In this document: piece after piece, positions 1 through 64,000 of the stretch
How the letters are laid out: each line of letters opens with the position of its first letter
How positions within the stretch are numbered: position 1 is the first letter of the stretch
Assembly: GCA_031554285.1 (NCBI GenBank)
Contig: JAVBVL010000019.1
Span: 9,768 to 73,767 of the forward strand
Length of the DNA stretch: 64,000 nucleotides
Direction of reading: 5' to 3'
From: Bacteroides sp.
GTDB lineage: Bacteria; Bacteroidota; Bacteroidia; Bacteroidales; Bacteroidaceae
Notes under the pieces: model-generated
Told to the model about the DNA's origin: nothing
Seen by the model: the letters and a program-made list of their open reading frames with translations, nothing else
Database searches by the model: none
Program-made: the position numbers and the translations under genes

Positions 1-1079
1 GGAACGAAGGTTTGGTATTCCTTCAGGCACAACTCAATAGCGGCAATCTGTTGGTTGAGTTCCTCCGGAGTGTGGGCTTTGGTTTCCGTTAATACGGCAG
101 TCAGACCTTCACCGGTGGGGTCGTTTACCGATGCCAATGATTTCTTATCAAGCAATTCTGCTCCATGTACCACTAAACTGCCGTCGCTGTTTTGCAACTG
201 CTTCATGGCAACCACTGCCCGGCAGGCTTCCTTGATGTCGCTAAAATAGAGCATGGCACTTGCCTTGCAGGGGTAGTCATATTCGGTTTTCATGGTAACC
301 TCTGAGAGGAATGCCAGTGTTCCTTCCGAACCTACCATCAAGTGGGCAATAATATCGAAGGGGTCAGTAAATTGTACTAAAGGGAGGATGTTGAGTCCGG
401 TTACATTCTTAATCGAGTATTTATGACGGATGCGGTTGGCTAACAATGTGTTGTTTTGTACCTCGTCACGCAAGGCTTCAATCCGTTTCAGCATCTTGCT
501 ATGGGTAAAGGCAAACGCCTTGCGACTCATTTCGTTACCGGTATCCAATATCGTACCATCGGACAGAATAATACGAACAGAAACCAACATCTTGTCGCTG
601 TTGGCATGGGTACCACAGTTCATTCCCGAGGCATTATTCATCACGATTCCACCCACCATGGCCGACTTTACCGAGGCGGGGTCCGGGGCAAACTTGCGTC
701 CAAAAGGTTGCAGAATTTCATTCACCCGTTGCCCGATAAGCCCGGGCTGGAGGGTAATCTGTTCGCGGTCGTCTGAGATGCGGTACTTTTCCCAATGCTT
801 CCCGGCTACAATCAGTATAGAGTCACTAATGGCTTGTCCCGACAAACTGGTTCCCGCTGCGCGGAAGGTTACCGGCAGTTGATAACGGTGAGCAATCATC
901 AGGAGGTTAGCTACCTCCTTCTCACCATCCGAGCGGACTACAATCTGAGGAATCAGACGGTAGAATCCTGCATCTGTACCCCAAGCTAACCGGCGAAGGT
1001 CGTCGGTATAGATTCGCTCTTGCGGAACAAATGAGGCTATCTCCCGCAGAAACGCCACATAGCTTTCTCTCTTATTCAT
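1..1079 (-). CDS. FAD-binding/(Fe-S)-binding oxidoreductase, D-lactate dehydrogenase (Dld-II/GlcD-like); 3' end runs off the window
   Basis: Not in the ORF track. Manual translation from ATG 1079 gives MNKRESYVAFLREIASFVPQERIYTDDLRRLAWGTDAGFYRLIP...TFRAAGTSLSGQ...PDPAS...GGIVMNNASG...GSEGTLAF (FAD_binding_4 motifs), open to the window edge. Start overlaps the upstream stop (TAATG). Confidence 0.85.
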   Translation of the reverse strand, partial: MNKRESYVAFLREIASFVPQERIYTDDLRRLAWGTDAGFYRLIPQIVVRSDGEKEVANLLMIAHRYQLPVTFRAAGTSLSGQAISDSILIVAGKHWEKYRISDDREQITLQPGLIGQRVNEILQPFGRKFAPDPASVKSAMVGGIVMNNASGMNCGTHANSDKMLVSVRIILSDGTILDTGNEMSRKAFAFTHSKMLKRIEALRDEVQNNTLLANRIRHKYSIKNVTGLNILPLVQFTDPFDIIAHLMVGSEGTLAFLSEVTMKTEYDYPCKASAMLYFSDIKEACRAVVAMKQLQNSDGSLVVHGAELLDKKSLASVNDPTGEGLTAVLTETKAHTPEELNQQIAAIELCLKEYQTFV

Positions 1080-2323
1080 TACTTGTACAAATAATATTTC
1101 TTGGACAATTTACGAAAACTGTCCACATCTTTATACCAATACTCGCGAATATCTTCCCAACGGTTACGTTGGCTGAAGCGTTCGCGTATCTCTTTGGAAC
1201 CACTTACTAAATCGAACATCCTGAACCGCCCTTTATCGGCATGGTCAAATACGGCACGGTCCGGATATAGCACGGCTAACTCTTGCATTACCAGGAACTG
1301 AATTTCACTTAAAGCAGCCTTCTGATAATCCATAATATGCACTTGTACGCCTTGCAAGAGTTCTCCTTTCCCAACCGAGTAGAACGGTTTGAGATACATA
1401 GGGCGGAAGATAATTCCCGGCAATTGTAAGTTGTTGAGGCGATTGGCCAGTTCTTCTGCTTTAATCCAGGGTGCAGCAAACATTTGGAACGGAATGGTAT
1501 ATCCTACTCCGATAGATAGATATCCCAATTCGCCCAAAATACCCGATACCGGATAGAAATACGAAGTGTGCGGATGTGGAATGTGTGGCGAAGAAGGAAC
1601 CCATTGCAAACCCGTTTGCGTGTAATCCATCTTGCGTTTCCATCCTTTCATCTTTACTACATGCAGGCTGCAGGTTTTACCCAACATCTGCTCGCCATTG
1701 AGCATCAATGCTAACTCTCCACAAGTGAGGCCGTAAAGGTACGGGATTTTAAACTGACTGACAAATGAAAAAAAGCCATCTTCTACTAAATTTCCTTCAA
1801 TCTTTAGTCCCCCTACCGGATTGGGGCGGTCTAAAACAATAAATTCTTTTCCGTTCTCGGCAGCCGCTTCCATGGCTACTCCCATGGTACTGATGTAAGT
1901 AAAGGAACGGCAGCCAATGTCCTGAATGTCGTACACCAATACGTCAATACCTTCCAGCATCTCCGGGGTAGGTTTACGAGTCTTTCCGTACAGGGAGAAG
2001 ACGGGTAACCCGGTAGCCGGGTCGTTGCCGCTTTCTATCTTATCGCCGGCATGCACATCACCGCGCACACCATGTTCAGGTCCATACAGAGCCACCAGGT
2101 TTACATTGGGAGCTTCGTGCAGGATGTCGATGGTCGACTTCAGTTGATTATCCACTCCGGTGGGATTGGTTATCAGCCCCACGCGTTTTCCTTCCAGACA
2201 CTTGAATTGCTGCTCTTTCAGCACCTCGATACCTGTCTTTATGGTAATTTTCTGTGCTTGCGCCATACCGGCACACAACACAACGCATATCAAACTTACA
2301 ATAAATCTGTTATTCTTTTTCAT
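1079..2323 (-). CDS. namZ: Exo-beta-N-acetylmuramidase NamZ family (DUF1343/GH171), secreted
   Basis: Signal peptide; GLITNPTG, PEHG, YDIQDIGCRSFTY, LDRPNP and PSSPHIP motifs. Confidence 0.9.
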   Translation of the reverse strand: MKKNNRFIVSLICVVLCAGMAQAQKITIKTGIEVLKEQQFKCLEGKRVGLITNPTGVDNQLKSTIDILHEAPNVNLVALYGPEHGVRGDVHAGDKIESGNDPATGLPVFSLYGKTRKPTPEMLEGIDVLVYDIQDIGCRSFTYISTMGVAMEAAAENGKEFIVLDRPNPVGGLKIEGNLVEDGFFSFVSQFKIPYLYGLTCGELALMLNGEQMLGKTCSLHVVKMKGWKRKMDYTQTGLQWVPSSPHIPHPHTSYFYPVSGILGELGYLSIGVGYTIPFQMFAAPWIKAEELANRLNNLQLPGIIFRPMYLKPFYSVGKGELLQGVQVHIMDYQKAALSEIQFLVMQELAVLYPDRAVFDHADKGRFRMFDLVSGSKEIRERFSQRNRWEDIREYWYKDVDSFRKLSKKYYLYK

Positions 2324-3605
2324 GAGCTATTTCCTCCTTCTTTTTACCGTAGTTAGGATCAATCTTGATAAAGGCACATACCGTAATGGTAGCAGCACAG
2401 CACACCATTACCCAAATAAAGAAGTTCTCGTATCCTATTTGTTCTTGCAACCAACCGGCAGCCATACCCGGCAGCATCATACCCAATGCCATGAAAGCAG
2501 TACAGATGGCGTAGTGGGCCGTTTTGTGTTCGCCATCGGCATAATAAATCATGTAGAGCATATAAGCTGTAAATCCGAATCCGTAACCGAATTGCTCGAT
2601 GAATACGCAGATATTGATAATTATCAGACTCTCCGGTTGGGCATATCCCAGGTACACAAAGGTGAGGCAAGTAAGTGAAATGCTCCAAGCCATGGGCCAC
2701 AACCACCTTTGCAAACCACCTTTAGCTGCGCAGATACCGCCAATGATACCACCCAGTGTTAAACCAATGATACCAATGGTTCCGTATACCAATCCTACTT
2801 CGGCTGTGGAAAGGCCCAAACCTCCCTTCTCTATCGGGTCGAGCAGGAATGGATTAATCAATTTAACCAACTGAGCTTCCGGGAAACGGTAGAACAACAT
2901 AAACAGAATGGCAATACCGGCTTGCTTCTTTTTAAAGAAGGTGGCAAAGGTGGCAAAGAATTCCTTGAAAATGTTAGAGGCCGTTACATTCTCTACCGCC
3001 GATTTATCTGAGGCCGGCTTGGGCAGGATGTAAGTGTGATAGAGGAAGAATGCAATGAATAGTCCCGCCAGGATGTAGAAGGTAATACTCCACGCCATAG
3101 ATACCGACATGTTTTTCTCCAATCCACCCGCCAACATTACCAGCAATCCTTGTCCGGCAATGGTAGCTATACGATAAAAAGTACTACGAATACCTACATA
3201 CAATGCTTGTTCACGTACATCGAGTGCCAGCATGTAGAATCCGTCGGCGGCAATGTCGTGTGTGGCCGAACTGAAAGCCACCAACCAAAATACAGCCAGA
3301 GTGTACTGGAAGAACGAATCCATCGGGATGGTAAAGGCAATACCTGCCAACCCGGCACCTACCAATAACTGCATGGTAGTTACCCACCAGCGTTTGGTTT
3401 TTAACAAATCGACAAAGGGGCTCCAGAAAGGCTTGATTACCCAGGGAAGGTACAGCCAGCTGGTATATAATGCAATGTCTGTGTTCGATATGCCCAATCG
3501 TTTGTACATAATCACAGAGATAGTCATAACGGCTACATAGGGTAGCCCTTGTGCAAAATAGAGAGTGGGTATCCAGGCCCAGGGTGATGTTTTCCCGTTT
3601 TTCAT
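2310..3605 (-). CDS. ampG: AmpG-family muropeptide MFS permease
   Basis: LYFAQGLP, PWVIKPFWSPFVD and SATHDIAADG motifs; about 12 hydrophobic segments. Confidence 0.85.
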   Translation of the reverse strand: MKNGKTSPWAWIPTLYFAQGLPYVAVMTISVIMYKRLGISNTDIALYTSWLYLPWVIKPFWSPFVDLLKTKRWWVTTMQLLVGAGLAGIAFTIPMDSFFQYTLAVFWLVAFSSATHDIAADGFYMLALDVREQALYVGIRSTFYRIATIAGQGLLVMLAGGLEKNMSVSMAWSITFYILAGLFIAFFLYHTYILPKPASDKSAVENVTASNIFKEFFATFATFFKKKQAGIAILFMLFYRFPEAQLVKLINPFLLDPIEKGGLGLSTAEVGLVYGTIGIIGLTLGGIIGGICAAKGGLQRWLWPMAWSISLTCLTFVYLGYAQPESLIIINICVFIEQFGYGFGFTAYMLYMIYYADGEHKTAHYAICTAFMALGMMLPGMAAGWLQEQIGYENFFIWVMVCCAATITVCAFIKIDPNYGKKKEEIAHEKE

Positions 3606-3617
3606 GGTATGTATGCT

Positions 3618-4925
3618 TTAATAGAGTTTATCAATGGTTGCTCCAATGTAATAGTGCAACAGAATGTCGTTGTATAAGTAGCCTTGTTCGCCCATGACGG
3701 CAGCACCAATCTGGCACAGTCCTACTCCGTGTCCCCATCCGGCTCCGGTGAGGATAAATTTTCCGGGTATTCCATTTACAACATCTGCTTTGTCTACTAC
3801 AAAGCCTGAACTGTATAGGTGCGAGGTAGATAGAGTGCGACGTATTTCCAACTCTTTTCCGATGGTCATGGTACGCAGGGTACCAACAATCTTTAATTTG
3901 GTTAACCGTCCGGAAGTTCCCCGTGCTACCGGTATCAGGTCGATAATCTGTCCGTAGTCGATACCCGACCGTTGCAGGATTAACTGCGAAAGTTCCTCCT
4001 GTGTGTATTCTACCTTCCAACGATAGAAATGAGTTGTTTCCTGGTCGTAGTTATTAAGCACCTGTCCCAGAATCTTCTTATCCGTGGTGTTACAAAATGC
4101 TTCGGGTGAGGTACGTATCCACCGTTCGGCTTCCGTTTCGATGCGTAAGTCGGGTAGGGTGGTTTCCGTTTTGCTGTCCCGTTGTTTGCAGAGGTAAGGG
4201 TGCGCCTCTTCCTCCCAACAATATTGAAATTCTTCAAAGGCTCCGCCGCAGCATTTGGAGAAGCGGGCATCGCATATCTGTCCGTTGCTCATCAGTACTT
4301 GTCCGCGGGTAGCTTCAATGGCTTGGCGCACAATAGCTGTCGATGCACGGGTGATGCCTTGGTAACGTTGACAATGGTCGTCGGCGCAAACGTCAAAATG
4401 GGTATGATCCTCCCGGTCGTACCAGCGTGTTAGTTCGTCTTCAGTTTGTGTGCAGGTTGTATAAGTTTGTTCGGCTACTTTCTTGTTTTTCTGAATCTGC
4501 GCCAGGAGCCAACTGCGGGAAATAACGGCATGTGCCTGGAGTAATTCAAGGGAAGCGGTAGCGCTCATCTCCGAAGAGATTACACTGGTGAGGTAATCCT
4601 CAATACCCACCACGTTGACAGCGGTAAGTTGTTCTCTCTCTACAATCAGCTTCAGTGCTCCCTGGAAGCGCTGGTCTTCTTTACGTTCCCAATGGAAATT
4701 AATCCCGATGATAACATCCTTTAGCTCGAATGCTCCTGCAACCGGGTCGGCAGGCTCCCACAATAGTTCGTTGTACAGGCTTCCATTCCAAAGAATCTTA
4801 CCTGCCTGGTACGATACTGTTTGCAAACCCTGGTATTCTTTCCCGTCTGCATGGTAGGGAGTCAACAGGACAAACTCAAGTTGCGTTCCCGATAGGATAC
4901 CTACATGTACGTTTGGCTCTTTCAT
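3618..4925 (-). CDS. SpoIID/LytB domain protein (lytic transglycosylase-like)
   Basis: EDYLTSVISSEM, LQAHAVISRS, CADDHCQRY and GAGWGHGVGLCQIGA...ILLHYY motifs. Confidence 0.88.
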   Translation of the reverse strand: MKEPNVHVGILSGTQLEFVLLTPYHADGKEYQGLQTVSYQAGKILWNGSLYNELLWEPADPVAGAFELKDVIIGINFHWERKEDQRFQGALKLIVEREQLTAVNVVGIEDYLTSVISSEMSATASLELLQAHAVISRSWLLAQIQKNKKVAEQTYTTCTQTEDELTRWYDREDHTHFDVCADDHCQRYQGITRASTAIVRQAIEATRGQVLMSNGQICDARFSKCCGGAFEEFQYCWEEEAHPYLCKQRDSKTETTLPDLRIETEAERWIRTSPEAFCNTTDKKILGQVLNNYDQETTHFYRWKVEYTQEELSQLILQRSGIDYGQIIDLIPVARGTSGRLTKLKIVGTLRTMTIGKELEIRRTLSTSHLYSSGFVVDKADVVNGIPGKFILTGAGWGHGVGLCQIGAAVMGEQGYLYNDILLHYYIGATIDKLY

Positions 4926-4928
4926 ATA

Positions 4929-5870
4929 TTATATCTTTACACTATCAATAATGCGCTGTACCAGCTGTCTGAATTCAATGGGGTCTAAGCAAACCTCCTG
5001 TAAGATACCGGCTATATTCCGGGCAGTCAGTTTCTCAAAATCCTCTTCGCGGGGAGTAATAAATACCCCTCCCATATCTACTGATGCCGGACTGATTAAG
5101 ATGTTGGCATCTCCTTCGGCTGTATAGCAAGAGGGGCGGTGTTTGCTGCGCGGAAAAATACAGACAATCCATTTCCCGTTATCGTCTACCCAGGCAATCA
5201 GATTCATCATAGGTTCTTCTTCACCGGGTTTTAGCTCCATAGCGTTATACACCATGTCGAACAATTCCGTAGCATCCCGCTTGTCGCACGCTTCAATCAC
5301 TAATGCAGGGCGGTTGGGATCGTCTAAGTATAACAAGTTGGCGGTATGGTACGTAAACACTTGGGTAGCCTTGTTCTTCCAATCCTGCTCAATGGGCATG
5401 AACCCTTTGTTGCCTGCCTGGAAATGGGCATGGTCGGGAGCCGAAGCACCACAACGCGGACCGTTGTAGAATATCACGTATTCATCGGCAAATGCGGCTA
5501 GGTCGAGCATATCTGCCATCCGGTTTTGTATCCGTTGGTCGGTATGCTGTACTTCCGGTATGGTGAGGTGTTTGGGAAATATCGGAAACGGATTAACCAG
5601 GATGGTGTAATGTCCGCCGAAAGGTATTCCCTTTTGCTCTGCCGGAAGATGTGCGGCACACAGGAAGCATTTACGCTCCCGGATAGACTGGCTGTCTACT
5701 TTCGCTGCCGAAGAGACCATGCGTGCCGGGTTAAACTGTACCTTGTAACGGGTACCGTCTACGTTCAGCTCTTTCACTTTTACTTGTTGCAAGGCGAGGT
5801 AATTGTCGCTTGCCAGTTTCCAGGAACTGAGTTGCTCGTCCAGTAATTGCTGTATGTTTGCTGCTGACAT
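4929..5870 (-). CDS. DUF4922 family protein (HIT-superfamily nucleotidyltransferase/phosphorylase-like)
   Basis: VQFNPAR, CFLC, LVNPFPI and FYNGPRCGASAPDHAHFQ (HxHxQ) motifs. Confidence 0.8.
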   Translation of the reverse strand: MSAANIQQLLDEQLSSWKLASDNYLALQQVKVKELNVDGTRYKVQFNPARMVSSAAKVDSQSIRERKCFLCAAHLPAEQKGIPFGGHYTILVNPFPIFPKHLTIPEVQHTDQRIQNRMADMLDLAAFADEYVIFYNGPRCGASAPDHAHFQAGNKGFMPIEQDWKNKATQVFTYHTANLLYLDDPNRPALVIEACDKRDATELFDMVYNAMELKPGEEEPMMNLIAWVDDNGKWIVCIFPRSKHRPSCYTAEGDANILISPASVDMGGVFITPREEDFEKLTARNIAGILQEVCLDPIEFRQLVQRIIDSVKI

Positions 5871-5875
5871 AGTTG

Positions 5876-7336
5876 TTATTTCTTATTCATGGCTACACGT
5901 GCCTGTAATTCCCAGGTACGGATGCGGTCTTTGTACAGGTTATGTCCGTTCATTTTCACAATGTCCAGTGAAGCATCCGAGTTGTCGTCCCAACGGCGGC
6001 ACAGGTAAACCACCTCATACACACGTCCAATCTGGAAGCGACGCGAGATGTTCAATCCCAAAGCATAGTCTTCACCGTAGCTGGTGTTGGGCACCTTTAC
6101 ATCACGCAATACAGGGGTGTAGAATGCACGGGGAGCACCCAACCCATTAATGCGCAGTGCATTGTTACGTCCGTTTTCAGGAGTCCACTCTTTGTGGTCA
6201 ATGATACCCGGGGCAATCATGTTCATCATGAAGTCGGTCATCATATATGTACCCACCACCATGGCGCAATTCTGTTCGTAGAAGGCGTTCACCATGGTCT
6301 GCAAGGTCTTTTCGTCTTTGTACACATCGTCACTGTCTAACTGTATGGCAAACTTACCGCATTTTTCGTGGTGCACGCCCATGTTCCAGCATCCGCCAAT
6401 ACCCAGGTCGTTACGGTTGGGGATAATATGAATCAACCGTTCATCGGCTGCATACTCGCGGATAGCTTCTGTAGTTCCATCAGTAGAGTGGTTGTCGATG
6501 ATAATCAGGTTGAACTTGAAATTGGTTTTTTGTTTGAGAACCGAGCTGATAGCGTCGCGAATGGTACGAATACGGTTGCGAACGGGAATAATCACCGATG
6601 CTTCATACTCAAAGTTGCCTGCTTCAAAAGCAATCTTCTCAAATTCCGGCGCCAGGTATCCGCCAATCTCTTTCAGGTGTTCGGTACAGGCCTGTTCCAT
6701 TTCTATTTGTACGCCCCGGTTCTTCGGGTCTACGTAATCGAATATCTTTTCGCCGCTCTTGCGGTTGTCATTCTCAATTTCAGAGTACAGATACTCGTTT
6801 ATGTGTACCAATGCTTCTTTTTGCGAGAGTTTCAAACGCAGGTCGTACAGTCCGGCAAACTGATAATTGGCTTTCATGCGGGCGGCTGCCTCTTTCAAAG
6901 CAGATGCTTTAAAGAACAGTACCGAGCCGAAGTTAAAGTCGTCACGAAGGCTGCCAAATTGGTAATCAATCACCGGAGCATTCTTTTGTTCGCCGGCTAT
7001 CACTTGATAATGGTCGGCATATACCATGCCGGCATTAGAGTCTTCAGCCAAGCGTGCCATGCGTTCCAACGCAAAATAGCTCATGCTCAAGGTGGTGTAT
7101 TTAGTGTACAGCAAAGTGTATGTAGCATCTGAGTGTGTGGCAACAGCCTGTATGGCAGCACTGCAATTCAAGGCGGGTACTACAAGCACTTCGCATCCCG
7201 GCAGGGCGGGAACTCCCGGTTGGGTAGCCAATAAATAAATTTGATCTACCAAGCCCGATGATTGCAGGCCATTGATGGTAGCAGTAGCCTGAGCAGCATC
7301 TGCGTAAGGAATGAAGCAATTGATTTTGTTTTTCAT
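5876..7336 (-). CDS. Family 2 glycosyltransferase with an N-terminal degenerate GT-like domain
   Basis: SVIIPVRN, IIIDNHSTDGT, QLDSDD and GEDY motifs in the C-terminal half. Confidence 0.85.
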   Translation of the reverse strand: MKNKINCFIPYADAAQATATINGLQSSGLVDQIYLLATQPGVPALPGCEVLVVPALNCSAAIQAVATHSDATYTLLYTKYTTLSMSYFALERMARLAEDSNAGMVYADHYQVIAGEQKNAPVIDYQFGSLRDDFNFGSVLFFKASALKEAAARMKANYQFAGLYDLRLKLSQKEALVHINEYLYSEIENDNRKSGEKIFDYVDPKNRGVQIEMEQACTEHLKEIGGYLAPEFEKIAFEAGNFEYEASVIIPVRNRIRTIRDAISSVLKQKTNFKFNLIIIDNHSTDGTTEAIREYAADERLIHIIPNRNDLGIGGCWNMGVHHEKCGKFAIQLDSDDVYKDEKTLQTMVNAFYEQNCAMVVGTYMMTDFMMNMIAPGIIDHKEWTPENGRNNALRINGLGAPRAFYTPVLRDVKVPNTSYGEDYALGLNISRRFQIGRVYEVVYLCRRWDDNSDASLDIVKMNGHNLYKDRIRTWELQARVAMNKK

Positions 7337-7342
7337 GACTAT

Positions 7343-9199
7343 TTATTTTTTATTATTTCTTGCAACGAGAAGTCCCACTTCACCGCCCGTAGCGGTAAAC
7401 AATACACTGTATCGACTGAGTGGAACTACTGTACTGATTAATGAATTACCTATTTTATGTTTCCACAGTACATTGCCTGTTTGTGAATCGAGTGCAAAGA
7501 TAAGACCATCCTTGGTACTACCGAATACAATGCCGTCTTTTTCTACTTGCATAGAAGGAGCGTGCTCATATCCGAAGCCTACGTTGGACGCCCAAATCTG
7601 GCGGGGAGTATCTTCAGTAGCGAAACACACAATGCTGTCGTTCATGGTTTTGCTATATACCTGTTTTTTATCGGCCGATAGTCCGATGGTTTCGCGTACG
7701 GTCGATTGTTTGGTACGCCATACGGTAGCTCCCGTTTCCAGGTTAATGGCTGTCAAAGCGCGTTCGGGGTCGGTAATAAATACCTTACCGTTGGCAGCTA
7801 CCGGCCATACGGCGGCAGGTGAGAAGTGCATGCGTGTCAGTCCGCCCGTCCATTTCCATAATTCCTTGCCGGTTTGTTTATCTAAGGCATACAAGGTGTT
7901 ATCCCATGCCCCGAAGATTACCTTGTTACCTTCAATGAGGGGTTTGGTTTCAATGTATCCTTTTACTCCGGTGTAGCTCCATGCTACCTTTCCTGTCTTG
8001 ATGTGGATGGCGCGGAATGTATGGTCGCTGGCACCTACGTAGGCAATGCCTTTTTCGATGGCTACCGCTCCCAATACCGGTTCGGCGGCTTCTACTTTCC
8101 AAAGCATTTTGCCGGTGGCGGCATCCAAGCCGTAGATGTTACGGTCGGCGGAGCCAAATACCACGATTCCATCGGCTACGGTCGGGGTACCTACAATGCG
8201 GTTGCCCGAACGGAATGTCCACGCTTTACTTCCGTCTTTCAAAGCATAGCAACTCAGGAACCCCATATCGTCGCCTACATATACCTTATCTTTATATACG
8301 GCGGGCGAATCGTAAATGCCTACGCCTGTTTGTACCAACCATTGCGGTTTTACCTGCGGATATTGGTTGTTTACGGAGAAATCGGGGTATTTGTCGGTAG
8401 CTCCTTGCGGACCGTAATAGGTCTTTGTGAGTGACAGAGCCGTCCAACGCTGAGGCTCTTTGCCAATCTTCTGTTCGTATACAATGAGTGAGTCGGGGGT
8501 AATGTCATAAATACTGTATCCGCCCACTCCGTCTTTGTCGCGCAGGTTCGAACGGTTCAATATACCCGGTATGCCATCATACGAGTGAGTAATGTTGCGG
8601 TGGTAATGTCCACCCACAAAAGTGCGGATATTGTACGGCCGAACGGCATCTGCCAGGTCGAACCAGTTGTCAATATCACCGTCTAACAAAGGATAGTGTG
8701 TAACCAGTATCACCGGCTTCTCTTTACCGGCTTTGGCCAGCTCCTCTTTCAACCAGGTGATGTCTTGCGGAACCACGTGGCCGTTGGCCATACGCATCAG
8801 CGGGCCCGAGTTAAAGCCGAGGAACAGAAAACCTTTGTGTTCAAATTCAAAGCGCTCACCTCCGTAGATGGCTCCAAAGTCGGTTACTCCGCTCTCGCTC
8901 CATTTGGTTTCGTGGTTACCGGGAATGGCGTAGTATTTTACCTTCAAACGGTCGAGTGCATCTTTGGCTTTTTGAAGCGAGGCACGGTCGCCCTCTTCGG
9001 TAATGTCGCCTGTTACCAGTACAAAGTCAATCCCCGGAGTGGCATTGAGTTGGTTAACCGATGCGTTGAGGTCGTCAATGGCGGTACCGCTGTGGGTAAT
9101 GTGCAAGTCGGTAAGCAAGGCAAAGCGAAAGCGTTCTCCAATCTGTGCGTGGAGGGCTATACATATGCAAGCTATACTGAGTAAAACTATTCTTTTCAT
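7343..9199 (-). CDS. Secreted calcineurin-like metallophosphoesterase fused to a PQQ-like beta-propeller
   Basis: Signal peptide; TDLH, GDIT, GNHE and GGHYH motifs, then repeated ALD..TG...W blades. Confidence 0.85.
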   Translation of the reverse strand: MKRIVLLSIACICIALHAQIGERFRFALLTDLHITHSGTAIDDLNASVNQLNATPGIDFVLVTGDITEEGDRASLQKAKDALDRLKVKYYAIPGNHETKWSESGVTDFGAIYGGERFEFEHKGFLFLGFNSGPLMRMANGHVVPQDITWLKEELAKAGKEKPVILVTHYPLLDGDIDNWFDLADAVRPYNIRTFVGGHYHRNITHSYDGIPGILNRSNLRDKDGVGGYSIYDITPDSLIVYEQKIGKEPQRWTALSLTKTYYGPQGATDKYPDFSVNNQYPQVKPQWLVQTGVGIYDSPAVYKDKVYVGDDMGFLSCYALKDGSKAWTFRSGNRIVGTPTVADGIVVFGSADRNIYGLDAATGKMLWKVEAAEPVLGAVAIEKGIAYVGASDHTFRAIHIKTGKVAWSYTGVKGYIETKPLIEGNKVIFGAWDNTLYALDKQTGKELWKWTGGLTRMHFSPAAVWPVAANGKVFITDPERALTAINLETGATVWRTKQSTVRETIGLSADKKQVYSKTMNDSIVCFATEDTPRQIWASNVGFGYEHAPSMQVEKDGIVFGSTKDGLIFALDSQTGNVLWKHKIGNSLISTVVPLSRYSVLFTATGGEVGLLVARNNKK

Positions 9200-9217
9200 G
9201 GTGTTTCTATTAACTGG

Positions 9218-12200
9218 TTATTTTTCGTCGAAGAATTGTAAAATGCCTTTCATCAGTGCTTCCCGTTCACAGGCGGTACGAACCGATTCGAAGGGGAATC
9301 CCAGGATGCAGGTTTTGTAGTTTCCACGGTAGGCCACTCCCGCACTCAGGTTGTTTTCCGAGTAACGAATAATGGTAGCCGCTTCCGGAGCGGTGGGTTC
9401 AATGGCATCGGGCGATTCTACGATGTAGCCATCCGGATTCAACTCGCTGAAATAGCTGTAAGTGCCTGTAATGGAGGTAAACGGTGAGGCTACGCTCTTT
9501 ACCTGTCCTGTTTTGGCTGCTTGTCCTACCCGCCATTTGTATTTCAATACGTCGGTGGCAAACTTTCTGTCAGCTTCTTGGCTTGTGGTAAGATGGTTAT
9601 CCCATAAGTCAGAAGCTACATAGGCACCCGATACAAAGAAGTTTCCTCCTGCCTGGCAGTATGCTGTGACAGCCTCTTGCATGGGGGCAGAGAACGTTTT
9701 GTACTCCAACGGATGTATCTTTCCGTGTCCTACCTTTGTCTGGCACTCTTTACCCAGAATAAGGTCTACGTACTTGTACTGGTTCAAAGAAACCTGCTTA
9801 CTCTCAACCGCCTCATCGCTGCACGAAGTAAAGGAGTAACCGGTTTTCAGGATAGCACTTCCGTGTACGGCGGGATAATCAAAGGTGTTTCCGGCAATAA
9901 CCATGGTTTCGTGCGTAGCGTAGCTGTCGCCAAAGCCCGAAGCATCATCGTCCATCCAGGGTACCTTGCGGCGGAACTCTTTCATGCTTCCAATAAAGCT
10001 GATGTCTTCTTTATAAGGAACACCGTAATCCAATTGGTCCAGGAATCCGGCGATGGAATCGGCCTGTGCATCGAAATCGGCGGGTGCGCTGATGCGGTCG
10101 AAACCGTTTACCACCAATACCGTACCTTTACTGTTGAACGCTTTGCCTGCCGAGAGAATTTCGGACGGGAAACTTTCGCCTCCTTTGTTTAGGGCGGTTA
10201 CCTTGAAACTGCATACCACACCTGCCGGAATAACCGTACGGTATTGGGTACCCTTCACTACGCGCCCGTTATCAAATGCTCCTTCACCGATTCGGGTGTA
10301 CACCACATATTGTTCGGTTTTGGCAGTAGGTTCTAACGGGTCTTCAACGGGCTGCCAGGATAGTTCTATTTCATTCTCGCCTACAAACCCCAGACTCATA
10401 TGGTCAACCGGTAAGGGTTGTACTACGTAGTCCATTTTATATTGCGAGCACACAAACTGCAGGATGCCTTTATAAATAGCGCGGCTTACGGTAAAGCGGA
10501 AACGAGGGTCGAGGCCGTAACGCATGTCGGCAAAGTTTTGGTGTGAGAGCAGTTCCAGCAACATGGCAGGTACTTTAGGAACGCGGGCTTCAAAGTACGA
10601 CTGGTTCCACATGCCGCGGCGCGACCACTTGGGTTCGTACAGTGTGCGGATATCCCGTACAATGTTGCTTTGAATTAGGTCGGTAAGGTCGCGTGCGGCA
10701 TAACGGGAAGTGCCGTTGGCATACACCCCATTGTCAACTGCCGTATGGAAGATACCCAGTGTGCCGATGATAGAATCGTTCAAGGTAGTTCCGGCATCAG
10801 TATGGAAAGCTAATGACATATCCATCGGGATGTGCAAACCCTCTTCTGTGGGATTAACCGGTGAACCGCCTGCCAGGTAATTCACCCATTTGCCGCGTGC
10901 TTTATAATCGTCGGTATAATCGTTCTTGCCGTGACTGTCGGAGTAGATGCTATCCGGAACACCCGCCCACTGCATCCAGTAACGGGCGCCTTCGGTAAAG
11001 CGGGGGTAACCGCTTGTTTCGTACGGGTAATCTGCTTGGGGGATAGAACGCTGAACCGAAGCCACGGCATCCGAACTTTTCACATTCTCGGTAGCGCCCT
11101 CTTGGGAGATGCGGCGTGCAATATTGCCGTATCCACCGCCAATTTTCACGGCATCGGCTGTTATTATTCTTCCGGCTTTGTCCGAACGGTTGCTCAGGGT
11201 TACCTTTCCGCCGGCGTTGCATCCGGCTTCAAAAGTAAAGTGACCTAAGTAAATCCAGGTGCCGCCACCCATCTGCTGGTTCACTTTGAATTGTGAAGTA
11301 CCTCCGTTGTGATATACGGTGTACAGAGCATCGTCTGCACTGTTTTCTACCGTTTGGTACGATACATATACGGCATACGAACCTTTTGCCGGGATAGCGG
11401 GTATCCATTCGGCAAGGCTTTCGTTACCTTTCTTAATGGTTTCTATCTGGCGGAAGGTACCTTCCTTGAACGGATTCTCAAAGTCGATGTATTGTGCACG
11501 CAAGTGGGCAAATCCCGGCTTGCTGCCCGTTTGCCAGTTACGGTCGCCCGGTAGCTCGGAGTACACGGAGCGGTTGTTCAGGCAGCCGTCATTGTCAACC
11601 ACCACTTCGGCGCTTTGTGTGTCGCGCTCACGGGGAATCAATACATTGGCGCCCGCGTTCTCCAACATCGGCACTACAAACGGGAGTACATAGCTTTGGG
11701 TGTATAAATCTTCTACGGTTTGGAAGATACGCGCCCGCTGCCACTCCCAACGGGTGAGTTTGGCTTCGTAGTAGAAACCGTGACTTTGCCAAATGGCGAG
11801 GTGGCGGTTCAGTAGTCCGTTGGTGGGGGTGTACGGAACCGACAGGCGGGTAACCAGCGGCTTGTCCACCCGGTTACTGAATGTCTCTGCTTTCTTATCC
11901 TTTTTGCTACGTAATGCCAGTGGGATTAACTCCTCAATGGCATGGCGGTCGGTACGTATCTGCAGTTGGTAGTTGGCCAACTCGGCAGGCAACAACGCCC
12001 GTACCCCTTCATAAATCTGTGCCACATTCTCCTCGCGGAACGGAATGTATCCACAATTGGCATTGGCAAACAGCACTAACTTCTTGCCGTCTACAGCTAC
12101 TGAGTCGATGTTGATACGCCCGATGGCTAAATCTTGCCGGGCAGTAGTTGTCAGGTACTTGCCTATCTCCTGGCGAACTTCGGGAGAAAGGCTTTGCGCC

Positions 12201-12265
12201 GCTGCCGTCCGGGGGAGCAGACAAGCAACGGCTAAAGCTGATAAAAGCGAATAGATAACCTTCAT
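9218..12265 (-). CDS. Large secreted 'xanthan lyase'-type protein: Amidase_3-like catalytic motifs, CBM/golvesin-like insert and FN3 domain
   Basis: Signal peptide; IWQSHG, QTVEDL, AFHTDAG and LLELLSHQN motifs; ADAVK CBM-like end; IELSW...FKVTALNKGGES FN3. Confidence 0.7.
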   Translation of the reverse strand: MKVIYSLLSALAVACLLPRTAAAQSLSPEVRQEIGKYLTTTARQDLAIGRINIDSVAVDGKKLVLFANANCGYIPFREENVAQIYEGVRALLPAELANYQLQIRTDRHAIEELIPLALRSKKDKKAETFSNRVDKPLVTRLSVPYTPTNGLLNRHLAIWQSHGFYYEAKLTRWEWQRARIFQTVEDLYTQSYVLPFVVPMLENAGANVLIPRERDTQSAEVVVDNDGCLNNRSVYSELPGDRNWQTGSKPGFAHLRAQYIDFENPFKEGTFRQIETIKKGNESLAEWIPAIPAKGSYAVYVSYQTVENSADDALYTVYHNGGTSQFKVNQQMGGGTWIYLGHFTFEAGCNAGGKVTLSNRSDKAGRIITADAVKIGGGYGNIARRISQEGATENVKSSDAVASVQRSIPQADYPYETSGYPRFTEGARYWMQWAGVPDSIYSDSHGKNDYTDDYKARGKWVNYLAGGSPVNPTEEGLHIPMDMSLAFHTDAGTTLNDSIIGTLGIFHTAVDNGVYANGTSRYAARDLTDLIQSNIVRDIRTLYEPKWSRRGMWNQSYFEARVPKVPAMLLELLSHQNFADMRYGLDPRFRFTVSRAIYKGILQFVCSQYKMDYVVQPLPVDHMSLGFVGENEIELSWQPVEDPLEPTAKTEQYVVYTRIGEGAFDNGRVVKGTQYRTVIPAGVVCSFKVTALNKGGESFPSEILSAGKAFNSKGTVLVVNGFDRISAPADFDAQADSIAGFLDQLDYGVPYKEDISFIGSMKEFRRKVPWMDDDASGFGDSYATHETMVIAGNTFDYPAVHGSAILKTGYSFTSCSDEAVESKQVSLNQYKYVDLILGKECQTKVGHGKIHPLEYKTFSAPMQEAVTAYCQAGGNFFVSGAYVASDLWDNHLTTSQEADRKFATDVLKYKWRVGQAAKTGQVKSVASPFTSITGTYSYFSELNPDGYIVESPDAIEPTAPEAATIIRYSENNLSAGVAYRGNYKTCILGFPFESVRTACEREALMKGILQFFDEK

Positions 12266-12277
12266 TATTGTGTTAAG

Positions 12278-13729
12278 TTAATTGTTTCTTTTCTTAATCA
12301 GGATGCACAGCCCGATAAACGTAAACAGTGCATTGAAAATAAGTAGTTCATAACTGAACTTGTATCCGTTAAACCAGGCTTCCGAGTTTTTTTGCAGGAT
12401 GAAGCAAAGAATGGGCGAAAGGATGGCTACCAATGGAATGAATCTGTCTTGTACCTTCTTTTTGGTAAAAATACCGAAGGCAAACAATCCCAGGATAGGA
12501 CCGTAGGTGTAACTGGCCAGGATGTATACCGCATCGATTACGCTGGTATTATTGAGCAGGTTGATAACGAATATTACCACGCCCATTACCACTGCCATGC
12601 CTACATGTACCCGCTTGCGGATGCGTGCCAACTCAAACTCGGCACGGTCTTTCGCCCCCAGTATATCTACCGTAAAGGAGGTGGTAAGCGCTGTTAAAGC
12701 CGAACCGGCTGCCGCGTAGGCGGAAGAAATCAGTCCGATGATGAACAAGATACCTACGATAGCCGGGAAGTAACCGCCTGTGGCAATCATGGGGAACAGC
12801 TCGTCACTCTTTGCCGGGTTTTGTATGCCTTGTTTGGCGGTAAACAGGTAAAGTAGCACGCCCAGCATAAGGAACAACAGGATGATGAAGAACTGCGAGA
12901 TACCGCTGGTAATCATATTTTTCTGCGAATCCTTGAAGTTCTTGCAACTCAGGTTGCGTTGCATCATGTCCTGGTCGAGCCCGGTCATGGCAATCATGGT
13001 AAATACCCCTGCCAGGAATTGCTTGAAGAAGTATCGCTTGTCGTTCACATCGTCAAAGAAGAACATGCGCGAGAGTTCGCTGTCGTTAATAGCTGTGAGC
13101 ATACCGCTGAATCCCAGGTTCAGGTCGCCGGCAATGTAGTAGATACATAATACCACCGATACCACCAGGCAGAATGTTTTTAACGAATCGGTCCATATCA
13201 ACGACTTTACGCCACCCCGGTAGGTGTACAACCATACCAACGCTACGGTAGCCGCCACATTCAGGATAAACGGTAGGTGGAGCGGGTCGAAAACCAACAG
13301 TTGCAGGGTAAGGCATACCAGAAACAAACGCACGGCAGCCCCCAACATCTTGGAGATAAAGAAGAACCAGGCACCTGTTTTATACGAAGAGATTCCGAAA
13401 CGGTTTTCCAGGTACTCGTAAATAGATACCAGGTTCATCCGGTAGAACAACGGAATGAGCACAAAGGCAATGATAAACTGTCCCGCAACGAAACCCAGCA
13501 CCATCTGCAGATAAGCAAAGCCGCTGGCACTCACCATGCCCGGAACCGATACAAAGGTAACCCCCGAGATACTGGAACCTATCATGGCAAACGCCACCAC
13601 GTACCAGGACGATTTGCGGTTGCCTACAAAGAAACCTTCGCTGTCGGCCTTGCGCCCGGCAATGTAAGATACGGTGAACAACAGGATGAAATACACCGCA
13701 ATGGTAATCAGTATCGATACAGGACTCAT
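12278..13729 (-). CDS. Sodium:solute symporter (SSS family)
   Basis: FFVGNR, SISGVTFVSVPG, SIYEYLENRFG, GGVKSLIWTD and DQDMMQR motifs; many TM helices. Confidence 0.9.
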   Translation of the reverse strand: MSPVSILITIAVYFILLFTVSYIAGRKADSEGFFVGNRKSSWYVVAFAMIGSSISGVTFVSVPGMVSASGFAYLQMVLGFVAGQFIIAFVLIPLFYRMNLVSIYEYLENRFGISSYKTGAWFFFISKMLGAAVRLFLVCLTLQLLVFDPLHLPFILNVAATVALVWLYTYRGGVKSLIWTDSLKTFCLVVSVVLCIYYIAGDLNLGFSGMLTAINDSELSRMFFFDDVNDKRYFFKQFLAGVFTMIAMTGLDQDMMQRNLSCKNFKDSQKNMITSGISQFFIILLFLMLGVLLYLFTAKQGIQNPAKSDELFPMIATGGYFPAIVGILFIIGLISSAYAAAGSALTALTTSFTVDILGAKDRAEFELARIRKRVHVGMAVVMGVVIFVINLLNNTSVIDAVYILASYTYGPILGLFAFGIFTKKKVQDRFIPLVAILSPILCFILQKNSEAWFNGYKFSYELLIFNALFTFIGLCILIKKRNN

Positions 13730-13747
13730 ACTAACAACAACTAAATA

Positions 13748-14914
13748 TTATTCTTGATAAAGCAGGTACGGTTTGCGTTGCACGAGGAACTTTTCCACAT
13801 CCCCTTTCCACATCGCTTTGATTTCGTCGGCCTCTTTGCCTTCCTCAATCATCTTACGTACATAATCAACGCCAATTAACCGTTCAAAAAACGGGCGGAA
13901 GAAATGGTCGTCCATGTTCATGTTGCGGTACGCATCGATTACATAGCTCAAATCTACACCTTTTTTCCAGATTTCTTCGTCACTAAGTCCGCTTAAATTT
14001 ACGCCGTGGCACAATTTGTTAAGCTGCGGCGGATTTTTGGCTCCCGGAATACTCCGTGGGGTAAAACTGTAACTGTATCCTTTCATATTGGGGTGTCCGT
14101 ACACCTGAAACGGAAGCGAAGTACCTCTCCCCAGACTAACGGGGGTTGCCTCAAAGAGGCAGGTAGACGGGTAGAGGTAAATCGCTTTCATATCAGGCAA
14201 ATTAGGAGAGGGGGGTATGGGTAAACGATACATAGTTTGATGCGTGTAGTTGCGGCAGGGGATAACTGTCAGGTCGCATACCCGCGAACCCGGCAGCCAA
14301 TGCTCGCCGTTAATCATCCGGGCTAATTCGCCCAGGGTCATGCCATGTACCACGGGGATGGGCAACCAACCCACGCCCGATTTGTATTTCATATCTAATA
14401 TAGGTCCGTCTACGTAATGCCCGTTGGGATTGGGACGGTCCAGAATCAATACCTTCCGGTTGAATTCCGCGCAAGCATCCATTAGCCGGGCCATAGATAT
14501 ATAATAGGTGTAGAAACGCAAGCCCACGTCCTGAATGTCTACCACCAAAATATCAAACTTGCGCATGGAGGCTTCACTCGGCTTACCGGCTACCCCATCG
14601 TATAACGACAAGATGGGTACGCCCGTTTTCTTATCTGTCGAACTCTTCACGTGTTCACCTGCATCTGCATCGCCACGGAATCCATGCTCGGGTGAGAAGA
14701 TGGCCACTACGTTCAGTTTGTTTTCAACCAGTACGTCCACCAGGTGCTTGTCGCCTATCATTCCCGTGTGGTTCGAAAATACGGCCACCCGCTTATTCTT
14801 TAATATAGGGAAATACTCCGATGTCAGTTCGGCACCTACCTTGACAGGTTCCTTCTGCGCCATGCACAACAAGGTGAGGGTGAGTAGAAAAGTGATGGAA
14901 AATAGTCTTTTCAT
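13748..14914 (-). CDS. namZ: Second exo-beta-N-acetylmuramidase NamZ family (DUF1343/GH171)
   Basis: Signal peptide; FSPEHGFRG, DIQDVGLRFYTY, LDRPNPNG, HGMTLGE, PPSPNL and SLGRGT motifs. Confidence 0.9.
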   Translation of the reverse strand: MKRLFSITFLLTLTLLCMAQKEPVKVGAELTSEYFPILKNKRVAVFSNHTGMIGDKHLVDVLVENKLNVVAIFSPEHGFRGDADAGEHVKSSTDKKTGVPILSLYDGVAGKPSEASMRKFDILVVDIQDVGLRFYTYYISMARLMDACAEFNRKVLILDRPNPNGHYVDGPILDMKYKSGVGWLPIPVVHGMTLGELARMINGEHWLPGSRVCDLTVIPCRNYTHQTMYRLPIPPSPNLPDMKAIYLYPSTCLFEATPVSLGRGTSLPFQVYGHPNMKGYSYSFTPRSIPGAKNPPQLNKLCHGVNLSGLSDEEIWKKGVDLSYVIDAYRNMNMDDHFFRPFFERLIGVDYVRKMIEEGKEADEIKAMWKGDVEKFLVQRKPYLLYQE

Positions 14915-14947
14915 ACGTATTATCTTTTAAGGAGAAGTAAACAATAG

Positions 14948-14955
14948 CAAAGATA
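14948..14955 (-). promoter_or_regulatory. Bacteroidetes -7 promoter element (TATCTTTG) for the leftward muramidase operon
   Basis: CAAAGATA on + strand reads TAnnTTTG on -, ~35 nt upstream of the namZ start. Confidence 0.6.
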
Positions 14956-15042
14956 GGATTAATTTTAAAATCAGAAACATCTATTTAGATATATTTAGGA
15001 TTATAATCAATAATTTGCAAATGGGGTGTCCAATGTATTCCT

Positions 15043-15408
15043 TAATATCCTCCATGAGCATAAAATGTGATTTAATTCGCCATTCGCCATCTTTTTGGAC
15101 TTATCTATTTGATTACCTGATAAATAATCGATGGCGAATCCCTTTTTGATTCGCCATTGATTCGCCATTTCTGAGGGTATTCGCCATTGTTATCAATAAA
15201 CTATAATAAGTTTGTTACATCAGATGAAACCAATGGTTCATGGGCTAAACCGTTGGTTTCAAGAGCAAAACCGGTAGTTTCAAGAGCGAAACTACCGGTA
15301 TCAGCAAGGAAACTTACTGGTTTCTGTCCATGAAACTTTTAGTTTTAGTAGTTGGAACAAAAGGTTTCCGGGCATGGAACTATTAGTTTCAGCTAATGAA
15401 ACTAATAG
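15043..15408. repeat. Dispersed intergenic element, copy 1 (ATTCGCCAT block plus GAAAC-N5-GTTTC array)
   Basis: Colinear with 55083-55463; five direct and one inverted ATTCGCCAT; 8-9 units of ~21-22 bp. Confidence 0.9.
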
Positions 15409-15510
15409 ATTGCCGGTGGGACTTTGACCGAAAGAGGTTGTGGCTTTCCGATAAAGTAATTGGAAATTTTATTTTTAGTGCTAAAAATGCGTAAAGCTCA
15501 AAAAATATAA

Positions 15511-15518
15511 TATATTTG
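15511..15518 (+). promoter_or_regulatory. -7 promoter element (TATATTTG) for the kinase gene
   Basis: TAnnTTTG 25 nt upstream of ATG 15543. Confidence 0.6.
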
Positions 15519-15542
15519 TAACCAAATCAAAAAAAATGCGAA

Positions 15543-16391
15543 ATGAAACTGATTGCAGAAAGTGGTTCTACGCGAACTGAATGGGTTTTGGTGGAAGATG
15601 ATCACCTTATACAACGGGTGTTCACGGAAGGGTTAAACCCTTTCTTTCAGACTCGTAGAGAAGTTAGCCGGAGCGTACGCCTGGGATTACCCGAGACTTT
15701 TTTCAAAAGGAAACTGGAACAAGTTCATTTCTATGGTGCCGGTTGTAGCTCACATGAGAAGAAAAACATGATGGGCGCTTCGCTCGTGGCGCAATTTAAA
15801 ACCCCCATCCAGGTAGAGAGCGATTTGCTGGCGGCTGCCCGTGGTTTGTTTAAATGTGAGCCCGGAATAGCCTGTATCCTGGGTACAGGCTCCAATTCAT
15901 GCTTTTACGATGGTAAAATTATTGCGCGTAATGTACGTGCTGCCGGTTATATTTTGGGCGACGAAGGCAGTGGCGCCGCGCTGGGGAAACTCTTCCTGGC
16001 GGATGTGCTGAAGGGTCTTGCCCCCAAGCATCTTTCGAACGCTTTCTTCGAGAAATTCCGTATTACCCCCAATGATGTAATGGAGTCGGTGTACAACCGT
16101 CCTTTCCCCAACCGCTTCCTGTCTACCATCTCTTATTTTCTTGCCGACTACTTGGACGATGAATATGTGTATCGCATGCTAATCAATAACTTACGCAACT
16201 TCTTTAACCGTAATGTATGCCAATACGACTATAAAAACTACCCCATTCGCTTCGTAGGTTCGGTGGCGTATGCATACGCCGATGTGTTGCGCCGCGTAGC
16301 GGGTGAATTCGACGTGGTGTTAGATAAAATTGAAGAAACTCCCATGGATGGTTTGATTGAATTCCATGCCATGAACATTGAAGAGCACTAA
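15543..16391 (+). CDS. BadF/BcrAD-type ASKHA sugar kinase (GlcNAc/MurNAc kinase-like)
   Basis: IAESGSTRTEW, GLNPF, FYGAGC, SDLLAAAR, ILGTGSNS, LGDEGSG and FVGSVA motifs. Confidence 0.8.
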   Translation: MKLIAESGSTRTEWVLVEDDHLIQRVFTEGLNPFFQTRREVSRSVRLGLPETFFKRKLEQVHFYGAGCSSHEKKNMMGASLVAQFKTPIQVESDLLAAARGLFKCEPGIACILGTGSNSCFYDGKIIARNVRAAGYILGDEGSGAALGKLFLADVLKGLAPKHLSNAFFEKFRITPNDVMESVYNRPFPNRFLSTISYFLADYLDDEYVYRMLINNLRNFFNRNVCQYDYKNYPIRFVGSVAYAYADVLRRVAGEFDVVLDKIEETPMDGLIEFHAMNIEEH

Positions 16392-16514
16392 AAATCTCCT
16401 TTTATATCTCTCTTTTTAGATGAAATGCCTTACGGATTTCCGCAGGCAATTGTGAATATATAAATATAAATCTAAAATATATTAAATAAATGTTCTCGAT
16501 ATTGAATTAATATA

Positions 16515-16522
16515 TATATTTG
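16515..16522 (+). promoter_or_regulatory. -7 promoter element (TATATTTG) upstream of susC, implying a ~200-nt leader
   Basis: TAnnTTTG in an AT-rich intergenic region. Confidence 0.5.
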
Positions 16523-16724
16523 CTATTGGTTGATTTCCGACCAGTAAATCACCGCCCTATGTACCCCGTTTTTTTAGTGCCTCTTATATAATAAGGAATA
16601 TAGTTCTAACTTTTAATATACTGATGTATGAAAACAATCCTTTATCCCCCATAAACAGTGTGCTGTTTACGCCCCCTATTGTGTTTTAGAAATTCTATTC
16701 AATCAATTAACTAATTAATCTATT

Positions 16725-19700
16725 ATGAGTGAAAATCACAAAAAACGAGGACTGATTCAAAATAAGATCCTCGCAGCAGTAGCAATCACCGCCCTATTTG
16801 TAGGCACAGGTGATGTGATGGCTAATCAAACAGCTTCCGGTGAAGCGCAGGTAATGGCTACTCAGCAACAAGCGCAATCGGTAAGTGGTATGGTAGTCGA
16901 TGTGAATGGCGATCCGGTTATCGGAGCAAGTATCCTTGAGAAAGGATCCACCAATGGTACTATTACCGATGTAGACGGTAAGTTTACATTGAATGCAAAG
17001 GCAGGAGCTACAATAACAGTTAGTTTCGTAGGCTTTCTTCCTCAGGATGTAAAAGCCGGCAGAAACTTAAGAGTGGTACTGAGAGAAGACAGTGAATTAT
17101 TGGACGAAGTAGTAGTTGTAGGGTATGGTGTTCAAAAGAAAGCCAACTTAACAGGTGCGGTATCTTCTATCGATGTAAGCAAAACGTTGGACGCTCGTCC
17201 GCAATCGGATGTAACCAAAGCGTTGCAAGGAGCTGTTCCCGGTTTAACTATTTTGAATACCAACGGTGCTATCGACTCAAAACCTACCATTACCATTCGT
17301 GGTACAGGTACGTTGAGTAACAGTGCAAAAAGTAATCCGTTAATCGTGGTAGATGGTGTTCCGATGGACGACATCACTTTCTTAAATACGCAGGATATTG
17401 AGAATATCTCGGTGTTGAAGGATGCTGCTTCTACTTCAATTTATGGTACCCGTGCTGCGTTCGGTGTATTGTTAATTACTACCAAGTCGGCTAAGAAGGC
17501 TGAAAAGGTAACTGTTAACTATACCAACAATTTTGCATGGGAAACACCTACTGTTCTTCCTGACTACCCCGATGTGCCTACTCAGATTAAAGCGTTGAGT
17601 GCGGCTAACAAACGTGCCGGTTTGGACAATGAATTGTTCGGTATGTGGTTGGATGACATGCTTCCTATGGCTGAAGACTGGAAGAAAAGACATAACGGTG
17701 AGAAGGCTGGTTATCGTGAAATGGTTTTGGGCGATGACTTCAGTCTGACTAAAGATGGTGTAGGAATGTTTTATGCAGACTGGGATGTGGTGAATATTAT
17801 GTTCCGTAAATGGAAACCTTCACAGAGCCACAATGTTTCGATTCAAGGTTCAAGCGGAAAAACTTCTTATTTCATGTCGTTAGGTTATAACCACGACGAA
17901 GGAGTTATGACATTTAATCCGGATAAACAGAATAAGTATACGGCTACTGTGAATCTTAAAACCAATGTAACTGATTGGTTAGAAGTTGGCGGACGTTTTA
18001 ACTACAGCGATAAGCACTACGTAGGTCCTAATACAAGACGTTCTACCTATACTTACTTATGGCGTTGGGGTAGCTTCTTTGGCCCGTACGGAACTTATAA
18101 AGGTGAGGATATGAAAAACGATATCGCTTACCGTAAGCAAGCTGGTGATTATGACAAGACCGATGCATATGCCCGTTTAGGTGCTTATTTGAAGGCGACT
18201 TTGGCAAAAGGGTTAACTTTGAATGTAGACTACACATACAATGTGTTGAATACAGACCTGAAGCAAGCCGGTCTTCCGGTATACGGATGGAACTCTTGGG
18301 GTGGAAATATCAGTGGTGACCCGGGATATTTGGAAACAATGGCTAAATCATATGTTCAGCAAACTTCGGAAAGAGATAACTCTTACGCATTCAATATCTA
18401 TGCTAATTATGCATTGACTTTGGCCAAAAAACATAACTTCAATGTAATGGTAGGTGCTAATGCTGAAGAGGGTGAATTCTCATCTCATTGGTCAAACCGT
18501 GCTACTTTGTTAGACCCGAACATGCCGGAATTTAACCTGGCTACAGGCGACCAAACCGTAGGAGGTTCTCATAACGAGTGGGGTGCTGCCGGTTACTTCG
18601 GACGTATCAACTATGATTACAATGGTATCTGGTTGTTGGAATTGAATGGACGTTATGACGGATCTTCTAAATTCCCGGCAAGCAACCGTTGGGCTTTCTT
18701 CCCTTCAGGTTCTGTAGGCTATAGAATCAGTGAAGCGGCTTATTTTGCTCCGTTGAAAAAAATTGTAAACAATGCTAAACTTCGCGCTTCTTATGGTGAA
18801 ATTGGTAACCAGGCAGTAGGTAGCAATATGTTTATTTCTACTTTGTCAAAGGTAACCACTCCTAACTGGCTGGATGCAAGTGGAGTGAGAGTAGTGTCTT
18901 ATAACATGCCTTCATTAGTTTCTTCTGTCCTTAAATGGGAGCGTATTCAAACGTTGGATTTTGGTGGAGACTTTGGCTTCTTAAATAATGAACTGAACGT
19001 ATCGTTTGACTGGTACCAACGTACAACAAAAGATATGTTAGCTCCCGGCCAAACATTGCCTCAGGTATTGGGTGCCGATGCTCCGAAAATCAATGCCGGT
19101 ACGTTGAGAACTCGTGGTTGGGAATTATCAGTTGATTGGCGTCATCGCTTCAATCAGGTGAATTTCTACGCCAATGCAAGTATTGGTGACTTCCAAACTG
19201 TAATTACTAAATGGGATAACGATAATAGACTTATCACCACTGACTCTTACTATTCAGGTAAGGTATATGGAGATATTTGGGGCTTCGAAACAGAAAGATA
19301 CTTTACTAAGGACGACTTTACTTATGATGCTGCAGGCAAGGTAACAGGATACAAAACTGGTGTCGCTTCTCAGGCTGGTTTGAATCAAGGTTCTTTCGTG
19401 TTTGGTCCTGGTGATATTAAGTTTAAAGATTTGGATGGTAATGGTGTCATAGATGGTGGTAAAGGTACTGATGAAGACCATGGTGACTTGAAGGTGATTG
19501 GTAATACAACTCCTCGCTACCAGTATTCATTCCGTTTAGGTGCCGATTGGAAAGGCTTCGATATTGATATGTTCTTCCAAGGCGTAGGTAAACGTGATGT
19601 GTGGACACAGAGTGCGTTTGTAATGCCGATGATGCGTGGTGCCGATGCAATCTATGCTAATCAAACAGATTATTGGACAGAAGAAAACCCCAACCCCGAT

Positions 19701-20072
19701 GCTTACTTCCCACGCATGTTCCCGGGTAATGCTGCAAAAGGAACTATCTCCGTATTGGATCGCGGTAATCATAACTTCTATCCGCAAACTAAATACTTGG
19801 TGAATATGGCATACTTGCGCTTCAAGAACCTGACAGTAGGTTATACCTTACCTAAGGTATTGAGCCGTAAAGCATACATGGAAAAAGTGCGCGTATACTT
19901 CAGTGCTAATAACTTGTGTGAGTTAATCAACAAGAGCAATGCTCCTTTGGATCCGGAAGTCAATACAAGTGCTGGTACTACTGCTACTACAGATGACTAT
20001 GGTAATGGTACTTGGGGACGTACTGATCCGATGTTCCGTACAATATCATTTGGTTTGCAAGTTACTTTCTAA
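16725..20072 (+). CDS. susC: SusC/RagA TonB-dependent outer membrane transporter
   Basis: CarboxypepD_reg-like N-terminus, LDEVVVVGYG, NLTGAVS, PLIVVDG, ISVLKDAASTSIYG and RYDGSSKF motifs; ends FGLQVTF. Confidence 0.97.
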   Translation: MSENHKKRGLIQNKILAAVAITALFVGTGDVMANQTASGEAQVMATQQQAQSVSGMVVDVNGDPVIGASILEKGSTNGTITDVDGKFTLNAKAGATITVSFVGFLPQDVKAGRNLRVVLREDSELLDEVVVVGYGVQKKANLTGAVSSIDVSKTLDARPQSDVTKALQGAVPGLTILNTNGAIDSKPTITIRGTGTLSNSAKSNPLIVVDGVPMDDITFLNTQDIENISVLKDAASTSIYGTRAAFGVLLITTKSAKKAEKVTVNYTNNFAWETPTVLPDYPDVPTQIKALSAANKRAGLDNELFGMWLDDMLPMAEDWKKRHNGEKAGYREMVLGDDFSLTKDGVGMFYADWDVVNIMFRKWKPSQSHNVSIQGSSGKTSYFMSLGYNHDEGVMTFNPDKQNKYTATVNLKTNVTDWLEVGGRFNYSDKHYVGPNTRRSTYTYLWRWGSFFGPYGTYKGEDMKNDIAYRKQAGDYDKTDAYARLGAYLKATLAKGLTLNVDYTYNVLNTDLKQAGLPVYGWNSWGGNISGDPGYLETMAKSYVQQTSERDNSYAFNIYANYALTLAKKHNFNVMVGANAEEGEFSSHWSNRATLLDPNMPEFNLATGDQTVGGSHNEWGAAGYFGRINYDYNGIWLLELNGRYDGSSKFPASNRWAFFPSGSVGYRISEAAYFAPLKKIVNNAKLRASYGEIGNQAVGSNMFISTLSKVTTPNWLDASGVRVVSYNMPSLVSSVLKWERIQTLDFGGDFGFLNNELNVSFDWYQRTTKDMLAPGQTLPQVLGADAPKINAGTLRTRGWELSVDWRHRFNQVNFYANASIGDFQTVITKWDNDNRLITTDSYYSGKVYGDIWGFETERYFTKDDFTYDAAGKVTGYKTGVASQAGLNQGSFVFGPGDIKFKDLDGNGVIDGGKGTDEDHGDLKVIGNTTPRYQYSFRLGADWKGFDIDMFFQGVGKRDVWTQSAFVMPMMRGADAIYANQTDYWTEENPNPDAYFPRMFPGNAAKGTISVLDRGNHNFYPQTKYLVNMAYLRFKNLTVGYTLPKVLSRKAYMEKVRVYFSANNLCELINKSNAPLDPEVNTSAGTTATTDDYGNGTWGRTDPMFRTISFGLQVTF

Positions 20073-20098
20073 TAGGTCCTAACTATATGAATACGAAT

Positions 20099-21781
20099 AT
20101 GAAAAAGATTAATATATTATGCGTAGTGTCGCTGATGACGCTCTTCGGTTGCGACAGTATTTTGGACAAAGGGCCATTGGATACGTTTTCCAATGATAAC
20201 TTTTGGACGAGCGAAAACAATGTGAATGGGTACGCCAATAAATTCTACGATAACTTCTTAGGATATGGCAATGCTGGTTCAACGGGTGATTTCTATTTCA
20301 GGACATTGTCTGACGACCAGGTGGGAAACTCCTTTTCTAAATGGGATCCTAGTATACCGGCATCAAGTACTACTTGGAAAAATGGTTGGGTTGAAGTAAG
20401 ACGTGCCAATATTATGTTAGAGAAGATTGATGGAATTGCTTCAATGAGTGAAGCTGCTAAGTCACACTGGAAAGGCTTTGCCCGGTTAATGCGCGCATGG
20501 GAGTATTATAAACTCACACGCACTTATGGTGATTTGCCGTGGATAGATAAGGCACTTGATATTACCGATGACGGATATATTTATGGAAGCCGTGAAAGTC
20601 GTGATAAGGTTATGGATAACGTATTGGACGATTTGAATTATGCAACCTCGAATATGTATGAGAATACATCAAAGATTACTTTCAACCGGGCTGTTGCTAA
20701 TGCAATGAAAGCTGAGATTTGCTTGTATGAAGGGACTTTTCGTAAGTATCGTAAAGCTGCCGACGGACAACCGGCGCCGGATGCTGCAGGAGCAACAAAG
20801 TTTTTGACTGCTTCTAAAGACGCTTGTACTTACATCATGGGTAAATCATTTAAACTGAATGACTCTTATCAGGGTAATTATAACTCAACAAACTTGAATA
20901 CGAACCCTGAAATGATTTTCTACAAACCGTATAATGCTGCTACTCTTATGCACTCTACTGTTGCTTATGTTAGTAGTTCTACGCAACATAGCGGTATTTC
21001 AAAGGATGCATTTGACTCTTACCTGTTTACAGACGGAAAGCCTTTGGCGTTGACAACTAAAGATAAGGACGATGCAGCTAAGCTAATAGATGACAAGATG
21101 TCTATAGCGGACATGTTAAGTGTGCGTGATAAGAGACTTTCTCAAACGATTGACCCGGTTCTTTGCTATGTAGGCAGAAACTATATCCGTTCGGGTAGTT
21201 TGGCATTTGGATCTTCGTCTGGATACGGTATTCAGAAGTATGATAATATCACTATGCCCATCGATAATAGAGTGAACACAACAAAGAACTATACTCATGC
21301 ACCGCTTTTCTGGTTGTCGGTTATTTATTTGGATTATGCTGAAGCTTGTGCTGAATTGGGTTCAATTACACAGGCCGATTTGGATAATACAATAAATAAG
21401 TTGAAGACTCGTGCTGGTTTACCTGCTTTAACGGTGGCTGTAGGTTATGATGACCCTGCTAATAACCATGAAGTTAGCTCTTTGATTTGGGAAATCCGTC
21501 GCGAACGTCGTACAGAATTGATGTGTGACAACTGGAACAGATACTGGGACATGGTTCGCTGGCATCAATTAGACAAACTGGATTCTGGTAAATATCCCAA
21601 TATCTTGTTAGGTGCTAATGTGGTGAACGATCCTACATCGAAAGTTACTAAAACTGGTAATTACATTGATGGTTCATTAGGAAATACTCGTACTTTCGAT
21701 AAGAAATACTATTTGGATCCGATACCTAGCGGTCAGATTACATTGAATGAAAACTTGAAACCCCAAAATCCGGGTTGGTAA
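20099..21781 (+). CDS. susD: SusD/RagB lipoprotein (alternative start 20087)
   Basis: Lipobox LFGC-D; YGDLPW, LDYAEA, IRRERRTEL, RYWDMVRW and PIP...QNPGW motifs; follows susC. Confidence 0.95.
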   Translation: MKKINILCVVSLMTLFGCDSILDKGPLDTFSNDNFWTSENNVNGYANKFYDNFLGYGNAGSTGDFYFRTLSDDQVGNSFSKWDPSIPASSTTWKNGWVEVRRANIMLEKIDGIASMSEAAKSHWKGFARLMRAWEYYKLTRTYGDLPWIDKALDITDDGYIYGSRESRDKVMDNVLDDLNYATSNMYENTSKITFNRAVANAMKAEICLYEGTFRKYRKAADGQPAPDAAGATKFLTASKDACTYIMGKSFKLNDSYQGNYNSTNLNTNPEMIFYKPYNAATLMHSTVAYVSSSTQHSGISKDAFDSYLFTDGKPLALTTKDKDDAAKLIDDKMSIADMLSVRDKRLSQTIDPVLCYVGRNYIRSGSLAFGSSSGYGIQKYDNITMPIDNRVNTTKNYTHAPLFWLSVIYLDYAEACAELGSITQADLDNTINKLKTRAGLPALTVAVGYDDPANNHEVSSLIWEIRRERRTELMCDNWNRYWDMVRWHQLDKLDSGKYPNILLGANVVNDPTSKVTKTGNYIDGSLGNTRTFDKKYYLDPIPSGQITLNENLKPQNPGW

Positions 21782-21808
21782 TAATAGTGTCAATAGCTAT
21801 TAGTTTGG

Positions 21809-21839
21809 GAGGTGCCTCGTTGGAGGCACCTCTTTTTTT
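21809..21839 (+). terminator. Intrinsic terminator after susD
   Basis: GAGGTGCCTC-GTTG-GAGGCACCTC followed by T7. Confidence 0.9.
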
Positions 21840-21952
21840 ATAAATCAACCTAAAGGATATGATTCTTCGGATGTTTATAACAAAAAATCATAAACATTAG
21901 TGTTTGTTAAATTAGTTTTATACATTTGTGTTATCTTTAAATTAGAAAATAT

Positions 21953-22561
21953 ATGAAAAAAGGAACCATTGCTTTATTGGTGACCATATGTTTGTGTATG
22001 GTTACGCCTGCGCAGGCGCAATTCAACTGGGGCGTGAAGGGCGGATTGAATGTGTCAAAAATGAGTTTTGAAACAAACTTCCTATCTTCGGAGAATTCTA
22101 CCGGATTCTTTATTGGTCCAATGGCGGAGTTTACAATTCCTTTTATTGGTCTGGGAATAGATGCCGCTTTACTCTACTCGCAAAAAGATATAAAAATGAC
22201 CGCCGCCCAAATAGATGTTTCCGAGAAAATGCAGGGACTTGATATTCCGGTCAATCTGAAATATACGATAATAGGCTTAGGAAGTATAGGTGGCATTTAC
22301 CTAGCTGCTGGACCTGACTTCTTTTTTAATTTCTCTAAAGATATAGAGTGTACTCATTATTGGGGGATGTCTAAAAGAAAAATGCAGATAGGCTTAAATG
22401 TTGGCGGCGGCATAAAGTTGATTAATCATCTTCAGATCGGTGTGAATTATACTATTCAGCTAAACGATCCAGGTGTCGTAGAATTATGCTATACCGATGT
22501 TGTCGCGGGGTATAATTACAAGGTTAAGACTTGGCAAGTATCTGTAGCATATCTCTTCTAA
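21953..22561 (+). CDS. Outer membrane beta-barrel (porin/OMP_b-brl_2 family)
   Basis: Signal peptide, WGVKGGLN, LDIPVNLKY, C-terminal VAYLF; TACATTTG promoter at 21921-21928. Confidence 0.85.
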   Translation: MKKGTIALLVTICLCMVTPAQAQFNWGVKGGLNVSKMSFETNFLSSENSTGFFIGPMAEFTIPFIGLGIDAALLYSQKDIKMTAAQIDVSEKMQGLDIPVNLKYTIIGLGSIGGIYLAAGPDFFFNFSKDIECTHYWGMSKRKMQIGLNVGGGIKLINHLQIGVNYTIQLNDPGVVELCYTDVVAGYNYKVKTWQVSVAYLF

Positions 22562-22605
22562 CAAGCAGCCCCACTCATTCGCTTTGATTGAGTGGGGCTG
22601 CTTGT
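22561..22605. terminator. 17-bp perfect hairpin between convergent genes
   Basis: ACAAGCAGCCCCACTCA ... TGAGTGGGGCTGCTTGT, no U-tract. Confidence 0.6.
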
Positions 22606-22622
22606 AAATGTGATATTAGAGT

Positions 22623-23018
22623 TTATTTCACTCGCTTGAACCAGGCAACTGTTGGCTTGTCGGTAATAGCCTGCTGAATTCCCCAGGGTTTCAACCTCAT
22701 CCAATCGCCTGCGATAGAGCATTCGTAGAACACTTCGGCAGAGGCGCTCTTCAGGAATAGTTGCCCATTTGCCAGGCGGTAAGTGGTGTAGGTTTCGTCA
22801 ACTTTTCCGTTAAAGTAATAATTCATCTCGCCGGTGGGCAGGTATTCATAGATAATAGTCTCTTCGGAGGGAACAATATTATTCCGCCAGTCAACGGCTT
22901 TGGCAAATTCCCATTTCCCGATAATGGATGAATTGGTGTTTTTAGAGTCGTCACAGGCCGTCAGTAGAGGGATGGCGCACAATAGACAATAGAGAGGAAA
23001 AGCAATAATTTTCTTCAT
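22623..23018 (-). CDS. Small lipoprotein, lipocalin-like
   Basis: Lipobox LTAC-DD; IIGKW motif. Confidence 0.7.
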   Translation of the reverse strand: MKKIIAFPLYCLLCAIPLLTACDDSKNTNSSIIGKWEFAKAVDWRNNIVPSEETIIYEYLPTGEMNYYFNGKVDETYTTYRLANGQLFLKSASAEVFYECSIAGDWMRLKPWGIQQAITDKPTVAWFKRVK

Positions 23019-23087
23019 AAATATTTATTTAAGAGGTTAACCGTCTTTACTAAATGCAGGGATGTAAAGAATACTGCATGAAGGTAC

Positions 23088-23126
23088 AAAAAAAAGCGGG
23101 CATCCCAAACGTGAGGTGCCCGCTTT
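23088..23126 (-). terminator. Intrinsic terminator after asd
   Basis: AAAGCGGGCA(T/C)C stem with an A-run on + (U-tract on -). Confidence 0.8.
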
Positions 23127-23144
23127 ACTTAGTATGCTAACGTA

Positions 23145-24152
23145 TTATACGTTCTTTTCTTTAATCAGGTATTCGGCAATCTGAACGGCGTTCAGTGCTG
23201 CACCTTTCTTAATCTGGTCGCTTACCGTCCAGAAGCTCAAGCCATTCTCGTTGGTGAGGTCTTTGCGGATGCGGCCTACATATACAGGCTCTTTGCCTGA
23301 GAGGAACAACGGCATGGGATATTCCTTTTCGGCAGGATTATCCATCAATACCAGTCCGTCGCCGTTGGCAAATGCTTCGCGGGCTTCTTCAACCGAGATA
23401 GGACGTTCTGTCTCAATCCAAGTGCTTTCTGAGTGGGCGCGCAAAGCCGGTACGCGTACGCAGGTAGCACTTACTTTGATGTCCGAGTGCATAATTTTGC
23501 GGGTTTCGTGGTACATCTTCATCTCTTCCTTGGTATAACCGTTATCGGTAAACACATCTACCTGGGGGATGAGGTTGAATGCCAACTGGTAAGCAAACTT
23601 CTCTACGGTTACTTCTTCGCCGGCTAATACCTGACGGTATTGTTCGTACAACTCGTCCATGGCTGCTGCACCGGCGCCACTGGCTGCCTGGTAGGTAGAC
23701 ACATGCACGGTTTTTATATGAGAAAGCTTTTCGATGGCTTTCAGTGCCACTACCATTTGGATGGTGGTACAGTTAGGATTGGCAATCACGCCACGCGGAC
23801 GGTCTTTGGCATCTTCGGCATTTACCTCGGGTACTACCAAAGGTACATCGTTATCCATGCGAAAGGCACTCGAGTTGTCGATCATCACCGCACCATGCTT
23901 GGTGATGGTTTGTTCGAACTCTTTCGAGGTTCCGGCACCTGCCGATGCAAAAGCAATGTCAATCCCTTTAAAGTCATCGTTGTGTTGCAAGAGTTTTACC
24001 TCGATCTGTTTACCGCGGAAAGTATATTTTGTACCGGCACTACGTTTAGAACCGAACAAAACCAACTCGTCCAACGGAAAATTTCTTTCATCGAGCACGC
24101 GCAGGAACTCCTGTCCCACCGCTCCGCTTACGCCAACAATAGCTACTTTCAT
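23145..24152 (-). CDS. asd: Aspartate-semialdehyde dehydrogenase
   Basis: True start [13 protein letters not shown] at 24152; [25 protein letters not shown] and [13 protein letters not shown] motifs. Confidence 0.97.
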
Positions 24153-24306
24153 CTTTTTTCTTTTGTTTTTGGATAAATAAAAATACATCAATCTATCTGC
24201 TATTCTGCCGAATAGTCGATATTCGGCTGCAAAATTAGAACAAATTGCCATATTATTGATAATTATTTCTTTATTTTTGCAGTGTATTCCCAAAACACCG
24301 AGAAGT

Positions 24307-26439
24307 ATGGAGTGGTTCGACTTTAATATACATTTTCCGATAACAAACCCTACCTGGGTATTTTTCCTGGTTTTAACCATCATCTTGTTTGCCCCCATCC
24401 TGTTGGGGCGTTTGCGCATTCCGCATATCATCGGCATGATTCTGGCGGGGGTAGTTATTGGCGAACATGGTTTCAATATCCTGGAGCGCGACAGTAGCTT
24501 TGAACTCTTCGGCAAGGTAGGCTTGTATTATATCATGTTCCTGGCCGGGCTGGAAATGGATTTGGAAGACTTCAAGCAGAACCGCCTTAAGGGATTTATC
24601 TTCGGAGTGCTTACTTTCTCCATCCCGATGATTCTGGGTATATGGAGCAGTATGGAGTGTTTGGATTATAACCTTACGACGTCTGTTCTGCTGGCCAGTA
24701 TGTATGCCTCGCATACACTGATTGCCTATCCCATTGTAAGCCGGTACGGGCTGGCGCGCTTGCGTAGTGTCAGTATTTCCATCGGCGGTACGGCTTTTAC
24801 GGTAGCTTTGGCATTACTTGTTTTGGCAGTAATTGCCGGAATGTACCGGGGCGAACTGAACCATACATTCTGGATACTGCTTGCGGTGAAGGTCGTGGTG
24901 GTATGCTTCTTTATTATATTCTTCTTCCCCCGCATCAGCCGTTGGTTCTTCCGCAAGTACGAGGATAACATCATGCAGTTTACCTTTGTGCTGGGCATGA
25001 TGTTCTTAGGCGGTGGCATGTTAGAATTAGCAGGGCTCGAAGGTATTTTGGGCGCTTTTATGGTGGGTTTGGTGCTTAACCGCCTCATTCCGCATGTGTC
25101 GCCGTTGATGAACCGCCTGGAGTTTGTAGGTAACGCCCTCTTTATTCCGTATTTCCTGATTGGGGTGGGTATGATTATCGACGTGCATGCCCTCTTTGCC
25201 GGTGGTGAAGCGCTGAAGGTGGCAGTGGTGATGACGGTGGTAGCTACATTCAGTAAGTGGTTGGCCGCCTTCTTTACCCAAAAGGCATTCAAAATGCACC
25301 GGTACGAGCGTTCCATGATGTTTGGGCTGAGTAATGCGCAGGCGGCGGCTACGTTGGCGGCTGTGCTTATCGGACACAGTATCGAAGTGTCGCCCGGAGT
25401 GCCGTTGCTGAACGACGATGTGCTCAATGGTACGGTGGTGATGATTCTATTTACCTGTATCATCAGTTCCATTGTAACCGAATATGCCTCCCGTAAGATG
25501 GCGGTGCGCGAAGAGTTCTTCGGCAGCCAGCCTCAGAAGAAGGAAGAAGAGAATATCCTGATTCCGGTAGCTAACCCGGAAACCATAGAAATCTTGGTGG
25601 GGCTGGCTTTGGTAATGAAAGACCCGAAACGCAAGAACGGGCTGACAGCACTCAGTGTAACCAACGATAGCAATGCCACCGAGGCGCGACTGATGCAGGG
25701 CAAACGTTGCCTGGAACGCACGGCGATGGTAGGGGCGGCGGCCGATGTTACGGTGCATACAGTGGCGCGGTTCGATTTGAATATTGCCTCGGGTATTATC
25801 CATACGGTGAAGGAGTACGATGCTTCGGAGGTGGTGATTGGCTTGCACCGTAAGATGACGTTGGTGGATTCCTTCTTTGGTTCGCTTACCGAGAACCTGC
25901 TTAAAGGAACACACAAACAGATTATGATTGTGAAGTGCCTGATGCCTGTAAATACCTTACGTCGCATTATTGTGGCGGTACCTCCCAAAGCGGAGTTCGA
26001 AGTGGGCTTCTTCAAATGGTTGGAACGTGTGTGCCGCATGGGCTCACAGTTAGGTTGCCGGGTGCAGTTCCATGCACATCCGGAAACCTTGCAGTACATG
26101 GAAGGATATGTAAACAAGACTCATAAAACAGTGCGTGCCGAGTTTGTCAAGATGGATTCCTGGGACGACCTGCTGATGCTTACCGGACAGGTGAATTACG
26201 ACCATCTGCTGATTATTGTCAGTGCCCGCCGCGGTTTTATCTCGTATAACCCTGCCTTTGAACGTTTGCCGCTCGAACTCTCTAAATACTTCTCCAATAA
26301 TAGTTTGGTGGTGCTTTACCCCGATCAGTCGGGCGACCCGCAGGATATGGTTTCATTCTCCGACCCGCGCCACCAAAACGATTCGTCGCGCTACGAAGAA
26401 GTAGGCAAGTGGTTCTATAAATGGTTTAAGAAGAATTGA
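24307..26439 (+). CDS. Cation:proton antiporter (CPA2) with C-terminal USP-like domain
   Basis: MFLAGLE and GILGAF motifs, many TMs, NILIPVANP; start MEWFDF downstream of TATTTTTG at 24272-24279. Confidence 0.9.
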
Positions 26440-27152
26440 TGGAAACAAACTGGAAACAACGTACCGAATTATTGTTGGGCGAAGAGAAGATGCACCGCCT
26501 GGAAGCTGCACATGTTCTGGTGGTAGGCCTGGGCGGAGTAGGGGCGTATGCTGCCGAAATGATTTGCCGCGCCGGGGTAGGGCGTATGACGATTGTAGAT
26601 GCCGATACCGTGCAACCCACCAATATCAACCGTCAGTTACCGGCGTTGCACAGTACCATTGGGCGCGCCAAAGCCGAGGTATTGGCCGAACGCTTCCGTC
26701 AGATTAACCCGGAGATACAACTTACCGTACTGCCGATATTCCTGAAAGACGAGAATATCCCTGAACTGCTCGATGCGGCTAAGTACGACTTCATTATAGA
26801 TGCCATCGATACGCTAAGTCCCAAATGTTTCCTGATATACCATGCCTTGCAACGGCGCATCCGCATTGTGTCGAGCATGGGGGCGGGGGCCAAAAGTGAT
26901 ATTACCCAAGTACGGTTTGCCGATATTGCCGATACTTACCACTGCGGACTGAGCAAAGCTGTGCGCAAGCGGTTACAGAAGATGGGTGTAAAACGGAAAG
27001 TACCTGTTGTATTCAGCACCGAACAAGCTGACCCGAAAGCGGTTATACTAACCGAGGACGAGATGAATAAGAAGTCCACTTGCGGCACGGTGAGCTATAT
27101 GCCTGCCGTGTTTGGCTGTTACTTGGCAGAATACGTAATCAAAAGAATTTAG
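26439..27152 (+). CDS. tcdA: tRNA threonylcarbamoyladenosine dehydratase (ThiF family)
   Basis: GLGGVG, TNINRQ, DAID, SSMGAG, VFSTE and SYMPAVFG motifs; TGATG coupling to the upstream gene. Confidence 0.9.
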   Translation: METNWKQRTELLLGEEKMHRLEAAHVLVVGLGGVGAYAAEMICRAGVGRMTIVDADTVQPTNINRQLPALHSTIGRAKAEVLAERFRQINPEIQLTVLPIFLKDENIPELLDAAKYDFIIDAIDTLSPKCFLIYHALQRRIRIVSSMGAGAKSDITQVRFADIADTYHCGLSKAVRKRLQKMGVKRKVPVVFSTEQADPKAVILTEDEMNKKSTCGTVSYMPAVFGCYLAEYVIKRI

Positions 27153-27158
27153 AAAGCC

Positions 27159-27806
27159 ATGATAAAGATAGAGAATGTAACCAAGAGCTTCGGCTCGTTG
27201 CAAGTGCTGAAAGGAATCGACCTGCAAATAGGTAAGGGCGAAGTAGTAAGCATTGTAGGCCCCAGCGGCGCAGGGAAAACTACCCTGCTGCAGATTATGG
27301 GTACACTCGACGAGCCCGATGCGGGTACGGTAACCATTGACGGAACGGTGGTAAGCCGCCTGCGTGAGAAAGAGCTCTCTGCTTTCCGTAACAAGCGCAT
27401 CGGTTTTGTATTCCAGTTTCACCAACTGCTACCGGAGTTTACTGCTTTGGAGAATGTGATGATTCCTGCTTTCATTGCAGGTGTTTCCGATAAAGAAGCA
27501 ACCGCTCGTGCCGAGGAGATATTACAATTCATGGGCTTAGCCGACCGCGCCTCGCACAAACCCAACGAACTGTCCGGCGGTGAGAAGCAACGCGTAGCCG
27601 TGGCCCGCGCCTTGATTAATAACCCCGCAGTAATTCTTGCCGACGAACCTTCGGGCAGCCTGGATACACAGAATAAAGAGGAACTTCACCAACTGTTCTT
27701 CGACCTGCGCAACCGCTTTGGGCAAACATTTGTCATTGTAACCCACGATGAGAACCTGGCGCGTATCACCGACCGTACCATCCACATGGTAGACGGAAAA
27801 ATCTAA
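27159..27806 (+). CDS. lolD: ABC ATP-binding protein, LolD-like
   Basis: [36 protein letters not shown] and ILADEP motifs. Confidence 0.85.
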
Positions 27807-28708
27807 AAGCAGACGTAAGGTTGCAAGCGCTCAAGGTCCTTGGGCGTAAACTCTTCGTACAGTTTGAGCTGTTGCAGGCTGTGCAATCTTCCTTTCTTAC
27901 TGCGGTATTCCACAATTACTTTGGCTTGATAGAAACTGATGTACGGATGGGCATTGAGGCGCTCGATGCTTGCCCGGTTCAGGTTGAGGGGCCGGGTGTG
28001 CCCGGGTGTAACTACAAACCATTGGTGCAGGCTGTCGCTTGGCAAACGGAGGTCGTCCAGTTGTTCTACCGTGTGGTATCCACCTAATTGCCGACGGTAT
28101 GTAACAATACGATGTGCCGTATAACTGCCAATGCCGGGAATCTTCTTCAACTCGGTGGTATCGGCCATGTTTAAATCAAGTACGGTGCCTGCTGGGTATT
28201 TAACAGCGCGTTCAAAGGTGCCGATTTGTTCGGTGCGAGAGGTGTCTGCCGTCAATGTGTCCCGCTGTGCAAAGCGGTGGGCTATGCGGATGTATGGTTG
28301 CAATGTAGCGTATTGCTCCGCGGTAAGTCCGTATATCTTCCTGAAATCATCCTTCTTACGGAATACGCCGCTCCTGGCACGATACCTCAGGATATTATGT
28401 GCCATCCATCCGGGTAGTCCCATGCGGACAAAGCAAGCCGAGTCTGCCGTATTCGGGTCGAAAGATTCCGGAATTAGTTCCTGAAAGCGGGGTGTATAAC
28501 TTTCCGTATGTCTATCGGTTTCCTGTTGCTTTACCGATGCGATGAATGCGGTGTATTCCTGTTCAAACTCTTCGTTGGCAGATACCCACTCCGCATTCTG
28601 TACAGGTAAGCATAAGCAGAGCGCAACTGTTACAAGGATTCCTCCTATTAAAACGCCGATTCCCAGTCGTTCGCTGTGGGTGTAATAGAAGAAATCCTTC
28701 CAACTCAT
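27803..28708 (-). CDS. ComEA-like helix-hairpin-helix DNA-binding membrane protein
   Basis: N-terminal TM; [25 protein letters not shown] and LNLNRAS HhH repeats. Confidence 0.85.
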
Positions 28709-28711
28709 GAC

Positions 28712-30076
28712 TTACAATAATCCCAGCTCGTTAATAAATATCAGCGCAATGGCAATGGGCGCAATGAATTTCAGAATAAACACAATGCACTTGTACACAG
28801 GTACTTTTATGGAACCTTCGTTGGTAATCTCGTCCCAAAGAATCTTTTTGTCTAAGTACCAACCGGCAAAGATGGATATCAACAGTCCTCCTGCAGGCAG
28901 CATGATTTTAGCCGTTACATAGTCGAACAAATTAAATGTGCTCAAACCGAATAGGGTAAAATCCTTAGTTAGCCCAAACGAGAGCGAACAGAATATGCCC
29001 AGGGTGACGCACGCGGTGCTTGTCAGCAGGGCGGCCCGCTTACGGGTGAGCTTGAATTCTTCGTGCAGGAAAGCGGTAACTACTTCGTGGTTAGAAATGG
29101 TGGTTGTTAATGCTGCCATGGCTAAAAGTATATAGAACGATACCGAAAGCACATAAGCCAGAATAGGTGCGCCACTAAAGGCTTGCTGGAAAACGTTGGG
29201 TAGCGTAATAAAAACGAGGCTTGGTCCCGAATCGGGTTGGATGCCTACCGAAAAGGCGGCAGGGAATATCAGGAAGCCTGCAAGTATGGCAACGGCTGTA
29301 TCGATTGCTCCTACACTGAGAGCTGTTTTACCCAGATTGGTGTCTTTCCTGAAGTAGGAGGAGTATGTACACAAGCATCCCATAGCCAGACTGAGTGAGA
29401 AGAACGCCTGCCCCATGGCGCTAAGAAATACATTACCGGTTACTTTGCTAAAATCGGGTTTTAGCAAGAATTCAATGCCTTTCTCTGCATTAGGTAATGA
29501 TACGGCACAGCCCACCAAGATAAGAAGGATGACGAATAAGGCGGGCATCATAAGCTTTGAAGCCTTTTCAATGCCTTTCTCTATCCCTCTAACTACGATA
29601 AGATGGGTGGCAGTCATGAAAACGACTAACCAAAGTACCGGGCGAAACGGGTTGGAAGAGAATGAAACAAAGGCGGCCTGGAAGTCGGCGGGTCCTTTTC
29701 CTGCAAAGTGGTTGGTAGCGGCTTCGTAGATATATTCCAACGTCCATCCTGCCACTACATTATAATAACATAGGATGAGGAATCCGGCAAGTACGCCCAT
29801 GCGCCCTACCCATTTCCATTGTGTGCCCGGAGCTAATATCCGGTAAGCGGCAGCCGTGTTGGCCCGTGAATGGCGACCGATGGTAAATTCTGCAATCATA
29901 ATGGGGATTCCCATCAAAAGAACACAAGCCAGATAAATCAAAATAAAGGAAGCTCCTCCGTTTTTACCGGTTTCGTAAGGAAACCGCCAAATGTTGCCTA
30001 ACCCCACCGCCGAACCGGCTGATGCCAAAATAACTCCTAATTTGCTGCCAAAATTGGCTCTTTCAGATTTTTTCAT
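28712..30076 (-). CDS. Sodium-dependent transporter (NSS/SNF family)
   Basis: GSAVGLGNIWRFPY and GQAFFSLSL motifs. Confidence 0.93.
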   Translation of the reverse strand: MKKSERANFGSKLGVILASAGSAVGLGNIWRFPYETGKNGGASFILIYLACVLLMGIPIMIAEFTIGRHSRANTAAAYRILAPGTQWKWVGRMGVLAGFLILCYYNVVAGWTLEYIYEAATNHFAGKGPADFQAAFVSFSSNPFRPVLWLVVFMTATHLIVVRGIEKGIEKASKLMMPALFVILLILVGCAVSLPNAEKGIEFLLKPDFSKVTGNVFLSAMGQAFFSLSLAMGCLCTYSSYFRKDTNLGKTALSVGAIDTAVAILAGFLIFPAAFSVGIQPDSGPSLVFITLPNVFQQAFSGAPILAYVLSVSFYILLAMAALTTTISNHEVVTAFLHEEFKLTRKRAALLTSTACVTLGIFCSLSFGLTKDFTLFGLSTFNLFDYVTAKIMLPAGGLLISIFAGWYLDKKILWDEITNEGSIKVPVYKCIVFILKFIAPIAIALIFINELGLL

Positions 30077-30170
30077 ATAGTTGTTTTTAACATGGTATTT
30101 AGACTAATTACTTTGGGAACAAACGAAGGTAAAAAAAAGTTCTGTATATTTGCTGCTTAATTATTGAAAA

Positions 30171-30566
30171 ATGAAAATACTGTATTATATCAAGAAATAC
30201 CCGGTTTCTTTATTCATTATCGCAGTGGTAATCTATCTGTCGTTCTTTAAGCCGCCCAGCACCGATTTAAATAAGATACCCGGTATAGATAAGATTGTGC
30301 ACGTATGTATGTACCTGGGTATGTCGGGCATGCTGTGGCTGGAGTTTTTCCGGGCACACCGTAAGGTGGAAGCACCATTGTGGCATGGGTGGATAGGAGC
30401 CTTTGTATGTCCGGTACTGTTTAGCGGTTGCGTGGAGTTGTTGCAGGAGTATGCCACCACGTACCGCGGCGGCGATTGGTTAGATTTAACAGCCAATGCA
30501 TCGGGCGCTTTGCTGGCAAGTTTGTTTGCTGTTTACGTGCTGGCTCCCCGTTTAATGAAACAGTAG
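30171..30566 (+). CDS. VanZ-like membrane protein
   Basis: DKIVH, ELLQ, R.GDWLDL.AN..G motifs. Confidence 0.85.
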   Translation: MKILYYIKKYPVSLFIIAVVIYLSFFKPPSTDLNKIPGIDKIVHVCMYLGMSGMLWLEFFRAHRKVEAPLWHGWIGAFVCPVLFSGCVELLQEYATTYRGGDWLDLTANASGALLASLFAVYVLAPRLMKQ

Positions 30567-30569
30567 ATT

Positions 30570-30677
30570 AGTTTCATGCATTGAAACAAAGTGTTCCATC
30601 CTTTGAAACAGTTGGTTTCATCGCTTGAAACTCTTTGTTTCATCCTGTTGGAACTCCTTGTTTCGCCCGGTGAAACT
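30570..30677. repeat. Stand-alone GTTTC/GAAAC ~22-bp-period array
   Basis: Five GTT(T/C)C...TG(A/G)AAC units filling the gap between convergent vanZ and murF. Confidence 0.85.
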
Positions 30678-31975
30678 TAAAGAGAGTCGACGACTGTACT
30701 TAATTTGATACTGTTGGAACCTTTGATAAGAATGGTATATCCGGCAGGTTGTTCGTTTGCCAGTTCGGCAATTAATTGCTGTACATCGCTGTACGTACGG
30801 TACGGATGGTTGGCGGCGGTAAAGGACTCACCTACCAAACGCACTTCTTCAAACGCGCTTTCCTGTAAGAAATCAACAACCTTTTGGTGTTCGGCGGCAC
30901 TGTCGGAACCCAGTTCGCGCATATCGCCCAGAATAAGCATTTTGTGTGGGGCGGTGAGGTTGCGGAAGTTCTGTAAGGCAGCCATCATGCTGGTGGGGTT
31001 AGCATTGTACGCATCGATAATCAGGGTGTTACGCCCCGTGTCTTTCAGTTGCGAGCGGTTGTTCTGCGGGGTGTATTCGGACAGTCCTTTATCTATCCTG
31101 TCGGCAGGAACTTCGAAGTAGCGGCCAATGGTTACGGCAGCCAGTGCGTTGGGAAAGTTATATTCGCCAATCAGCCGGGTGGGAACTTTGTGGGTGGTAT
31201 CACTCCCTTTTTCTTTCCAGGCAAAGGTTAGATAGGGGGTGTTGTCTGTAACCTGTCCCCAAACATCCGGGGTGTTCTGTTCGCCGTAAGTAATAGCAGG
31301 CATTCCTGCCGCCATCTCGTTGAGGTAAGCATTGTCGCTGTGCAGAAAAATCAACGGATTCTCCCGGTTACGCAGGAAGTTGTACAACTCTCCTTTGGTA
31401 CGTATCACACCCTCGAACGAGCCGAATCCTTCCAAATGTGCCTTACCTACGTTGGTAATGATGCCCCAGTTGGGCTCAGCAATCTCTGCCAACAATTTAA
31501 TCTCTCCTTCGTGACTGGCGCCCATCTCGATAACAGCCAGTTCATGCCCGGCGGTAAGGCGAAGCAGGGTAAGCGGCAGGCCGATGTGGTTGTTGAGGTT
31601 GCCCTGTGTGTAAAGAATGTGGTATTTCTGTTGCAATACGGCGGCTATCAGTTCCTTGGTGGTTGTTTTCCCATTGGTTCCCGTGATGCCAATAATGCGC
31701 GTGCCTAATTGTCGGCGGTGGTAATTGGCTAATTGTTGCAGGGTATCCAGGCAGTCGTCTACCACCACATAACGGCAGTCGCCTTTTACGGCATATTCGG
31801 GTTCGTCTATAAAAGCATACGCGCATCCGCTTTCCAGCGCTTTGGCGGCAAACGCATTGCCGTTAAACGAATCACCTTTTAGGGCAATAAACAAAGAGTC
31901 GGCAGGACAGGTGCGACTGTCGGTAGTTACGCCCGAACAGTCCAGGAAGATGCGGTAGAGGGTAGAGAGTTTCAT
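30677..31975 (-). CDS. murF: UDP-MurNAc-tripeptide--D-Ala-D-Ala ligase
   Basis: TDSR, GITGTNGKTTTKE, NNHIGLP, EMGA, DAYNANP, LGDMRELG and IKGS motifs. Confidence 0.97.
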   Translation of the reverse strand: MKLSTLYRIFLDCSGVTTDSRTCPADSLFIALKGDSFNGNAFAAKALESGCAYAFIDEPEYAVKGDCRYVVVDDCLDTLQQLANYHRRQLGTRIIGITGTNGKTTTKELIAAVLQQKYHILYTQGNLNNHIGLPLTLLRLTAGHELAVIEMGASHEGEIKLLAEIAEPNWGIITNVGKAHLEGFGSFEGVIRTKGELYNFLRNRENPLIFLHSDNAYLNEMAAGMPAITYGEQNTPDVWGQVTDNTPYLTFAWKEKGSDTTHKVPTRLIGEYNFPNALAAVTIGRYFEVPADRIDKGLSEYTPQNNRSQLKDTGRNTLIIDAYNANPTSMMAALQNFRNLTAPHKMLILGDMRELGSDSAAEHQKVVDFLQESAFEEVRLVGESFTAANHPYRTYSDVQQLIAELANEQPAGYTILIKGSNSIKLSTVVDSL

Positions 31976-32088
31976 TATTTAATCTTTTGAGATGTTGTAA
32001 CACGGACAAATATACTTTAAAATCCTGCATAATTGGGCAAAAGGTTAGATAATTTCGTTACATTTGCAGGAATCAAACCGGAAAGCGT

Positions 32089-32940
32089 ATGAAAATACCT
32101 TCTTCTATTCCTTATTACCTGAATGTAAACGGACAGTTGCTCGACTTGTCGGTACCGCAGGTAATGGGTATACTCAACGTAACTCCCGATTCTTTTTTTG
32201 CTGGAAGCCGGATGCAGACTCAGGCGGATATCGCCACTCGCGCCCGGCAGATACTGGACGAAGGAGCTTCCATTATCGACATCGGGGCTTACTCTTCACG
32301 TCCGGGAGCCGAAGTGGTACTGGCGGCAGAAGAGATGCAACGGTTACGCCAGGGGTTGGAAGTGATTACCCGTAACCATCCGGAGGCGGTAATCTCGGTA
32401 GATACATTCCGGGCGGATGTGGCAAAGATGTGTGTGGAAGAGTATGGCGTAGCCATCATTAACGACATTGCTGCCGGAAGTATGGATGCGCGGATGTTTG
32501 AAACAGTGGCTGCTTTGGGGGTTCCTTATATAATGATGCACATGCAAGGTACACCGCAGGACATGCAACAGGCTCCCCGGTACGACAACCTGATAAAGGA
32601 GGTGTTCCTCTATTTTGCCGAACGGGTGCAACGTTTGCGCGACCTGGGGGCGAAAGATTTGATTCTCGACCCCGGCTTCGGCTTTGGCAAGACACTGGAG
32701 CATAACTACGAACTGATGGCCAACTTGCAGGAGTTTGCTGTGTTTGAGTTACCGGTATTGGTAGGTGTTTCGCGCAAGTCGATGGTGTATAAGTTGTTGG
32801 ATACCACTCCGCAGGAAGCTCTTAACGGTACTACGGTACTGCATACGGTAGCTTTGCAGAAAGGAGCTCATATACTCCGGGTGCATGATGTGCGCCAGGC
32901 GGTAGAAGCTGTTAAGATAGTGATGCAATTAACGCATTAA
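32089..32940 (+). CDS. folP: Dihydropteroate synthase
   Basis: MGILNVTPDSF, SSRPG, DPGFGFGK, SRKS and LRVHDV motifs. Confidence 0.97.
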   Translation: MKIPSSIPYYLNVNGQLLDLSVPQVMGILNVTPDSFFAGSRMQTQADIATRARQILDEGASIIDIGAYSSRPGAEVVLAAEEMQRLRQGLEVITRNHPEAVISVDTFRADVAKMCVEEYGVAIINDIAAGSMDARMFETVAALGVPYIMMHMQGTPQDMQQAPRYDNLIKEVFLYFAERVQRLRDLGAKDLILDPGFGFGKTLEHNYELMANLQEFAVFELPVLVGVSRKSMVYKLLDTTPQEALNGTTVLHTVALQKGAHILRVHDVRQAVEAVKIVMQLTH

Positions 32941-32967
32941 GATAATAAATTTAAATAAAGATAGAAC

Positions 32968-33735
32968 GTGCCTTTTCTCGATTTTGGAATAAAAGATTTT
33001 ATTGATATTCTGCTGGTTGCATTCCTGCTGTACTATACGTACAAACTCATGAAGGCTTCCGGCTCTATCAACATATTCACCGGTATCCTGGTGTTTATCC
33101 TTATTTGGTTGGTGGTATCGCAGGTGTTGGAGATGCGTCTGCTGGGTTCCATCTTCGATAAACTGGTAAGTGTTGGAGTGCTGGCGCTCATCGTCTTGTT
33201 TCAGGATGAGATACGACGGTTCCTGCTAACCCTGGGCACGCACCGGCATGCCAATGCGTTAATCCGCTTTCTTACCGGTAACAAGGAAGAGAAGGTAGAG
33301 CACGAAGATATTCTGCCCATTGTAATGGCTTGCATCAGTATGGGTAAGCAGAAGGTGGGAGCCTTGATTGTGATTGAACACTATGTGCCGTTGGACGAGA
33401 TAATACGTACGGGCGAGGTGATTAACGCCAATGTAAACCAACGGCTTATTGAGAATATCTTCTTTAAGAATAGTCCGTTGCACGACGGGGCGATGGTAAT
33501 CAGTAAGAAGCGAATCAAGGCAGCCGGGTGTATCCTGCCGGTATCGCACGACCTGGATATTCCCAAAGAGTTAGGACTTCGTCACCGGGCGGCTATGGGA
33601 ATCTCCCAACAGTCGGATGCCCATGCCATCATTGTATCCGAGGAAACAGGCTCTATCTCGGTAGCCTATCGCGGGCAGTTCTACTTGCGCCTGAGTGGAG
33701 AAGAACTGGAAAGTCTGCTCGTCAAGAACATCTAA
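32968..33735 (+). CDS. cdaA: Diadenylate cyclase CdaA
   Basis: 3 TMs, PLHDGA, GLRHRAA and VSEETG motifs; GTG start. Confidence 0.93.
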   Translation: MPFLDFGIKDFIDILLVAFLLYYTYKLMKASGSINIFTGILVFILIWLVVSQVLEMRLLGSIFDKLVSVGVLALIVLFQDEIRRFLLTLGTHRHANALIRFLTGNKEEKVEHEDILPIVMACISMGKQKVGALIVIEHYVPLDEIIRTGEVINANVNQRLIENIFFKNSPLHDGAMVISKKRIKAAGCILPVSHDLDIPKELGLRHRAAMGISQQSDAHAIIVSEETGSISVAYRGQFYLRLSGEELESLLVKNI

Positions 33736-34745
33736 TCATTCAACATCATACCCATATAGGGGCAGTCTGTAGCAAAAAGCTTTTGGGCAAGTTGTTCCAC
33801 GGTGAGCCGTGGAGCGACGGGATTGTCCGGAAGATCGCTGCGGTAACACTGTCCGTTCATAATACGGTAATAACCGTTGTTCACGGAAAGCTGCTTGTCG
33901 ATTAGTTCAAAGTCCAGACTCATCTCGGGATGGGCAGCGGCATACAGTGACAGTACATCCTTAGCACATACAATGCGTATCATCCCCATTGCATACGATA
34001 TTCCTTCCCGGTTGGAGGGGAGCATTACGGTAATGTCGCTTTGCTTGGTTACCTTATATATATGGTAAAGCAAACTGTTCTCCGCAGCCTTGTTCTCGGC
34101 AAAGAACGTATCTACCAATACGGAATATTCCTCTTTCCAAACTACAGCCAGTCCTGCAATCCTATCGTTTTGCAAGGCTACATACATGGCGTCCCGGCTC
34201 AGGGCAAGTGCTTGGAGTACTACCTTGTAATCATCGGCTGTATGTTGTATGGCACATGGCAATTCTGCTAACTTCTTTTGCAGGTATTGGTAATGCTTTT
34301 CGTTGAACTGGGTGGTGTGTATAACAAGTGTGCCCAGTGACGATGCGGTATCTTCGCCGTTTACCTTCTTCCGGGTATAACGAAATACCGGGGCATATCC
34401 TAAGCGTGTATAATAATTAAACAGCCACGATTGGGCCGGGATAAGGGTGCTGATTGGGATGTTTCGCTTCCACAGGCGGGTAAATGTCTGTCCCAGCAAC
34501 TCCCGCATCACTCCTTTATTCCGGTAATCCGGATGGGTACAGGCTCCCGATACATACGCCGTTTGTACTACTTGTCCGGCAAAGGTCATCGGGTAGGGAA
34601 TCATTTGCAGGGCAGATATTACTTCTTCGCCGCTTTCAATGGCAATGTTTATATCGTTGTTGTACCGTTGGCTGAAATAGAGGTCGGTAAACGAATCACT
34701 GTCGGTGAAGCAGAGTTTCCATAAAGCTTTTACTTTCTCTTTCAT
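33732..34745 (-). CDS. GNAT acetyltransferase (Eis-like)
   Basis: SGACTHPDYRNKG, YYTRLGY motifs. Confidence 0.85.
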   Translation of the reverse strand: MKEKVKALWKLCFTDSDSFTDLYFSQRYNNDINIAIESGEEVISALQMIPYPMTFAGQVVQTAYVSGACTHPDYRNKGVMRELLGQTFTRLWKRNIPISTLIPAQSWLFNYYTRLGYAPVFRYTRKKVNGEDTASSLGTLVIHTTQFNEKHYQYLQKKLAELPCAIQHTADDYKVVLQALALSRDAMYVALQNDRIAGLAVVWKEEYSVLVDTFFAENKAAENSLLYHIYKVTKQSDITVMLPSNREGISYAMGMIRIVCAKDVLSLYAAAHPEMSLDFELIDKQLSVNNGYYRIMNGQCYRSDLPDNPVAPRLTVEQLAQKLFATDCPYMGMMLND

Positions 34746-34751
34746 GGCAGA

Positions 34752-35669
34752 TTACCATTTAACAGGGGCTACCGGTTGTTGTTGCAGGCATACCATATAC
34801 TTATCCAGAATAATGGCAGGCTGATATGACAGCTTGGCTTTTCGTAGCCCTTCCAGCCCGAGGTCTTCTTCGCGGTTAATGTAGGTGTATTGTTCCGGAA
34901 TGTGGTTGGCAAACTCATAATTAATCATGGCATACGCTCCTTCTATGCTGGTGTCGGCTTTCTCTACATGTGTGTCAAAAGTTTCTCCGTTGATGGGGCT
35001 GCCATAGGTAAATGCCACAATCTTTCCATTGACATGCAAAATACCTCCCATAAGTCCCAATTCTTCGAAATGGTTCAGGGCGTAAGTCAGCGCGCGCCGT
35101 TCATTACCGGTGCCTTCTTCCTGGTTGCAGTTGTTCACCTTGCACCATTCGGCTTCCAGTTCCAAACACTCCTGAATACGGTCGGGAGTAATGGGGGTGT
35201 ATTCGTAATCAGGATAAGTGTTGCGAAACTTATTAATATGGTTGCGCTTTGACTGGAACTTTTTGCCTTTCAGGCTGGCGAGGTCGCTGCGCAGGTAGAT
35301 GTAATCGGAGTAATTCCGGTCGGAGTTAAAGCTGAACCGCCCCGGTGCAAGCTCTTCCAATTTATCTTTGAGACAGGGACACACGCCTAACATGCAGAAT
35401 GGTTGTCCCGTTTGCCGGGCATCTTCCATGATAGTTTGGAGTACAGGGGTTATATCGCCCTCGCCAATGGGCATCATGTAAGCCAGTTCGCCATCAGCCC
35501 AAAACTTGAATACAAGAAAATTGTCGATAATGGCAAACTTGGTGTCATACAAGAATCGCCAACTGCATAGGTTGGCAAAAGCGAGGTCGCAATTCTGATG
35601 GATGCTGTGAAGGGTAAATGCGGTGATGGTTTCCCGGTCCTCCGGCGTAATATCTTTAAAGGTAATCAT
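34752..35669 (-). CDS. DUF2156 protein (aminoacyl-transferase/LPG synthase C-terminal-like)
   Basis: DYIY, KRNHINKF, HVEKA and INREEDLGLEGLRKAKLSY motifs. Confidence 0.88.
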   Translation of the reverse strand: MITFKDITPEDRETITAFTLHSIHQNCDLAFANLCSWRFLYDTKFAIIDNFLVFKFWADGELAYMMPIGEGDITPVLQTIMEDARQTGQPFCMLGVCPCLKDKLEELAPGRFSFNSDRNYSDYIYLRSDLASLKGKKFQSKRNHINKFRNTYPDYEYTPITPDRIQECLELEAEWCKVNNCNQEEGTGNERRALTYALNHFEELGLMGGILHVNGKIVAFTYGSPINGETFDTHVEKADTSIEGAYAMINYEFANHIPEQYTYINREEDLGLEGLRKAKLSYQPAIILDKYMVCLQQQPVAPVKW

Positions 35670-35730
35670 ACAAATTCTTTGTTATTATTCGTGTTTACAA
35701 CATTCTAATAACAAAGATAATGCCAATTTG

Positions 35731-36426
35731 TTAGATAATGCCTAAGATTTGAAGAATTGTTGGAGTGAACAGGGCAGTGAGAATGCCGTTAAGGATAAGT
35801 CCCAAACTGGCGTATGCCCCGTACTTGCTGCTGATATCCATCGCTACCGAAGTGCCGAGGGCATGCGCGGCTGTTCCCAACGACAACCCTTGCGCAATGG
35901 GACTGCCCACATGGGTAAACTTCATAATCTGCAAGCCGAGAATACCACCCAGTAAACCTACGCAAACCACCACGGCAGCCGTCAACGAAGGAATACCTCC
36001 TATGGCATTGGTTACTTCCATGGCGATAGGCGTGGTAACCGATTTGGGCGCCAATGAAAGGATAACTTGTTGCGAGGCTCCCATCCACTTGGCTATGAGC
36101 ACTCCGGAAGCTACTCCTACCACACAACCAGCTACCTGCGACAAGAAAATAGGTAATAGCTGCTTCTTGATGGATTCCAGTTGCAGGTACAAGGGTACCC
36201 CTAATGCTACTACGGCAGGCTTTAACCAAAATTCAATCAGGTGCCCGCCCCGGTTATACGTTTCATAACTGATGCCGGTGCTCTTCAAAAAGATGATAAT
36301 AGCAGCAATGGTGAGCAAAATAGGATTCAGCAGTAACCATCCCGTACGCTTTTGTAACCATTTGGCTAAGAAGAAGAGTGCAAACGTGCCGGCAAGCAGG
36401 AAATATTCGTTAGATAAGAAATTCAT
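35731..36426 (-). CDS. lrgB: LrgB family membrane protein
   Basis: VALGVPLY, PKSVTTPIA and AHALGT motifs. Confidence 0.92.
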   Translation of the reverse strand: MNFLSNEYFLLAGTFALFFLAKWLQKRTGWLLLNPILLTIAAIIIFLKSTGISYETYNRGGHLIEFWLKPAVVALGVPLYLQLESIKKQLLPIFLSQVAGCVVGVASGVLIAKWMGASQQVILSLAPKSVTTPIAMEVTNAIGGIPSLTAAVVVCVGLLGGILGLQIMKFTHVGSPIAQGLSLGTAAHALGTSVAMDISSKYGAYASLGLILNGILTALFTPTILQILGII

Positions 36427-36761
36427 TTCAATTTACGTGTTAGTTGGTGTACCCATCCGGTAATAACAAGCACCAACAAGGTACTTACTGCCGAAGCAAC
36501 TACGATAGGCCAAAACTCGGCCGCAATAATATCGAAGTAAAGCATCAATGCTACCCCGGGAGGAATAAAAAAGAAGGCAAGGTTGGCAACCAGGAAATCG
36601 GACATGCCTTGTACCCAGTGTAACTTTACGATACCCACCTTTAAAAAGAGAGTGAGCAGTAACATCCCAATAATACTCGAGGGGAGTTTAATCCCTGTAA
36701 GGTAAACAATTAATTCGCCCAAAGCCAGGCAACCAAACAGGATGGCACATTGACGTATCAT
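36423..36761 (-). CDS. lrgA: CidA/LrgA family holin-like protein
   Basis: LPSSIIGMLLL and FFIPPGV motifs; ATGA overlap with lrgB. Confidence 0.9.
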   Translation of the reverse strand: MIRQCAILFGCLALGELIVYLTGIKLPSSIIGMLLLTLFLKVGIVKLHWVQGMSDFLVANLAFFFIPPGVALMLYFDIIAAEFWPIVVASAVSTLLVLVITGWVHQLTRKLK

Positions 36762-37021
36762 AAGCAACTATCTTTTTGGAATAGGATGCAAAAGTAGGCA
36801 AATAGTTGCAAAACGGAATCCTCCTTAAACAAAGATTAAACTTTATGATATAAATGTATGACAGCGCAAATGAAGCACCCGCTCAAATTGTATAGGTAAA
36901 GAATCAATTATTACATAAAAAATACCCAAATTTGTAATGTCGGTATTGCAAAATTGGTTACTTTTGCAGCGCGATTCAACAATAATACCGAGATTATACA
37001 CATAAAAATAGATAAAATATC

Positions 37022-38041
37022 ATGATCAATCTGATTAACGAAATTGTAGAGCGCGCCAAAGCTAACCGCCAGCGCATCGTTCTTCCTGAAGGAACCGAAG
37101 AACGCACCTTGAAAGCTGCCAATCAAATTTTGACAGATGGTGTTGCCGACCTTATTTTGTTGGGTAACCCGGAAGAGATTATCCGTAATGCCGTGAAGTG
37201 GGGCCTGGGTAATATCGGTATGGCTACCATCATCGACCCTGCTAACCATGCTAAGAAAGAAGAATATGCACAGTTGCTGTTCGAACTTCGTAAAAGCAAG
37301 GGGATGACGATTGAACAGGCTCGCCAGTTGGTGCTCGATCCGTTATATCTGGGTTGTTTAATTATAAAGAATGGCGATGCCGACGGTCAGTTGGCGGGTG
37401 CTTGCAACACTACCGGTGACGTACTTCGTCCGGCGTTGCAGATTATCAAGACCTTGCCGGGTATCACTTGTGTATCGGGAGCGATGCTCATGCTTACCAA
37501 AGCACCCGATTATGGTGTGAATGGATTGCTCGTGATGGGCGACGTAGCCGTAACTCCGGTTCCCGATGCTGCACAGTTGGCTCAGATTGCCGTATGTACT
37601 GCACAAACTGCCAAAGCTGTTGCCGGTATTGACGAACCCAAAGTAGCGTTGCTCAGCTTCTCTACCAAAGGGTCGGCTAAGCACGAAGTGGTTGATAAGG
37701 TAGTTGAGGCTGTGCGTATTGCCAAAGAAATGGCTCCTGATTTGTTGCTCGACGGCGAATTGCAAGCCGATGCAGCTTTGGTTCCGAGTATTGGAAAGAG
37801 CAAAGCACCGGATTCAAAGATTGCCGGCGAAGCCAACGTACTCATCGTTCCAAGCCTGGAAGTAGGAAACATCTCGTACAAACTGGTACAACGTTTGGGA
37901 CATGCCGAAGCCATCGGCCCCATCCTTCAAGGTATTGCCCGTCCGGTGAACGACTTGTCACGCGGTTGCTCCATTGAAGATATTTACAGAATGATTGCCA
38001 TCACTGCCAACCAGGCTATTGCTGCCCGGAACGCAAACTAA
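37022..38041 (+). CDS. pta: Phosphate acetyltransferase
   Basis: IVLPEG, LSFSTKGS, DGELQADAAL, GNISYK and NDLSRG motifs; TACTTTTG promoter at 36959-36966. Confidence 0.97.
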   Translation: MINLINEIVERAKANRQRIVLPEGTEERTLKAANQILTDGVADLILLGNPEEIIRNAVKWGLGNIGMATIIDPANHAKKEEYAQLLFELRKSKGMTIEQARQLVLDPLYLGCLIIKNGDADGQLAGACNTTGDVLRPALQIIKTLPGITCVSGAMLMLTKAPDYGVNGLLVMGDVAVTPVPDAAQLAQIAVCTAQTAKAVAGIDEPKVALLSFSTKGSAKHEVVDKVVEAVRIAKEMAPDLLLDGELQADAALVPSIGKSKAPDSKIAGEANVLIVPSLEVGNISYKLVQRLGHAEAIGPILQGIARPVNDLSRGCSIEDIYRMIAITANQAIAARNAN

Positions 38042-38054
38042 AATAACGTATAAA

Positions 38055-39251
38055 ATGAAGATATTGGTTTTGAATTGTGGCAGCTCGTCTATCAAGTACA
38101 AGCTGTTTGACATGACGCAAAAAGAAGTTATCGCACAAGGCGGTATTGAACGTATCGGTTTAAAGGGCTCGTTCCTGAAACTTACCTTGCCCAGCGGTGA
38201 AAAGAAAGTATTGGAAAAAGATGTACCCGAGCACACGGTAGGTGTAGAGTTCATCTTCAATACACTGATTAACGCAGAGTTCGGTGCTATCAAGTCGCTC
38301 GACGAGATTGATGCCGTAGGTCACCGTATGGTGCATGGTGGCGAACGTTTCAGTCAGTCGGTAATGCTCAATAAGGAAGTACTCGATGCCTTTGCAGCTT
38401 GTAACGACCTGGCTCCGTTGCACAATCCCGCCAACCTGAAAGGTGTGAATGCTGTAACAGCCATCCTTCCGAAGGTTCCGCAAGTGGGTGTATTCGATAC
38501 GGCTTTCCACCAAACTATGCCCGAGCATGCTTACCTGTATGCCATTCCTTATGATTTGTATGAGAAGTATGGCATCCGTCGTTACGGTTTCCACGGAACC
38601 TCACACCGCTATGTGTCGCAACGCGTGTGCGAATACCTGAATATGCCCGCCGAAGGCATGCGCCTCATTACCTGTCATATTGGTAACGGTGGTTCTATCT
38701 CGGCTATTAAAGATGGTAAATGTATCGACACAACAATGGGGCTTACTCCGCTGGAAGGTTTGATGATGGGTACCCGCAGTGGTGACATCGATGCCGGTGC
38801 CGTAACCTTTATCATGGATAAAGAAGGCTTGAATACCACAGGTGTTTCTAACCTGCTTAACAAGAAGAGCGGTGTGTTGGGTATCTTTGGTACATCGAGT
38901 GACATGCGCGAATTGGAAGATGCCGTTGCCAAAGGCGAACCCAAAGCCTTGTTGGCCGAGAAGATGTACTTCTACCGTGCCAAGAAGTATGTAGGCGCTT
39001 ATGCGGCTGCATTGGGTGGTGTCGATGTAATCCTGTTCACCGGTGGTGTGGGCGAGAACCAGGCTTCATTCCGTAAAGGTGTGTGCGAAGGATTGGAATA
39101 CATGGGCGTGAAGCTCGACCTTGAAAAGAACAAGATTCGTGGAGAAGAAGCTCTGATTTCTGCTCCCGATTCAAAAGTGAAGGTAGTGGTTATTCCTACC
39201 GATGAAGAACTGCTTATTGCATCGGATACAATGGATATCCTTAAAAAATAA
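38055..39251 (+). CDS. ackA: Acetate kinase
   Basis: True start MKILVLNCGSSSIK; GHRMVHGG, APLHNP, YGFHGTSH and PTDEE motifs. Confidence 0.97.
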   Translation: MKILVLNCGSSSIKYKLFDMTQKEVIAQGGIERIGLKGSFLKLTLPSGEKKVLEKDVPEHTVGVEFIFNTLINAEFGAIKSLDEIDAVGHRMVHGGERFSQSVMLNKEVLDAFAACNDLAPLHNPANLKGVNAVTAILPKVPQVGVFDTAFHQTMPEHAYLYAIPYDLYEKYGIRRYGFHGTSHRYVSQRVCEYLNMPAEGMRLITCHIGNGGSISAIKDGKCIDTTMGLTPLEGLMMGTRSGDIDAGAVTFIMDKEGLNTTGVSNLLNKKSGVLGIFGTSSDMRELEDAVAKGEPKALLAEKMYFYRAKKYVGAYAAALGGVDVILFTGGVGENQASFRKGVCEGLEYMGVKLDLEKNKIRGEEALISAPDSKVKVVVIPTDEELLIASDTMDILKK

Positions 39252-39270
39252 GACAAACAACTAATTTCTT

Positions 39271-39307
39271 AATACGGGGCGCTCCAAAAGGGCGTCCCGT
39301 ATTTTTT
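39271..39307 (+). terminator. Intrinsic terminator after ackA
   Basis: AATACGGGGCGC...GCGTCCCGTATT followed by a T-run. Confidence 0.8.
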
Positions 39308-39386
39308 AATACAATATTCATGCAACTTTTGGGCTATTCGATTTTATTTCTATTATCTTTGTTATAAATTATTTAAAACTATCATT

Positions 39387-40784
39387 ATGAAACGATTTAT
39401 CTATTCTTTATTCTTTGTGCTACTGGCTGTTGCTGCCAATGGACAAGCCAAATACGTGTTTTATTTTATTGGCGACGGAATGGGAGTGAACCAGGTGAAT
39501 GGTACCGAGATGTACTTAGCCGAGAAGAACGAGAACCGCATCGGTACGCAACCGTTGCTGTTTACCCAATTCCCTGTGGCTACCGTGGCTACTACCTTTG
39601 CTGCTACCAACTCGATTACCGATTCTTCGGCGGCGGGTACGGCATTGGCAACCGGTGTGAAGACATACAACGACGCCATCGGTGTAGATATTAACAAACA
39701 ACCGGTAGAGTCGGTAGCCGAAAAAGCCAAGAAAGCCGGTAAACGGGTAGGTGTGGTAACCAGTGTAAGTGTTGACCATGCAACCCCTGCCTCTTTCTAT
39801 GCACACCAGGAAGAACGCGACTGGTATTACGAAATTGCAACCGACCTTCCCAAAGCTAATTTCGACTTTTATGCAGGAGGTGGTTTCCTGAAACCATTCG
39901 TTACCCACAAAGGCGATACGGTTGCCAGTGTATTCCCTATGTTCGAAGAAGCCGGCTATGTATTGGCTAAAGGATATAATGATTACAAAGCCAAAGTTGC
40001 AACTGCCAAGAAGATGATTCTTATTCAGGAAGATGGTAAGAACCCCGGTGCCATTCCGTATGCCATCGACCGTAAAGCCGACGACCTTACGCTGACTCAG
40101 ATTACCGAGAGCGCTCTTAACTTCCTGACTAAGGATGCTAAAAAAGGGTTTTTCCTGATGGTAGAAGGCGGTAAGATTGACTGGGCTTGCCATGCCAACG
40201 ATGCTGCTACGGCATTCAATGAAGTAGTAGACTTCAACAGCGCCATTCAGGTGGCTTATGAGTTCTATAAGAAACACCCGAAAGAAACTCTCATCGTAGT
40301 AACTGCCGACCATGAAACCGGAGGCTTGGGCTTAGGTATCAAAGGTTATACTTTGAACCTGAAAGCGCTGGCTAATCAAACCATGTCTTTAGATTTGCTC
40401 TCTGCCGGTTTAAATGAACTGCGCAAAGCTAAAAACAACCATGTAACCTGGGAAGAAGCCAAGGCTTATTTGAGTGATAAGTTGGGATTCTGGACGAAGT
40501 TGCCGTTAACCTGGGCACAAGAACGTGCACTGCGTGATGAATTCGAAATTTCGTTTGTACAAAATAAAGGAGTAGCTGCCGAAAGCATGTACTCCAAGAG
40601 CGAACCGTTGGCCGCCCGTGCTAAAGAGGTTATGAGCCAAATTGCATTGATAGGTTGGACTACTTCCAGTCACTCTGCCGGTTATGTGCCTGTGTATGCC
40701 ATCGGTGCCGGTTCCGAGCTGTTTAATGGTAAGATGGATAATACCGATATTCCGAAGCGTATTGCCAAAGCCGGCAAGTATTAA
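39387..40784 (+). CDS. Alkaline phosphatase (PhoA family)
   Basis: FIGDGMG, TDSSAAGTA, HATPA, EGGKIDWACH and TADHETGG motifs. Confidence 0.95.
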   Translation: MKRFIYSLFFVLLAVAANGQAKYVFYFIGDGMGVNQVNGTEMYLAEKNENRIGTQPLLFTQFPVATVATTFAATNSITDSSAAGTALATGVKTYNDAIGVDINKQPVESVAEKAKKAGKRVGVVTSVSVDHATPASFYAHQEERDWYYEIATDLPKANFDFYAGGGFLKPFVTHKGDTVASVFPMFEEAGYVLAKGYNDYKAKVATAKKMILIQEDGKNPGAIPYAIDRKADDLTLTQITESALNFLTKDAKKGFFLMVEGGKIDWACHANDAATAFNEVVDFNSAIQVAYEFYKKHPKETLIVVTADHETGGLGLGIKGYTLNLKALANQTMSLDLLSAGLNELRKAKNNHVTWEEAKAYLSDKLGFWTKLPLTWAQERALRDEFEISFVQNKGVAAESMYSKSEPLAARAKEVMSQIALIGWTTSSHSAGYVPVYAIGAGSELFNGKMDNTDIPKRIAKAGKY

Positions 40785-40801
40785 TCGGTCTTATATAAAA
40801 T

Positions 40802-40845
40802 AAAAGCAGCCTACTGAATGAAAACGATTCAGTGGGCTGCTTTTT
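40802..40845. terminator. Bidirectional intrinsic terminator
   Basis: AAAAGCAGCCTACTGAAT...ATTCAGTGGGCTGCTTTT between convergent genes. Confidence 0.85.
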
Positions 40846-40856
40846 GTTTGTGCCGG

Positions 40857-41648
40857 TTAGTAGTCCGAAGAGGTAACTCTATCCAAAGAGAAGTTAATGG
40901 TTGTGTTATTTTCCCGGCGCCCTACCCATTCCATGTGCATGCCGTCGGTAGTAATCATCCAACTTTCGCACTCTTTTCCTTTGGTTCCTTGTTGGAGGTC
41001 GTTGTTATAGGTGGTTACCAATAAGTTGCCGTACAGATAGAAGTGCCCGTCGTTGTCTTCTTTGATAACATATGCTTGCTTTTCCTCGTCAAAGTACTTG
41101 TAATCAAAGGTGCCTACGGTTCCTTTGTTATATCTCCAGTAAGCATCGTATTTACCAATCATGCCCGGGGTGGTAGAGCCTCCTTTCCAGATTCCTATAA
41201 GCTTATCGTATAGATTCTCGGTTGCTTTGCGCAGCACGTACTTGTGTATATAGGCGGGCATCTCTGTTCCATCGTATATATATTTCTCTACCTGTATGTG
41301 TAGCAGGTCACCTTGCAAGGCGTAGGTAGATTGAATGGAAATATTCTTTCCGTTGGTATACGCACCGCTGATAGATACCGTGTTCCCTTTGATTTCAAAG
41401 TAGCATACATCCTCCGCCCATTCAGCACCCTGGTTGGTATAGTAGAGGTGGGCGTGTATATGTTGGGTGTTTTCGGCAAAGAAGAATACAAATTTATCGT
41501 TGGTCAGTATTTCTTTTCCGTCCACTTGTTCGGCTATCCAGGTTCCATGAAGCGGGTTTGATGAACCAAGTTCTTCGGAGTCTTCTTTGTAGCAGCTTGT
41601 GAGTAGGAGTAATGTTAGCAAAAAGCTACATAATGCTTTTATTTTCAT
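40857..41648 (-). CDS. Hypothetical lipoprotein with two lipocalin-like (GxW) modules
   Basis: Lipobox LTSC; LHGTW and LIGIW motifs. Confidence 0.65.
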   Translation of the reverse strand: MKIKALCSFLLTLLLLTSCYKEDSEELGSSNPLHGTWIAEQVDGKEILTNDKFVFFFAENTQHIHAHLYYTNQGAEWAEDVCYFEIKGNTVSISGAYTNGKNISIQSTYALQGDLLHIQVEKYIYDGTEMPAYIHKYVLRKATENLYDKLIGIWKGGSTTPGMIGKYDAYWRYNKGTVGTFDYKYFDEEKQAYVIKEDNDGHFYLYGNLLVTTYNNDLQQGTKGKECESWMITTDGMHMEWVGRRENNTTINFSLDRVTSSDY

Positions 41649-41665
41649 GTTTTATTTGTTTTTGG

Positions 41666-42430
41666 TTATACTTGTGTTTCGCCTTCAATAAAGTTTTCCA
41701 GGAAGAAGTTCTCTCCATCGAACACGGCGTAGGAGAAGAAATTAATCCAATCGCCCAGGATGGTAACCCGTGCGGTGGCGCTTAACGTAAGGTCAAGTTC
41801 AATGTGCCGGTGCCCGTACACAAAGAAGTTGATGTTGGGATGGCTTTTAAGATACTCTTTGCTATAAAGTACAAGATACTCCTTATCTTCACCCATGTAA
41901 TCGGGTTCTTTACCATCGGCGCGCTTCATGCGGCTGCGTTTGGCCCAACTCAGTCCCAGTTCCATACTCCAACGCGGATGGATGGCAGAGAAGAGTCTTT
42001 GCAACGTTTGACTGTGAAACATGGAACGCAGCATCTTAAAATTCTTGTCCGGATCGCCCAACCCGTCGCCGTGCGCCAGGTAAAACTCCTTGCCGTATAT
42101 CTCCGTGGTAAGCGGTTCGCGGTGAATAATCATCCCACACTCCTTGGTCAGGTAATCGCCGCACCAGATGTCGTGGTTGCCGATGAAGAAGTGTACCTCC
42201 ACACCCATGTCGGTCAGTTCAGACAGTTTGCCGAGGAAACGGGTGTATCCTTTAGGAACTACCAGTTTAAACTCGTACCAAAAGTCGAACATATCACCCA
42301 GCAAATACACGGCAGACGCTTTGTGCTTGATGCTATCGAGAAAGTTTACCAACCTTCGCTCTTGTGTGCGGCCGTGTTCAATGGCCCGCGAACCCAAGTG
42401 CGCGTCAGACAGAAAGTAGATGTTCTTCAT
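41666..42430 (-). CDS. lpxH: UDP-2,3-diacylglucosamine diphosphatase
   Basis: SDAHLG, GDMFDFW, GNHD, HGD, GHRH and LGDW motifs. Confidence 0.92.
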   Translation of the reverse strand: MKNIYFLSDAHLGSRAIEHGRTQERRLVNFLDSIKHKASAVYLLGDMFDFWYEFKLVVPKGYTRFLGKLSELTDMGVEVHFFIGNHDIWCGDYLTKECGMIIHREPLTTEIYGKEFYLAHGDGLGDPDKNFKMLRSMFHSQTLQRLFSAIHPRWSMELGLSWAKRSRMKRADGKEPDYMGEDKEYLVLYSKEYLKSHPNINFFVYGHRHIELDLTLSATARVTILGDWINFFSYAVFDGENFFLENFIEGETQV

Positions 42431-42451
42431 GCGCAGATATTTATAGATACA

Positions 42452-42763
42452 TTAAAGGAAACCCAACTCCAGTTTGGCTTCTTCGCTCATCATGTCTTTG
42501 TGCCATTCGGGTTCAAACACCAGATTTACGGTGGTCGATGTAATTCCTTCGATGGAATCAATGCGTTGACGCACATCTTCCATGATGAAGTCGGCCGCCG
42601 GACAGTTGGGGGCTGTAAGCGTCATGTCAATAACTGCCTCGCCATTATCGCCTACCTCAATGCGGTAGATGAGGCCGAGGTCGTAGATGTTTACCGGAAT
42701 CTCCGGGTCGAACACCGTTTTGAGCATGGATACTATTTTTTCTTCTATTTCAAAATTTGCCAT
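42452..42763 (-). CDS. SufT/DUF59 Fe-S cluster assembly factor
   Basis: DPEIPVNIYDLGLIY and MTLTAPNCP motifs. Confidence 0.92.
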   Translation of the reverse strand: MANFEIEEKIVSMLKTVFDPEIPVNIYDLGLIYRIEVGDNGEAVIDMTLTAPNCPAADFIMEDVRQRIDSIEGITSTTVNLVFEPEWHKDMMSEEAKLELGFL

Positions 42764-42802
42764 AATCGTTCTAATATTCTACAAATATAGTAATAAATTC
42801 AA

Positions 42803-43495
42803 TCAGAGTAGTCCCTCGTCGGCAAAACTGAAGAACTTCCCGTCACAAATAATAACATGGTCGGTTAAGGAGATGTTCATGGTTTGCGCTCCTTTGAGAA
42901 TGCGTTGGGTAAGCAGGCGGTCTTCGTGGCTGGGCTGGTTGTTCCCCGAAGGGTGGTTATGTATCAGTATCAGTTGGGTAGCCCGTTGCAACAAGGCTTC
43001 ACGCAGAATGGTACGTATGTCGGCATACGTACCGTCAATGCCTCCGGTACTGATGCGTATGCGGTCAATGATTTTGCAGCCCTGGTTAAGGAGCAGTATC
43101 CAGAACTCTTCCTGTGGTTGGTCGCCCAACAGGGGATGAAAGAGGTTGTAAATATCGTTGGAGCAGCGAATGGTAGTTCGCTCTTTGGCTTCTTGAAGTT
43201 TGCGGCGTTTGCCTATTTCCAGTGCTGCCATGATGGTAATACTTTTTGCCGGGCCAAATCCTTTAAAACGATGGAAGTGATGTGCTTCCCATCGGGCCAG
43301 TTCATTGAGGTTGTTATCGCAGGAGGCCAGCACCCGTCGCATCAGTTCTACGGCGCTTTCGTCTTTGTTGCCTGTACCTATCAAGATGGCAAGTAGTTCG
43401 GCATCGCTCAGCGCTTCGGCTCCTTTACTCATCATTTTCTCGCGCGGACGGTCTTCTTCTGCCCATTGGGGGATGGTTAATTTCGTTTCTCTCAT
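42803..43495 (-). CDS. radC: RadC (JAB domain) protein
   Basis: RPREK, ELLAILIG, HNHPSG and DHVI motifs. Confidence 0.95.
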   Translation of the reverse strand: MRETKLTIPQWAEEDRPREKMMSKGAEALSDAELLAILIGTGNKDESAVELMRRVLASCDNNLNELARWEAHHFHRFKGFGPAKSITIMAALEIGKRRKLQEAKERTTIRCSNDIYNLFHPLLGDQPQEEFWILLLNQGCKIIDRIRISTGGIDGTYADIRTILREALLQRATQLILIHNHPSGNNQPSHEDRLLTQRILKGAQTMNISLTDHVIICDGKFFSFADEGLL

Positions 43496-43530
43496 ATTGT
43501 TTAGTTTAAAGTTCTGTGGTGAATAATATC

Positions 43531-44520
43531 TTACTTATAAAAGTTCTTGCGGAAAGCCTCAAATTCATCTTTTCCCAGTACACAGCGCTTCCACCACGCA
43601 CGCCAGAAGCCTGTTCCGTACCCAATCAATTGAATGTAAGAGGCGGCTATGGAGTAGATGCCGATACGCAGACTATGGTTTTGTATAGCGGAGTCCGTAC
43701 ATACCAGCAGTGCATAGAGTAACAGCGGCAGCAGGCTATACAGGCACCAGATGCTTCCCACTAAGAAGAAAGCTACGCCCAGGGTGAACAGGCCCGGAAG
43801 CAGATGCACCAGCTTCAATGATTCCGGATATTTCTTGTACAGGTTAATGCGTGCAATGCCCGAGTTGTGCACCTGTTTGAAGAACTTCTTCAGGTCGGTA
43901 CGGCGTTTGTGGAATACCCAGGCCTCAGGAAACAGGCGGCAGGCATATCCGCCCTTGAAGATGCGGATGCTGAAATCAATATCCTCGCCAAAGCGCATGT
44001 TCGAGAAACCGTCCAGAGCTTCGTATACCGTGCGGCGTACGCCCATGTTGAAGCTACGGGGGTAGAACTTATCCATCTTCTGCTTACCACCGCGAATACC
44101 CCCGGTGGTAAAGAAAGAAGTCATGGAGTAGTTGATGGCTTTTTGCAAATCGCTGAACGATTCGTGTGCGCGGTCGGGACCGCCGAAGGCATCGGCGGGT
44201 TGACGTTGCAGTTCCGTTTCTACGGCGGCGAAGTATCCCGGCGGGACAATCACGTCCGAGTCTAATATAATAAGGTATTCGCCCCGGCTTTCGCGGGCGC
44301 CGAAGTTACGTGTCTGTCCCGGCCCCGAGTTAGGTTTTTCAAAGTAACGTACCGTTAATTGTCCGGCATACCGTTCTGCTATTTCACGGCAAGGTACAGT
44401 CGATCCGTCTTCGACAATAACCACTTCGAAGTCCGTGAACGATTGGGCGGTGAGGCTTTGTAAGAGCTCGTCCACTTCGTCGGGACGGTTATACACGGGG
44501 ATAATGACGGAATAACGCAT
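43531..44520 (-). CDS. Family 2 glycosyltransferase
   Basis: SVIIPVYN, VEDGS, LDSD, GEDIDFS and HKRR motifs. Confidence 0.9.
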   Translation of the reverse strand: MRYSVIIPVYNRPDEVDELLQSLTAQSFTDFEVVIVEDGSTVPCREIAERYAGQLTVRYFEKPNSGPGQTRNFGARESRGEYLIILDSDVIVPPGYFAAVETELQRQPADAFGGPDRAHESFSDLQKAINYSMTSFFTTGGIRGGKQKMDKFYPRSFNMGVRRTVYEALDGFSNMRFGEDIDFSIRIFKGGYACRLFPEAWVFHKRRTDLKKFFKQVHNSGIARINLYKKYPESLKLVHLLPGLFTLGVAFFLVGSIWCLYSLLPLLLYALLVCTDSAIQNHSLRIGIYSIAASYIQLIGYGTGFWRAWWKRCVLGKDEFEAFRKNFYK

Positions 44521-44573
44521 GGTGTATCAATTTTATAGATGCAAATATAAACCTTATTTTCACAAACGGGCAC

Positions 44574-44626
44574 AAAAAAACTTCCATTTCTCAACGCCTC
44601 ACAATGGGCGAACAGAGAAATGGAAG
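44574..44626 (-). terminator. Intrinsic terminator after efp
   Basis: CTTCCATTTCTC / GAGAAATGGAAG 12-bp stem with A7 on +. Confidence 0.75.
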
Positions 44627-44665
44627 CTGTTTTGTCGGGAAAGATTTGTGTAATTCCCCGTTGAC

Positions 44666-45232
44666 TTATGCTTTTACACGGCTAACGTATGAACCGTCGC
44701 GTGTGTCAACTTCAATGGTTTCGCCTTCGTTGATAAACAACGGAACGCGTACGGTAGCACCGGTTTCCAGTGTAGCAGGTTTAGTTGCGTTGGTGGCAGT
44801 GTCACCTTTCAAGCCCGGCTCGGTGTAAGTAATGAGCAACTGAACTTTTACCGGCATTTCGGCAAATAGAACTGTTTCCGATTCGGCGTGAGCTACTACT
44901 TCAACCACAAAGCCTTCTTTGAGGAACTCTACGCCATTAATCAGGTCTTTCTGGATAGAAATCTGCTCAAATGTTTCCTGGTTCATGAAGTTATATCCCA
45001 TATCATCCTGATACAGGTATTGGTACGGGCGACGTTCGATGCGAACTTCTTCAATCTTTACGCCGGCGTTGAATGTCTTTTCAAGGGTACGTCCGGTAGT
45101 AACGCTTTTCATCTTGGTGCGAACAAACGCAGCGCCTTTACCCGGTTTAACGTGCAAAAATTCAGTGATGAAGTAGTAGTGACCGTCTAAATCGATACAC
45201 ATACCATTCTTGATGTCTGCTGTAGTAGCCAT
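44666..45232 (-). CDS. efp: Elongation factor P
   Basis: HVKPGKG, PGLKGDT and VPLFI motifs. Confidence 0.97.
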
Positions 45233-45430
45233 ACTTTTTCTCTTTTATATTTTATGATTATTGATTAATCAAAGGGGTAGGGAAACTCATTTCCGGGTGC
45301 AAAAGTAATCTAAATCAGCAAAAAAGCCAAAAACTTTGATGCAAAAAAGCGTTATCGCTTGGTTAATTTAAAAAAAGTCTCTATTTTTGCAGCCCGTTAC
45401 GTAGAATAATAACATAAAACATATACAGCA

Positions 45431-45592
45431 ATGAAGAGAACTTATCAACCCTCTAACAGAAAGAGAAAGAACAAACACGGTTTCCGTGAAAGAATGGCGT
45501 CGGCTAATGGTCGCAGAGTATTGGCAGCACGTCGTGGTAAAGGCAGAAAGAAATTAACTGTTTCTGACGAATACAACGGACGCAAAGCATAA
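45431..45592 (+). CDS. rpmH: 50S ribosomal protein L34
   Basis: Not in the ORF track. Manual translation: [53 protein letters not shown]; TATTTTTG promoter at 45382-45389. Confidence 0.98.
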
Positions 45593-45615
45593 TATTGCTT
45601 GTAGTGAAGAAATTG

Positions 45616-45652
45616 AAAAGGAGTATAACCCCGGTGGTTATACTCCTTTTTT
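45616..45652. terminator. Bidirectional terminator between rpmH and the QueG-like gene
   Basis: AAAAGGAGTATAACC-CCGGT-GGTTATACTCCTTTT. Confidence 0.85.
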
Positions 45653-45665
45653 CTTATGGTCTTCG

Positions 45666-46343
45666 TTACTGCTTCACTCCCAAAGCGCGGGGGCAAATGG
45701 TACGGCAGGTATTGCAATGTACTACATCGAAGCCGCGGCCGTTGGTTCCGTATGTATGCGGACGGCACAACGTTTGGTTGACTGATTCGCCATTCAGCGC
45801 CTGCGTAGGACAGTTCTTGCGGCACAGGTTACAACCCGGCAGGCACACTTCCTCTGCCAACGGGTCCGACTGCAACTCGAGGTTAGTAAGCACCCCGCCC
45901 AGAGTGATAAAACTGCCGTATTGTCGGTTGATAAGCAGTTTGCTCTTGCCTAATGTGCCCAGCCCTGCCAGTGCGGCGGCGTGGCGCATGGATAATAGCC
46001 CCTTACCCGTGAGGGTGTCCGTCTCCCAATACTCGTAGGGGCTGTCGCAAGGAAGCGGTACCACGGTGCAACCTAGACGGGTTTCAAGCAAGAGGGCGGC
46101 TTCGTAGGCAATGCGGTCTACCTCGTTCTTGGTAAGCGTATTCGCATGGTTGTACAGCAGTCGTGGCGATACTTGGGCCGCTCCGCGCGGCAGGCGTTTG
46201 GCAAACATCACTACCGATTTGCAATCGTTGTACAAATTGCAGGGGTGAAAACCGTGAGGTGCTTCGGCAAACCTCTCCACATGGGCAATGCCGCACAAGT
46301 CGGCTCCCAATTCCTTAAACAGTTCTTTGATGGTTTGTTCCAT
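45666..46343 (-). CDS. Short epoxyqueuosine reductase (QueG)-like 4Fe-4S protein
   Basis: GADLCGIA, RHAAALAGLG..GK..L, YGS...LGGVLT, CxxxCxxCxxxCP and CxxCxxxCP motifs. Confidence 0.75.
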   Translation of the reverse strand: MEQTIKELFKELGADLCGIAHVERFAEAPHGFHPCNLYNDCKSVVMFAKRLPRGAAQVSPRLLYNHANTLTKNEVDRIAYEAALLLETRLGCTVVPLPCDSPYEYWETDTLTGKGLLSMRHAAALAGLGTLGKSKLLINRQYGSFITLGGVLTNLELQSDPLAEEVCLPGCNLCRKNCPTQALNGESVNQTLCRPHTYGTNGRGFDVVHCNTCRTICPRALGVKQ

Positions 46344-46429
46344 GATGTTTGTATATTAAAGATGAAATGCAAAAGTAGAAATTTTGTAAGAAGAGCCGTC
46401 GGTTTACGCCAAAAAAATGAAGCGCATGC

Positions 46430-46460
46430 TTGCTATTGTGTTGTAAAAGTACTATATTTG
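46430..46460 (+). promoter_or_regulatory. Bacteroidetes promoter TTG-N20-TATATTTG with no downstream ORF
   Basis: -33 TTG at 46430-46432 and -7 TATATTTG at 46453-46460. Confidence 0.6.
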
Positions 46461-46465
46461 TAACG

Positions 46466-46531
46466 TTAATGATAAAGTAGGTTCAATTTATACTACACCC
46501 CATATAAGGAAGCCACACGCTTCCTTTTTTT
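46466..46531 (+). ncRNA. Candidate small RNA (~65 nt)
   Basis: Promoter directly followed by terminator AAGGAAGC-CACAC-GCTTCCTT plus T5; no ORF. Confidence 0.5.
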
Positions 46532-46555
46532 GTATCCGCTTGCGAAATTCTACTC

Positions 46556-46750
46556 AAACTTCACCAACTTTCACCTCACTTTTCACCAACTTTTCCGGAA
46601 AGTTGGTGAAGTTTCGTAAAAAGATGACGACCTTTTCCTGATTACAAGGTTTCAAAACTGAATTTCATAGGATGATATCGCGATATCATCCTATGAAACG
46701 TACGGATGAGCGCCTAATCCTTCCGTTTCAGCCCATGAAACCTGAAAACG
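46556..46750. repeat. Divergent member of the intergenic repeat family (TTCACC block, 36-bp palindrome, GTTTC/GAAAC units)
   Basis: Three direct TTCACC and one inverted; TGATTAC; TTTCATAGGATGA shared with 55381-55393. Confidence 0.65.
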
Positions 46751-46894
46751 TTTATTGCCTGTTAATAATCTGTAAACTTGCTCTTGACAAAAACAAGCTC
46801 AAATACCCTGCTTTGTCAGGAAATATATGCTTTCCGAAGCATACACTATCTGTCGAAAATTGTATCTTTGACCCGGATTAATATTTTGTACGTT

Positions 46895-47542
46895 ATGACT
46901 ATCAAGGAATTCTTTTCATTCAAAGGCAATAAATTCTTCTGGACCAACATCATCGGCATGGTAGTAGCTGCCGTTGTTGTACTGCTCATTGCACTTAAAG
47001 GACTCGATATATATACCCGCCACGGCGAAGCGGTAGAGGTACCCGATGTAAAAGGTATGGACGTAACCGAAGCCATGATGATGTTCCGCAACCGCGGATT
47101 GCAATGCGAAGTAACCGATTCCAGTTACGTAAAGAACAAACCCGCAGGTATAATCCTGGAACTGAATCCGGCTGCCGGACAAAAAGTGAAGGAAGGCCGC
47201 ATGATATACCTTACCATCAACACCCTGAATATTCCGCTGCGTGCCGTGCCCGATGTGGCCGACAATAGCTCCGTACGCCAGGCGCAAGCCAAAATACTGG
47301 CTTCGGGCTTTAAACTTGCCGAGAACCAACAGGTGAGCGGCGAGAAAGACTGGGTGTACGGTGTGAAGTACAACGGTACCGTGCTGCGCCCCGGCGATAA
47401 AGTTCCGTTGGGAGCTACACTTACCCTGATGGTAGGTAACGGCACCGCCGAACAACAGGAAGAAGAAAGTACCCTCGATGCAGGAGGCGATGATACCCCC
47501 GCACCTGCACCCGCACACGCCGAAGGAGAATCGTGGTTTTAA
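46895..47542 (+). CDS. PASTA domain membrane protein
   Basis: Start MTIKEFF; TM; YTRHGE..EVPDV; TATCTTTG upstream. Confidence 0.88.
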   Translation: MTIKEFFSFKGNKFFWTNIIGMVVAAVVVLLIALKGLDIYTRHGEAVEVPDVKGMDVTEAMMMFRNRGLQCEVTDSSYVKNKPAGIILELNPAAGQKVKEGRMIYLTINTLNIPLRAVPDVADNSSVRQAQAKILASGFKLAENQQVSGEKDWVYGVKYNGTVLRPGDKVPLGATLTLMVGNGTAEQQEEESTLDAGGDDTPAPAPAHAEGESWF

Positions 47543-47553
47543 ACAAAATACAG

Positions 47554-48624
47554 ATGATAGAGGAGTTGCCCGACGACCTGGAGAATGAAGTGGACGACAT
47601 AGAGCCCGTAGGCGATGACGCCCAACTGTATGAGCACTTCCGCGTGGTGGTAGACAAAGGACAAACCATGATGCGGGTGGATAAGTTTATGTTCGACCGT
47701 CTCACGAACGCTTCGCGCAACCGCATCCAGAAAGCAGCCGATGCCGGTTACGTAATGGCTAACGGCAAACCCGTGAAGAGCAGCTACAAGGTGAAGCCGC
47801 TGGACGTAATTACCATCGTGATGGACCGTCCCCGCTACGAAAACGAAATCATTCCCGAGGACATTCCGCTCAACATTGTGTACGAAGACAAGTATGTAAT
47901 GGTGGTTAACAAACCTGCCGGACTGGTAGTACACCCGGGACACGGCAATTACACCGGTACTTTGGTAAACGCTCTTGCCTGGCACTTCAAAGATAACCCT
48001 GATTACGACGCTAACGACCCGCACGTGGGGCTGGTGCATCGTATTGACAAAGATACCTCGGGCTTGCTGGTGATAGCTAAAACACCCGACGCCAAGACCA
48101 ACCTGGGACTGCAGTTCTTCAACAAAACCACCAAGCGCAAGTACCGCGCCCTGGTATGGGGAGTGGTTGAGAACGACGAAGGAACCATAACCGGTAACAT
48201 AGGCCGTAACCCACGCGACCGCATGCAGATGACCGTGCTCGATGACCCCGAACAGGGAAAGCCCGCCGTTACGCATTACCGTGTACTTGAACGTTTAGGT
48301 TACGTAACTTTGGTAGAGTGCATCCTCGAAACAGGACGCACGCACCAAATCCGCGTACACATGAAACATATCGGCCACGTACTCTTTAACGACGAACGTT
48401 ACGGCGGTCACGAAATACTGAAGGGAACCCATTTTAGTAAATACAAACAATTCGTAAACAACTGCTTCGACACCTGCCCGCGACAGGCATTGCACGCCCT
48501 TACCCTGGGATTTGTGCATCCGGTTACCGGCGAAGAAATGAACTTCACCTCGGAGTTGCCACAGGATATGACGCAACTCATCGAGCGGTGGCGGGGCTAT
48601 GTAAGTAACAGAGATTTAGAATGA
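47554..48624 (+). CDS. rluD: RluA-family pseudouridine synthase (RluD)
   Basis: S4 domain, NKPAGLVVHPG, HRIDKDTSG, TGRTHQIR and RQALHA motifs. Confidence 0.92.
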   Translation: MIEELPDDLENEVDDIEPVGDDAQLYEHFRVVVDKGQTMMRVDKFMFDRLTNASRNRIQKAADAGYVMANGKPVKSSYKVKPLDVITIVMDRPRYENEIIPEDIPLNIVYEDKYVMVVNKPAGLVVHPGHGNYTGTLVNALAWHFKDNPDYDANDPHVGLVHRIDKDTSGLLVIAKTPDAKTNLGLQFFNKTTKRKYRALVWGVVENDEGTITGNIGRNPRDRMQMTVLDDPEQGKPAVTHYRVLERLGYVTLVECILETGRTHQIRVHMKHIGHVLFNDERYGGHEILKGTHFSKYKQFVNNCFDTCPRQALHALTLGFVHPVTGEEMNFTSELPQDMTQLIERWRGYVSNRDLE

Positions 48625-49598
48625 AACGTACCATTGCCATAGTTGCCGGGGGCGATACCTCCGAGATAGTAGTTTCCTTGCGCAGTGCACAGGGAATATA
48701 CTCCTTTATCGACAAAGAACAATACAACCTCTATATCGTCGAGATGGAAGGTTTGCGTTGGGAAGTACAACTGCCCGATGGCAGTAAAACGCCCGTCGAC
48801 CGTAACGACTTTAGCTTCCTGCTGGATGGAAACCGGGTGGTGTTCGATTTTGCCTACATTACCATTCATGGTACGCCCGGTGAAGACGGTCGCCTGCAAG
48901 GTTATTTCGACCTGCTGCGCATTCCGTACTCCTGCTGTGGCGTACTGGCTGCTGCGCTAACGTATGATAAGTTTGCCTGCAACCAATACCTCAAAGGTTT
49001 CGGTATGCGGGTGGCAGAATCGCTCCTGTTGCGCAAAGGGCAGTCGGTAAGTGATAGTGATGTGGTTGCCAAGATTGGTCTGCCCTGCTTTATCAAGCCC
49101 AGCCTGGGTGGTTCGAGCTTTGGTGTAACCAAGGTGAAGACTGCCGAACAGATACAGCCCGCCATTGCGAAAGCTTTCTCCGAAGCCGAAGAGGTACTGG
49201 TAGAAGCCTTTATGGACGGTACCGAAGTAACCTGCGGTTGCTACAAAACAAAAGAGAAGACGGTAGTGTTTCCTATTACAGAGGTGGTATCCAAGAATGA
49301 GTTCTTCGACTATGCGGCCAAGTACAACGGCGAGTCCGACGAAATTACGCCCGCCCGTATCTCCGATGAGCTCACCACGCGCATTCAAACGCTTACATCG
49401 GCTGTGTACGATATCCTGAACTGTTCAGGTATCATCCGCATCGATTATATCATTACCGAAGGCAACAAAATTAACCTGCTCGAGGTAAATACCACGCCGG
49501 GAATGACCACCACCAGCTTCATCCCCCAACAGGTGCGTGCCGCCGGGATGGATATTAAAGACGTAATGACCGATATTATAGAGAATAAGTTTCACTAA
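48621..49598 (+). CDS. ddl: D-alanine--D-alanine ligase
   Basis: HGTPGEDG, GSSFG, DYAAKY and EVNTTPGMT motifs. Confidence 0.97.
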   Translation: MKRTIAIVAGGDTSEIVVSLRSAQGIYSFIDKEQYNLYIVEMEGLRWEVQLPDGSKTPVDRNDFSFLLDGNRVVFDFAYITIHGTPGEDGRLQGYFDLLRIPYSCCGVLAAALTYDKFACNQYLKGFGMRVAESLLLRKGQSVSDSDVVAKIGLPCFIKPSLGGSSFGVTKVKTAEQIQPAIAKAFSEAEEVLVEAFMDGTEVTCGCYKTKEKTVVFPITEVVSKNEFFDYAAKYNGESDEITPARISDELTTRIQTLTSAVYDILNCSGIIRIDYIITEGNKINLLEVNTTPGMTTTSFIPQQVRAAGMDIKDVMTDIIENKFH

Positions 49599-49610
49599 TC
49601 TGTTTGCATC

Positions 49611-50756
49611 ATGAATACAGCGGAATTTGATGAAATTCGTCCGTATCACGACGAGGAGTTGCCTGCCATTTACGAGGAACTCATTACCGATCCGGGATTC
49701 CGGAAGGCTATTGAAGGCGCACTGCCGCAACTGCCTTACGAACTGTTTGTACAGAAAATGCGGATGTGCCGTACCAAGCTCGACTTCCAAAAAGCATTCT
49801 GTTACAGTTTCCTGTGGAATCTGGTGAAGGAACATGCCGACGGGCTTACGCTGGACCATACCGTACCGGCAGATAAGAAGCAGGCGTACACCTACATCTC
49901 CAACCACCGCGACATCATCCTCGACTCGGGTTTTCTCTCCATCCTGCTCATCGACCAGGGCATGGATACCGTAGAGATTGCCATTGGCGACAACCTGCTT
50001 ATCTATCCGTGGATTAAGAAGCTGGTGCGCATCAACAAATCGTTCATTGTGCAACGCGCACTCACCATGCGACAGATGCTTGAAGCTTCGGCACGCATGT
50101 CGCGTTACATGCACTATACTATTCAGGAAAAAAACCAGTCTATCTGGATTGCCCAACGTGAGGGACGCGCCAAAGATTCGGATGACCGTACGCAGGAAAG
50201 CGTGCTCAAGATGTTGGCGATGGGTGGCGAAGGCGACATCATCGACCGCCTGATGGACATGCGCATTGCTCCGCTGGCCATCTCGTACGAGTACGACCCG
50301 TGCGACTACCTTAAGGCAAAGGAGTTTCAACAGAAACGTGACATTGAAGATTTCAAGAAGTCGGCTGCCGACGACCTTGCCAACATGCAAACAGGACTGA
50401 TGGGCTACAAGGGACGGGTGCACTTCCAAACCGCTGCCTGTATCAACGACGAGCTGCAACAAGTGGACCGTTCGCTGCCCAAACCCGAACTGTTTACCGC
50501 CATTGCTGCGTTGATTGACCGCCACATACACCGTAACTACCGCCTGTACCCCGGCAATTACGTAGCGCACGACCTCCTGACAGGCACCGCCACCTTTGCC
50601 GCGCACTATACGCCCGAGGAACAACAACGCTTCGAGGCTTACATCACTCAACAAATCGGCCGTATCGACTTGCCCGCGAAGGACGAACCCTTCCTGCGTG
50701 AGAAACTCCTGCTGATGTATGCCAATCCGCTCACCAACCAATTAGCCGCCCGCTGA
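49611..50756 (+). CDS. Glycerol-phosphate acyltransferase (PlsC-like)
   Basis: SNHRDIILD (HxxxxD-like) and QREGRAKD motifs. Confidence 0.85.
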   Translation: MNTAEFDEIRPYHDEELPAIYEELITDPGFRKAIEGALPQLPYELFVQKMRMCRTKLDFQKAFCYSFLWNLVKEHADGLTLDHTVPADKKQAYTYISNHRDIILDSGFLSILLIDQGMDTVEIAIGDNLLIYPWIKKLVRINKSFIVQRALTMRQMLEASARMSRYMHYTIQEKNQSIWIAQREGRAKDSDDRTQESVLKMLAMGGEGDIIDRLMDMRIAPLAISYEYDPCDYLKAKEFQQKRDIEDFKKSAADDLANMQTGLMGYKGRVHFQTAACINDELQQVDRSLPKPELFTAIAALIDRHIHRNYRLYPGNYVAHDLLTGTATFAAHYTPEEQQRFEAYITQQIGRIDLPAKDEPFLREKLLLMYANPLTNQLAAR

Positions 50757-51400
50757 TGAGAAAGCTATCTGCCTATACGCTGCTGTTGCTGTTGCCCTTG
50801 CTGCTTAACGCTTGCAAGGACGATGGTTATGTATATCCTCCGGTGAAGTTTGAGTTCCTCACGGCACAATCGGATGCCAATGGGGCTGTAATTTCGGTAC
50901 TACCCGATAAAGGCGAACTTATGACGGTGATTGAAGACCGTTCCAACTCCAAGATAGAGTCGGGTACAACTAAACGTGTTATTTCTAATTATGAGGAAGT
51001 AAGTAGTACAGAAGCCCGTATCTACGGCCTGGCATTGACGGTATCTCCTGTTCCGCAACCTGTTGCCTCTTTTAAGGAAGGGGTTAAGACCGACCCGGCC
51101 GGCATGCAAAGCATCTGGATGGGCCGCGATTACCTCAACATGATTGTGCTGGTTAAAGGGCAAGATGGCAAGCACCTGTTTCACTTCGTTGAGTTGCAAA
51201 CCGGTACCGACTCAGGAACCGGCCGTAAGTTTGTAAACCTGTTGCTGTACCACGATGCCGGCGATGATTTTGAAGCGTACACCAAGCGGGCATATCTCTC
51301 GGTTCCCCTATCACGGTACAATGTACCCGGCGAAACAGTCGATATCTATTTCAGCCTCAATACCAACGACGGCATAAAGACATACTCCTTCGAGTATTGA
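50756..51400 (+). CDS. NigD-like lipoprotein
   Basis: Lipobox LNAC-KDD; SIW...YLN, H.FHFV, LYHDAGDD and LSVPL motifs. Confidence 0.7.
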   Translation: MRKLSAYTLLLLLPLLLNACKDDGYVYPPVKFEFLTAQSDANGAVISVLPDKGELMTVIEDRSNSKIESGTTKRVISNYEEVSSTEARIYGLALTVSPVPQPVASFKEGVKTDPAGMQSIWMGRDYLNMIVLVKGQDGKHLFHFVELQTGTDSGTGRKFVNLLLYHDAGDDFEAYTKRAYLSVPLSRYNVPGETVDIYFSLNTNDGIKTYSFEY

Positions 51401-51421
51401 TTTTGTAATATCAGGAAGCGC

Positions 51422-51607
51422 ACTCTATTGCCGTCGGTTTTAACCGACGGTTTGCGAAGCAATCAAACAATCATTTATACCTCTGTGGGTTTTAACCCCA
51501 GGCTTGATACAGTCCTGTGACTCAGAGATCTGGGGTTGAAACCCACAAAGGAAGGTCGCTTCGCTCCCCATTTCTAAACCGTCGGTTGAAACCGACGGCA
51601 ATGGAGT
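51422..51607. repeat. Nested inverted-repeat (REP/REPIN-like) element
   Basis: 32-bp outer IR (2 mismatches), each arm containing a CCGTCGGTT..AACCGACGG hairpin; 22-bp inner IR. Confidence 0.85.
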
Positions 51608-51629
51608 TACGATGAATAAAAACGAAAAG

Positions 51630-51678
51630 TTCCACAAAGCCAATAAAGACTCTGTGGAACTCTGTGTGACTCTGTGGT
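51630..51678. repeat. ACTCTGTG x3 (10-bp period) with an upstream inverted copy
   Basis: Seen directly; GTTCCACAAAG pairs with CTCTGTGGAAC. Confidence 0.7.
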
Positions 51679-51688
51679 GAACTTATCT

Positions 51689-52642
51689 TTACAACGCCTG
51701 CAACATTCTTTTCAGTACAACAGTAGCCGAAATCTCACGGTTAGCCGCTTCCGGAATCACTATCGATTGTGCACTTTCAATCACATCATCGGTAACAATC
51801 ATGTTACGACGTACCGGGAGGCAGTGCATAAAATAAGCATTGTTGGTAACAGCCATTTGGCGGTCGGCAACCGTCCACTCGCGGTCGGTGCTCAGAATCT
51901 GACCGTAGTTATCGCCCGAATAAGCCGCCCAGTTCTTGGCATAGATAAAGTCGGCTCCCTCGAAAGCCTTCATCTGATTGTACTCCACACGGGCATTGCC
52001 AACAAATTCCGGGGCCAGCTCGTACCCTTCGGGGTGTGTAATAACGAACTCATAGTCGGTAGCATTCATCCATTCGGCAAACGAGTTGGGAACGGCTTGC
52101 GGAAGCGCGCGGGGATGCGGAGCCCAGGTAAGAACTACTTTGGGACGGGCCGTCTTCTTATACTCCTCAATGGTGATCAGGTCAGCAAAGCTCTGTAACG
52201 GGTGGCGGGTAGCCGCTTCCATCGAGAACACCGGTCGACCTGAGTATTGAATAAACTGGTTGATAATTACTTCCCGGTAGTCAAAGTCGCGGTCTTCAAA
52301 GCGGGCAAACGAACGCACGCCGATGATGTCGCAGTAGCAGCCCATTACGGGGATAGCTTCCAGGATATGTTCGGGCTTATCGCCGTCCATAATCACGCCG
52401 CGTTCGGTTTCCAGTTTCCAGGCACCCTGGTTAATATCGAGCACAATGACATTCATGCCCAGGTTGGTGGCTGCCTTTTGCGTACTAAGACGGGTACGCA
52501 GGCTTGAGTTGAAGAAAATCATCATCAACGTTTTGTTGCGTCCCAGCTCTACATATTTAAAGCGGTCTTTCTTGATTTCGAATGCTTCGTCCAGTGCCGA
52601 CTTCAGGTTGCCGAGGTCTTGCACGCAAGTAAATCTTTTCAT
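51689..52642 (-). CDS. argF: N-succinyl(acetyl)ornithine carbamoyltransferase ArgF'
   Basis: SSLRTR, HPLQ, WAPHP and HCLPVRR motifs; Pro at position 90. Confidence 0.92.
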   Translation of the reverse strand: MKRFTCVQDLGNLKSALDEAFEIKKDRFKYVELGRNKTLMMIFFNSSLRTRLSTQKAATNLGMNVIVLDINQGAWKLETERGVIMDGDKPEHILEAIPVMGCYCDIIGVRSFARFEDRDFDYREVIINQFIQYSGRPVFSMEAATRHPLQSFADLITIEEYKKTARPKVVLTWAPHPRALPQAVPNSFAEWMNATDYEFVITHPEGYELAPEFVGNARVEYNQMKAFEGADFIYAKNWAAYSGDNYGQILSTDREWTVADRQMAVTNNAYFMHCLPVRRNMIVTDDVIESAQSIVIPEAANREISATVVLKRMLQAL

Positions 52643-52662
52643 TGTATATCTATATTAGTTTA

Positions 52663-53913
52663 TTAGCTTCGTACTTGTCCGTTACCCTCAATCACCCATT
52701 TGTAGGAGGTAATCTCCTCCAACCCCATGGGGCCGCGGGCGTGTAGTTTCTGGGTGCTGATGCCAATCTCGGCGCCTAAGCCGAATTGTGCTCCGTCGGT
52801 AAAAGCGGTAGATACGTTTACGTATACGCAGGCAGCATCTACAATCAAGGTAAACAACCGGGCACGTTCACTATCTTCGGTAACGATACATTCGCTGTGC
52901 TTGGAGCTGTTTTCCTGTATATGCCCCAACGCCTCTTCAAATGAAGAAACAGTCTTAACCGCCATCTTGTAATCCAGGAATTCGGTGCCGAAACTTTCTT
53001 CGGTAGCGGGTTGCAGGAGTTCGGCGGGGTAGTTGCCTTGCAGGGCACGGTAAGCCTGCGCGTCGGCATAGATAATTACGTTGCTTGCTTGCAATGGATG
53101 GCAAAGCGCGGGCAGGTCGGGCAGGCGGCTTTCGTGCACTACCACGCAATCCAACGAGTTGCATACGCTCACCCGGCGGGTTTTGGCATTGTTGATGATG
53201 GCCGCGCCTTTAGCCGCATCGCCAAACTCATCGAAATAGGTATGGCAGATACCGGCTCCCGTTTCAATAACCGGGATACTGGCGTTTTGGCGGACAAAGT
53301 TTATCAGGTTGCTGCTGCCGCGCGGAATGATAAGGTCAACATACCCTTCGGCATGGAGCAGGGCTGCTGTGGCTTCGCGGTGGGGCGGGAGCAGGGCTAC
53401 CACATCGGTATGGATGTTGTGCTGCTTCAGTACACCGTGTATCACGTTTACAATGGCGCGGTTGGAGCAATCGGCATCACTGCCTCCTTTCAAGATACAG
53501 GCGCTTCCGCTCTTGAAACAAAGTGAGAATACATCGAAACTCACATTGGGACGTGCCTCGTAGATAACGCCTATCACACCAAACGGCACGCTTACCTTGC
53601 GCAGTTTCATGCCATTGGGACGTACGCTCTCAGACAGCACCCGGCCCAGCGGAGAGGGTAGGGTGGCTACGTTGCGGATGTCGCCGGCGATGCCTTTCAA
53701 GCGGTTTGCCGTCAGCATCAGACGGTCGTACTTAGGGTCGTTCTTATCCATGCGGGCCAGGTCCTTTTCGTTCTCGGCCAGGATGTAAGCGGTATTGGCA
53801 ATGGCGGCATCGGCCACGGCATTCAATACCTGGTTGATGGTGGCATCGGTGAATACCGCCATTTGTCGGCCGGCTGTACGTACAGCGGCAAATATATCAG
53901 TGAGTGTATTCAT
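52663..53913 (-). CDS. proA: Gamma-glutamyl phosphate reductase
   Basis: YEARPNV, IPRGS, SVCNS and [16 protein letters not shown] motifs. Confidence 0.97.
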
Positions 53914-53924
53914 AACGCTCTTGT

Positions 53925-55007
53925 TTATTCAATGTACAAGTAATTGTAGTGTACCACGGCCTTTTTGCCGTGTTTGCCCATGGCTTCGCGCGCCTGCTCG
54001 GAGCTGCATCCGGCTTTGCCTACGCCTACGCTGTTGCCCCGGAAGTCGATGATGCGCACAATGTCGTCTTTCTCGAATTCGCCCTCGATGCGGGTAATAC
54101 CCACGGGAAGGATGCTCACGGCACTGTCAGAGTTCAACTTCTCGGTAGCCAACTGGTTGATGTGAATCTCGCCCTTGGCAAAACCTTCGCTGTGGGCAAT
54201 CCACTTCTTTACGCTCGATACGGGTTGGGGTGAAGGAATAAAACGGGTGCAGAGTGTATCGCACGGTTGTTGCCACAGGTCAACCAGGATATTGTCGCGC
54301 TTACCGTTGGCAATGATAACGGTAATGCCTTCGTCGGCTACCTTGCGGGCAATATTGGTCTTGGTTAGCATGCCGCCCCGTCCGAAGCTCGACTTGCTGG
54401 TTTGTATATAGCTGGAAAGGTCTTTGCCTTGTTCAATTTCGCGAATCACGCTGCTTCCCGGTTCGGCGGGGTTACCGTTGTAAATGCCGTCGATGTTGCT
54501 CAGGATGATAAGCGCCTGTGCATCCATCATGGCAGCGATGAGGCCCGACAGTTCGTCGTTGTCGGTAAACATCAGTTCGGTTACCGAGATGGTATCGTTT
54601 TCGTTGACAATGGGAATTACTCCGTTCTCGAGCATTACCGTCATGCAGTTTTTCTGGTTGAGGTAATGGCGGCGCGTACCAAAGTTCTCCTTGGTGGTAA
54701 GTACCTGTCCCACGGCAATGGCATGCTCACGGAAGAGTTCGTAGTACCGGTTGATGAGTTTGGCTTGCCCTACGGCGGAGAAGAGTTGACGCTGGTCTAC
54801 ACTGTCGAGCTTCTTCAACGTGCGCACCTCACTGCGTCCCGAAGCTACGGCTCCCGAAGAGATGAGGATAATCTCCACACCCGCCTTGTGAAGCTCGGCA
54901 ATCTGGTCGACCAGGGCTGACATGCGTGTTACGTCCAACGTTCCGTCGCGGCGTGTCAGTACGTTGCTTCCTACCTTTACGGCTATTCGTGTAAACTCTT
55001 GTTTCAT
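53925..55007 (-). CDS. proB: Glutamate 5-kinase
   Basis: VKVGS, SSGAV, NEND, DND and GGMLTK motifs; PUA domain. Confidence 0.97.
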
Positions 55008-55082
55008 TCTGACTAACGATTTGAAAGCGCAAATATAGATATTTTTGTCGATTTGTCAGCACTGTTCTTCAAATGATTGAAG

Positions 55083-55463
55083 TAATACTCCTCCATGAGC
55101 AAAAAAACGAATTTGATTCGCCATTCGCCATCTTTTGCGACTTACCTCGTTGATTACCTGATAAATAAACGATGGCGAATCACTTTTTGATTCGCCATTC
55201 ATTCGCCATTCTTAGGGGGATTCGCCATTGGTAGTAAGCTATAATGAGTAAGTTCCAGCAGATAAAACCAACAGTTCATCAGATAAACCGCTGGTTTCAA
55301 GGGCAAAACTGCCGGTTTCAAGAGCAAGACCAGCAGTTCCGGCAAATGAAACTTTTAATCTCCGGGGTGGAACTACTAAGTTTCATAGGATGAAACAAGG
55401 AGTTTCAGGCAATGTAACAAACAGTTTCAAGGCATGGAACTCCTTGTTTCCGCTAAGAAACTA
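55083..55463. repeat. Dispersed intergenic element, copy 2
   Basis: Colinear with 15043-15408; all six ATTCGCCAT nonamers conserved; 9-10 GAAAC/GTTTC units. Confidence 0.9.
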
Positions 55464-55466
55464 CCA

Positions 55467-55697
55467 CTATTCTTCGGCTATTTCGCGGTTACGTACCAGT
55501 TCCATGGCTTGTTCGTAGTTGCCCTCATTTACCACTACGCCTACTTCCGGACTCAGATAAGGAGCCAAAGTGCCCATGATACCATCTTTAAGCGATGCCT
55601 GGATGCCGTTGCTTTCGAGTAAACCCTTGATAAGTTCTGCTTCCCAGGGGGTGCCTGTGAATACTTCTACCAGTTGAGAATCATTTTGTTCTTTCAT
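55467..55697 (-). CDS. DUF2007 (putative signal-transducing) small protein
   Basis: LVEVF.G..WEAELIKGLLESNGI pattern. Confidence 0.8.
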   Translation of the reverse strand: MKEQNDSQLVEVFTGTPWEAELIKGLLESNGIQASLKDGIMGTLAPYLSPEVGVVVNEGNYEQAMELVRNREIAEE

Positions 55698-55772
55698 ACC
55701 ATCTGTTTTTTTGTAGTTATGTACTTATAATATACTAACAAACATCGGGCAAATATGGTTGAGCTTGCCGGG

Positions 55773-56615
55773 TTATTCAATCGAGATACGTTTCACCGTA
55801 ATGTCCTGATACAGGAACATTGAAGCCGATTCAATAAACTTGTCTTCGGCCTCGGTGGTGTAAAAGAGGCAACTGCCGCCACGCGTACATTTGGCATCCA
55901 TCTCGGGGTGACGCTCCAGGTAGTTGGCCAGGCTGTTTGCCACATATTCGCCCTGCGATACAACTTGAATGCCCGAGGGCATGTACTGCTTTATCTTGGG
56001 CAACAGCAAAGGGTAGTGCGTGCAGCCCAGGATTACGGTATCAATAGCGGGGTCTTTCTCAATCAGGTGGTCGATGTGCTTGCGGATGAAGTAATCGGCA
56101 CCTTCGCCGGCGGCCTCGTTATTCTCTACCAGCGGCACCCACATGGGGCAGGCTTCGCCGGTTACCTGAATGTCGGGGAAGAGTTTGTGAATCTCCATCG
56201 GGTACGACTCAGAAAGGATGGTTCCCGAGGTAGCCAGCACACCTACGTGCCGGCTGCGGGTAATATCGCCTATGCACTCTACCGTAGGGCGGATAACCCC
56301 CAACACGCGGCGGTGCGGGTCCATGCCGGGGAGGTTGTTCATCTGGATGCTTCGCAACGCTTTGGCCGAGGCGGTGTTGCAGGCAAGTATAACCAGGTGG
56401 CATCCTTCTTCGAACAGTTTCTTAACGGCTTGCAGGGTAAACTCGTACACCACTTCGAACGAACGGGGGCCGTAGGGGGTGCGCGCGTTATCGCCAATAT
56501 AGATATAGTCGTACTCCGGCAACGCCTCCCGTATACGTTTCAGGATGGTAAGTCCGCCGTATCCGGAGTCGAATACACCGATAGGTCCGGGCGCTTGTGA
56601 AAGAAACTGTTTCAT
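55773..56615 (-). CDS. murI: Glutamate racemase
   Basis: GVFDSGYGGL, PYG, ACNTAS and LGCTHYP motifs; start MKQFLS. Confidence 0.97.
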   Translation of the reverse strand: MKQFLSQAPGPIGVFDSGYGGLTILKRIREALPEYDYIYIGDNARTPYGPRSFEVVYEFTLQAVKKLFEEGCHLVILACNTASAKALRSIQMNNLPGMDPHRRVLGVIRPTVECIGDITRSRHVGVLATSGTILSESYPMEIHKLFPDIQVTGEACPMWVPLVENNEAAGEGADYFIRKHIDHLIEKDPAIDTVILGCTHYPLLLPKIKQYMPSGIQVVSQGEYVANSLANYLERHPEMDAKCTRGGSCLFYTTEAEDKFIESASMFLYQDITVKRISIE

Positions 56616-56626
56616 GCTATTTGTTT

Positions 56627-58363
56627 TTACCAATTTTTCCAGATAACTCTTTGCTTGATTAACTCGATGTTGTTTTTACTGTGGAAGCGCTGTAACTTCA
56701 CCTTACGTTCGGGGAATATGTAGCCTCTGTGGTTATCAAGTTCTTGTGCCTCAATGGTGATAAATGTACGGGGCTGTTCTTTTTCGCCTACCCACTTCTT
56801 ATCAATCCAGGTGCCGGGGTTTGCATACAAAGTAGCGTCAATGTAGCAGTTATCGTAACCTCTGGTAAGTGCGGCCTCGTGCGTATGCCCAAATACAACG
56901 ATTTGTTTTCGTACCTTTTTATTCCAGTAGTACTGAGAGTATGCCAAATATTCGTAGACAAAGTTAAAGGCTCCCGCAACAATTGCTTCGGCAAAAGGTA
57001 CATGGGGAGAGGCTCCATTGGCTACAGACCGCTGTGCCCATTTGGCTGAGAGGTGAGTGTCAGTGTACAGTTTATACGACTTGCTCGGAACAACATCCGA
57101 CAGTTTGTACTCACCGGTATAGCCGTCTATGCCGGTAAGTATGGGAGCGTCCATGTTTTTTACGGGCTTTTTAGCGAGGATAGCCACCCAAGAGGCAATA
57201 TAGGCCAACTGGTTAGCGGTGTTGTTATCGATGTTGAGCTTGGTTTTATCTTCTGAGGTTCCGCTGGAGCGGTATAAAGCCCGGGGGATGTTGGCGTTTT
57301 CCAAATCGGCGGTAGATGCCACTTTGGTAACAAAGAAGCCCGGAGGCAGGATAGACTGCGCGGTGACATTGTCAATGTTCTTATTAGACAGCGGGTCGGG
57401 GGCATTGTAAAAATCGTACCGATGGCCATGCTCTATCACAATGTCAGAAGTAGGTTCGTATTTGCCCAGTCCGGCTTTGTCACGTGCCTGCGTAATGACT
57501 CCTTTTCCGAAATACTTATCAAAATCGCTTGCGGTAGTCAGCATGTCATGGTTGCCGGGTACATATACAATCTCTATGCCGGCGGCTTTTACCTCCTTAA
57601 ATTTGTCGACGATGGCTTGATTCGCTTTTACGATTTCTCCAAAAAACTGTTCTTCGGTGAGTTTGTTGCCTTGGGCATCGGCAAAAGTGGGGGTGTCCAT
57701 AGGGGCTACCCACTCATCTATCATGTCTCCATTAATAACCAATGCTTTAATACTGGTTTTATGTGCAATCAAATAGTCGAGGAACTCTATCAGATAGGGT
57801 CTGTTATCTATGAACCAGCAGTACCCTTTTTCGATACTTCGCGGATCGCCTAAATGCAGATCGCTGATAATAACGATTTCATTTTTAGAGGGATATACTT
57901 CTGCTAACAGGTTGCTGGTGTAGAAATAACCTTCAAATGGAGTTTGCAGGAAATGGGAGGCCAAAGATTCCAGATTTTGTGAAATACTTACCTGAAAGCA
58001 TATGCCTGCTTCGAACTCCTGGTTGTTGTTGGGGTGGATAACGACGATATCCTGGCTTCCCGCTAATAAACTGATTGTCATGGTTGAAGTGACATCTTCC
58101 AATGAACCGTCTTCGGGAATCAGCTTGCTTATCGTGATATTCTTTTCCAAAGTGGATTGGCTGATAGGTTCGTTGAACTTAAGAGTCAGTTCTTTGAGTG
58201 AAGTTACTACTTCCGGGGCTGTACCTTTAGGTAGCAATTCTACGTCGGAAGTAAAAGTTAAATAATCATTGCCATTGCCTTCGTCGCTTGAACATGCCAC
58301 AAAGGTAAGCAGGAAGCTTGTTAGTAGCAGAAACGTGTTGATCTTGTTTGAGTACGTCATCAT
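56627..58363 (-). CDS. Lipoprotein metallophosphoesterase with N-terminal Ig-like (Big_5-like) domain
   Basis: Lipobox VAC-SSD; LKFNEPI; SDLHLG, NGDMIDEW, GNHD, EHGH, FGHTH and YANPGTW motifs. Confidence 0.8.
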   Translation of the reverse strand: MMTYSNKINTFLLLTSFLLTFVACSSDEGNGNDYLTFTSDVELLPKGTAPEVVTSLKELTLKFNEPISQSTLEKNITISKLIPEDGSLEDVTSTMTISLLAGSQDIVVIHPNNNQEFEAGICFQVSISQNLESLASHFLQTPFEGYFYTSNLLAEVYPSKNEIVIISDLHLGDPRSIEKGYCWFIDNRPYLIEFLDYLIAHKTSIKALVINGDMIDEWVAPMDTPTFADAQGNKLTEEQFFGEIVKANQAIVDKFKEVKAAGIEIVYVPGNHDMLTTASDFDKYFGKGVITQARDKAGLGKYEPTSDIVIEHGHRYDFYNAPDPLSNKNIDNVTAQSILPPGFFVTKVASTADLENANIPRALYRSSGTSEDKTKLNIDNNTANQLAYIASWVAILAKKPVKNMDAPILTGIDGYTGEYKLSDVVPSKSYKLYTDTHLSAKWAQRSVANGASPHVPFAEAIVAGAFNFVYEYLAYSQYYWNKKVRKQIVVFGHTHEAALTRGYDNCYIDATLYANPGTWIDKKWVGEKEQPRTFITIEAQELDNHRGYIFPERKVKLQRFHSKNNIELIKQRVIWKNW

Positions 58364-58485
58364 AATTCTTTTATTGGGTTGTTTTGATATATTTATATGC
58401 AAACATATAAAAAAAAATGACTGATTAGCGAAAAGATGTTTTAAATTATGCGGGGAACTTTGCGGAAAGGTACTGTGTATGGTAG

Positions 58486-58530
58486 TGAAAAGAGAAAGGG
58501 GAAAGAAGCTTGAAGCTCCTTTCCCCTTTC
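58486..58530 (-). terminator. Probable terminator after the ompH genes
   Basis: GAAAGGGGAAAG / CTTTCCCCTTTC stem. Confidence 0.7.
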
Positions 58531-58551
58531 CTTGTACCTGAAATATAGCTC

Positions 58552-59064
58552 TTACTTAATACCCAGGTTAGCTTTTACTTTAGCAGTTAAATCAACGCTC
58601 TGTGTACCTACGTAAGGTATCGGAGTACGGGCAATATCGAATACATATACTGCATTTTCAGCATCACCTACAGCCTTGATAGCCTTATCCAACTTCTGGT
58701 AGATAGGAGCCATCAGGTCGTTTTGAGATTTCTCCATACCTTGTTGAGCTTCCTGTTGGAATTGTTCCTGACGTTGAGCCATTTCGCTCAACTCTTTTTG
58801 ACGACGTTCCAGGATGTTCTGCGGAAGAGAATCTTTCTGTACTGCTTGTTGGAACTCTTGGTATTTTTTGGTGAATTCTTCGTTGATACGTTGAAGTTCG
58901 TCGGTATACTTCTTTTCCAGGGCTTTCAAGTCGTCCATGGCTTTGGTATATTCAGGCATAGCCATGATAACCTCAGAAGAGTTAATGTGACCAAACTTCA
59001 AGGTTTGTGCAAATACGCCCATCGGGAGTACCATTAATAATAAAAGTGCAATTTTCTTAAGCAT
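58552..59064 (-). CDS. ompH: OmpH/Skp chaperone
   Basis: Signal peptide, KFGHIN, coiled coil, YVFD. Confidence 0.93.
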   Translation of the reverse strand: MLKKIALLLLMVLPMGVFAQTLKFGHINSSEVIMAMPEYTKAMDDLKALEKKYTDELQRINEEFTKKYQEFQQAVQKDSLPQNILERRQKELSEMAQRQEQFQQEAQQGMEKSQNDLMAPIYQKLDKAIKAVGDAENAVYVFDIARTPIPYVGTQSVDLTAKVKANLGIK

Positions 59065-59121
59065 AACTTGATTGTTTATTTGATTGATTATTTTCGTTTT
59101 ATCGGATGCAAATGTATGAAA

Positions 59122-59637
59122 TTAATTTGAATATCCTAATTTCGCCAAAACTTCATTGCTGATATCGATGCGCGGAGAGGCAAAAATAACGCTGGTGGCC
59201 GAGGCGCGGTCCACTACTAAAGAGTATCCGTGTTGCTCCGAGAGGGCCTTTACTGCGTTGTAAATCTCATCTTGCAGAGGTTTCATCAGTTCGTCTCTTT
59301 TCTTAGCGAGTTCACCTTCGGGACCAAAGTATTTAATGTACACATCCTTGGCAGCCTTTTCTTTGGCAATAATATCGTCTTCTTTTTTCTTCTTCTGAGC
59401 AGCAGGCAGAGTAGCTACCTCTTTCTCATAGCTTTGGTACAAGGCTTGTACTGCTTTGTTACTTGCTTCTACTTCACTTTGCCATTGCTTGGATAGCTGG
59501 CCCAGTTGCTCGTTGGCGCGTTCGTAAGCCGGAATATTTTTCAGGATATACTCCGTATCAATCAAGGCAAACTTCTGTGCTCCGGCTGTAAGGCTCACTG
59601 CAAACAGCAGGACGATAAATAGTACTGACTTTCTCAT
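59122..59637 (-). CDS. ompH: OmpH/Skp chaperone
   Basis: QKFALIDTEYIL, FGPEGEL and DISNEVL motifs. Confidence 0.93.
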   Translation of the reverse strand: MRKSVLFIVLLFAVSLTAGAQKFALIDTEYILKNIPAYERANEQLGQLSKQWQSEVEASNKAVQALYQSYEKEVATLPAAQKKKKEDDIIAKEKAAKDVYIKYFGPEGELAKKRDELMKPLQDEIYNAVKALSEQHGYSLVVDRASATSVIFASPRIDISNEVLAKLGYSN

Positions 59638-59663
59638 GACATGTTGAATGTTAAGTAATACAT

Positions 59664-62300
59664 TTAGAATTCTTGTCCCAGGATAAAGTGGAAGTGGCTT
59701 CCGCTGGCACTTGTGCTTCCGTTAACTTTGTCGAAACCGTACGCCCAGTCAATACCCATCATACCAATCATAGGCAGGAAGATACGTACACCTACACCGG
59801 CCGAACGTTTCAGGTCGAACGGATTAAAGTTTTTCACTTCTGTCCAGGCATTACCTGCTTCGAGGAATCCCAACATATAAATATTGGTACTTGCCTCTAA
59901 CATCAACGGGTATCTCAGTTCTATGCCCATACGGGAGTATGCGTACCCCGATCCGTATTGTGACAATGAACCGTTATCGTAACCACGCAAGGCAATGGTT
60001 TCTACTGCATAACTTGAGTAACCGGTCATACCGTCGCCACCTACTTCGAACGTTTCAAATGGTGAGCGTTTGTACTTGTTGTAATGTCCCAGCAAACCAA
60101 CTTCAAAGCGGGTCATCAATACGGGGCACTTTACGGCGGTGTTCAAAGCAGTATATGTTTTGGATTTGAATTTCCACTTGTGGTATTCAATCCACTTGTA
60201 TAACTTGTTCTTGTTGGCTGTGGTTATGCTACCGTCTTTCTCATAATAGCTGGCATAATCTTTACCATCAAACAGTGAGTACGGCGGAGTAGCCTGCAGC
60301 GATAACGAGAACTCGGAACCTTGGCGGGGGAAAATCGGGTTGTCCACCGAGTTACGGGCCAACGTAAGGTTCAAACTCAGGTTGTTACAGGTACCATCGG
60401 TTACATAGAAATATGCCCAGTCTTTCAGGATGTATTGTTGGAATCCAAGTTCGGCCGAGATAGTGAAATAGTCATCCGGCCATCTGAGGCGTTTACCCCA
60501 ACCGGCCGAGAGTCCCCACATCTTAAGCGATTTGTCGGGGTCGTAATAGTTCTCGTAGCTGTTGTAGTTTCCTGAATTGTACGAGCCGTATCCGCCATAT
60601 CCACTATACATACTGCTGTAGTAGTTATTATAGTAGCCGCTGTTGTAGTACTGACTGCTAATATCGGTTTGTACCGAGTAGAAAGCCGACAGTGAGAATG
60701 AGTTGGGACGTTTACCTCCGAACCAGGGGTCGAAGAACGAAATACTGTACTGTTGATAGTACTTGGCATTGGTTTGTCCGCTCAGAGTCAACGTTTGTCC
60801 GTCACCTTGCGGCAGAATACCGCGGTAGTTCTTGCCCGGGTGCAATAAGTTGGCTAATGAGAAGTTGGTAAACTTCAAACTCAACTTACCAATGATACCT
60901 GTTTGTCCCCAACCGGCCGAGAATTCTACCTGGTCGTTGGCCTTCGATACAAGGTCATAACCAATATCTACGGTACCGTTCATCGGGTCCGGTTGAATAT
61001 CCGGTTTGATGTTTTCGGGGTCGAAGTGTCCCATCTGTTGTATTTCACGCATGGAACGCATCAAATCGTCTTTGCTGAACAACTGTCCCGGACGGGTACG
61101 CAGCTCACGGCGAACTACATTTTCGTACAAACGGTCGTTACCATTGATTTTAATCCTGTTAATAGTAGCCTGGCGCCCTTCCATGATACGCATTTCCAGG
61201 TCGATAGAGTCGCCTACAATGTTAACTTCCACCGGGTCGAGCATATAGAACAGGTATCCGTTGTTGTAGTACAGGTTACCAATGGCATCATCGTCTGTGG
61301 TGGTACGTTCGGTCAGCAATTTCTGGTTGTACACATCGCCCTTCTTCATACGAAGGATGGCTTGCAGGTAATCGGATGAATACAGGGTATTACCTACCCA
61401 GGTGATGTTACGCAAGTAGTACTTTTCACCTTCTTCCAGTTCAATATATACGTTTACGGTACGGTCGTCAAAGTTTGATACACTGTCTTTAACGATACGG
61501 GCATCGCGATAACCCAACTCGTTGTATTTATCAATAATCAGTTGCTTGTCGGCGTCATAGTTCTCCGGTACGAATTTCTTGGTGCGGAATGTGTTTACCA
61601 ACTTGTTTTTTTCGTTGGTTTTCTTCATTACACGCTTCAATTTGGAGGTTTTCAGTGCCTCGTTGCCTACAAAAGTAATGCTGTTTACCTTAATCTTTTC
61701 CTTCTTGTCAATTTCTACGTCAACGAGTACCTGGTTCTTATTGTCTTTATCATCTTTTTGGGTGATAACTACATCGGCATTCTTAAAGCCTTTATCATCA
61801 AAGTAACGCTTAATCAATGTCTTGGCGCGGTTAATGAGGTTCGGGGTAATCTGGCTTCCCTTTACCAATCCCAACTTGTTCTCCAAGTCTTCACGTTCCG
61901 ACTTCTTTACACCGTGGTAGCGAATATCGGCAATACGCGGACGCTGTGACAGGTGGATGGTAAGCCATATCTTACCGCCTTCAATTTTGTCGGCCGTGAT
62001 ACTTACGTCCGAGAACAAACCGTGCCGCCAGTAGCGTTTAATACCTGCGGTAATTTCGTCACCGGGAACAGAAATTACTTGCCCTACCGATAGGCCCGAT
62101 AATCCGATGAGTACATAATCTTCATAGTTTTCAACACCGGTTACCTTGATGTCGGCAATCTCATATTTTTTTGGAGTTCCCGAATAGAGGATGACCGGCT
62201 TAGAAGATTCGTCTGTGTTGTTATCCTGGGCTATGCTTGTCTGCGCAAAGCAGAACAGGCATAAAAGCGCAATAAGTATGGATGAAGTACGATAATGCAT
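59664..62300 (-). CDS. bamA: Outer membrane protein assembly factor BamA
   Basis: POTRA repeats, IALRGY, C-terminal FILGQEF. Confidence 0.95.
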   Translation of the reverse strand: MHYRTSSILIALLCLFCFAQTSIAQDNNTDESSKPVILYSGTPKKYEIADIKVTGVENYEDYVLIGLSGLSVGQVISVPGDEITAGIKRYWRHGLFSDVSITADKIEGGKIWLTIHLSQRPRIADIRYHGVKKSEREDLENKLGLVKGSQITPNLINRAKTLIKRYFDDKGFKNADVVITQKDDKDNKNQVLVDVEIDKKEKIKVNSITFVGNEALKTSKLKRVMKKTNEKNKLVNTFRTKKFVPENYDADKQLIIDKYNELGYRDARIVKDSVSNFDDRTVNVYIELEEGEKYYLRNITWVGNTLYSSDYLQAILRMKKGDVYNQKLLTERTTTDDDAIGNLYYNNGYLFYMLDPVEVNIVGDSIDLEMRIMEGRQATINRIKINGNDRLYENVVRRELRTRPGQLFSKDDLMRSMREIQQMGHFDPENIKPDIQPDPMNGTVDIGYDLVSKANDQVEFSAGWGQTGIIGKLSLKFTNFSLANLLHPGKNYRGILPQGDGQTLTLSGQTNAKYYQQYSISFFDPWFGGKRPNSFSLSAFYSVQTDISSQYYNSGYYNNYYSSMYSGYGGYGSYNSGNYNSYENYYDPDKSLKMWGLSAGWGKRLRWPDDYFTISAELGFQQYILKDWAYFYVTDGTCNNLSLNLTLARNSVDNPIFPRQGSEFSLSLQATPPYSLFDGKDYASYYEKDGSITTANKNKLYKWIEYHKWKFKSKTYTALNTAVKCPVLMTRFEVGLLGHYNKYKRSPFETFEVGGDGMTGYSSYAVETIALRGYDNGSLSQYGSGYAYSRMGIELRYPLMLEASTNIYMLGFLEAGNAWTEVKNFNPFDLKRSAGVGVRIFLPMIGMMGIDWAYGFDKVNGSTSASGSHFHFILGQEF

Positions 62301-62321
62301 TTATATATGATTAAGTTTTTA

Positions 62322-63056
62322 TTAGCTGATTTGTTCGCTGGTTTTACCAAACCGGCGTTGCCGTCCTTGAAAGTCGCAAATGGCTTTTTGCAATTCTTTC
62401 CCGTCGAAGTCGGGCCAATAGGTTTCGCAAAAATAGAATTCGGTATATGCACACTGCCATAGCAGGTAATTGCTCAAACGTAGTTCGCCGCCGGTACGTA
62501 TCAATAAGTCCGGGTCGGGCATGAAGTTGGTCGTCAAATGCGCGGCTATGGCATCGTCGTCAATTTGTTCGGGGCGTAACTCGCCCTTCTGCACCAAAAC
62601 CGATAGTTGTTTCACGGCTTCGGTAATTTCCCAACGCGATGAATAGCTGAGCGCCAGTACCAGGCACATACCGGTGTTACCGGCTGTATGGTCAATGCAT
62701 GTCTGCAACCGTTCCTGTACATGTGCAGGCAGCTTCTCAATATCGCCAATGGTTCGGAAGCTGATGTTGTTCTTCATCAGTGTTTCTTCCTCTATCGAGT
62801 CGAACAGCAATCCCATCAGGGCAGCCACTTCTTCCGACGGGCGGTTCCAGTTTTCTGTAGAGAACGTGTAAAGAGTAAGGTATTTAACTCCCAACCGGGC
62901 TGCTTCTTCGGCAATGGTATGCACCGTTTCGGCACCGGCCTGATGTCCGCGGGTACGTTCGTATCCTCGTTGTTTGGCCCAACGCCCGTTACCATCCATG
63001 ATTATGGCAATATGCTGTGGTATGCGGTCTCTGTCTAATTGATCTTTATACGGCAT
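62322..63056 (-). CDS. uppS: Undecaprenyl diphosphate synthase
   Basis: [22 protein letters not shown] and [15 protein letters not shown] motifs. Confidence 0.97.
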
Positions 63057-63086
63057 TGTTTTCGTTATTACAAAATGCGTTGATAA

Positions 63087-64000
63087 TTAATCTGCCACAT
63101 AGTTAGCGAAACTCAACTTGTTCAGTCGGGCGCGCCATACATCGTCTGTACCGGTAGTTAGTTGATTACCATCCAGCTCATTGTTGCTACAGGTAATCCA
63201 AATAAAGTTATTATCATCTACCACGGCCGAATAGAATCCACCCTTGCGGGCTGTCATTGCTTGCGGGAAATAGAACTTACCGGCAGTTTCATACCAAGTA
63301 ATACCTGTGGGTGAGTAGTAGAAAGCGTCAAAAGCATTACCAAACGCATAAAACTGAGAATTGTAACGAATCATGGTTGGGTAAACCAAAGCAGGGCAAG
63401 GATAAGCTGTTACGCTAACATCGGCCCATGATGTTCCGTTGTACGACCCCCAGGGGATGGTATTGTTAGTCACCTCTGACATATCCCCGGTTACGCTTCC
63501 TACCAACATGGCACCTAATATACCTGTACTGGAGGTGTAGGTGTTAGCATAGAGGTTATATAGCGGGAAGTCTGTAGGAACCTGATCGCCTGCAACCCAT
63601 GTGCTTGCAGTTGCATCGGTCATGGCAAATACGGTAGAACCTGCTTGTTTCACAATGCCGGATATACCGATGGTGCCGTGTAGGTTGCCACCGTTTACAG
63701 TGGTATAAGCTACTAATAAAGTTACTACCGGGTTGGCGTTCAAAGTAGGATGCAAGCTCCAATCAACACCATTGGGCGAATAATAAACAGCCTCTGCGGC
63801 AACCGCATACAATTGGTTGTTAAATACCAGGATGCTCGATAAGTCTACCGTAGCAGGCAGCCCGGTAACTGTGGCTAAAGCAGTCCAGTTGGTACCCTTA
63901 GCCGGTTGGGTGGGTACGGCGGCATCTTTGGTGGGAGTTTTATATCCGATAACCTGGTTGTTTGCAATGGAGAAAACAATCAGGTCGTTGTTCAGTATAA
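63087..64000 (-). CDS. Hypothetical protein, probably DUF6242 family; 5' end outside the window
   Basis: Frame stays open from 63812 to the window end; S.xG..W repeats; C-terminal VWRARLNKLSF; lies upstream of uppS. Confidence 0.65.
   Translation of the reverse strand, partial: ILNNDLIVFSIANNQVIGYKTPTKDAAVPTQPAKGTNWTALATVTGLPATVDLSSILVFNNQLYAVAAEAVYYSPNGVDWSLHPTLNANPVVTLLVAYTTVNGGNLHGTIGISGIVKQAGSTVFAMTDATASTWVAGDQVPTDFPLYNLYANTYTSSTGILGAMLVGSVTGDMSEVTNNTIPWGSYNGTSWADVSVTAYPCPALVYPTMIRYNSQFYAFGNAFDAFYYSPTGITWYETAGKFYFPQAMTARKGGFYSAVVDDNNFIWITCSNNELDGNQLTTGTDDVWRARLNKLSFANYVAD

Follow-up and report, generated by a model that had tools for sequence, protein, structure and literature searches.

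The locus at positions 1 to 21,781 of a 64,000-nucleotide stretch of Bacteroides sp. DNA (GCA_031554285.1 JAVBVL010000019.1:9768-73767), referred to here as the window, is best read as a system for the use of peptidoglycan fragments, in which an enlarged scavenging operon of the Tannerella forsythia type is joined to a SusCD outer membrane importer. We put the probability of this reading at roughly 60%. Because the host makes its own wall and the pairing of operon and SusCD recurs in several genera, the locus is probably for feeding on the peptidoglycan of other bacteria.

Organization of the Locus

A preliminary description of the window had proposed ten closely packed leftward genes, divergent from a sugar kinase and susCD. 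An ORF check of the window recovered 10 of 10 leftward genes where they had been placed, and searches with Pfam and NCBIfam profiles, by which the genes were identified, confirmed the arrangement. The features are as follows.

1 to 1079 (ORF 3 to 1079, cut by the window edge), minus strand: 5' part of a FAD-linked oxidase/4Fe-4S/CCG protein, D-lactate-dehydrogenase-like (dld; Pfam/NCBIfam, FAD_binding_4)
1079 to 2323, minus strand: NamZa, NamZ1-type GH171 exo-muramidase with NamZ_N and NamZ_C domains (Pfam), a signal peptide and an A-Q cleavage site
2310 to 3605, minus strand: AmpG-family MFS permease, putative inner membrane importer of GlcNAc-(anh)MurNAc (TIGR00901 and position)
3618 to 4925, minus strand: SpoIID/LytB-domain protein, predicted cytoplasmic (TIGR02669, 168 bits)
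4929 to 5870, minus strand: DUF4922 protein of HIT type, resembling NDP-sugar phosphorylases/nucleotidyltransferases, predicted cytoplasmic (Pfam DUF4922)
5876 to 7336, minus strand: two-domain family-2 glycosyltransferase (GT2), predicted cytoplasmic (Pfam Glycos_transf_2, residues 247-369)
7343 to 9199, minus strand: phosphoesterase-propeller, a secreted fusion of a calcineurin-like Metallophos domain and a PQQ/BamB-type β-propeller (Pfam/NCBIfam, signal peptide)
9218 to 12265, minus strand: secreted multidomain N-acetylmuramoyl-L-alanine-amidase-like protein of 1015 aa (Golvesin_C and a weak Amidase_3 match)
12278 to 13729, minus strand: SSS sodium:solute symporter with 12 transmembrane segments (Pfam/NCBIfam)
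13748 to 14914, minus strand: NamZb, GH171 exo-N-acetylmuramidase of NamZ2 type, signal peptide present; the leftward operon starts with this gene (Pfam)
14915 to 15542, no strand: divergent intergenic region, a 628-bp spacer
15543 to 16391, plus strand: BadF/BcrA-type sugar kinase, K1058 ortholog, first gene of a K1058-susC-susD module (PDB 8oqk)
16725 to 20072, plus strand: SusC/RagA TonB-dependent transporter, type A (TIGR04056, 841 bits; Plug and CarboxypepD_reg)
20087 to 21781, plus strand: SusD-family surface lipoprotein, type A (Pfam SusD_RagB, 114 bits)

The leftward genes in the window are separated by 3-18 nt, apart from two overlaps, of 1 nt between dld and namZa and of 14 nt between namZa and ampG. 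On the same contig and strand the operon runs on past the left edge of the window with gaps of 46 nt or less, the FAD gene (946 aa at full length, with FAD-oxidase, 4Fe-4S and CCG regions) being followed by a murT-like gene, murK, murQ (SIS) and a β-lactamase/GDSL fusion. The prediction that murQ would lie to the left was thus correct, and the full operon has 14 genes. The position of dld between namZa and murT is shared by genomes G132, G186 and G135, and the phosphoesterase-propeller is retained in the G132, G187, G186, L022 and Bacteroides loci.

NamZa, NamZb, the amidase-like protein, the phosphoesterase and the β-lactamase/GDSL protein are predicted to be secreted, and LytB, GT2 and DUF4922 to be cytoplasmic, a predicted distribution that fits the import and processing route proposed below. 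The secreted proteins other than SusD have A-Q sites of the signal peptidase I type. SusD, in which the lipobox Cys is followed by acidic residues, is the only clear lipoprotein of the locus.

Within the spacer, positions 15043-15408 are one copy of a dispersed repeat of ∼360 bp that occurs over 30 times in the genome, and a spike in DNA depth and contig breaks coincide with this region. The full stretch was found at 100% identity in a gut metatranscriptome. RNA contig depth was uneven, at 692 on susCD and 54-138 on the operon, against a DNA run that was flat near 130, which gives a weak hint of transcription. Several gene junctions are spanned by RNA contigs, from which a single transcript is not provable. 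The source habitat is the gut of an invertebrate, a setting in which chitin is common.

Muramidases, Inner Membrane Carriers, and Cytoplasmic Proteins

Both NamZ domains are present in each muramidase. NamZa matches BfNamZ1 (PDB 4K05) with an E-value of 1.6e-239 and NamZb matches BfNamZ2 (PDB 4JJA) with an E-value of 7e-220, making them close orthologs of the NamZ1 and NamZ2 lineages, whose substrate preferences are taken from the T. forsythia enzymes and are, according to the paper on those enzymes, poorly predicted by sequence (10.1101/2021.12.02.470905).

The preliminary description had envisaged two inner membrane routes; there are instead three carriers, AmpG, the SSS symporter and MurT. 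The AmpG protein scores 180 bits with TIGR00901, under the cut-off of 350. In every related cluster its gene lies beside those for LytB and NamZ, and AmpG of T. forsythia is functional (PMC5388701, PMC7670621). The closest solved relatives of the SSS symporter are NIS, SiaT and SMCT1, and the adjacency of namZb and sss is also seen in G132, G187 and Bacteroides.

No signal peptide was present on the SpoIID/LytB protein in the 15 orthologs checked. Atlas clusters of DUF4922 carry the names GDP-D-glucose phosphorylase and GDPGP1_C. DUF4922 and GT2 are fused in G186 and G157, and in some genomes LytB is fused to GT2-DUF4922, with a single protein of ∼1290 aa in some genera.

A Candidate Stem-peptide Amidase

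In T. forsythia the ortholog of the 1015-aa protein is Tanf_08345, annotated as "xanthan lyase." A search of PDB sequences returned a sole match, to the CBM of xanthan lyase, and PF01520 matched the C-terminal half only, at 19.8 bits, where the cut-off is 27. The AF2 model (pLDDT 93.5) has an Amidase_3 fold at residues 148-609 (Z 16-19), in which a CBM is inserted at 215-379; the weak PF01520 score is explained by this insert of ∼165 residues, which splits the catalytic domain. The fold bears out the earlier label "amidase-like." VIA-align gave Z-scores of 18.9 for 4rn7, 18.6 for Rv3717, 18.2 for AmiC2 and 17.1 for CwlV and AmiA, with an rmsd of about 2 Å over 167-192 aligned residues, almost the entire target domains. 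His-162, Glu-185, His-488 and Glu-571 are invariant in 76 of 76 homologs and occur in the Amidase_3 order. Judged from order and fold rather than from residue-level superposition, they would be the His/Glu/His zinc ligands and the catalytic Glu. On this modeling, the protein is a candidate for the amidase missing so far from the T. forsythia pathway.

The Divergent K1058-SusC-SusD Module

The divergent kinase matches T. forsythia K1058 (PDB 8oqk) with an E-value of 4.7e-136 over 277 residues. K1058 of T. forsythia is a MurNAc-binding ASKHA kinase and a paralog of MurK. A domain search found no STN domain in SusC, and susC and susD are 14 nt apart. In a tree of SusD proteins the window's SusD falls in clade A, and types A and B are mutual closest relatives among the ∼20 SusD of the genome. 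Because it is the only SusD on its contig, among ∼20 SusD genes in an assembly of 2.65 Mb, adjacency of SusCD and operon by chance is unlikely.

No regulator of the HTCS, ECF-sigma/anti-sigma or SusR kind adjoins the locus or heads the G132, G187 and L022 loci, and no surface glycan-binding protein or surface endo-muramidase is encoded at this locus or those of relatives. Because these three elements are absent, "PUL-like," the term used in the preliminary description, has the right strength.

Linkage of SusCD to the Operon in Other Genomes

Genomes of the same genus, Proteiniphilum, Bacteroides and others have a K1058-SusC-SusD module, of type A or its sister type B, either within the cluster or next to it, and several arrangements occur. 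The order k1058-susC-susD is kept in the G132, G187, L022, G086 and Bacteroides loci. In G132, of the same genus, 17 genes occupy one strand, and k1058-susC-susD heads namZb-sss-amidase-phosphoesterase-gt2-duf4922-lytB-ampG-namZa-dld-murT-murK-murQ-bla. G187 has k1058-susC-susD-amidase through to murQ on one strand and a second SusCD beside namZb-sss-bla, and G186 has the arrangement of the window. Proteiniphilum carries susC-susD-amidase-gt2-lytB-ampG-namZ-murT on one strand; in Bacteroides, a type-A susCD is upstream of namZb-sss-amidase with a type-B k1058-susC-susD module divergent from it; in G086, a type-B susCD with k1058 adjoins the cluster. The link between SusCD and the operon is drawn from comparative genomics of this kind. 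The earlier proposal, in which SusCD would import peptidoglycan fragments for the operon, gains support from such recurrent synteny, in several rearranged forms.

The link is restricted to some lineages. When only type-A SusD loci flanked by 9 kb or more of sequence in each direction are counted, a cluster gene lies no farther than 9 kb away in 7 of 23, and 8 of 9 core clusters, from a sample of the order with one genome per family, lack an adjacent SusCD. Unlinked susCD orthologs, which the preliminary description had named as counting against its proposal, were thus found in part. Of 61 genomes of the family, 54 have GT2, the marker for the core, with or without SusCD, and clear full-length orthologs of the type-A SusD occur in 5 of 60 other family genomes. 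With the core cluster near-universal in the family and this SusD rare, the cluster operates in most relatives in the absence of this SusCD.

The counts across the order and the family speak for a different explanation, in which the operon is housekeeping, recycling the turnover products of the cell's own peptidoglycan, and SusCD has a different or loosely related cargo and became adjacent by genome rearrangement. The placement of the window's SusCD on the opposite strand, behind a spacer with a dispersed repeat, and the lack of a PUL-type regulator and surface enzyme point the same way. Own-wall recycling nevertheless appears unlikely, since G132, G187, L022 and Proteiniphilum have SusCD within the operon and in the same orientation, the SusCD module of either type consistently starts with the gene for K1058, a MurNAc-binding kinase, and both sister types recur at the cluster. 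Moreover, exo-muramidases of the periplasm that require strands free of peptide, alongside an amidase that is secreted, fit an exogenous substrate (10.1101/2021.12.02.470905), and the D-lactate-dehydrogenase-like gene suggests catabolism.

It is improbable that SusCD imports another amino-sugar glycan (for example oligomers of chitin or chitosan, sialoglycans or mucin-type glycans of a host) and shares only downstream GlcNAc catabolism with the operon. In its favor are the invertebrate-gut habitat with its chitin, a weak match of SusD to the sialic acid binder NanU (E-value 2e-6; 27 bits, where the cut-off is 425) and a GH9+CE4 fusion that follows some of the unlinked type-A/B SusCD tandems and might act on chitosan-like substrates. 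Against it, chitinase, GH18, GH20 and sialidase genes are absent at the locus, MurNAc-specific genes (K1058 kinase and NamZ) flank SusCD on both sides, and the L006 locus encodes an S13 D-Ala-D-Ala carboxypeptidase, a peptidoglycan-specific enzyme.

Proposed Pathway

If the locus serves the use of peptidoglycan fragments, type-A SusD and SusC would bind muropeptides in solution, or short glycan chains, and import them. The 1015-aa protein, for which fold and metal site are in place, would strip stem peptides in the periplasm. More speculatively, the β-lactamase/GDSL fusion might trim peptides and take off O-acetyl groups, and the phosphoesterase-propeller might take off phosphodiester-linked substituents. 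By homology, NamZa, as a NamZ1-type enzyme, would free GlcNAc-MurNAc disaccharides for AmpG, and NamZb, as a NamZ2-type enzyme, would free MurNAc for MurT and probably also for the SSS symporter. In the cytoplasm, homology suggests that MurK, and possibly K1058 too, would phosphorylate MurNAc and that MurQ would yield GlcNAc-6-P and D-lactate; the FAD/FeS dehydrogenase may then oxidize the D-lactate. GT2, DUF4922 and the signal-less SpoIID/LytB protein may act jointly on the disaccharide imported by AmpG. The roles suggested for the phosphoesterase-propeller, SSS symporter, dehydrogenase and β-lactamase/GDSL protein follow from family membership and gene position.

A more far-reaching version, to which we give somewhat less than even odds, is that SusCD types A and B are dedicated outer membrane importers of peptidoglycan fragments and that the cluster also supplies two pieces missing from the T. 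forsythia pathway. If so, this would be the first polysaccharide-utilization-type locus for the bacterial cell wall, by which wall-making bacteria feed on dead bacteria. The first missing piece would be the "xanthan lyase" family, as a stem-peptide amidase of the periplasm whose Amidase_3 domain is split by a CBM insert. The second would be a cytoplasmic GT2/HIT-phosphorylase-like/SpoIID-like unit that processes imported GlcNAc-MurNAc by a route independent of NagZ and AnmK, possibly via a nucleotide-sugar intermediate.

Comparison with Known Systems

The parallel with T. forsythia drawn in the preliminary description is close. The operon is orthologous to Tanf_08345-Tanf_08385, with the core genes in the same order (PMC5388701, Figure 2 legend; 10.1101/2021.12.02.470905), namely "xanthan lyase"-type protein, GT2, a second "gtf" (DUF4922 here), LytB, AmpG, NamZ1, MurT, MurK and MurQ, and in both organisms the genes sit close together, as those of one transcription unit would. 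MurK here matches PDB 8oqw with an E-value of 2.5e-120. A K1058-type kinase is at the head in both, directly upstream in T. forsythia and on the divergent strand here; no SusCD has been reported at the T. forsythia K1058/scavenging operon (PMC10465942), which has a hybrid two-component activator, GppX. Additional here are the NamZ2-type muramidase, SSS symporter, phosphoesterase-propeller, D-lactate-dehydrogenase-like gene, β-lactamase/GDSL fusion and SusCD. The hosts also differ. T. forsythia is a MurNAc auxotroph through the lack of MurA and MurB (PMC7670621), whereas murA and murB are present in this genome, so that its host is no such auxotroph and the locus would serve feeding and recycling rather than auxotrophy rescue. 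The preliminary description had reached the same conclusion from the wrong genes, murF, ddl and murI.

In Bacteroides fragilis NCTC 9343, BfNamZ1 (4K05) and BfNamZ2 (4JJA), of which NamZa and NamZb are close orthologs, bracket the cluster BF9343_0362-0369. The paper that reports this cluster mentions it only in passing and likens it to the TfnamZ1 operon, with SusCD/TonB unmentioned. We found no published assignment of any SusCD pair to peptidoglycan.

With canonical Bacteroidota PULs the locus shares adjacent susC and susD, periplasmic exo-glycosidases (GH171) and inner membrane sugar importers. The glycoside hydrolases that a PUL would pair with its SusCD for one substrate are here the two GH171 NamZ genes, a linkage that recurs in other genera. 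Unlike canonical PULs, it has no linked HTCS/ECF-sigma/SusR, surface glycan-binding protein or surface endo-acting enzyme, its proposed substrate is a peptide-crosslinked wall polymer, and an amidase and peptide- and ester-trimming enzymes are encoded at the locus. NanOU of T. forsythia (PMC3969230), with a SusD component to which SusD here is marginally similar, serves another substrate class; it is a SusCD-type pair for a small acidic amino sugar that is linked to a catabolic operon.

Results

The left part of the window holds ten minus-strand open reading frames that span 3-14914; neighbors overlap in two cases and are otherwise 3-18 nt apart. ORF calls and Pfam/NCBIfam profiles bear out the preliminary description, which had recorded ten packed leftward genes divergent from a kinase gene and a susCD pair.

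Features of the window locus (window coordinates; leftward genes assigned with Pfam/NCBIfam, divergent genes with family profiles)
3-14914, minus strand, ten genes:
minus strand, FAD-linked oxidase, cut by the window edge
minus strand, NamZ (namZa, NamZ1-type GH171 exo-muramidase)
minus strand, AmpG-family MFS permease
minus strand, SpoIID/LytB protein
minus strand, DUF4922 protein
minus strand, GT2 glycosyltransferase
minus strand, Metallophos plus PQQ-type propeller protein
minus strand, 1015-aa protein, Golvesin_C and a sub-threshold Amidase_3 match
minus strand, sodium:solute symporter (sss)
minus strand, second NamZ (namZb, NamZ2-type)
divergent, BadF/BcrA-type kinase
16725-20072, plus strand, SusC
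20087-21781, plus strand, SusD

The window corresponds to positions 9768-73767 of contig C101 of the source genome (G000), an 80% complete MAG in 131 contigs, and the leftward unit continues on this contig. The full-length FAD protein (dld, D-lactate-dehydrogenase-like) has 946 aa with FAD-oxidase, 4Fe-4S, and CCG regions and extends left of the window. Next on this strand come genes for a MurT-like HGSNAT/DUF5009 membrane protein, another BadF-type kinase, MurQ with a SIS domain, and a β-lactamase plus GDSL fusion (bla). Because gaps in this part are at most 46 nt, the whole leftward unit comprises 14 genes over ~21 kb. The murQ gene that the preliminary description had proposed seeking left of the window is therefore present on the same contig and strand.

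To the right, a small outer-membrane protein gene downstream of susD (21953-22561, plus strand) was rejected as a member of the system, as it is no conserved neighbor of SusCD orthologs. Its product is a TDE1717-like β-barrel, below cut-off; the gene shares an RNA contig with susD and has a 62% identical paralog on contig C109. The aspartate-semialdehyde dehydrogenase ORF at 23145-24515 (minus strand) is listed from a TTG start, but its true start is probably further downstream because ~120 residues precede the first Pfam domain. In G132, a genome of the same genus, this gene adjoins the K1058 kinase gene and sets the boundary of the rearranged segment.

The left kinase matches MurK of Tannerella forsythia (8oqw, 2.5e-120), and the divergent kinase matches the MurK paralog K1058 of that organism (8oqk, 4.7e-136). 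The T. forsythia genes Tanf_08345-08385, in the order 'xanthan lyase', two 'gtf', lytB, ampG, ybbC/namZ1, murT, murK, and murQ, are cotranscribed under activation by the hybrid two-component regulator GppX (PMC5388701), and K1058 lies directly upstream of them (PMC10465942). The namZa product is a close ortholog of BfNamZ1 (4K05) and the namZb product an ortholog of BfNamZ2 (4JJA); BfNamZ1 groups with the disaccharide-releasing TfNamZ1 and BfNamZ2 with the MurNAc-releasing TfNamZ2 (10.1101/2021.12.02.470905). Orthology to characterised proteins thus lends good support to a role of the operon in salvage and catabolism of MurNAc and peptidoglycan fragments. The MurNAc dependence of T. forsythia arises from its having neither MurA nor MurB (PMC7670621). 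Both enzymes were found above curated cut-offs in the source genome, and likewise in four relatives with the cluster, so the source organism is not a MurNAc auxotroph.

The linkage of SusCD to this operon was examined by a scan for SusD relatives, which gave 64 loci across Bacteroidales that were annotated by tblastn with the 18 proteins of the whole locus. The most telling cases are from the same genus. In G132 all 17 genes lie on one strand in the order of the window locus, with a SusCD pair between k1058 and namZb; this pair belongs to a sister type (type B) and is 44% (SusC) and 32% (SusD) identical to the window pair (type A). In G187 a type-A k1058-susC-susD module immediately precedes the amidase-like gene (encoding the 1015-aa protein), and at a second locus a type-B susCD is divergent from namZb-sss-bla. 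Loci of Bacteroides have susC-susD followed by namZb-sss-amidase-phosphoesterase, with a k1058-susC-susD module of the second type divergent from these genes. The arrangement in G186, from another genus, is like that of the window. Three Proteiniphilum loci (L007, L008, and L060) read susC-susD-amidase-gt2-lytB-ampG-namZ-murT on one strand, and L022 reads k1058-susC-susD-amidase-phosphoesterase-gt2-duf4922-lytB-ampG, also on one strand.

Type-A sequences make up a supported clade of 66 rows in a SusD tree, type-B sequences a group of 20, and cluster-linked members are scattered through both. When type-B SusD is the query, the best match among the ~20 SusD genes of the source genome is the type-A one. 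The recurring unit is K1058-SusC-SusD, in which a cytoplasmic MurNAc-binding kinase heads an outer-membrane importer. Import of peptidoglycan fragments by the window SusCD is the best reading of this synteny, and we give it a probability of about 0.6.

The co-occurrence of susCD with namZ-ampG, which the preliminary description had proposed checking, holds in several genera and in several arrangements but extends to only part of the loci. Of the 23 type-A loci flanked by 9 kb or more on each side, 7 have a cluster gene within 9 kb. A one-genome-per-family sample of the order contained the core amidase-gt2-duf4922-lytB-ampG cluster in nine genomes, only one of which (G086, type B with k1058) has SusCD beside it. 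Within the family the GT2 marker is present in 54 of 61 genomes, and clear full-length orthologs of the type-A SusD occur in only five others (G160, G187, G186, G152, and G159; 44-65% identity). Taken together, these distributions argue that the core cluster represents an old salvage module of nearly universal occurrence, to which SusCD attachment is a lineage-restricted addition. Because nearly every genome of the family has the cluster, joint phyletic presence of SusD and the cluster is uninformative. The SusD distribution is based on the family-level search and the genome contig scan; a search of 150 genomes of the order, with nine candidates scored per genome, returned no ortholog, a result that says nothing on absence. 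No conserved regulator recurs at the heads of related loci, where we found asd, a LuxR-type response regulator beside a transposase, an SPFH protein, and a DPP-IV peptidase.

Some type-A plus type-B SusCD tandems unlinked to the cluster are followed by a GH9 plus CE4 fusion and an S13 D-Ala-D-Ala carboxypeptidase, neighbors that are compatible with, but do not prove, a wall-derived substrate. The secreted GH9 plus CE4 (polysaccharide deacetylase) fusion lies downstream of tandem SusCD without NamZ at L006:17130-21148 and L010:16681-20854, the S13 enzyme is found in L006, and M16 peptidases lie upstream. Such loci may be wall-fragment loci of a second kind that use the same SusCD types.

The predicted fold of the 1015-aa protein (pLDDT 93.5) matches N-acetylmuramoyl-L-alanine amidases at residues 148-609, over nearly whole target domains (Z 16-19, ~2 Å rmsd), with a CBM insert at 215-379. 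Beyond this region lie an FN3 domain and, at the C terminus, a domain resembling GH42 domain B. His-162, Glu-185, His-488, and Glu-571 are invariant in 76 homologs, and all orthologs have a signal peptide. A 'xanthan lyase' identity can be dismissed, as only the inserted CBM matches the C terminus of xanthan lyase 6f2p. The T. forsythia papers list Tanf_08345 with unknown function and the pathway amidase as unidentified (10.1101/2021.12.02.470905); the Tanf_08345 family, to which the 1015-aa protein belongs, is a strong candidate for this amidase. An unlinked amidase-like paralog with a signal peptide (44-45% identity) occurs at G000:C106:3896-6784 (L096) and at G132:C2 ~203457-206312 (L097), and a distinct lineage of paralogs recurs across the order.

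The 15 LytB orthologs checked carry no signal peptide. Two genera of the family have GT2 and DUF4922 as a single ORF (G186 and G157, ~805-811 aa; G186:C2:174303-176738 and L101:3804-6221), and GT2, DUF4922, and LytB form one ~1290-aa ORF in three others (G204, G173, and G166; L098:2940-6833, L099:2695-6588, and L100:2689-6537). Open-frame lengths suggest many more fusions. These observations argue that the three proteins act together as one cytoplasmic enzyme unit. DUF4922 resembles HIT enzymes of the GDP-glucose-phosphorylase type.

The nearest solved relatives of the symporter are NIS, the sialic-acid carrier SiaT, and SMCT1; since these carry anions or carboxylates, MurNAc or lactate would fit as its cargo. 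The anhydro-MurNAc kinase AnmK was not found in the 80% complete source genome, with a search that was also negative in the Bacteroides thetaiotaomicron control. As AmpG substrates include GlcNAc-anhMurNAc, an alternative route for anhMurNAc may exist.

The element at 15043-15408, in the divergent spacer between namZb and the K1058 kinase gene, is a copy of a dispersed ~360-bp repeat with a half rich in ATTCGCCAT and a half made of a GAAAC/GTTTC array. The assembly contains more than 30 copies at 72-93% identity, including one at 55083-55463, and we therefore rejected the element as an operator common to a second locus 40 kb away. The nonamer ATTCGCCAT occurs 219 times against ~20 expected. 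No obvious transposase was seen in the repeat. DNA contigs break at the spacer copy, with summed depth up ~six-fold.

The stretch was found in an invertebrate gut metagenome and in the metatranscriptome of the same study, where RNA contigs cover 2301-22300 fully with zero differences; RNA run X3 gave no cover. Depth was 692 for the susC-susD RNA contig versus 54-138 for the operon, with DNA flat near 130, but because contig depth measures expression poorly this gives no more than a weak indication of transcription of the locus in the gut.

Discussion

Few pools of bacterial biomass in guts and sediments are as large as peptidoglycan, whose fragments also act as potent immune signals. We know of no outer-membrane route for peptidoglycan in Bacteroidota, and to our knowledge neither the outer-membrane step nor the stem-peptide amidase is settled in the work on T. 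forsythia. Our literature search found no paper assigning peptidoglycan to a SusCD pair; a 2026 review suggests, as speculation only, that the arrays of TonB-dependent receptors and SusD-like lipoproteins carried by T. forsythia vesicles serve in foraging for fragments of the wall (PMC13764152).

If the SusCD pair is dedicated to wall fragments, the PUL concept would extend to the bacterial cell wall, and these genes would be candidates for controlling muropeptide availability in gut and oral communities. The type A and B susCD, the Tanf_08345-family amidase, and the fused GT2-DUF4922-LytB enzyme would then be testable targets in the genetically tractable Bacteroides and Tannerella.

Unlike a canonical PUL, which has a regulator and surface enzymes, the window locus carries neither. 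Compared with the T. forsythia operon, it is the same operon with five additional genes, namely namZb, sss, the phosphoesterase-propeller gene, dld, and the bla/GDSL fusion.

What the first reader, a model, noticed from the sequence alone, without database searches (positions are those of the whole stretch)
4929..7336. GT2 plus HxHxQ nucleotidyltransferase-like pair inside a degradative operon: candidate new sugar-nucleotide salvage route
Seen: two adjacent signal-less proteins, a two-domain GT2 (DSDD, GEDY) and DUF4922 with GASAPDHAHFQ. Known: HxHxQ marks the transferase/phosphorylase branch of the HIT superfamily (GalT, Ap4A phosphorylase, GDP-glucose phosphorylase). No AmgK/MurU homologs are in the window. 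Inference: these 'biosynthetic' folds may feed imported MurNAc/GlcNAc units straight into UDP-sugars. For example, GT2 could run in reverse with UDP or phosphate while DUF4922 interconverts sugar-1-P and NDP-sugar, giving a non-homologous analog of the AmgK-MurU shortcut.
Basis: inference. Interest (0 to 1): 0.7.

Follow-up and report, generated by a model that had tools for sequence, protein, structure and literature searches.

The report
Cytoplasmic GT2–DUF4922–SpoIID cell-wall salvage module
Two enzymes of unknown function, together with a third that has no export signal, form a conserved and sometimes fused set inside the cell; it sits beside the transporter that imports bacterial cell-wall fragments and probably replaces the two textbook enzymes that normally break those fragments down.

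Summary
Window 5876-7336 (-) encodes a soluble two-domain GT2 with intact DSDD and YGEDY motifs. Window 4929-5870 (-) encodes a DUF4922/GDPGP1_C protein with an invariant HxHxQ; its model best matches yeast Ap4A phosphorylase, then ADP-glucose phosphorylase and GalT. Both genes lie in the Bacteroidales MurNAc/peptidoglycan-scavenging operon known from Tannerella forsythia (Tanf_08345-08385), where their orthologs are called "two putative glycosyltransferases, function unknown".

New here:
- The pair is really a trio with the signal-less SpoIID/LytB gene next door. DUF4922-SpoIID, GT2-DUF4922 and one GT2-DUF4922-SpoIID fusion exist.
- In 301 genomes of the phylum, all 49 with DUF4922 have the GT2, and 51 of 52 GT2 genomes have AmpG.
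- All 47 AmpG genomes without the GT2 keep both AnmK and a NagZ-like GH3. Of the 51 with the GT2, 29 lack AnmK, 18 lack NagZ-like and 17 lack both.

Best reading: a cytoplasmic module that processes AmpG-imported GlcNAc-(anh)MurNAc in place of NagZ and AnmK, possibly by reverse glycosyl transfer to an NDP followed by phosphorolysis. The chemistry is inferred, not shown. The AmgK-MurU analogy is the weaker part.

The parts
5876..7336 (-). Soluble two-domain GT2 (486 aa), ortholog of T. forsythia 'Gtf' Tanf_08350
   Evidence: identified by gene order and the literature
6737..7336 (-). GT2 N-terminal GT-A-like / nucleotidyltransferase-like domain (aa 1-~200). It has no DxD and no Pfam family. Invariant G128, R131, D132, G137 (GSLRDDFxFG) and R167.
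   Evidence: (ISPD 4cvh Z 12.3, IspDF 1w57 Z 11.9 over model 1-196)
5879..6604 (-). GT2 C-terminal catalytic GT-A domain (aa 245-486), with DSDD (6326-6337) and YGEDY (6065-6076)
   Evidence: heparosan synthase, WrtF, SpsA, TarS/TarP, Z 20-22
4929..5870 (-). DUF4922 + GDPGP1_C protein (313 aa), a GalT-branch HIT nucleotidyl phosphorylase/transferase-like enzyme, ortholog of Tanf_08355
5418..5450 (-). GASAPDHAHFQ motif. H147, H149 and Q151 are invariant. C68-x-x-C71 and H109 are also invariant; a GalT-like Zn site is inferred from this.
3618..4925 (-). SpoIID/LytB-like protein with no signal peptide or TM segment (435 aa); third member of the module, ortholog of Tanf_08360
2310..3605 (-). AmpG-family muropeptide MFS permease (431 aa)
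   Evidence: function of the T. forsythia ortholog from PMC5388701 and PMC7670621
1079..2323 (-). NamZ (GH171) exo-muramidase with signal peptide, NamZ1-type position next to ampG
   Evidence: bioRxiv 10.1101/2021.12.02.470905
3..1079 (-). 5' part of a 946-aa FAD/Fe-S D-lactate dehydrogenase-like gene. The operon continues beyond the window with MurT-like, MurK-like, MurQ and a beta-lactamase/GDSL gene (L104).
7343..9199 (-). Exported metallophosphoesterase + PQQ-like beta-propeller protein (618 aa)
9218..12265 (-). Exported 1015-aa protein with Golvesin_C and a weak Amidase_3 match (the 'xanthan lyase' of the T. forsythia papers)
12278..13729 (-). Sodium:solute symporter (483 aa)
13748..14914 (-). 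Second NamZ (GH171) with signal peptide; first gene of the operon

Best explanation
The GT2 and the DUF4922 protein are two parts of a three-enzyme cytoplasmic module. The third part is the signal-less SpoIID/LytB-like protein encoded immediately downstream. The module works on the disaccharides that AmpG imports, GlcNAc-MurNAc and GlcNAc-1,6-anhydroMurNAc, and does the job that NagZ (hydrolysis of the GlcNAc-MurNAc bond) and AnmK (ATP-dependent opening of the anhydro ring) do in other bacteria. The module-level function rests on comparative evidence. The individual steps below are inferred. Proposed steps: (1) The SpoIID-like enzyme, which keeps its catalytic-type Glu region, opens or transfers the 1,6-anhydro end to give a reducing or glycosidic MurNAc. 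(2) The inverting GT2 runs backwards and moves the beta-linked GlcNAc onto a nucleoside diphosphate, releasing MurNAc. (3) The HIT-type DUF4922 enzyme phosphorolyses the NDP-GlcNAc through a nucleotidyl-His149 intermediate, giving GlcNAc-1-phosphate and regenerating the NDP. The net reaction is phosphorolysis of the disaccharide without ATP. MurNAc then goes to MurK, MurQ and D-lactate dehydrogenase, all encoded in the same operon. My odds are about 0.45 for the module-level statement and about 0.2 for the exact three steps.
For: Anatomy: both proteins are soluble and lack signal peptides. The GT2 keeps DxD and the ED base motif, invariant across 25 homologs. DUF4922 keeps HxHxQ, CxxC and His residues, invariant across 23 homologs. 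Its confident model (pLDDT 91.4) matches Ap4A phosphorylase Apa2 (E 6e-11, TM 0.6), ADP-glucose phosphorylase and GalT, and its C-terminal half is Pfam GDPGP1_C. Coupling: all 49 DUF4922 genomes among 301 carry the GT2, and the two are adjacent in about 44 of them. The SpoIID-like protein lacks a signal peptide in the window and in the homologs whose N-terminus was recovered among the 91 loci; these start at a conserved MKEPKVxVGI. Fusions: nearly all of the 120 best long DUF4922 proteins are DUF4922-SpoIID fusions. Pfam confirms DUF4922-SpoIID, GT2-DUF4922 and one 1281-aa GT2-DUF4922-SpoIID protein, and about 20 of the best 150 representative clusters are fused. Context: AmpG, SpoIID and/or NamZ lie beside the pair in 13 of 20 distant loci and in 78-80 of 80 close loci. 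There is also a compact NamZ-SSF-GT2-DUF4922::SpoIID-AmpG-MurK operon. Phyletic pattern (counted): 47/47 AmpG genomes without the GT2 have both AnmK and a NagZ-like GH3. Of 51 AmpG genomes with the GT2, 29 lack AnmK, 18 lack NagZ-like and 17 lack both, spread over six families. 18 of the 20 genomes with no NagZ-like hit carry the GT2. In GT2-less genomes a small NagZ lies 5-10 kb from ampG. In this genome no AnmK was found, and the two best NagZ-like GH3 proteins are about 1010 aa with signal peptides. Literature: T. forsythia grows on GlcNAc-anhMurNAc through AmpG, although 'no AnmK ortholog ... is predicted' and the route 'remains to be explored' (PMC7670621). The operon is one transcript (PMC5388701).
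Against: No enzyme activity was or could be tested. Related genomes are not independent, so the naive Fisher values overstate the pattern. It could reflect lineage history in Bacteroidales-like families. 22 of 51 module genomes keep AnmK and 33 keep a NagZ-like GH3, so the module is not simply exclusive with them. I did not sort NagZ-like hits into cytoplasmic and periplasmic forms across all genomes. I know of no GT2 enzyme reported as a physiological reverse catalyst. With UDP as acceptor, the high cellular UDP-GlcNAc/UDP ratio would oppose reversal, so the model needs a 'private' nucleotide or tight coupling (inference). Known SpoIID enzymes make anhydro ends rather than open them. Five of 49 genomes have the two genes apart, and two loci show unrelated neighbours. 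The window's genome is only 80% complete.
Confidence: 0.4

Rival explanations
1. Anabolic salvage. The module turns imported MurNAc units directly into MurNAc-1-phosphate or UDP-MurNAc. For example, the SpoIID-like enzyme transfers the anhydro-MurNAc onto an acceptor, the GT2 in reverse makes NDP-alpha-MurNAc, and DUF4922 interconverts NDP-MurNAc and MurNAc-1-P or swaps nucleotides as GalT does. This would bypass AmgK and MurU.
For: The same structural and synteny evidence applies as for the best explanation. The GT2 has two GT-A-like domains like the alternating-sugar polymerase K4CP, which could in principle address both linkages of the glycan. T. forsythia is a MurNAc auxotroph and would profit (PMC7670621). 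No MurU-type NTP_transferase above threshold was found in this 80%-complete genome.
Against: This genome has MurA, so it does not need MurNAc salvage. The operon carries MurK, MurQ and D-lactate dehydrogenase, which are catabolic. Published work says T. forsythia already has AmgK and MurU (PMC7670621). Going from an anhydro or glycosidic bond to a UDP-sugar is uphill by roughly 14 kJ/mol (inference). The phyletic pattern involves NagZ and AnmK; AmgK and MurU were not tested across genomes.
Confidence: 0.15
2. Ordinary forward glycosyl transfer. DUF4922 supplies or edits an NDP-sugar, and the GT2 glycosylates some cytoplasmic acceptor, such as a protein- or S-layer-glycan precursor or another glycoconjugate. 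The genes would share the operon only through co-regulation by GppX, as the early T. forsythia literature suggested.
For: The GT2 has a complete catalytic set for forward transfer. PMC5388701 calls the cluster glycosylation-related, citing Niwa et al. 2011. Leloir GT2 enzymes normally work forwards (general knowledge).
Against: Synteny with AmpG, SpoIID and NamZ is kept across several families. Fusion with a SpoIID-like domain is hard to explain by co-regulation alone. The GT2 has no membrane segment or lipid-carrier-type features. 51 of 52 GT2 genomes have AmpG.
Confidence: 0.1
3. The module remodels imported muropeptides rather than splitting them. For example, it rebuilds or elongates glycan fragments in the cytoplasm: the GT2 adds GlcNAc, the SpoIID-like enzyme trims to anhydro ends, and DUF4922 balances the nucleotide-sugar pool. 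The product would be a signalling or storage form.
For: This uses the known directions of both a GT2 and a SpoIID lytic transglycosylase. The trio is cytoplasmic and fused.
Against: No regulator that senses muropeptides lies in the operon. A cycle of synthesis and cleavage would be futile. It does not explain why NagZ and AnmK are dispensable only where the module exists.
Confidence: 0.08

Closest known systems
Tannerella forsythia Tanf_08350 / Tanf_08355 / Tanf_08360 ('Gtf', 'Gtf', 'LytB') in the ampG-murTKQ operon
   Same: Same gene order and neighbours: exported 'xanthan lyase'-type protein, GT2, DUF4922, SpoIID/LytB, AmpG, NamZ1, MurT, MurK, MurQ. The operon is co-transcribed (PMC5388701; bioRxiv 10.1101/2021.12.02.470905). 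A Tannerella sp. locus (L074) has homologs at 74% (GT2) and 56% (DUF4922) identity.
   Different: The papers call both genes putative glycosyltransferases of unknown function and LytB a putative lytic transglycosylase. Here the second 'Gtf' is a HIT/GalT-branch enzyme and LytB is cytoplasmic. The window's operon also has a D-lactate dehydrogenase, a second NamZ and an SSF symporter.
NagZ + AnmK route of anhydromuropeptide recycling (E. coli, Pseudomonas)
   Same: Same substrate class (AmpG cargo) and same cell compartment. Complementary distribution: these genes are always present with AmpG where the module is missing.
   Different: No homology. NagZ is a GH3 hydrolase and AnmK an ATP-dependent kinase, whereas the module has a GT-A transferase, a HIT phosphorylase/transferase and a SpoIID-fold enzyme. 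The chemistry would be phosphorolytic and ATP-free (inferred).
AmgK-MurU MurNAc salvage shortcut
   Same: It would also link scavenged MurNAc/GlcNAc to sugar-1-phosphates and NDP-sugars.
   Different: AmgK is an APH-fold anomeric kinase and MurU an NTP-dependent uridylyltransferase; the pair has no kinase. T. forsythia has both systems according to the literature, so the pair is unlikely to be a simple substitute.
Sucrose synthase + UDP-glucose pyrophosphorylase (plant sucrose cleavage)
   Same: A precedent for catabolism by a Leloir glycosyltransferase working in reverse, followed by conversion of the NDP-sugar to sugar-1-phosphate with conservation of bond energy (established biochemistry, from my own knowledge).
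   Different: Sucrose synthase is GT4 (GT-B fold) and sucrose has an unusually energy-rich bond. Here the enzyme is a GT2 (GT-A fold) and the bond an ordinary beta-1,4 link, and the second step would use phosphate rather than pyrophosphate.
GDP-hexose phosphorylases GDPGP1 / VTC2 (GGP), yeast Ap4A phosphorylase Apa2, ADP-glucose phosphorylase, GalT
   Same: Same Pfam domains (DUF4922, GDPGP1_C), HxHxQ motif, two-half HIT fold.
   Different: Only 12-18% identity to the solved structures. Substrate and nucleotide are unknown. The eukaryotic enzymes are not coupled to a GT2 or a SpoIID domain.
E. coli K4 chondroitin polymerase K4CP and Pasteurella heparosan/hyaluronan synthases
   Same: Soluble proteins with two GT-A domains in tandem (Z 24.4, 401 residues aligned).
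   Different: In the window's protein the N-terminal domain has lost the DxD motif, so only one canonical active site remains. Identity is 14-16%, and the protein is much smaller (486 versus about 690 aa).
SpoIID of Bacillus / Clostridioides (PDB 4rwr, 5i1t, 5txu)
   Same: SpoIID/LytB domain (TIGR02669, E 4e-49). The SEM region with the catalytic-type Glu and the C-terminal GHGVG motif align.
   Different: Known SpoIID proteins are membrane-anchored and act outside the cytoplasm on peptide-free glycan. This one has no signal or anchor and is often fused to a cytoplasmic HIT enzyme.

Membership tests
GT2 inverting glycosyltransferases (GT-A fold) | GT-A Rossmann-like fold | tested here: met
   Model residues 238-486 align to heparosan synthase, WrtF, SpsA and TarS/TarP at Z 20-22, rmsd 2.6-3.5 Å. 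Pfam PF00535, E 2e-24.
GT2 inverting glycosyltransferases (GT-A fold) | DxD metal/nucleotide-binding motif and acidic catalytic base | tested here: met
   QLDSDD and YGEDY are invariant in 25 homologs. Their roles are assigned by analogy, not measured.
GT2 inverting glycosyltransferases (GT-A fold) | Transfer from an NDP-sugar to an acceptor (activity and direction) | not testable with these tools
   Needs an enzyme assay.
HIT superfamily, GalT / Apa / GDPGP1 branch (nucleotidyl transferases and phosphorylases) | HxHxQ motif with the nucleophilic second His | tested here: met
   H147, H149 and Q151 are invariant in 23 homologs and align to the DHKHLQ of Apa2.
HIT superfamily, GalT / Apa / GDPGP1 branch (nucleotidyl transferases and phosphorylases) | Two fused HIT-like half-barrels in one chain | tested here: met
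   The full-length model matches Apa2 over about 310 columns (TM 0.6, E 6e-11), then ADP-glucose phosphorylase and GalT.
HIT superfamily, GalT / Apa / GDPGP1 branch (nucleotidyl transferases and phosphorylases) | GalT-type structural Zn site (Cys-x-x-Cys + two His) | tested here: inconclusive
   C68, C71, H109 and H147 are invariant, but I did not check their geometry in the model.
GDP-hexose phosphorylase family (GDPGP1/VTC2) | Pfam DUF4922 plus GDPGP1_C domains | tested here: met
   PF16269 E 8e-66. PF26216 (GDPGP1_C) is precomputed for this protein and its relatives.
GDP-hexose phosphorylase family (GDPGP1/VTC2) | Phosphorolysis of a GDP-hexose | not testable with these tools
   The nucleotide and the sugar are unknown.
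SpoIID/LytB lytic transglycosylases | SpoIID domain with catalytic Glu region | tested here: met
   PF08486 E 5e-24 and TIGR02669 E 4e-49. ISSEMSATAS aligns with VASEMNASFE of 4rwr.
SpoIID/LytB lytic transglycosylases | Extracytoplasmic location (signal peptide or membrane anchor) | tested here: not met
   No signal or TM segment. The N-terminus is conserved from the first Met in the homologs of the 91 loci whose N-terminus was recovered. The domain is fused behind cytoplasmic DUF4922 in many proteins.
AmgK-MurU salvage pathway | APH-fold anomeric sugar kinase and NTP_transferase-fold uridylyltransferase | tested here: not met
   Neither fold occurs in the pair. APH and NTP_transferase hits in the genome lie on other contigs.
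Known disaccharide phosphorylases (GH65, GH94, GH112, GH130; GT4, GT35, GT108) | Single enzyme of one of these families that splits a glycoside with phosphate | tested here: not met
   The proteins are GT2 and HIT. Only a 'works like' claim is made, for the pair as a whole, and it is inferred.

The most novel reading that the evidence does not exclude
An ATP-independent, three-enzyme phosphorolytic pathway for anhydromuropeptide disaccharides. A cytoplasmic homolog of a lytic transglycosylase opens or transfers the 1,6-anhydro-MurNAc end. A Leloir GT2 works physiologically in reverse to load GlcNAc (or MurNAc) onto a nucleoside diphosphate. A GDPGP1-like HIT enzyme releases the sugar-1-phosphate and recycles the nucleotide. 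Together they replace NagZ and AnmK in Bacteroidales, and would explain how the MurNAc auxotroph T. forsythia lives on GlcNAc-anhMurNAc.
Probability: 0.2. Interest if true: 0.85.

Novelty: new variant of a known kind. Interest (0 to 1): 0.62.

Why it matters
How Bacteroidales handle AmpG-imported cell-wall disaccharides in the cytoplasm is an acknowledged gap. This group includes abundant gut Bacteroides and the periodontal pathogen T. forsythia, which cannot make MurNAc. T. forsythia grows on GlcNAc-anhMurNAc without a predicted AnmK (PMC7670621). Three genes in the middle of its scavenging operon have stayed 'function unknown' since 2017. The evidence here comes from fusions, strict co-occurrence, cytoplasmic location, and the finding that NagZ and AnmK are lost only where the module is present. 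It turns that gap into a direct test with three named candidates. If the proposed chemistry holds, it would be the first physiological reverse-acting GT2. It would also be the first bacterial role for the GDPGP1/VTC2 family and a new, intracellular use of the SpoIID fold. The pathway matters for cross-feeding on cell-wall debris in gut and oral communities.

Tried and rejected
(1) Complex prediction of GT2 with DUF4922 gave no verdict (score 0.01). It is not used either way.
(2) Pfam and NCBIfam gave no family for the GT2 N-terminal domain. The ESM Atlas feature search gave only 'hypothetical protein / GT2' clusters.
(3) I expected a clean either/or distribution between the module and AnmK. 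It is one-sided only: 22 of 51 module genomes keep AnmK.
(4) MurQ does not discriminate: 45/52 module genomes against 215/301 overall.
(5) Literature searches for DUF4922, Tanf_08350/08355, a GlcNAc-MurNAc phosphorylase, Bacteroides NamZ/AmpG and anhMurNAc + Tannerella found no characterisation of these genes. The DUF4922 papers concern plant GGP and animal GDPGP1 only.
(6) An APH-family kinase on contig C78 lies next to a GH109-like gene and a topoisomerase, not next to a MurU. It could not be called AmgK.
(7) I considered the N-terminal GT2 domain as a sugar-phosphate nucleotidyltransferase because of its ISPD/IspD matches. I rejected this as unsupported, because the Gly-rich GxGxR loop of those enzymes is not visible in the sequence.
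(8) The kinship labels of the genome search ('same order / class / phylum') did not fit the Bacteroides-like best hits. I used only the anonymous family counts.
Full report
**1. What is there**

The finding lies inside a long minus-strand operon. Reading 5' to 3' on the minus strand, Pfam and NCBIfam give the following genes:
- NamZ/GH171 (13748-14914).
- A sodium:solute symporter (12278-13729).
- A 1015-aa exported protein with Golvesin_C and a weak Amidase_3 match (9218-12265).
- An exported metallophosphoesterase/PQQ-propeller protein (7343-9199).
- The GT2 (5876-7336).
- The DUF4922 protein (4929-5870).
- A SpoIID/LytB protein (3618-4925).
- An AmpG-family permease (2310-3605).
- A second NamZ (1079-2323).
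- An FAD-binding dehydrogenase cut by the window edge.

I fetched the contig upstream of the window (L104). The operon continues there with the rest of a 946-aa FAD/Fe-S D-lactate dehydrogenase-like protein, a MurT-like membrane protein (HGSNAT_cat/DUF5009) and a MurK-like BcrAD_BadFG kinase. MurQ (TIGR00274, 309 bits) and a beta-lactamase/GDSL protein follow.

This is the Tanf_08345-08385 operon of Tannerella forsythia. That operon is one transcript (PMC5388701). In it Tanf_08350 and Tanf_08355 are described as "two putative glycosyltransferases" whose "functions ... are unknown" (bioRxiv 10.1101/2021.12.02.470905). The best outside matches of the window's DUF4922 protein are Bacteroides species at about 70% identity.

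**2.

The translations carry QLDSDD, YGEDY and GASAPDHAHFQ. Neither protein has a signal peptide or a hydrophobic segment.

In an alignment of 25 GT2 homologs reaching down to 29% identity, the DSDD and YGEDY residues are invariant. So are HxEWT and the NGRNNALRINGLGAPR block. In 23 DUF4922 homologs reaching down to 35% identity, H147, H149, Q151, C68, C71, H101 and H109 are invariant.

Both AlphaFold models are confident (pLDDT 90.9 and 91.4).

The DUF4922 model matches these structures over its whole length:
- Yeast Ap4A phosphorylase Apa2 (E 6e-11, TM 0.6).
- The DUF4931 protein 4qvu.
- Arabidopsis ADP-glucose phosphorylase.
- GalT.

By sequence it also hits Apa2. Its C-terminal half is Pfam GDPGP1_C. 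DUF4922 is the domain of plant GDP-L-galactose phosphorylase and animal GDPGP1. So the second "Gtf" of the literature is not a glycosyltransferase. It is a GalT-branch HIT enzyme.

The GT2 model has two GT-A-like domains. Its best whole-chain match is the two-domain chondroitin polymerase K4CP (Z 24.4). The C-terminal domain matches many GT2 enzymes at Z 20-22. The N-terminal domain (1-196) matches best the nucleotidyltransferase-type ISPD and IspDF at Z about 12. The N-terminal domain has no Pfam family and no DxD, but it has its own invariant polar residues (GSLRDDFxFG, R167).

**3. The pair is really a trio**

The SpoIID/LytB gene starts 3 nt after the DUF4922 stop. Its product has no signal peptide or membrane segment. 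In the homologs from the 91 related loci whose N-terminus was recovered, the protein begins at a conserved MKEPKVxVGI with nothing hydrophobic before it. The region holding the catalytic-type Glu (ISSEMSATAS) aligns with solved SpoIID.

A search for longer DUF4922 proteins returned almost only DUF4922-SpoIID fusions of 740-800 aa among the best 120, plus a few GT2-DUF4922 fusions. Pfam scans confirmed both types, and one 1281-aa GT2-DUF4922-SpoIID triple fusion. In the exhaustive representative search (1740 clusters at E ≤ 0.001), about 20 of the best 150 clusters are fused forms. One fusion sits in a compact operon: NamZ, SSF, GT2, DUF4922::SpoIID, AmpG, MurK-like.

**4. Co-occurrence and context**

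I searched 301 genomes sampled from the phylum.
- 49 have a DUF4922 homolog and 52 a full-length two-domain GT2 homolog.
- All 49 DUF4922 genomes have the GT2, and the genes are neighbours in about 44.
- Two of the three GT2-only genomes have SpoIID next to the GT2.
- 51 of the 52 GT2 genomes have an AmpG homolog, against 98 of 301 overall.

I then looked at the neighbours of the pair.
- In 20 loci around distant homologs (37-61% identity), AmpG, SpoIID and/or NamZ are adjacent in 13.
- In the rest, neighbours include RlpA-like DPBB lytic transglycosylases, a NagB/PIG-L fusion and a D-lactate dehydrogenase. Two loci have unrelated housekeeping genes.
- In 80 close loci the whole operon is kept.

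**5. The pattern that suggests a function**

I scanned the same 301 genomes for AnmK (PF03702) and for a NagZ-like GH3 (NF003740, E ≤ 1e-30).

| AmpG genomes | n | have AnmK | have NagZ-like | have both | have neither |
|---|---|---|---|---|---|
| without the GT2 | 47 | 47 | 47 | 47 | 0 |
| with the GT2 | 51 | 22 | 33 | 21 | 17 |

The 17 genomes with neither enzyme are spread over six families. Of the 20 genomes with no NagZ-like hit at all, 18 carry the GT2.

In GT2-less genomes a small NagZ (356-374-aa frame) lies 5-10 kb from ampG. That is the place the GT2-DUF4922-SpoIID genes occupy elsewhere.

In the window's own genome (80% complete) no AnmK was found. The two best NagZ-like proteins are about 1010 aa and have signal peptides.

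The naive Fisher p-values (2.6e-11 and 1.6e-6) overstate the case, because related genomes are not independent. The direction is still clear. AmpG is found without NagZ or AnmK only where the module exists.

This meets an open question in the literature. T. forsythia uses GlcNAc-anhMurNAc through AmpG, yet "no AnmK ortholog ... is predicted" and the route "remains to be explored" (PMC7670621).

**6. Mechanism**

Shown by the evidence above:
- Three soluble proteins with conserved catalytic-type residues.
- Obligate association and fusion of the three.
- Linkage to AmpG.
- One-sided complementarity with NagZ and AnmK.

Inferred:
- The SpoIID-like enzyme deals with the 1,6-anhydro end.
- The inverting GT2 works in reverse, transferring beta-linked GlcNAc to an NDP and freeing MurNAc.
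- The HIT enzyme phosphorolyses the NDP-sugar to GlcNAc-1-P through a nucleotidyl-His149 intermediate and returns the NDP.

The net reaction resembles an ordinary disaccharide phosphorylase and saves ATP, which would suit anaerobes. MurNAc then feeds MurK, MurQ and D-lactate dehydrogenase, all encoded in the operon.

There is a thermodynamic caveat, which is my own estimate. With UDP as acceptor, the cellular UDP-GlcNAc/UDP ratio would oppose reversal. The scheme works better with a nucleotide whose GlcNAc conjugate is not a normal pool metabolite. GDP is one candidate, as in GDPGP1/VTC2.

The known precedent for catabolism by a reversed Leloir transferase is sucrose synthase with UDP-glucose pyrophosphorylase. 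I know of no GT2 example.

Rival readings are given with their odds in the Rival explanations section:
- An anabolic route to MurNAc-1-P or UDP-MurNAc.
- Ordinary forward glycosylation that is merely co-regulated with the operon.
- Cytoplasmic remodelling of the fragments.

**7. Comparison and novelty**

That the two genes sit in this operon is already published. Their function is not, and I found no paper that characterises them.

What is new here:
- The second "Gtf" is reassigned to the HIT/GDPGP1 family.
- The three proteins are recognised as a cytoplasmic GT2-DUF4922-SpoIID unit, including natural fusions.
- The phyletic evidence suggests that the unit stands in for NagZ and AnmK.

I rate it a new variant of a known kind (peptidoglycan-fragment recycling), with unproven and possibly new enzymology.

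The degradative context, the HIT assignment and the idea of reverse transfer plus phosphorolysis remain the best guess. The AmgK-MurU analogy is the weaker part, and the third partner was missing from this finding, although the scan noted the signal-less SpoIID separately.

**8. What led nowhere**

The complex prediction gave no verdict. The Atlas and family searches did not name the N-terminal GT2 domain. MurQ distribution does not discriminate.

Noticed in passing
window 3618-4925 (-): The SpoIID/LytB homolog has no signal peptide or anchor. The N-terminus is conserved from its first Met in the homologs from 91 related loci whose N-terminus was recovered. In many metagenomic proteins the domain is fused behind DUF4922. 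A cytoplasmic SpoIID-fold enzyme has, to my knowledge, not been described.
   Followed up: yes
L104 (G000:C101:1-10900), just outside the window start: The operon continues beyond the window: D-lactate dehydrogenase-like (946 aa, FAD + Fe-S + CCG), MurT-like HGSNAT_cat/DUF5009 membrane protein, MurK-like kinase, MurQ, then a beta-lactamase + GDSL esterase fusion (597 aa) that could be a PG O-acetyl esterase or peptidase.
   Followed up: partly
window 15543-16391 (+) and 16725-21781 (+): A second BcrAD_BadFG (MurK/GlcNAc-kinase-like) gene is transcribed divergently from the operon. A SusC/SusD pair and an OMP beta-barrel gene follow it. This may be the outer-membrane import arm for cell-wall fragments.
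   Followed up: no
Genomes G299, G041, G173, G231, G141, G165, G277, G097 and others: In many genomes the AmpG match is split into two stretches (query 1-167 and 167-425) within one open frame of 600-640 aa. These AmpG homologs therefore carry an insert of roughly 190 residues in the central loop. The window's own AmpG (431 aa) does not.
   Followed up: no
L116 (G000:C31) 1223-4267 (-) and 4269-7292 (-): Two tandem GH3 genes of about 1010 aa, both with signal peptides, are the only NagZ-like genes found in this genome. No small cytoplasmic NagZ was seen (genome 80% complete).
   Followed up: partly
L095 11338-13329 (-), beside a GT2 homolog in a genome without DUF4922: A 663-aa fusion of a glucosamine-6-P isomerase/deaminase-like domain with a PIG-L (GlcNAc deacetylase-type) domain lies next to the GT2. 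This is another link of the GT2 to amino-sugar catabolism.
   Followed up: no
control genomes: Pfam DUF4922 also matches in Synechococcus elongatus and Lactococcus lactis. The context of those homologs was not examined; it could show what the family does outside Bacteroidota.
   Followed up: no
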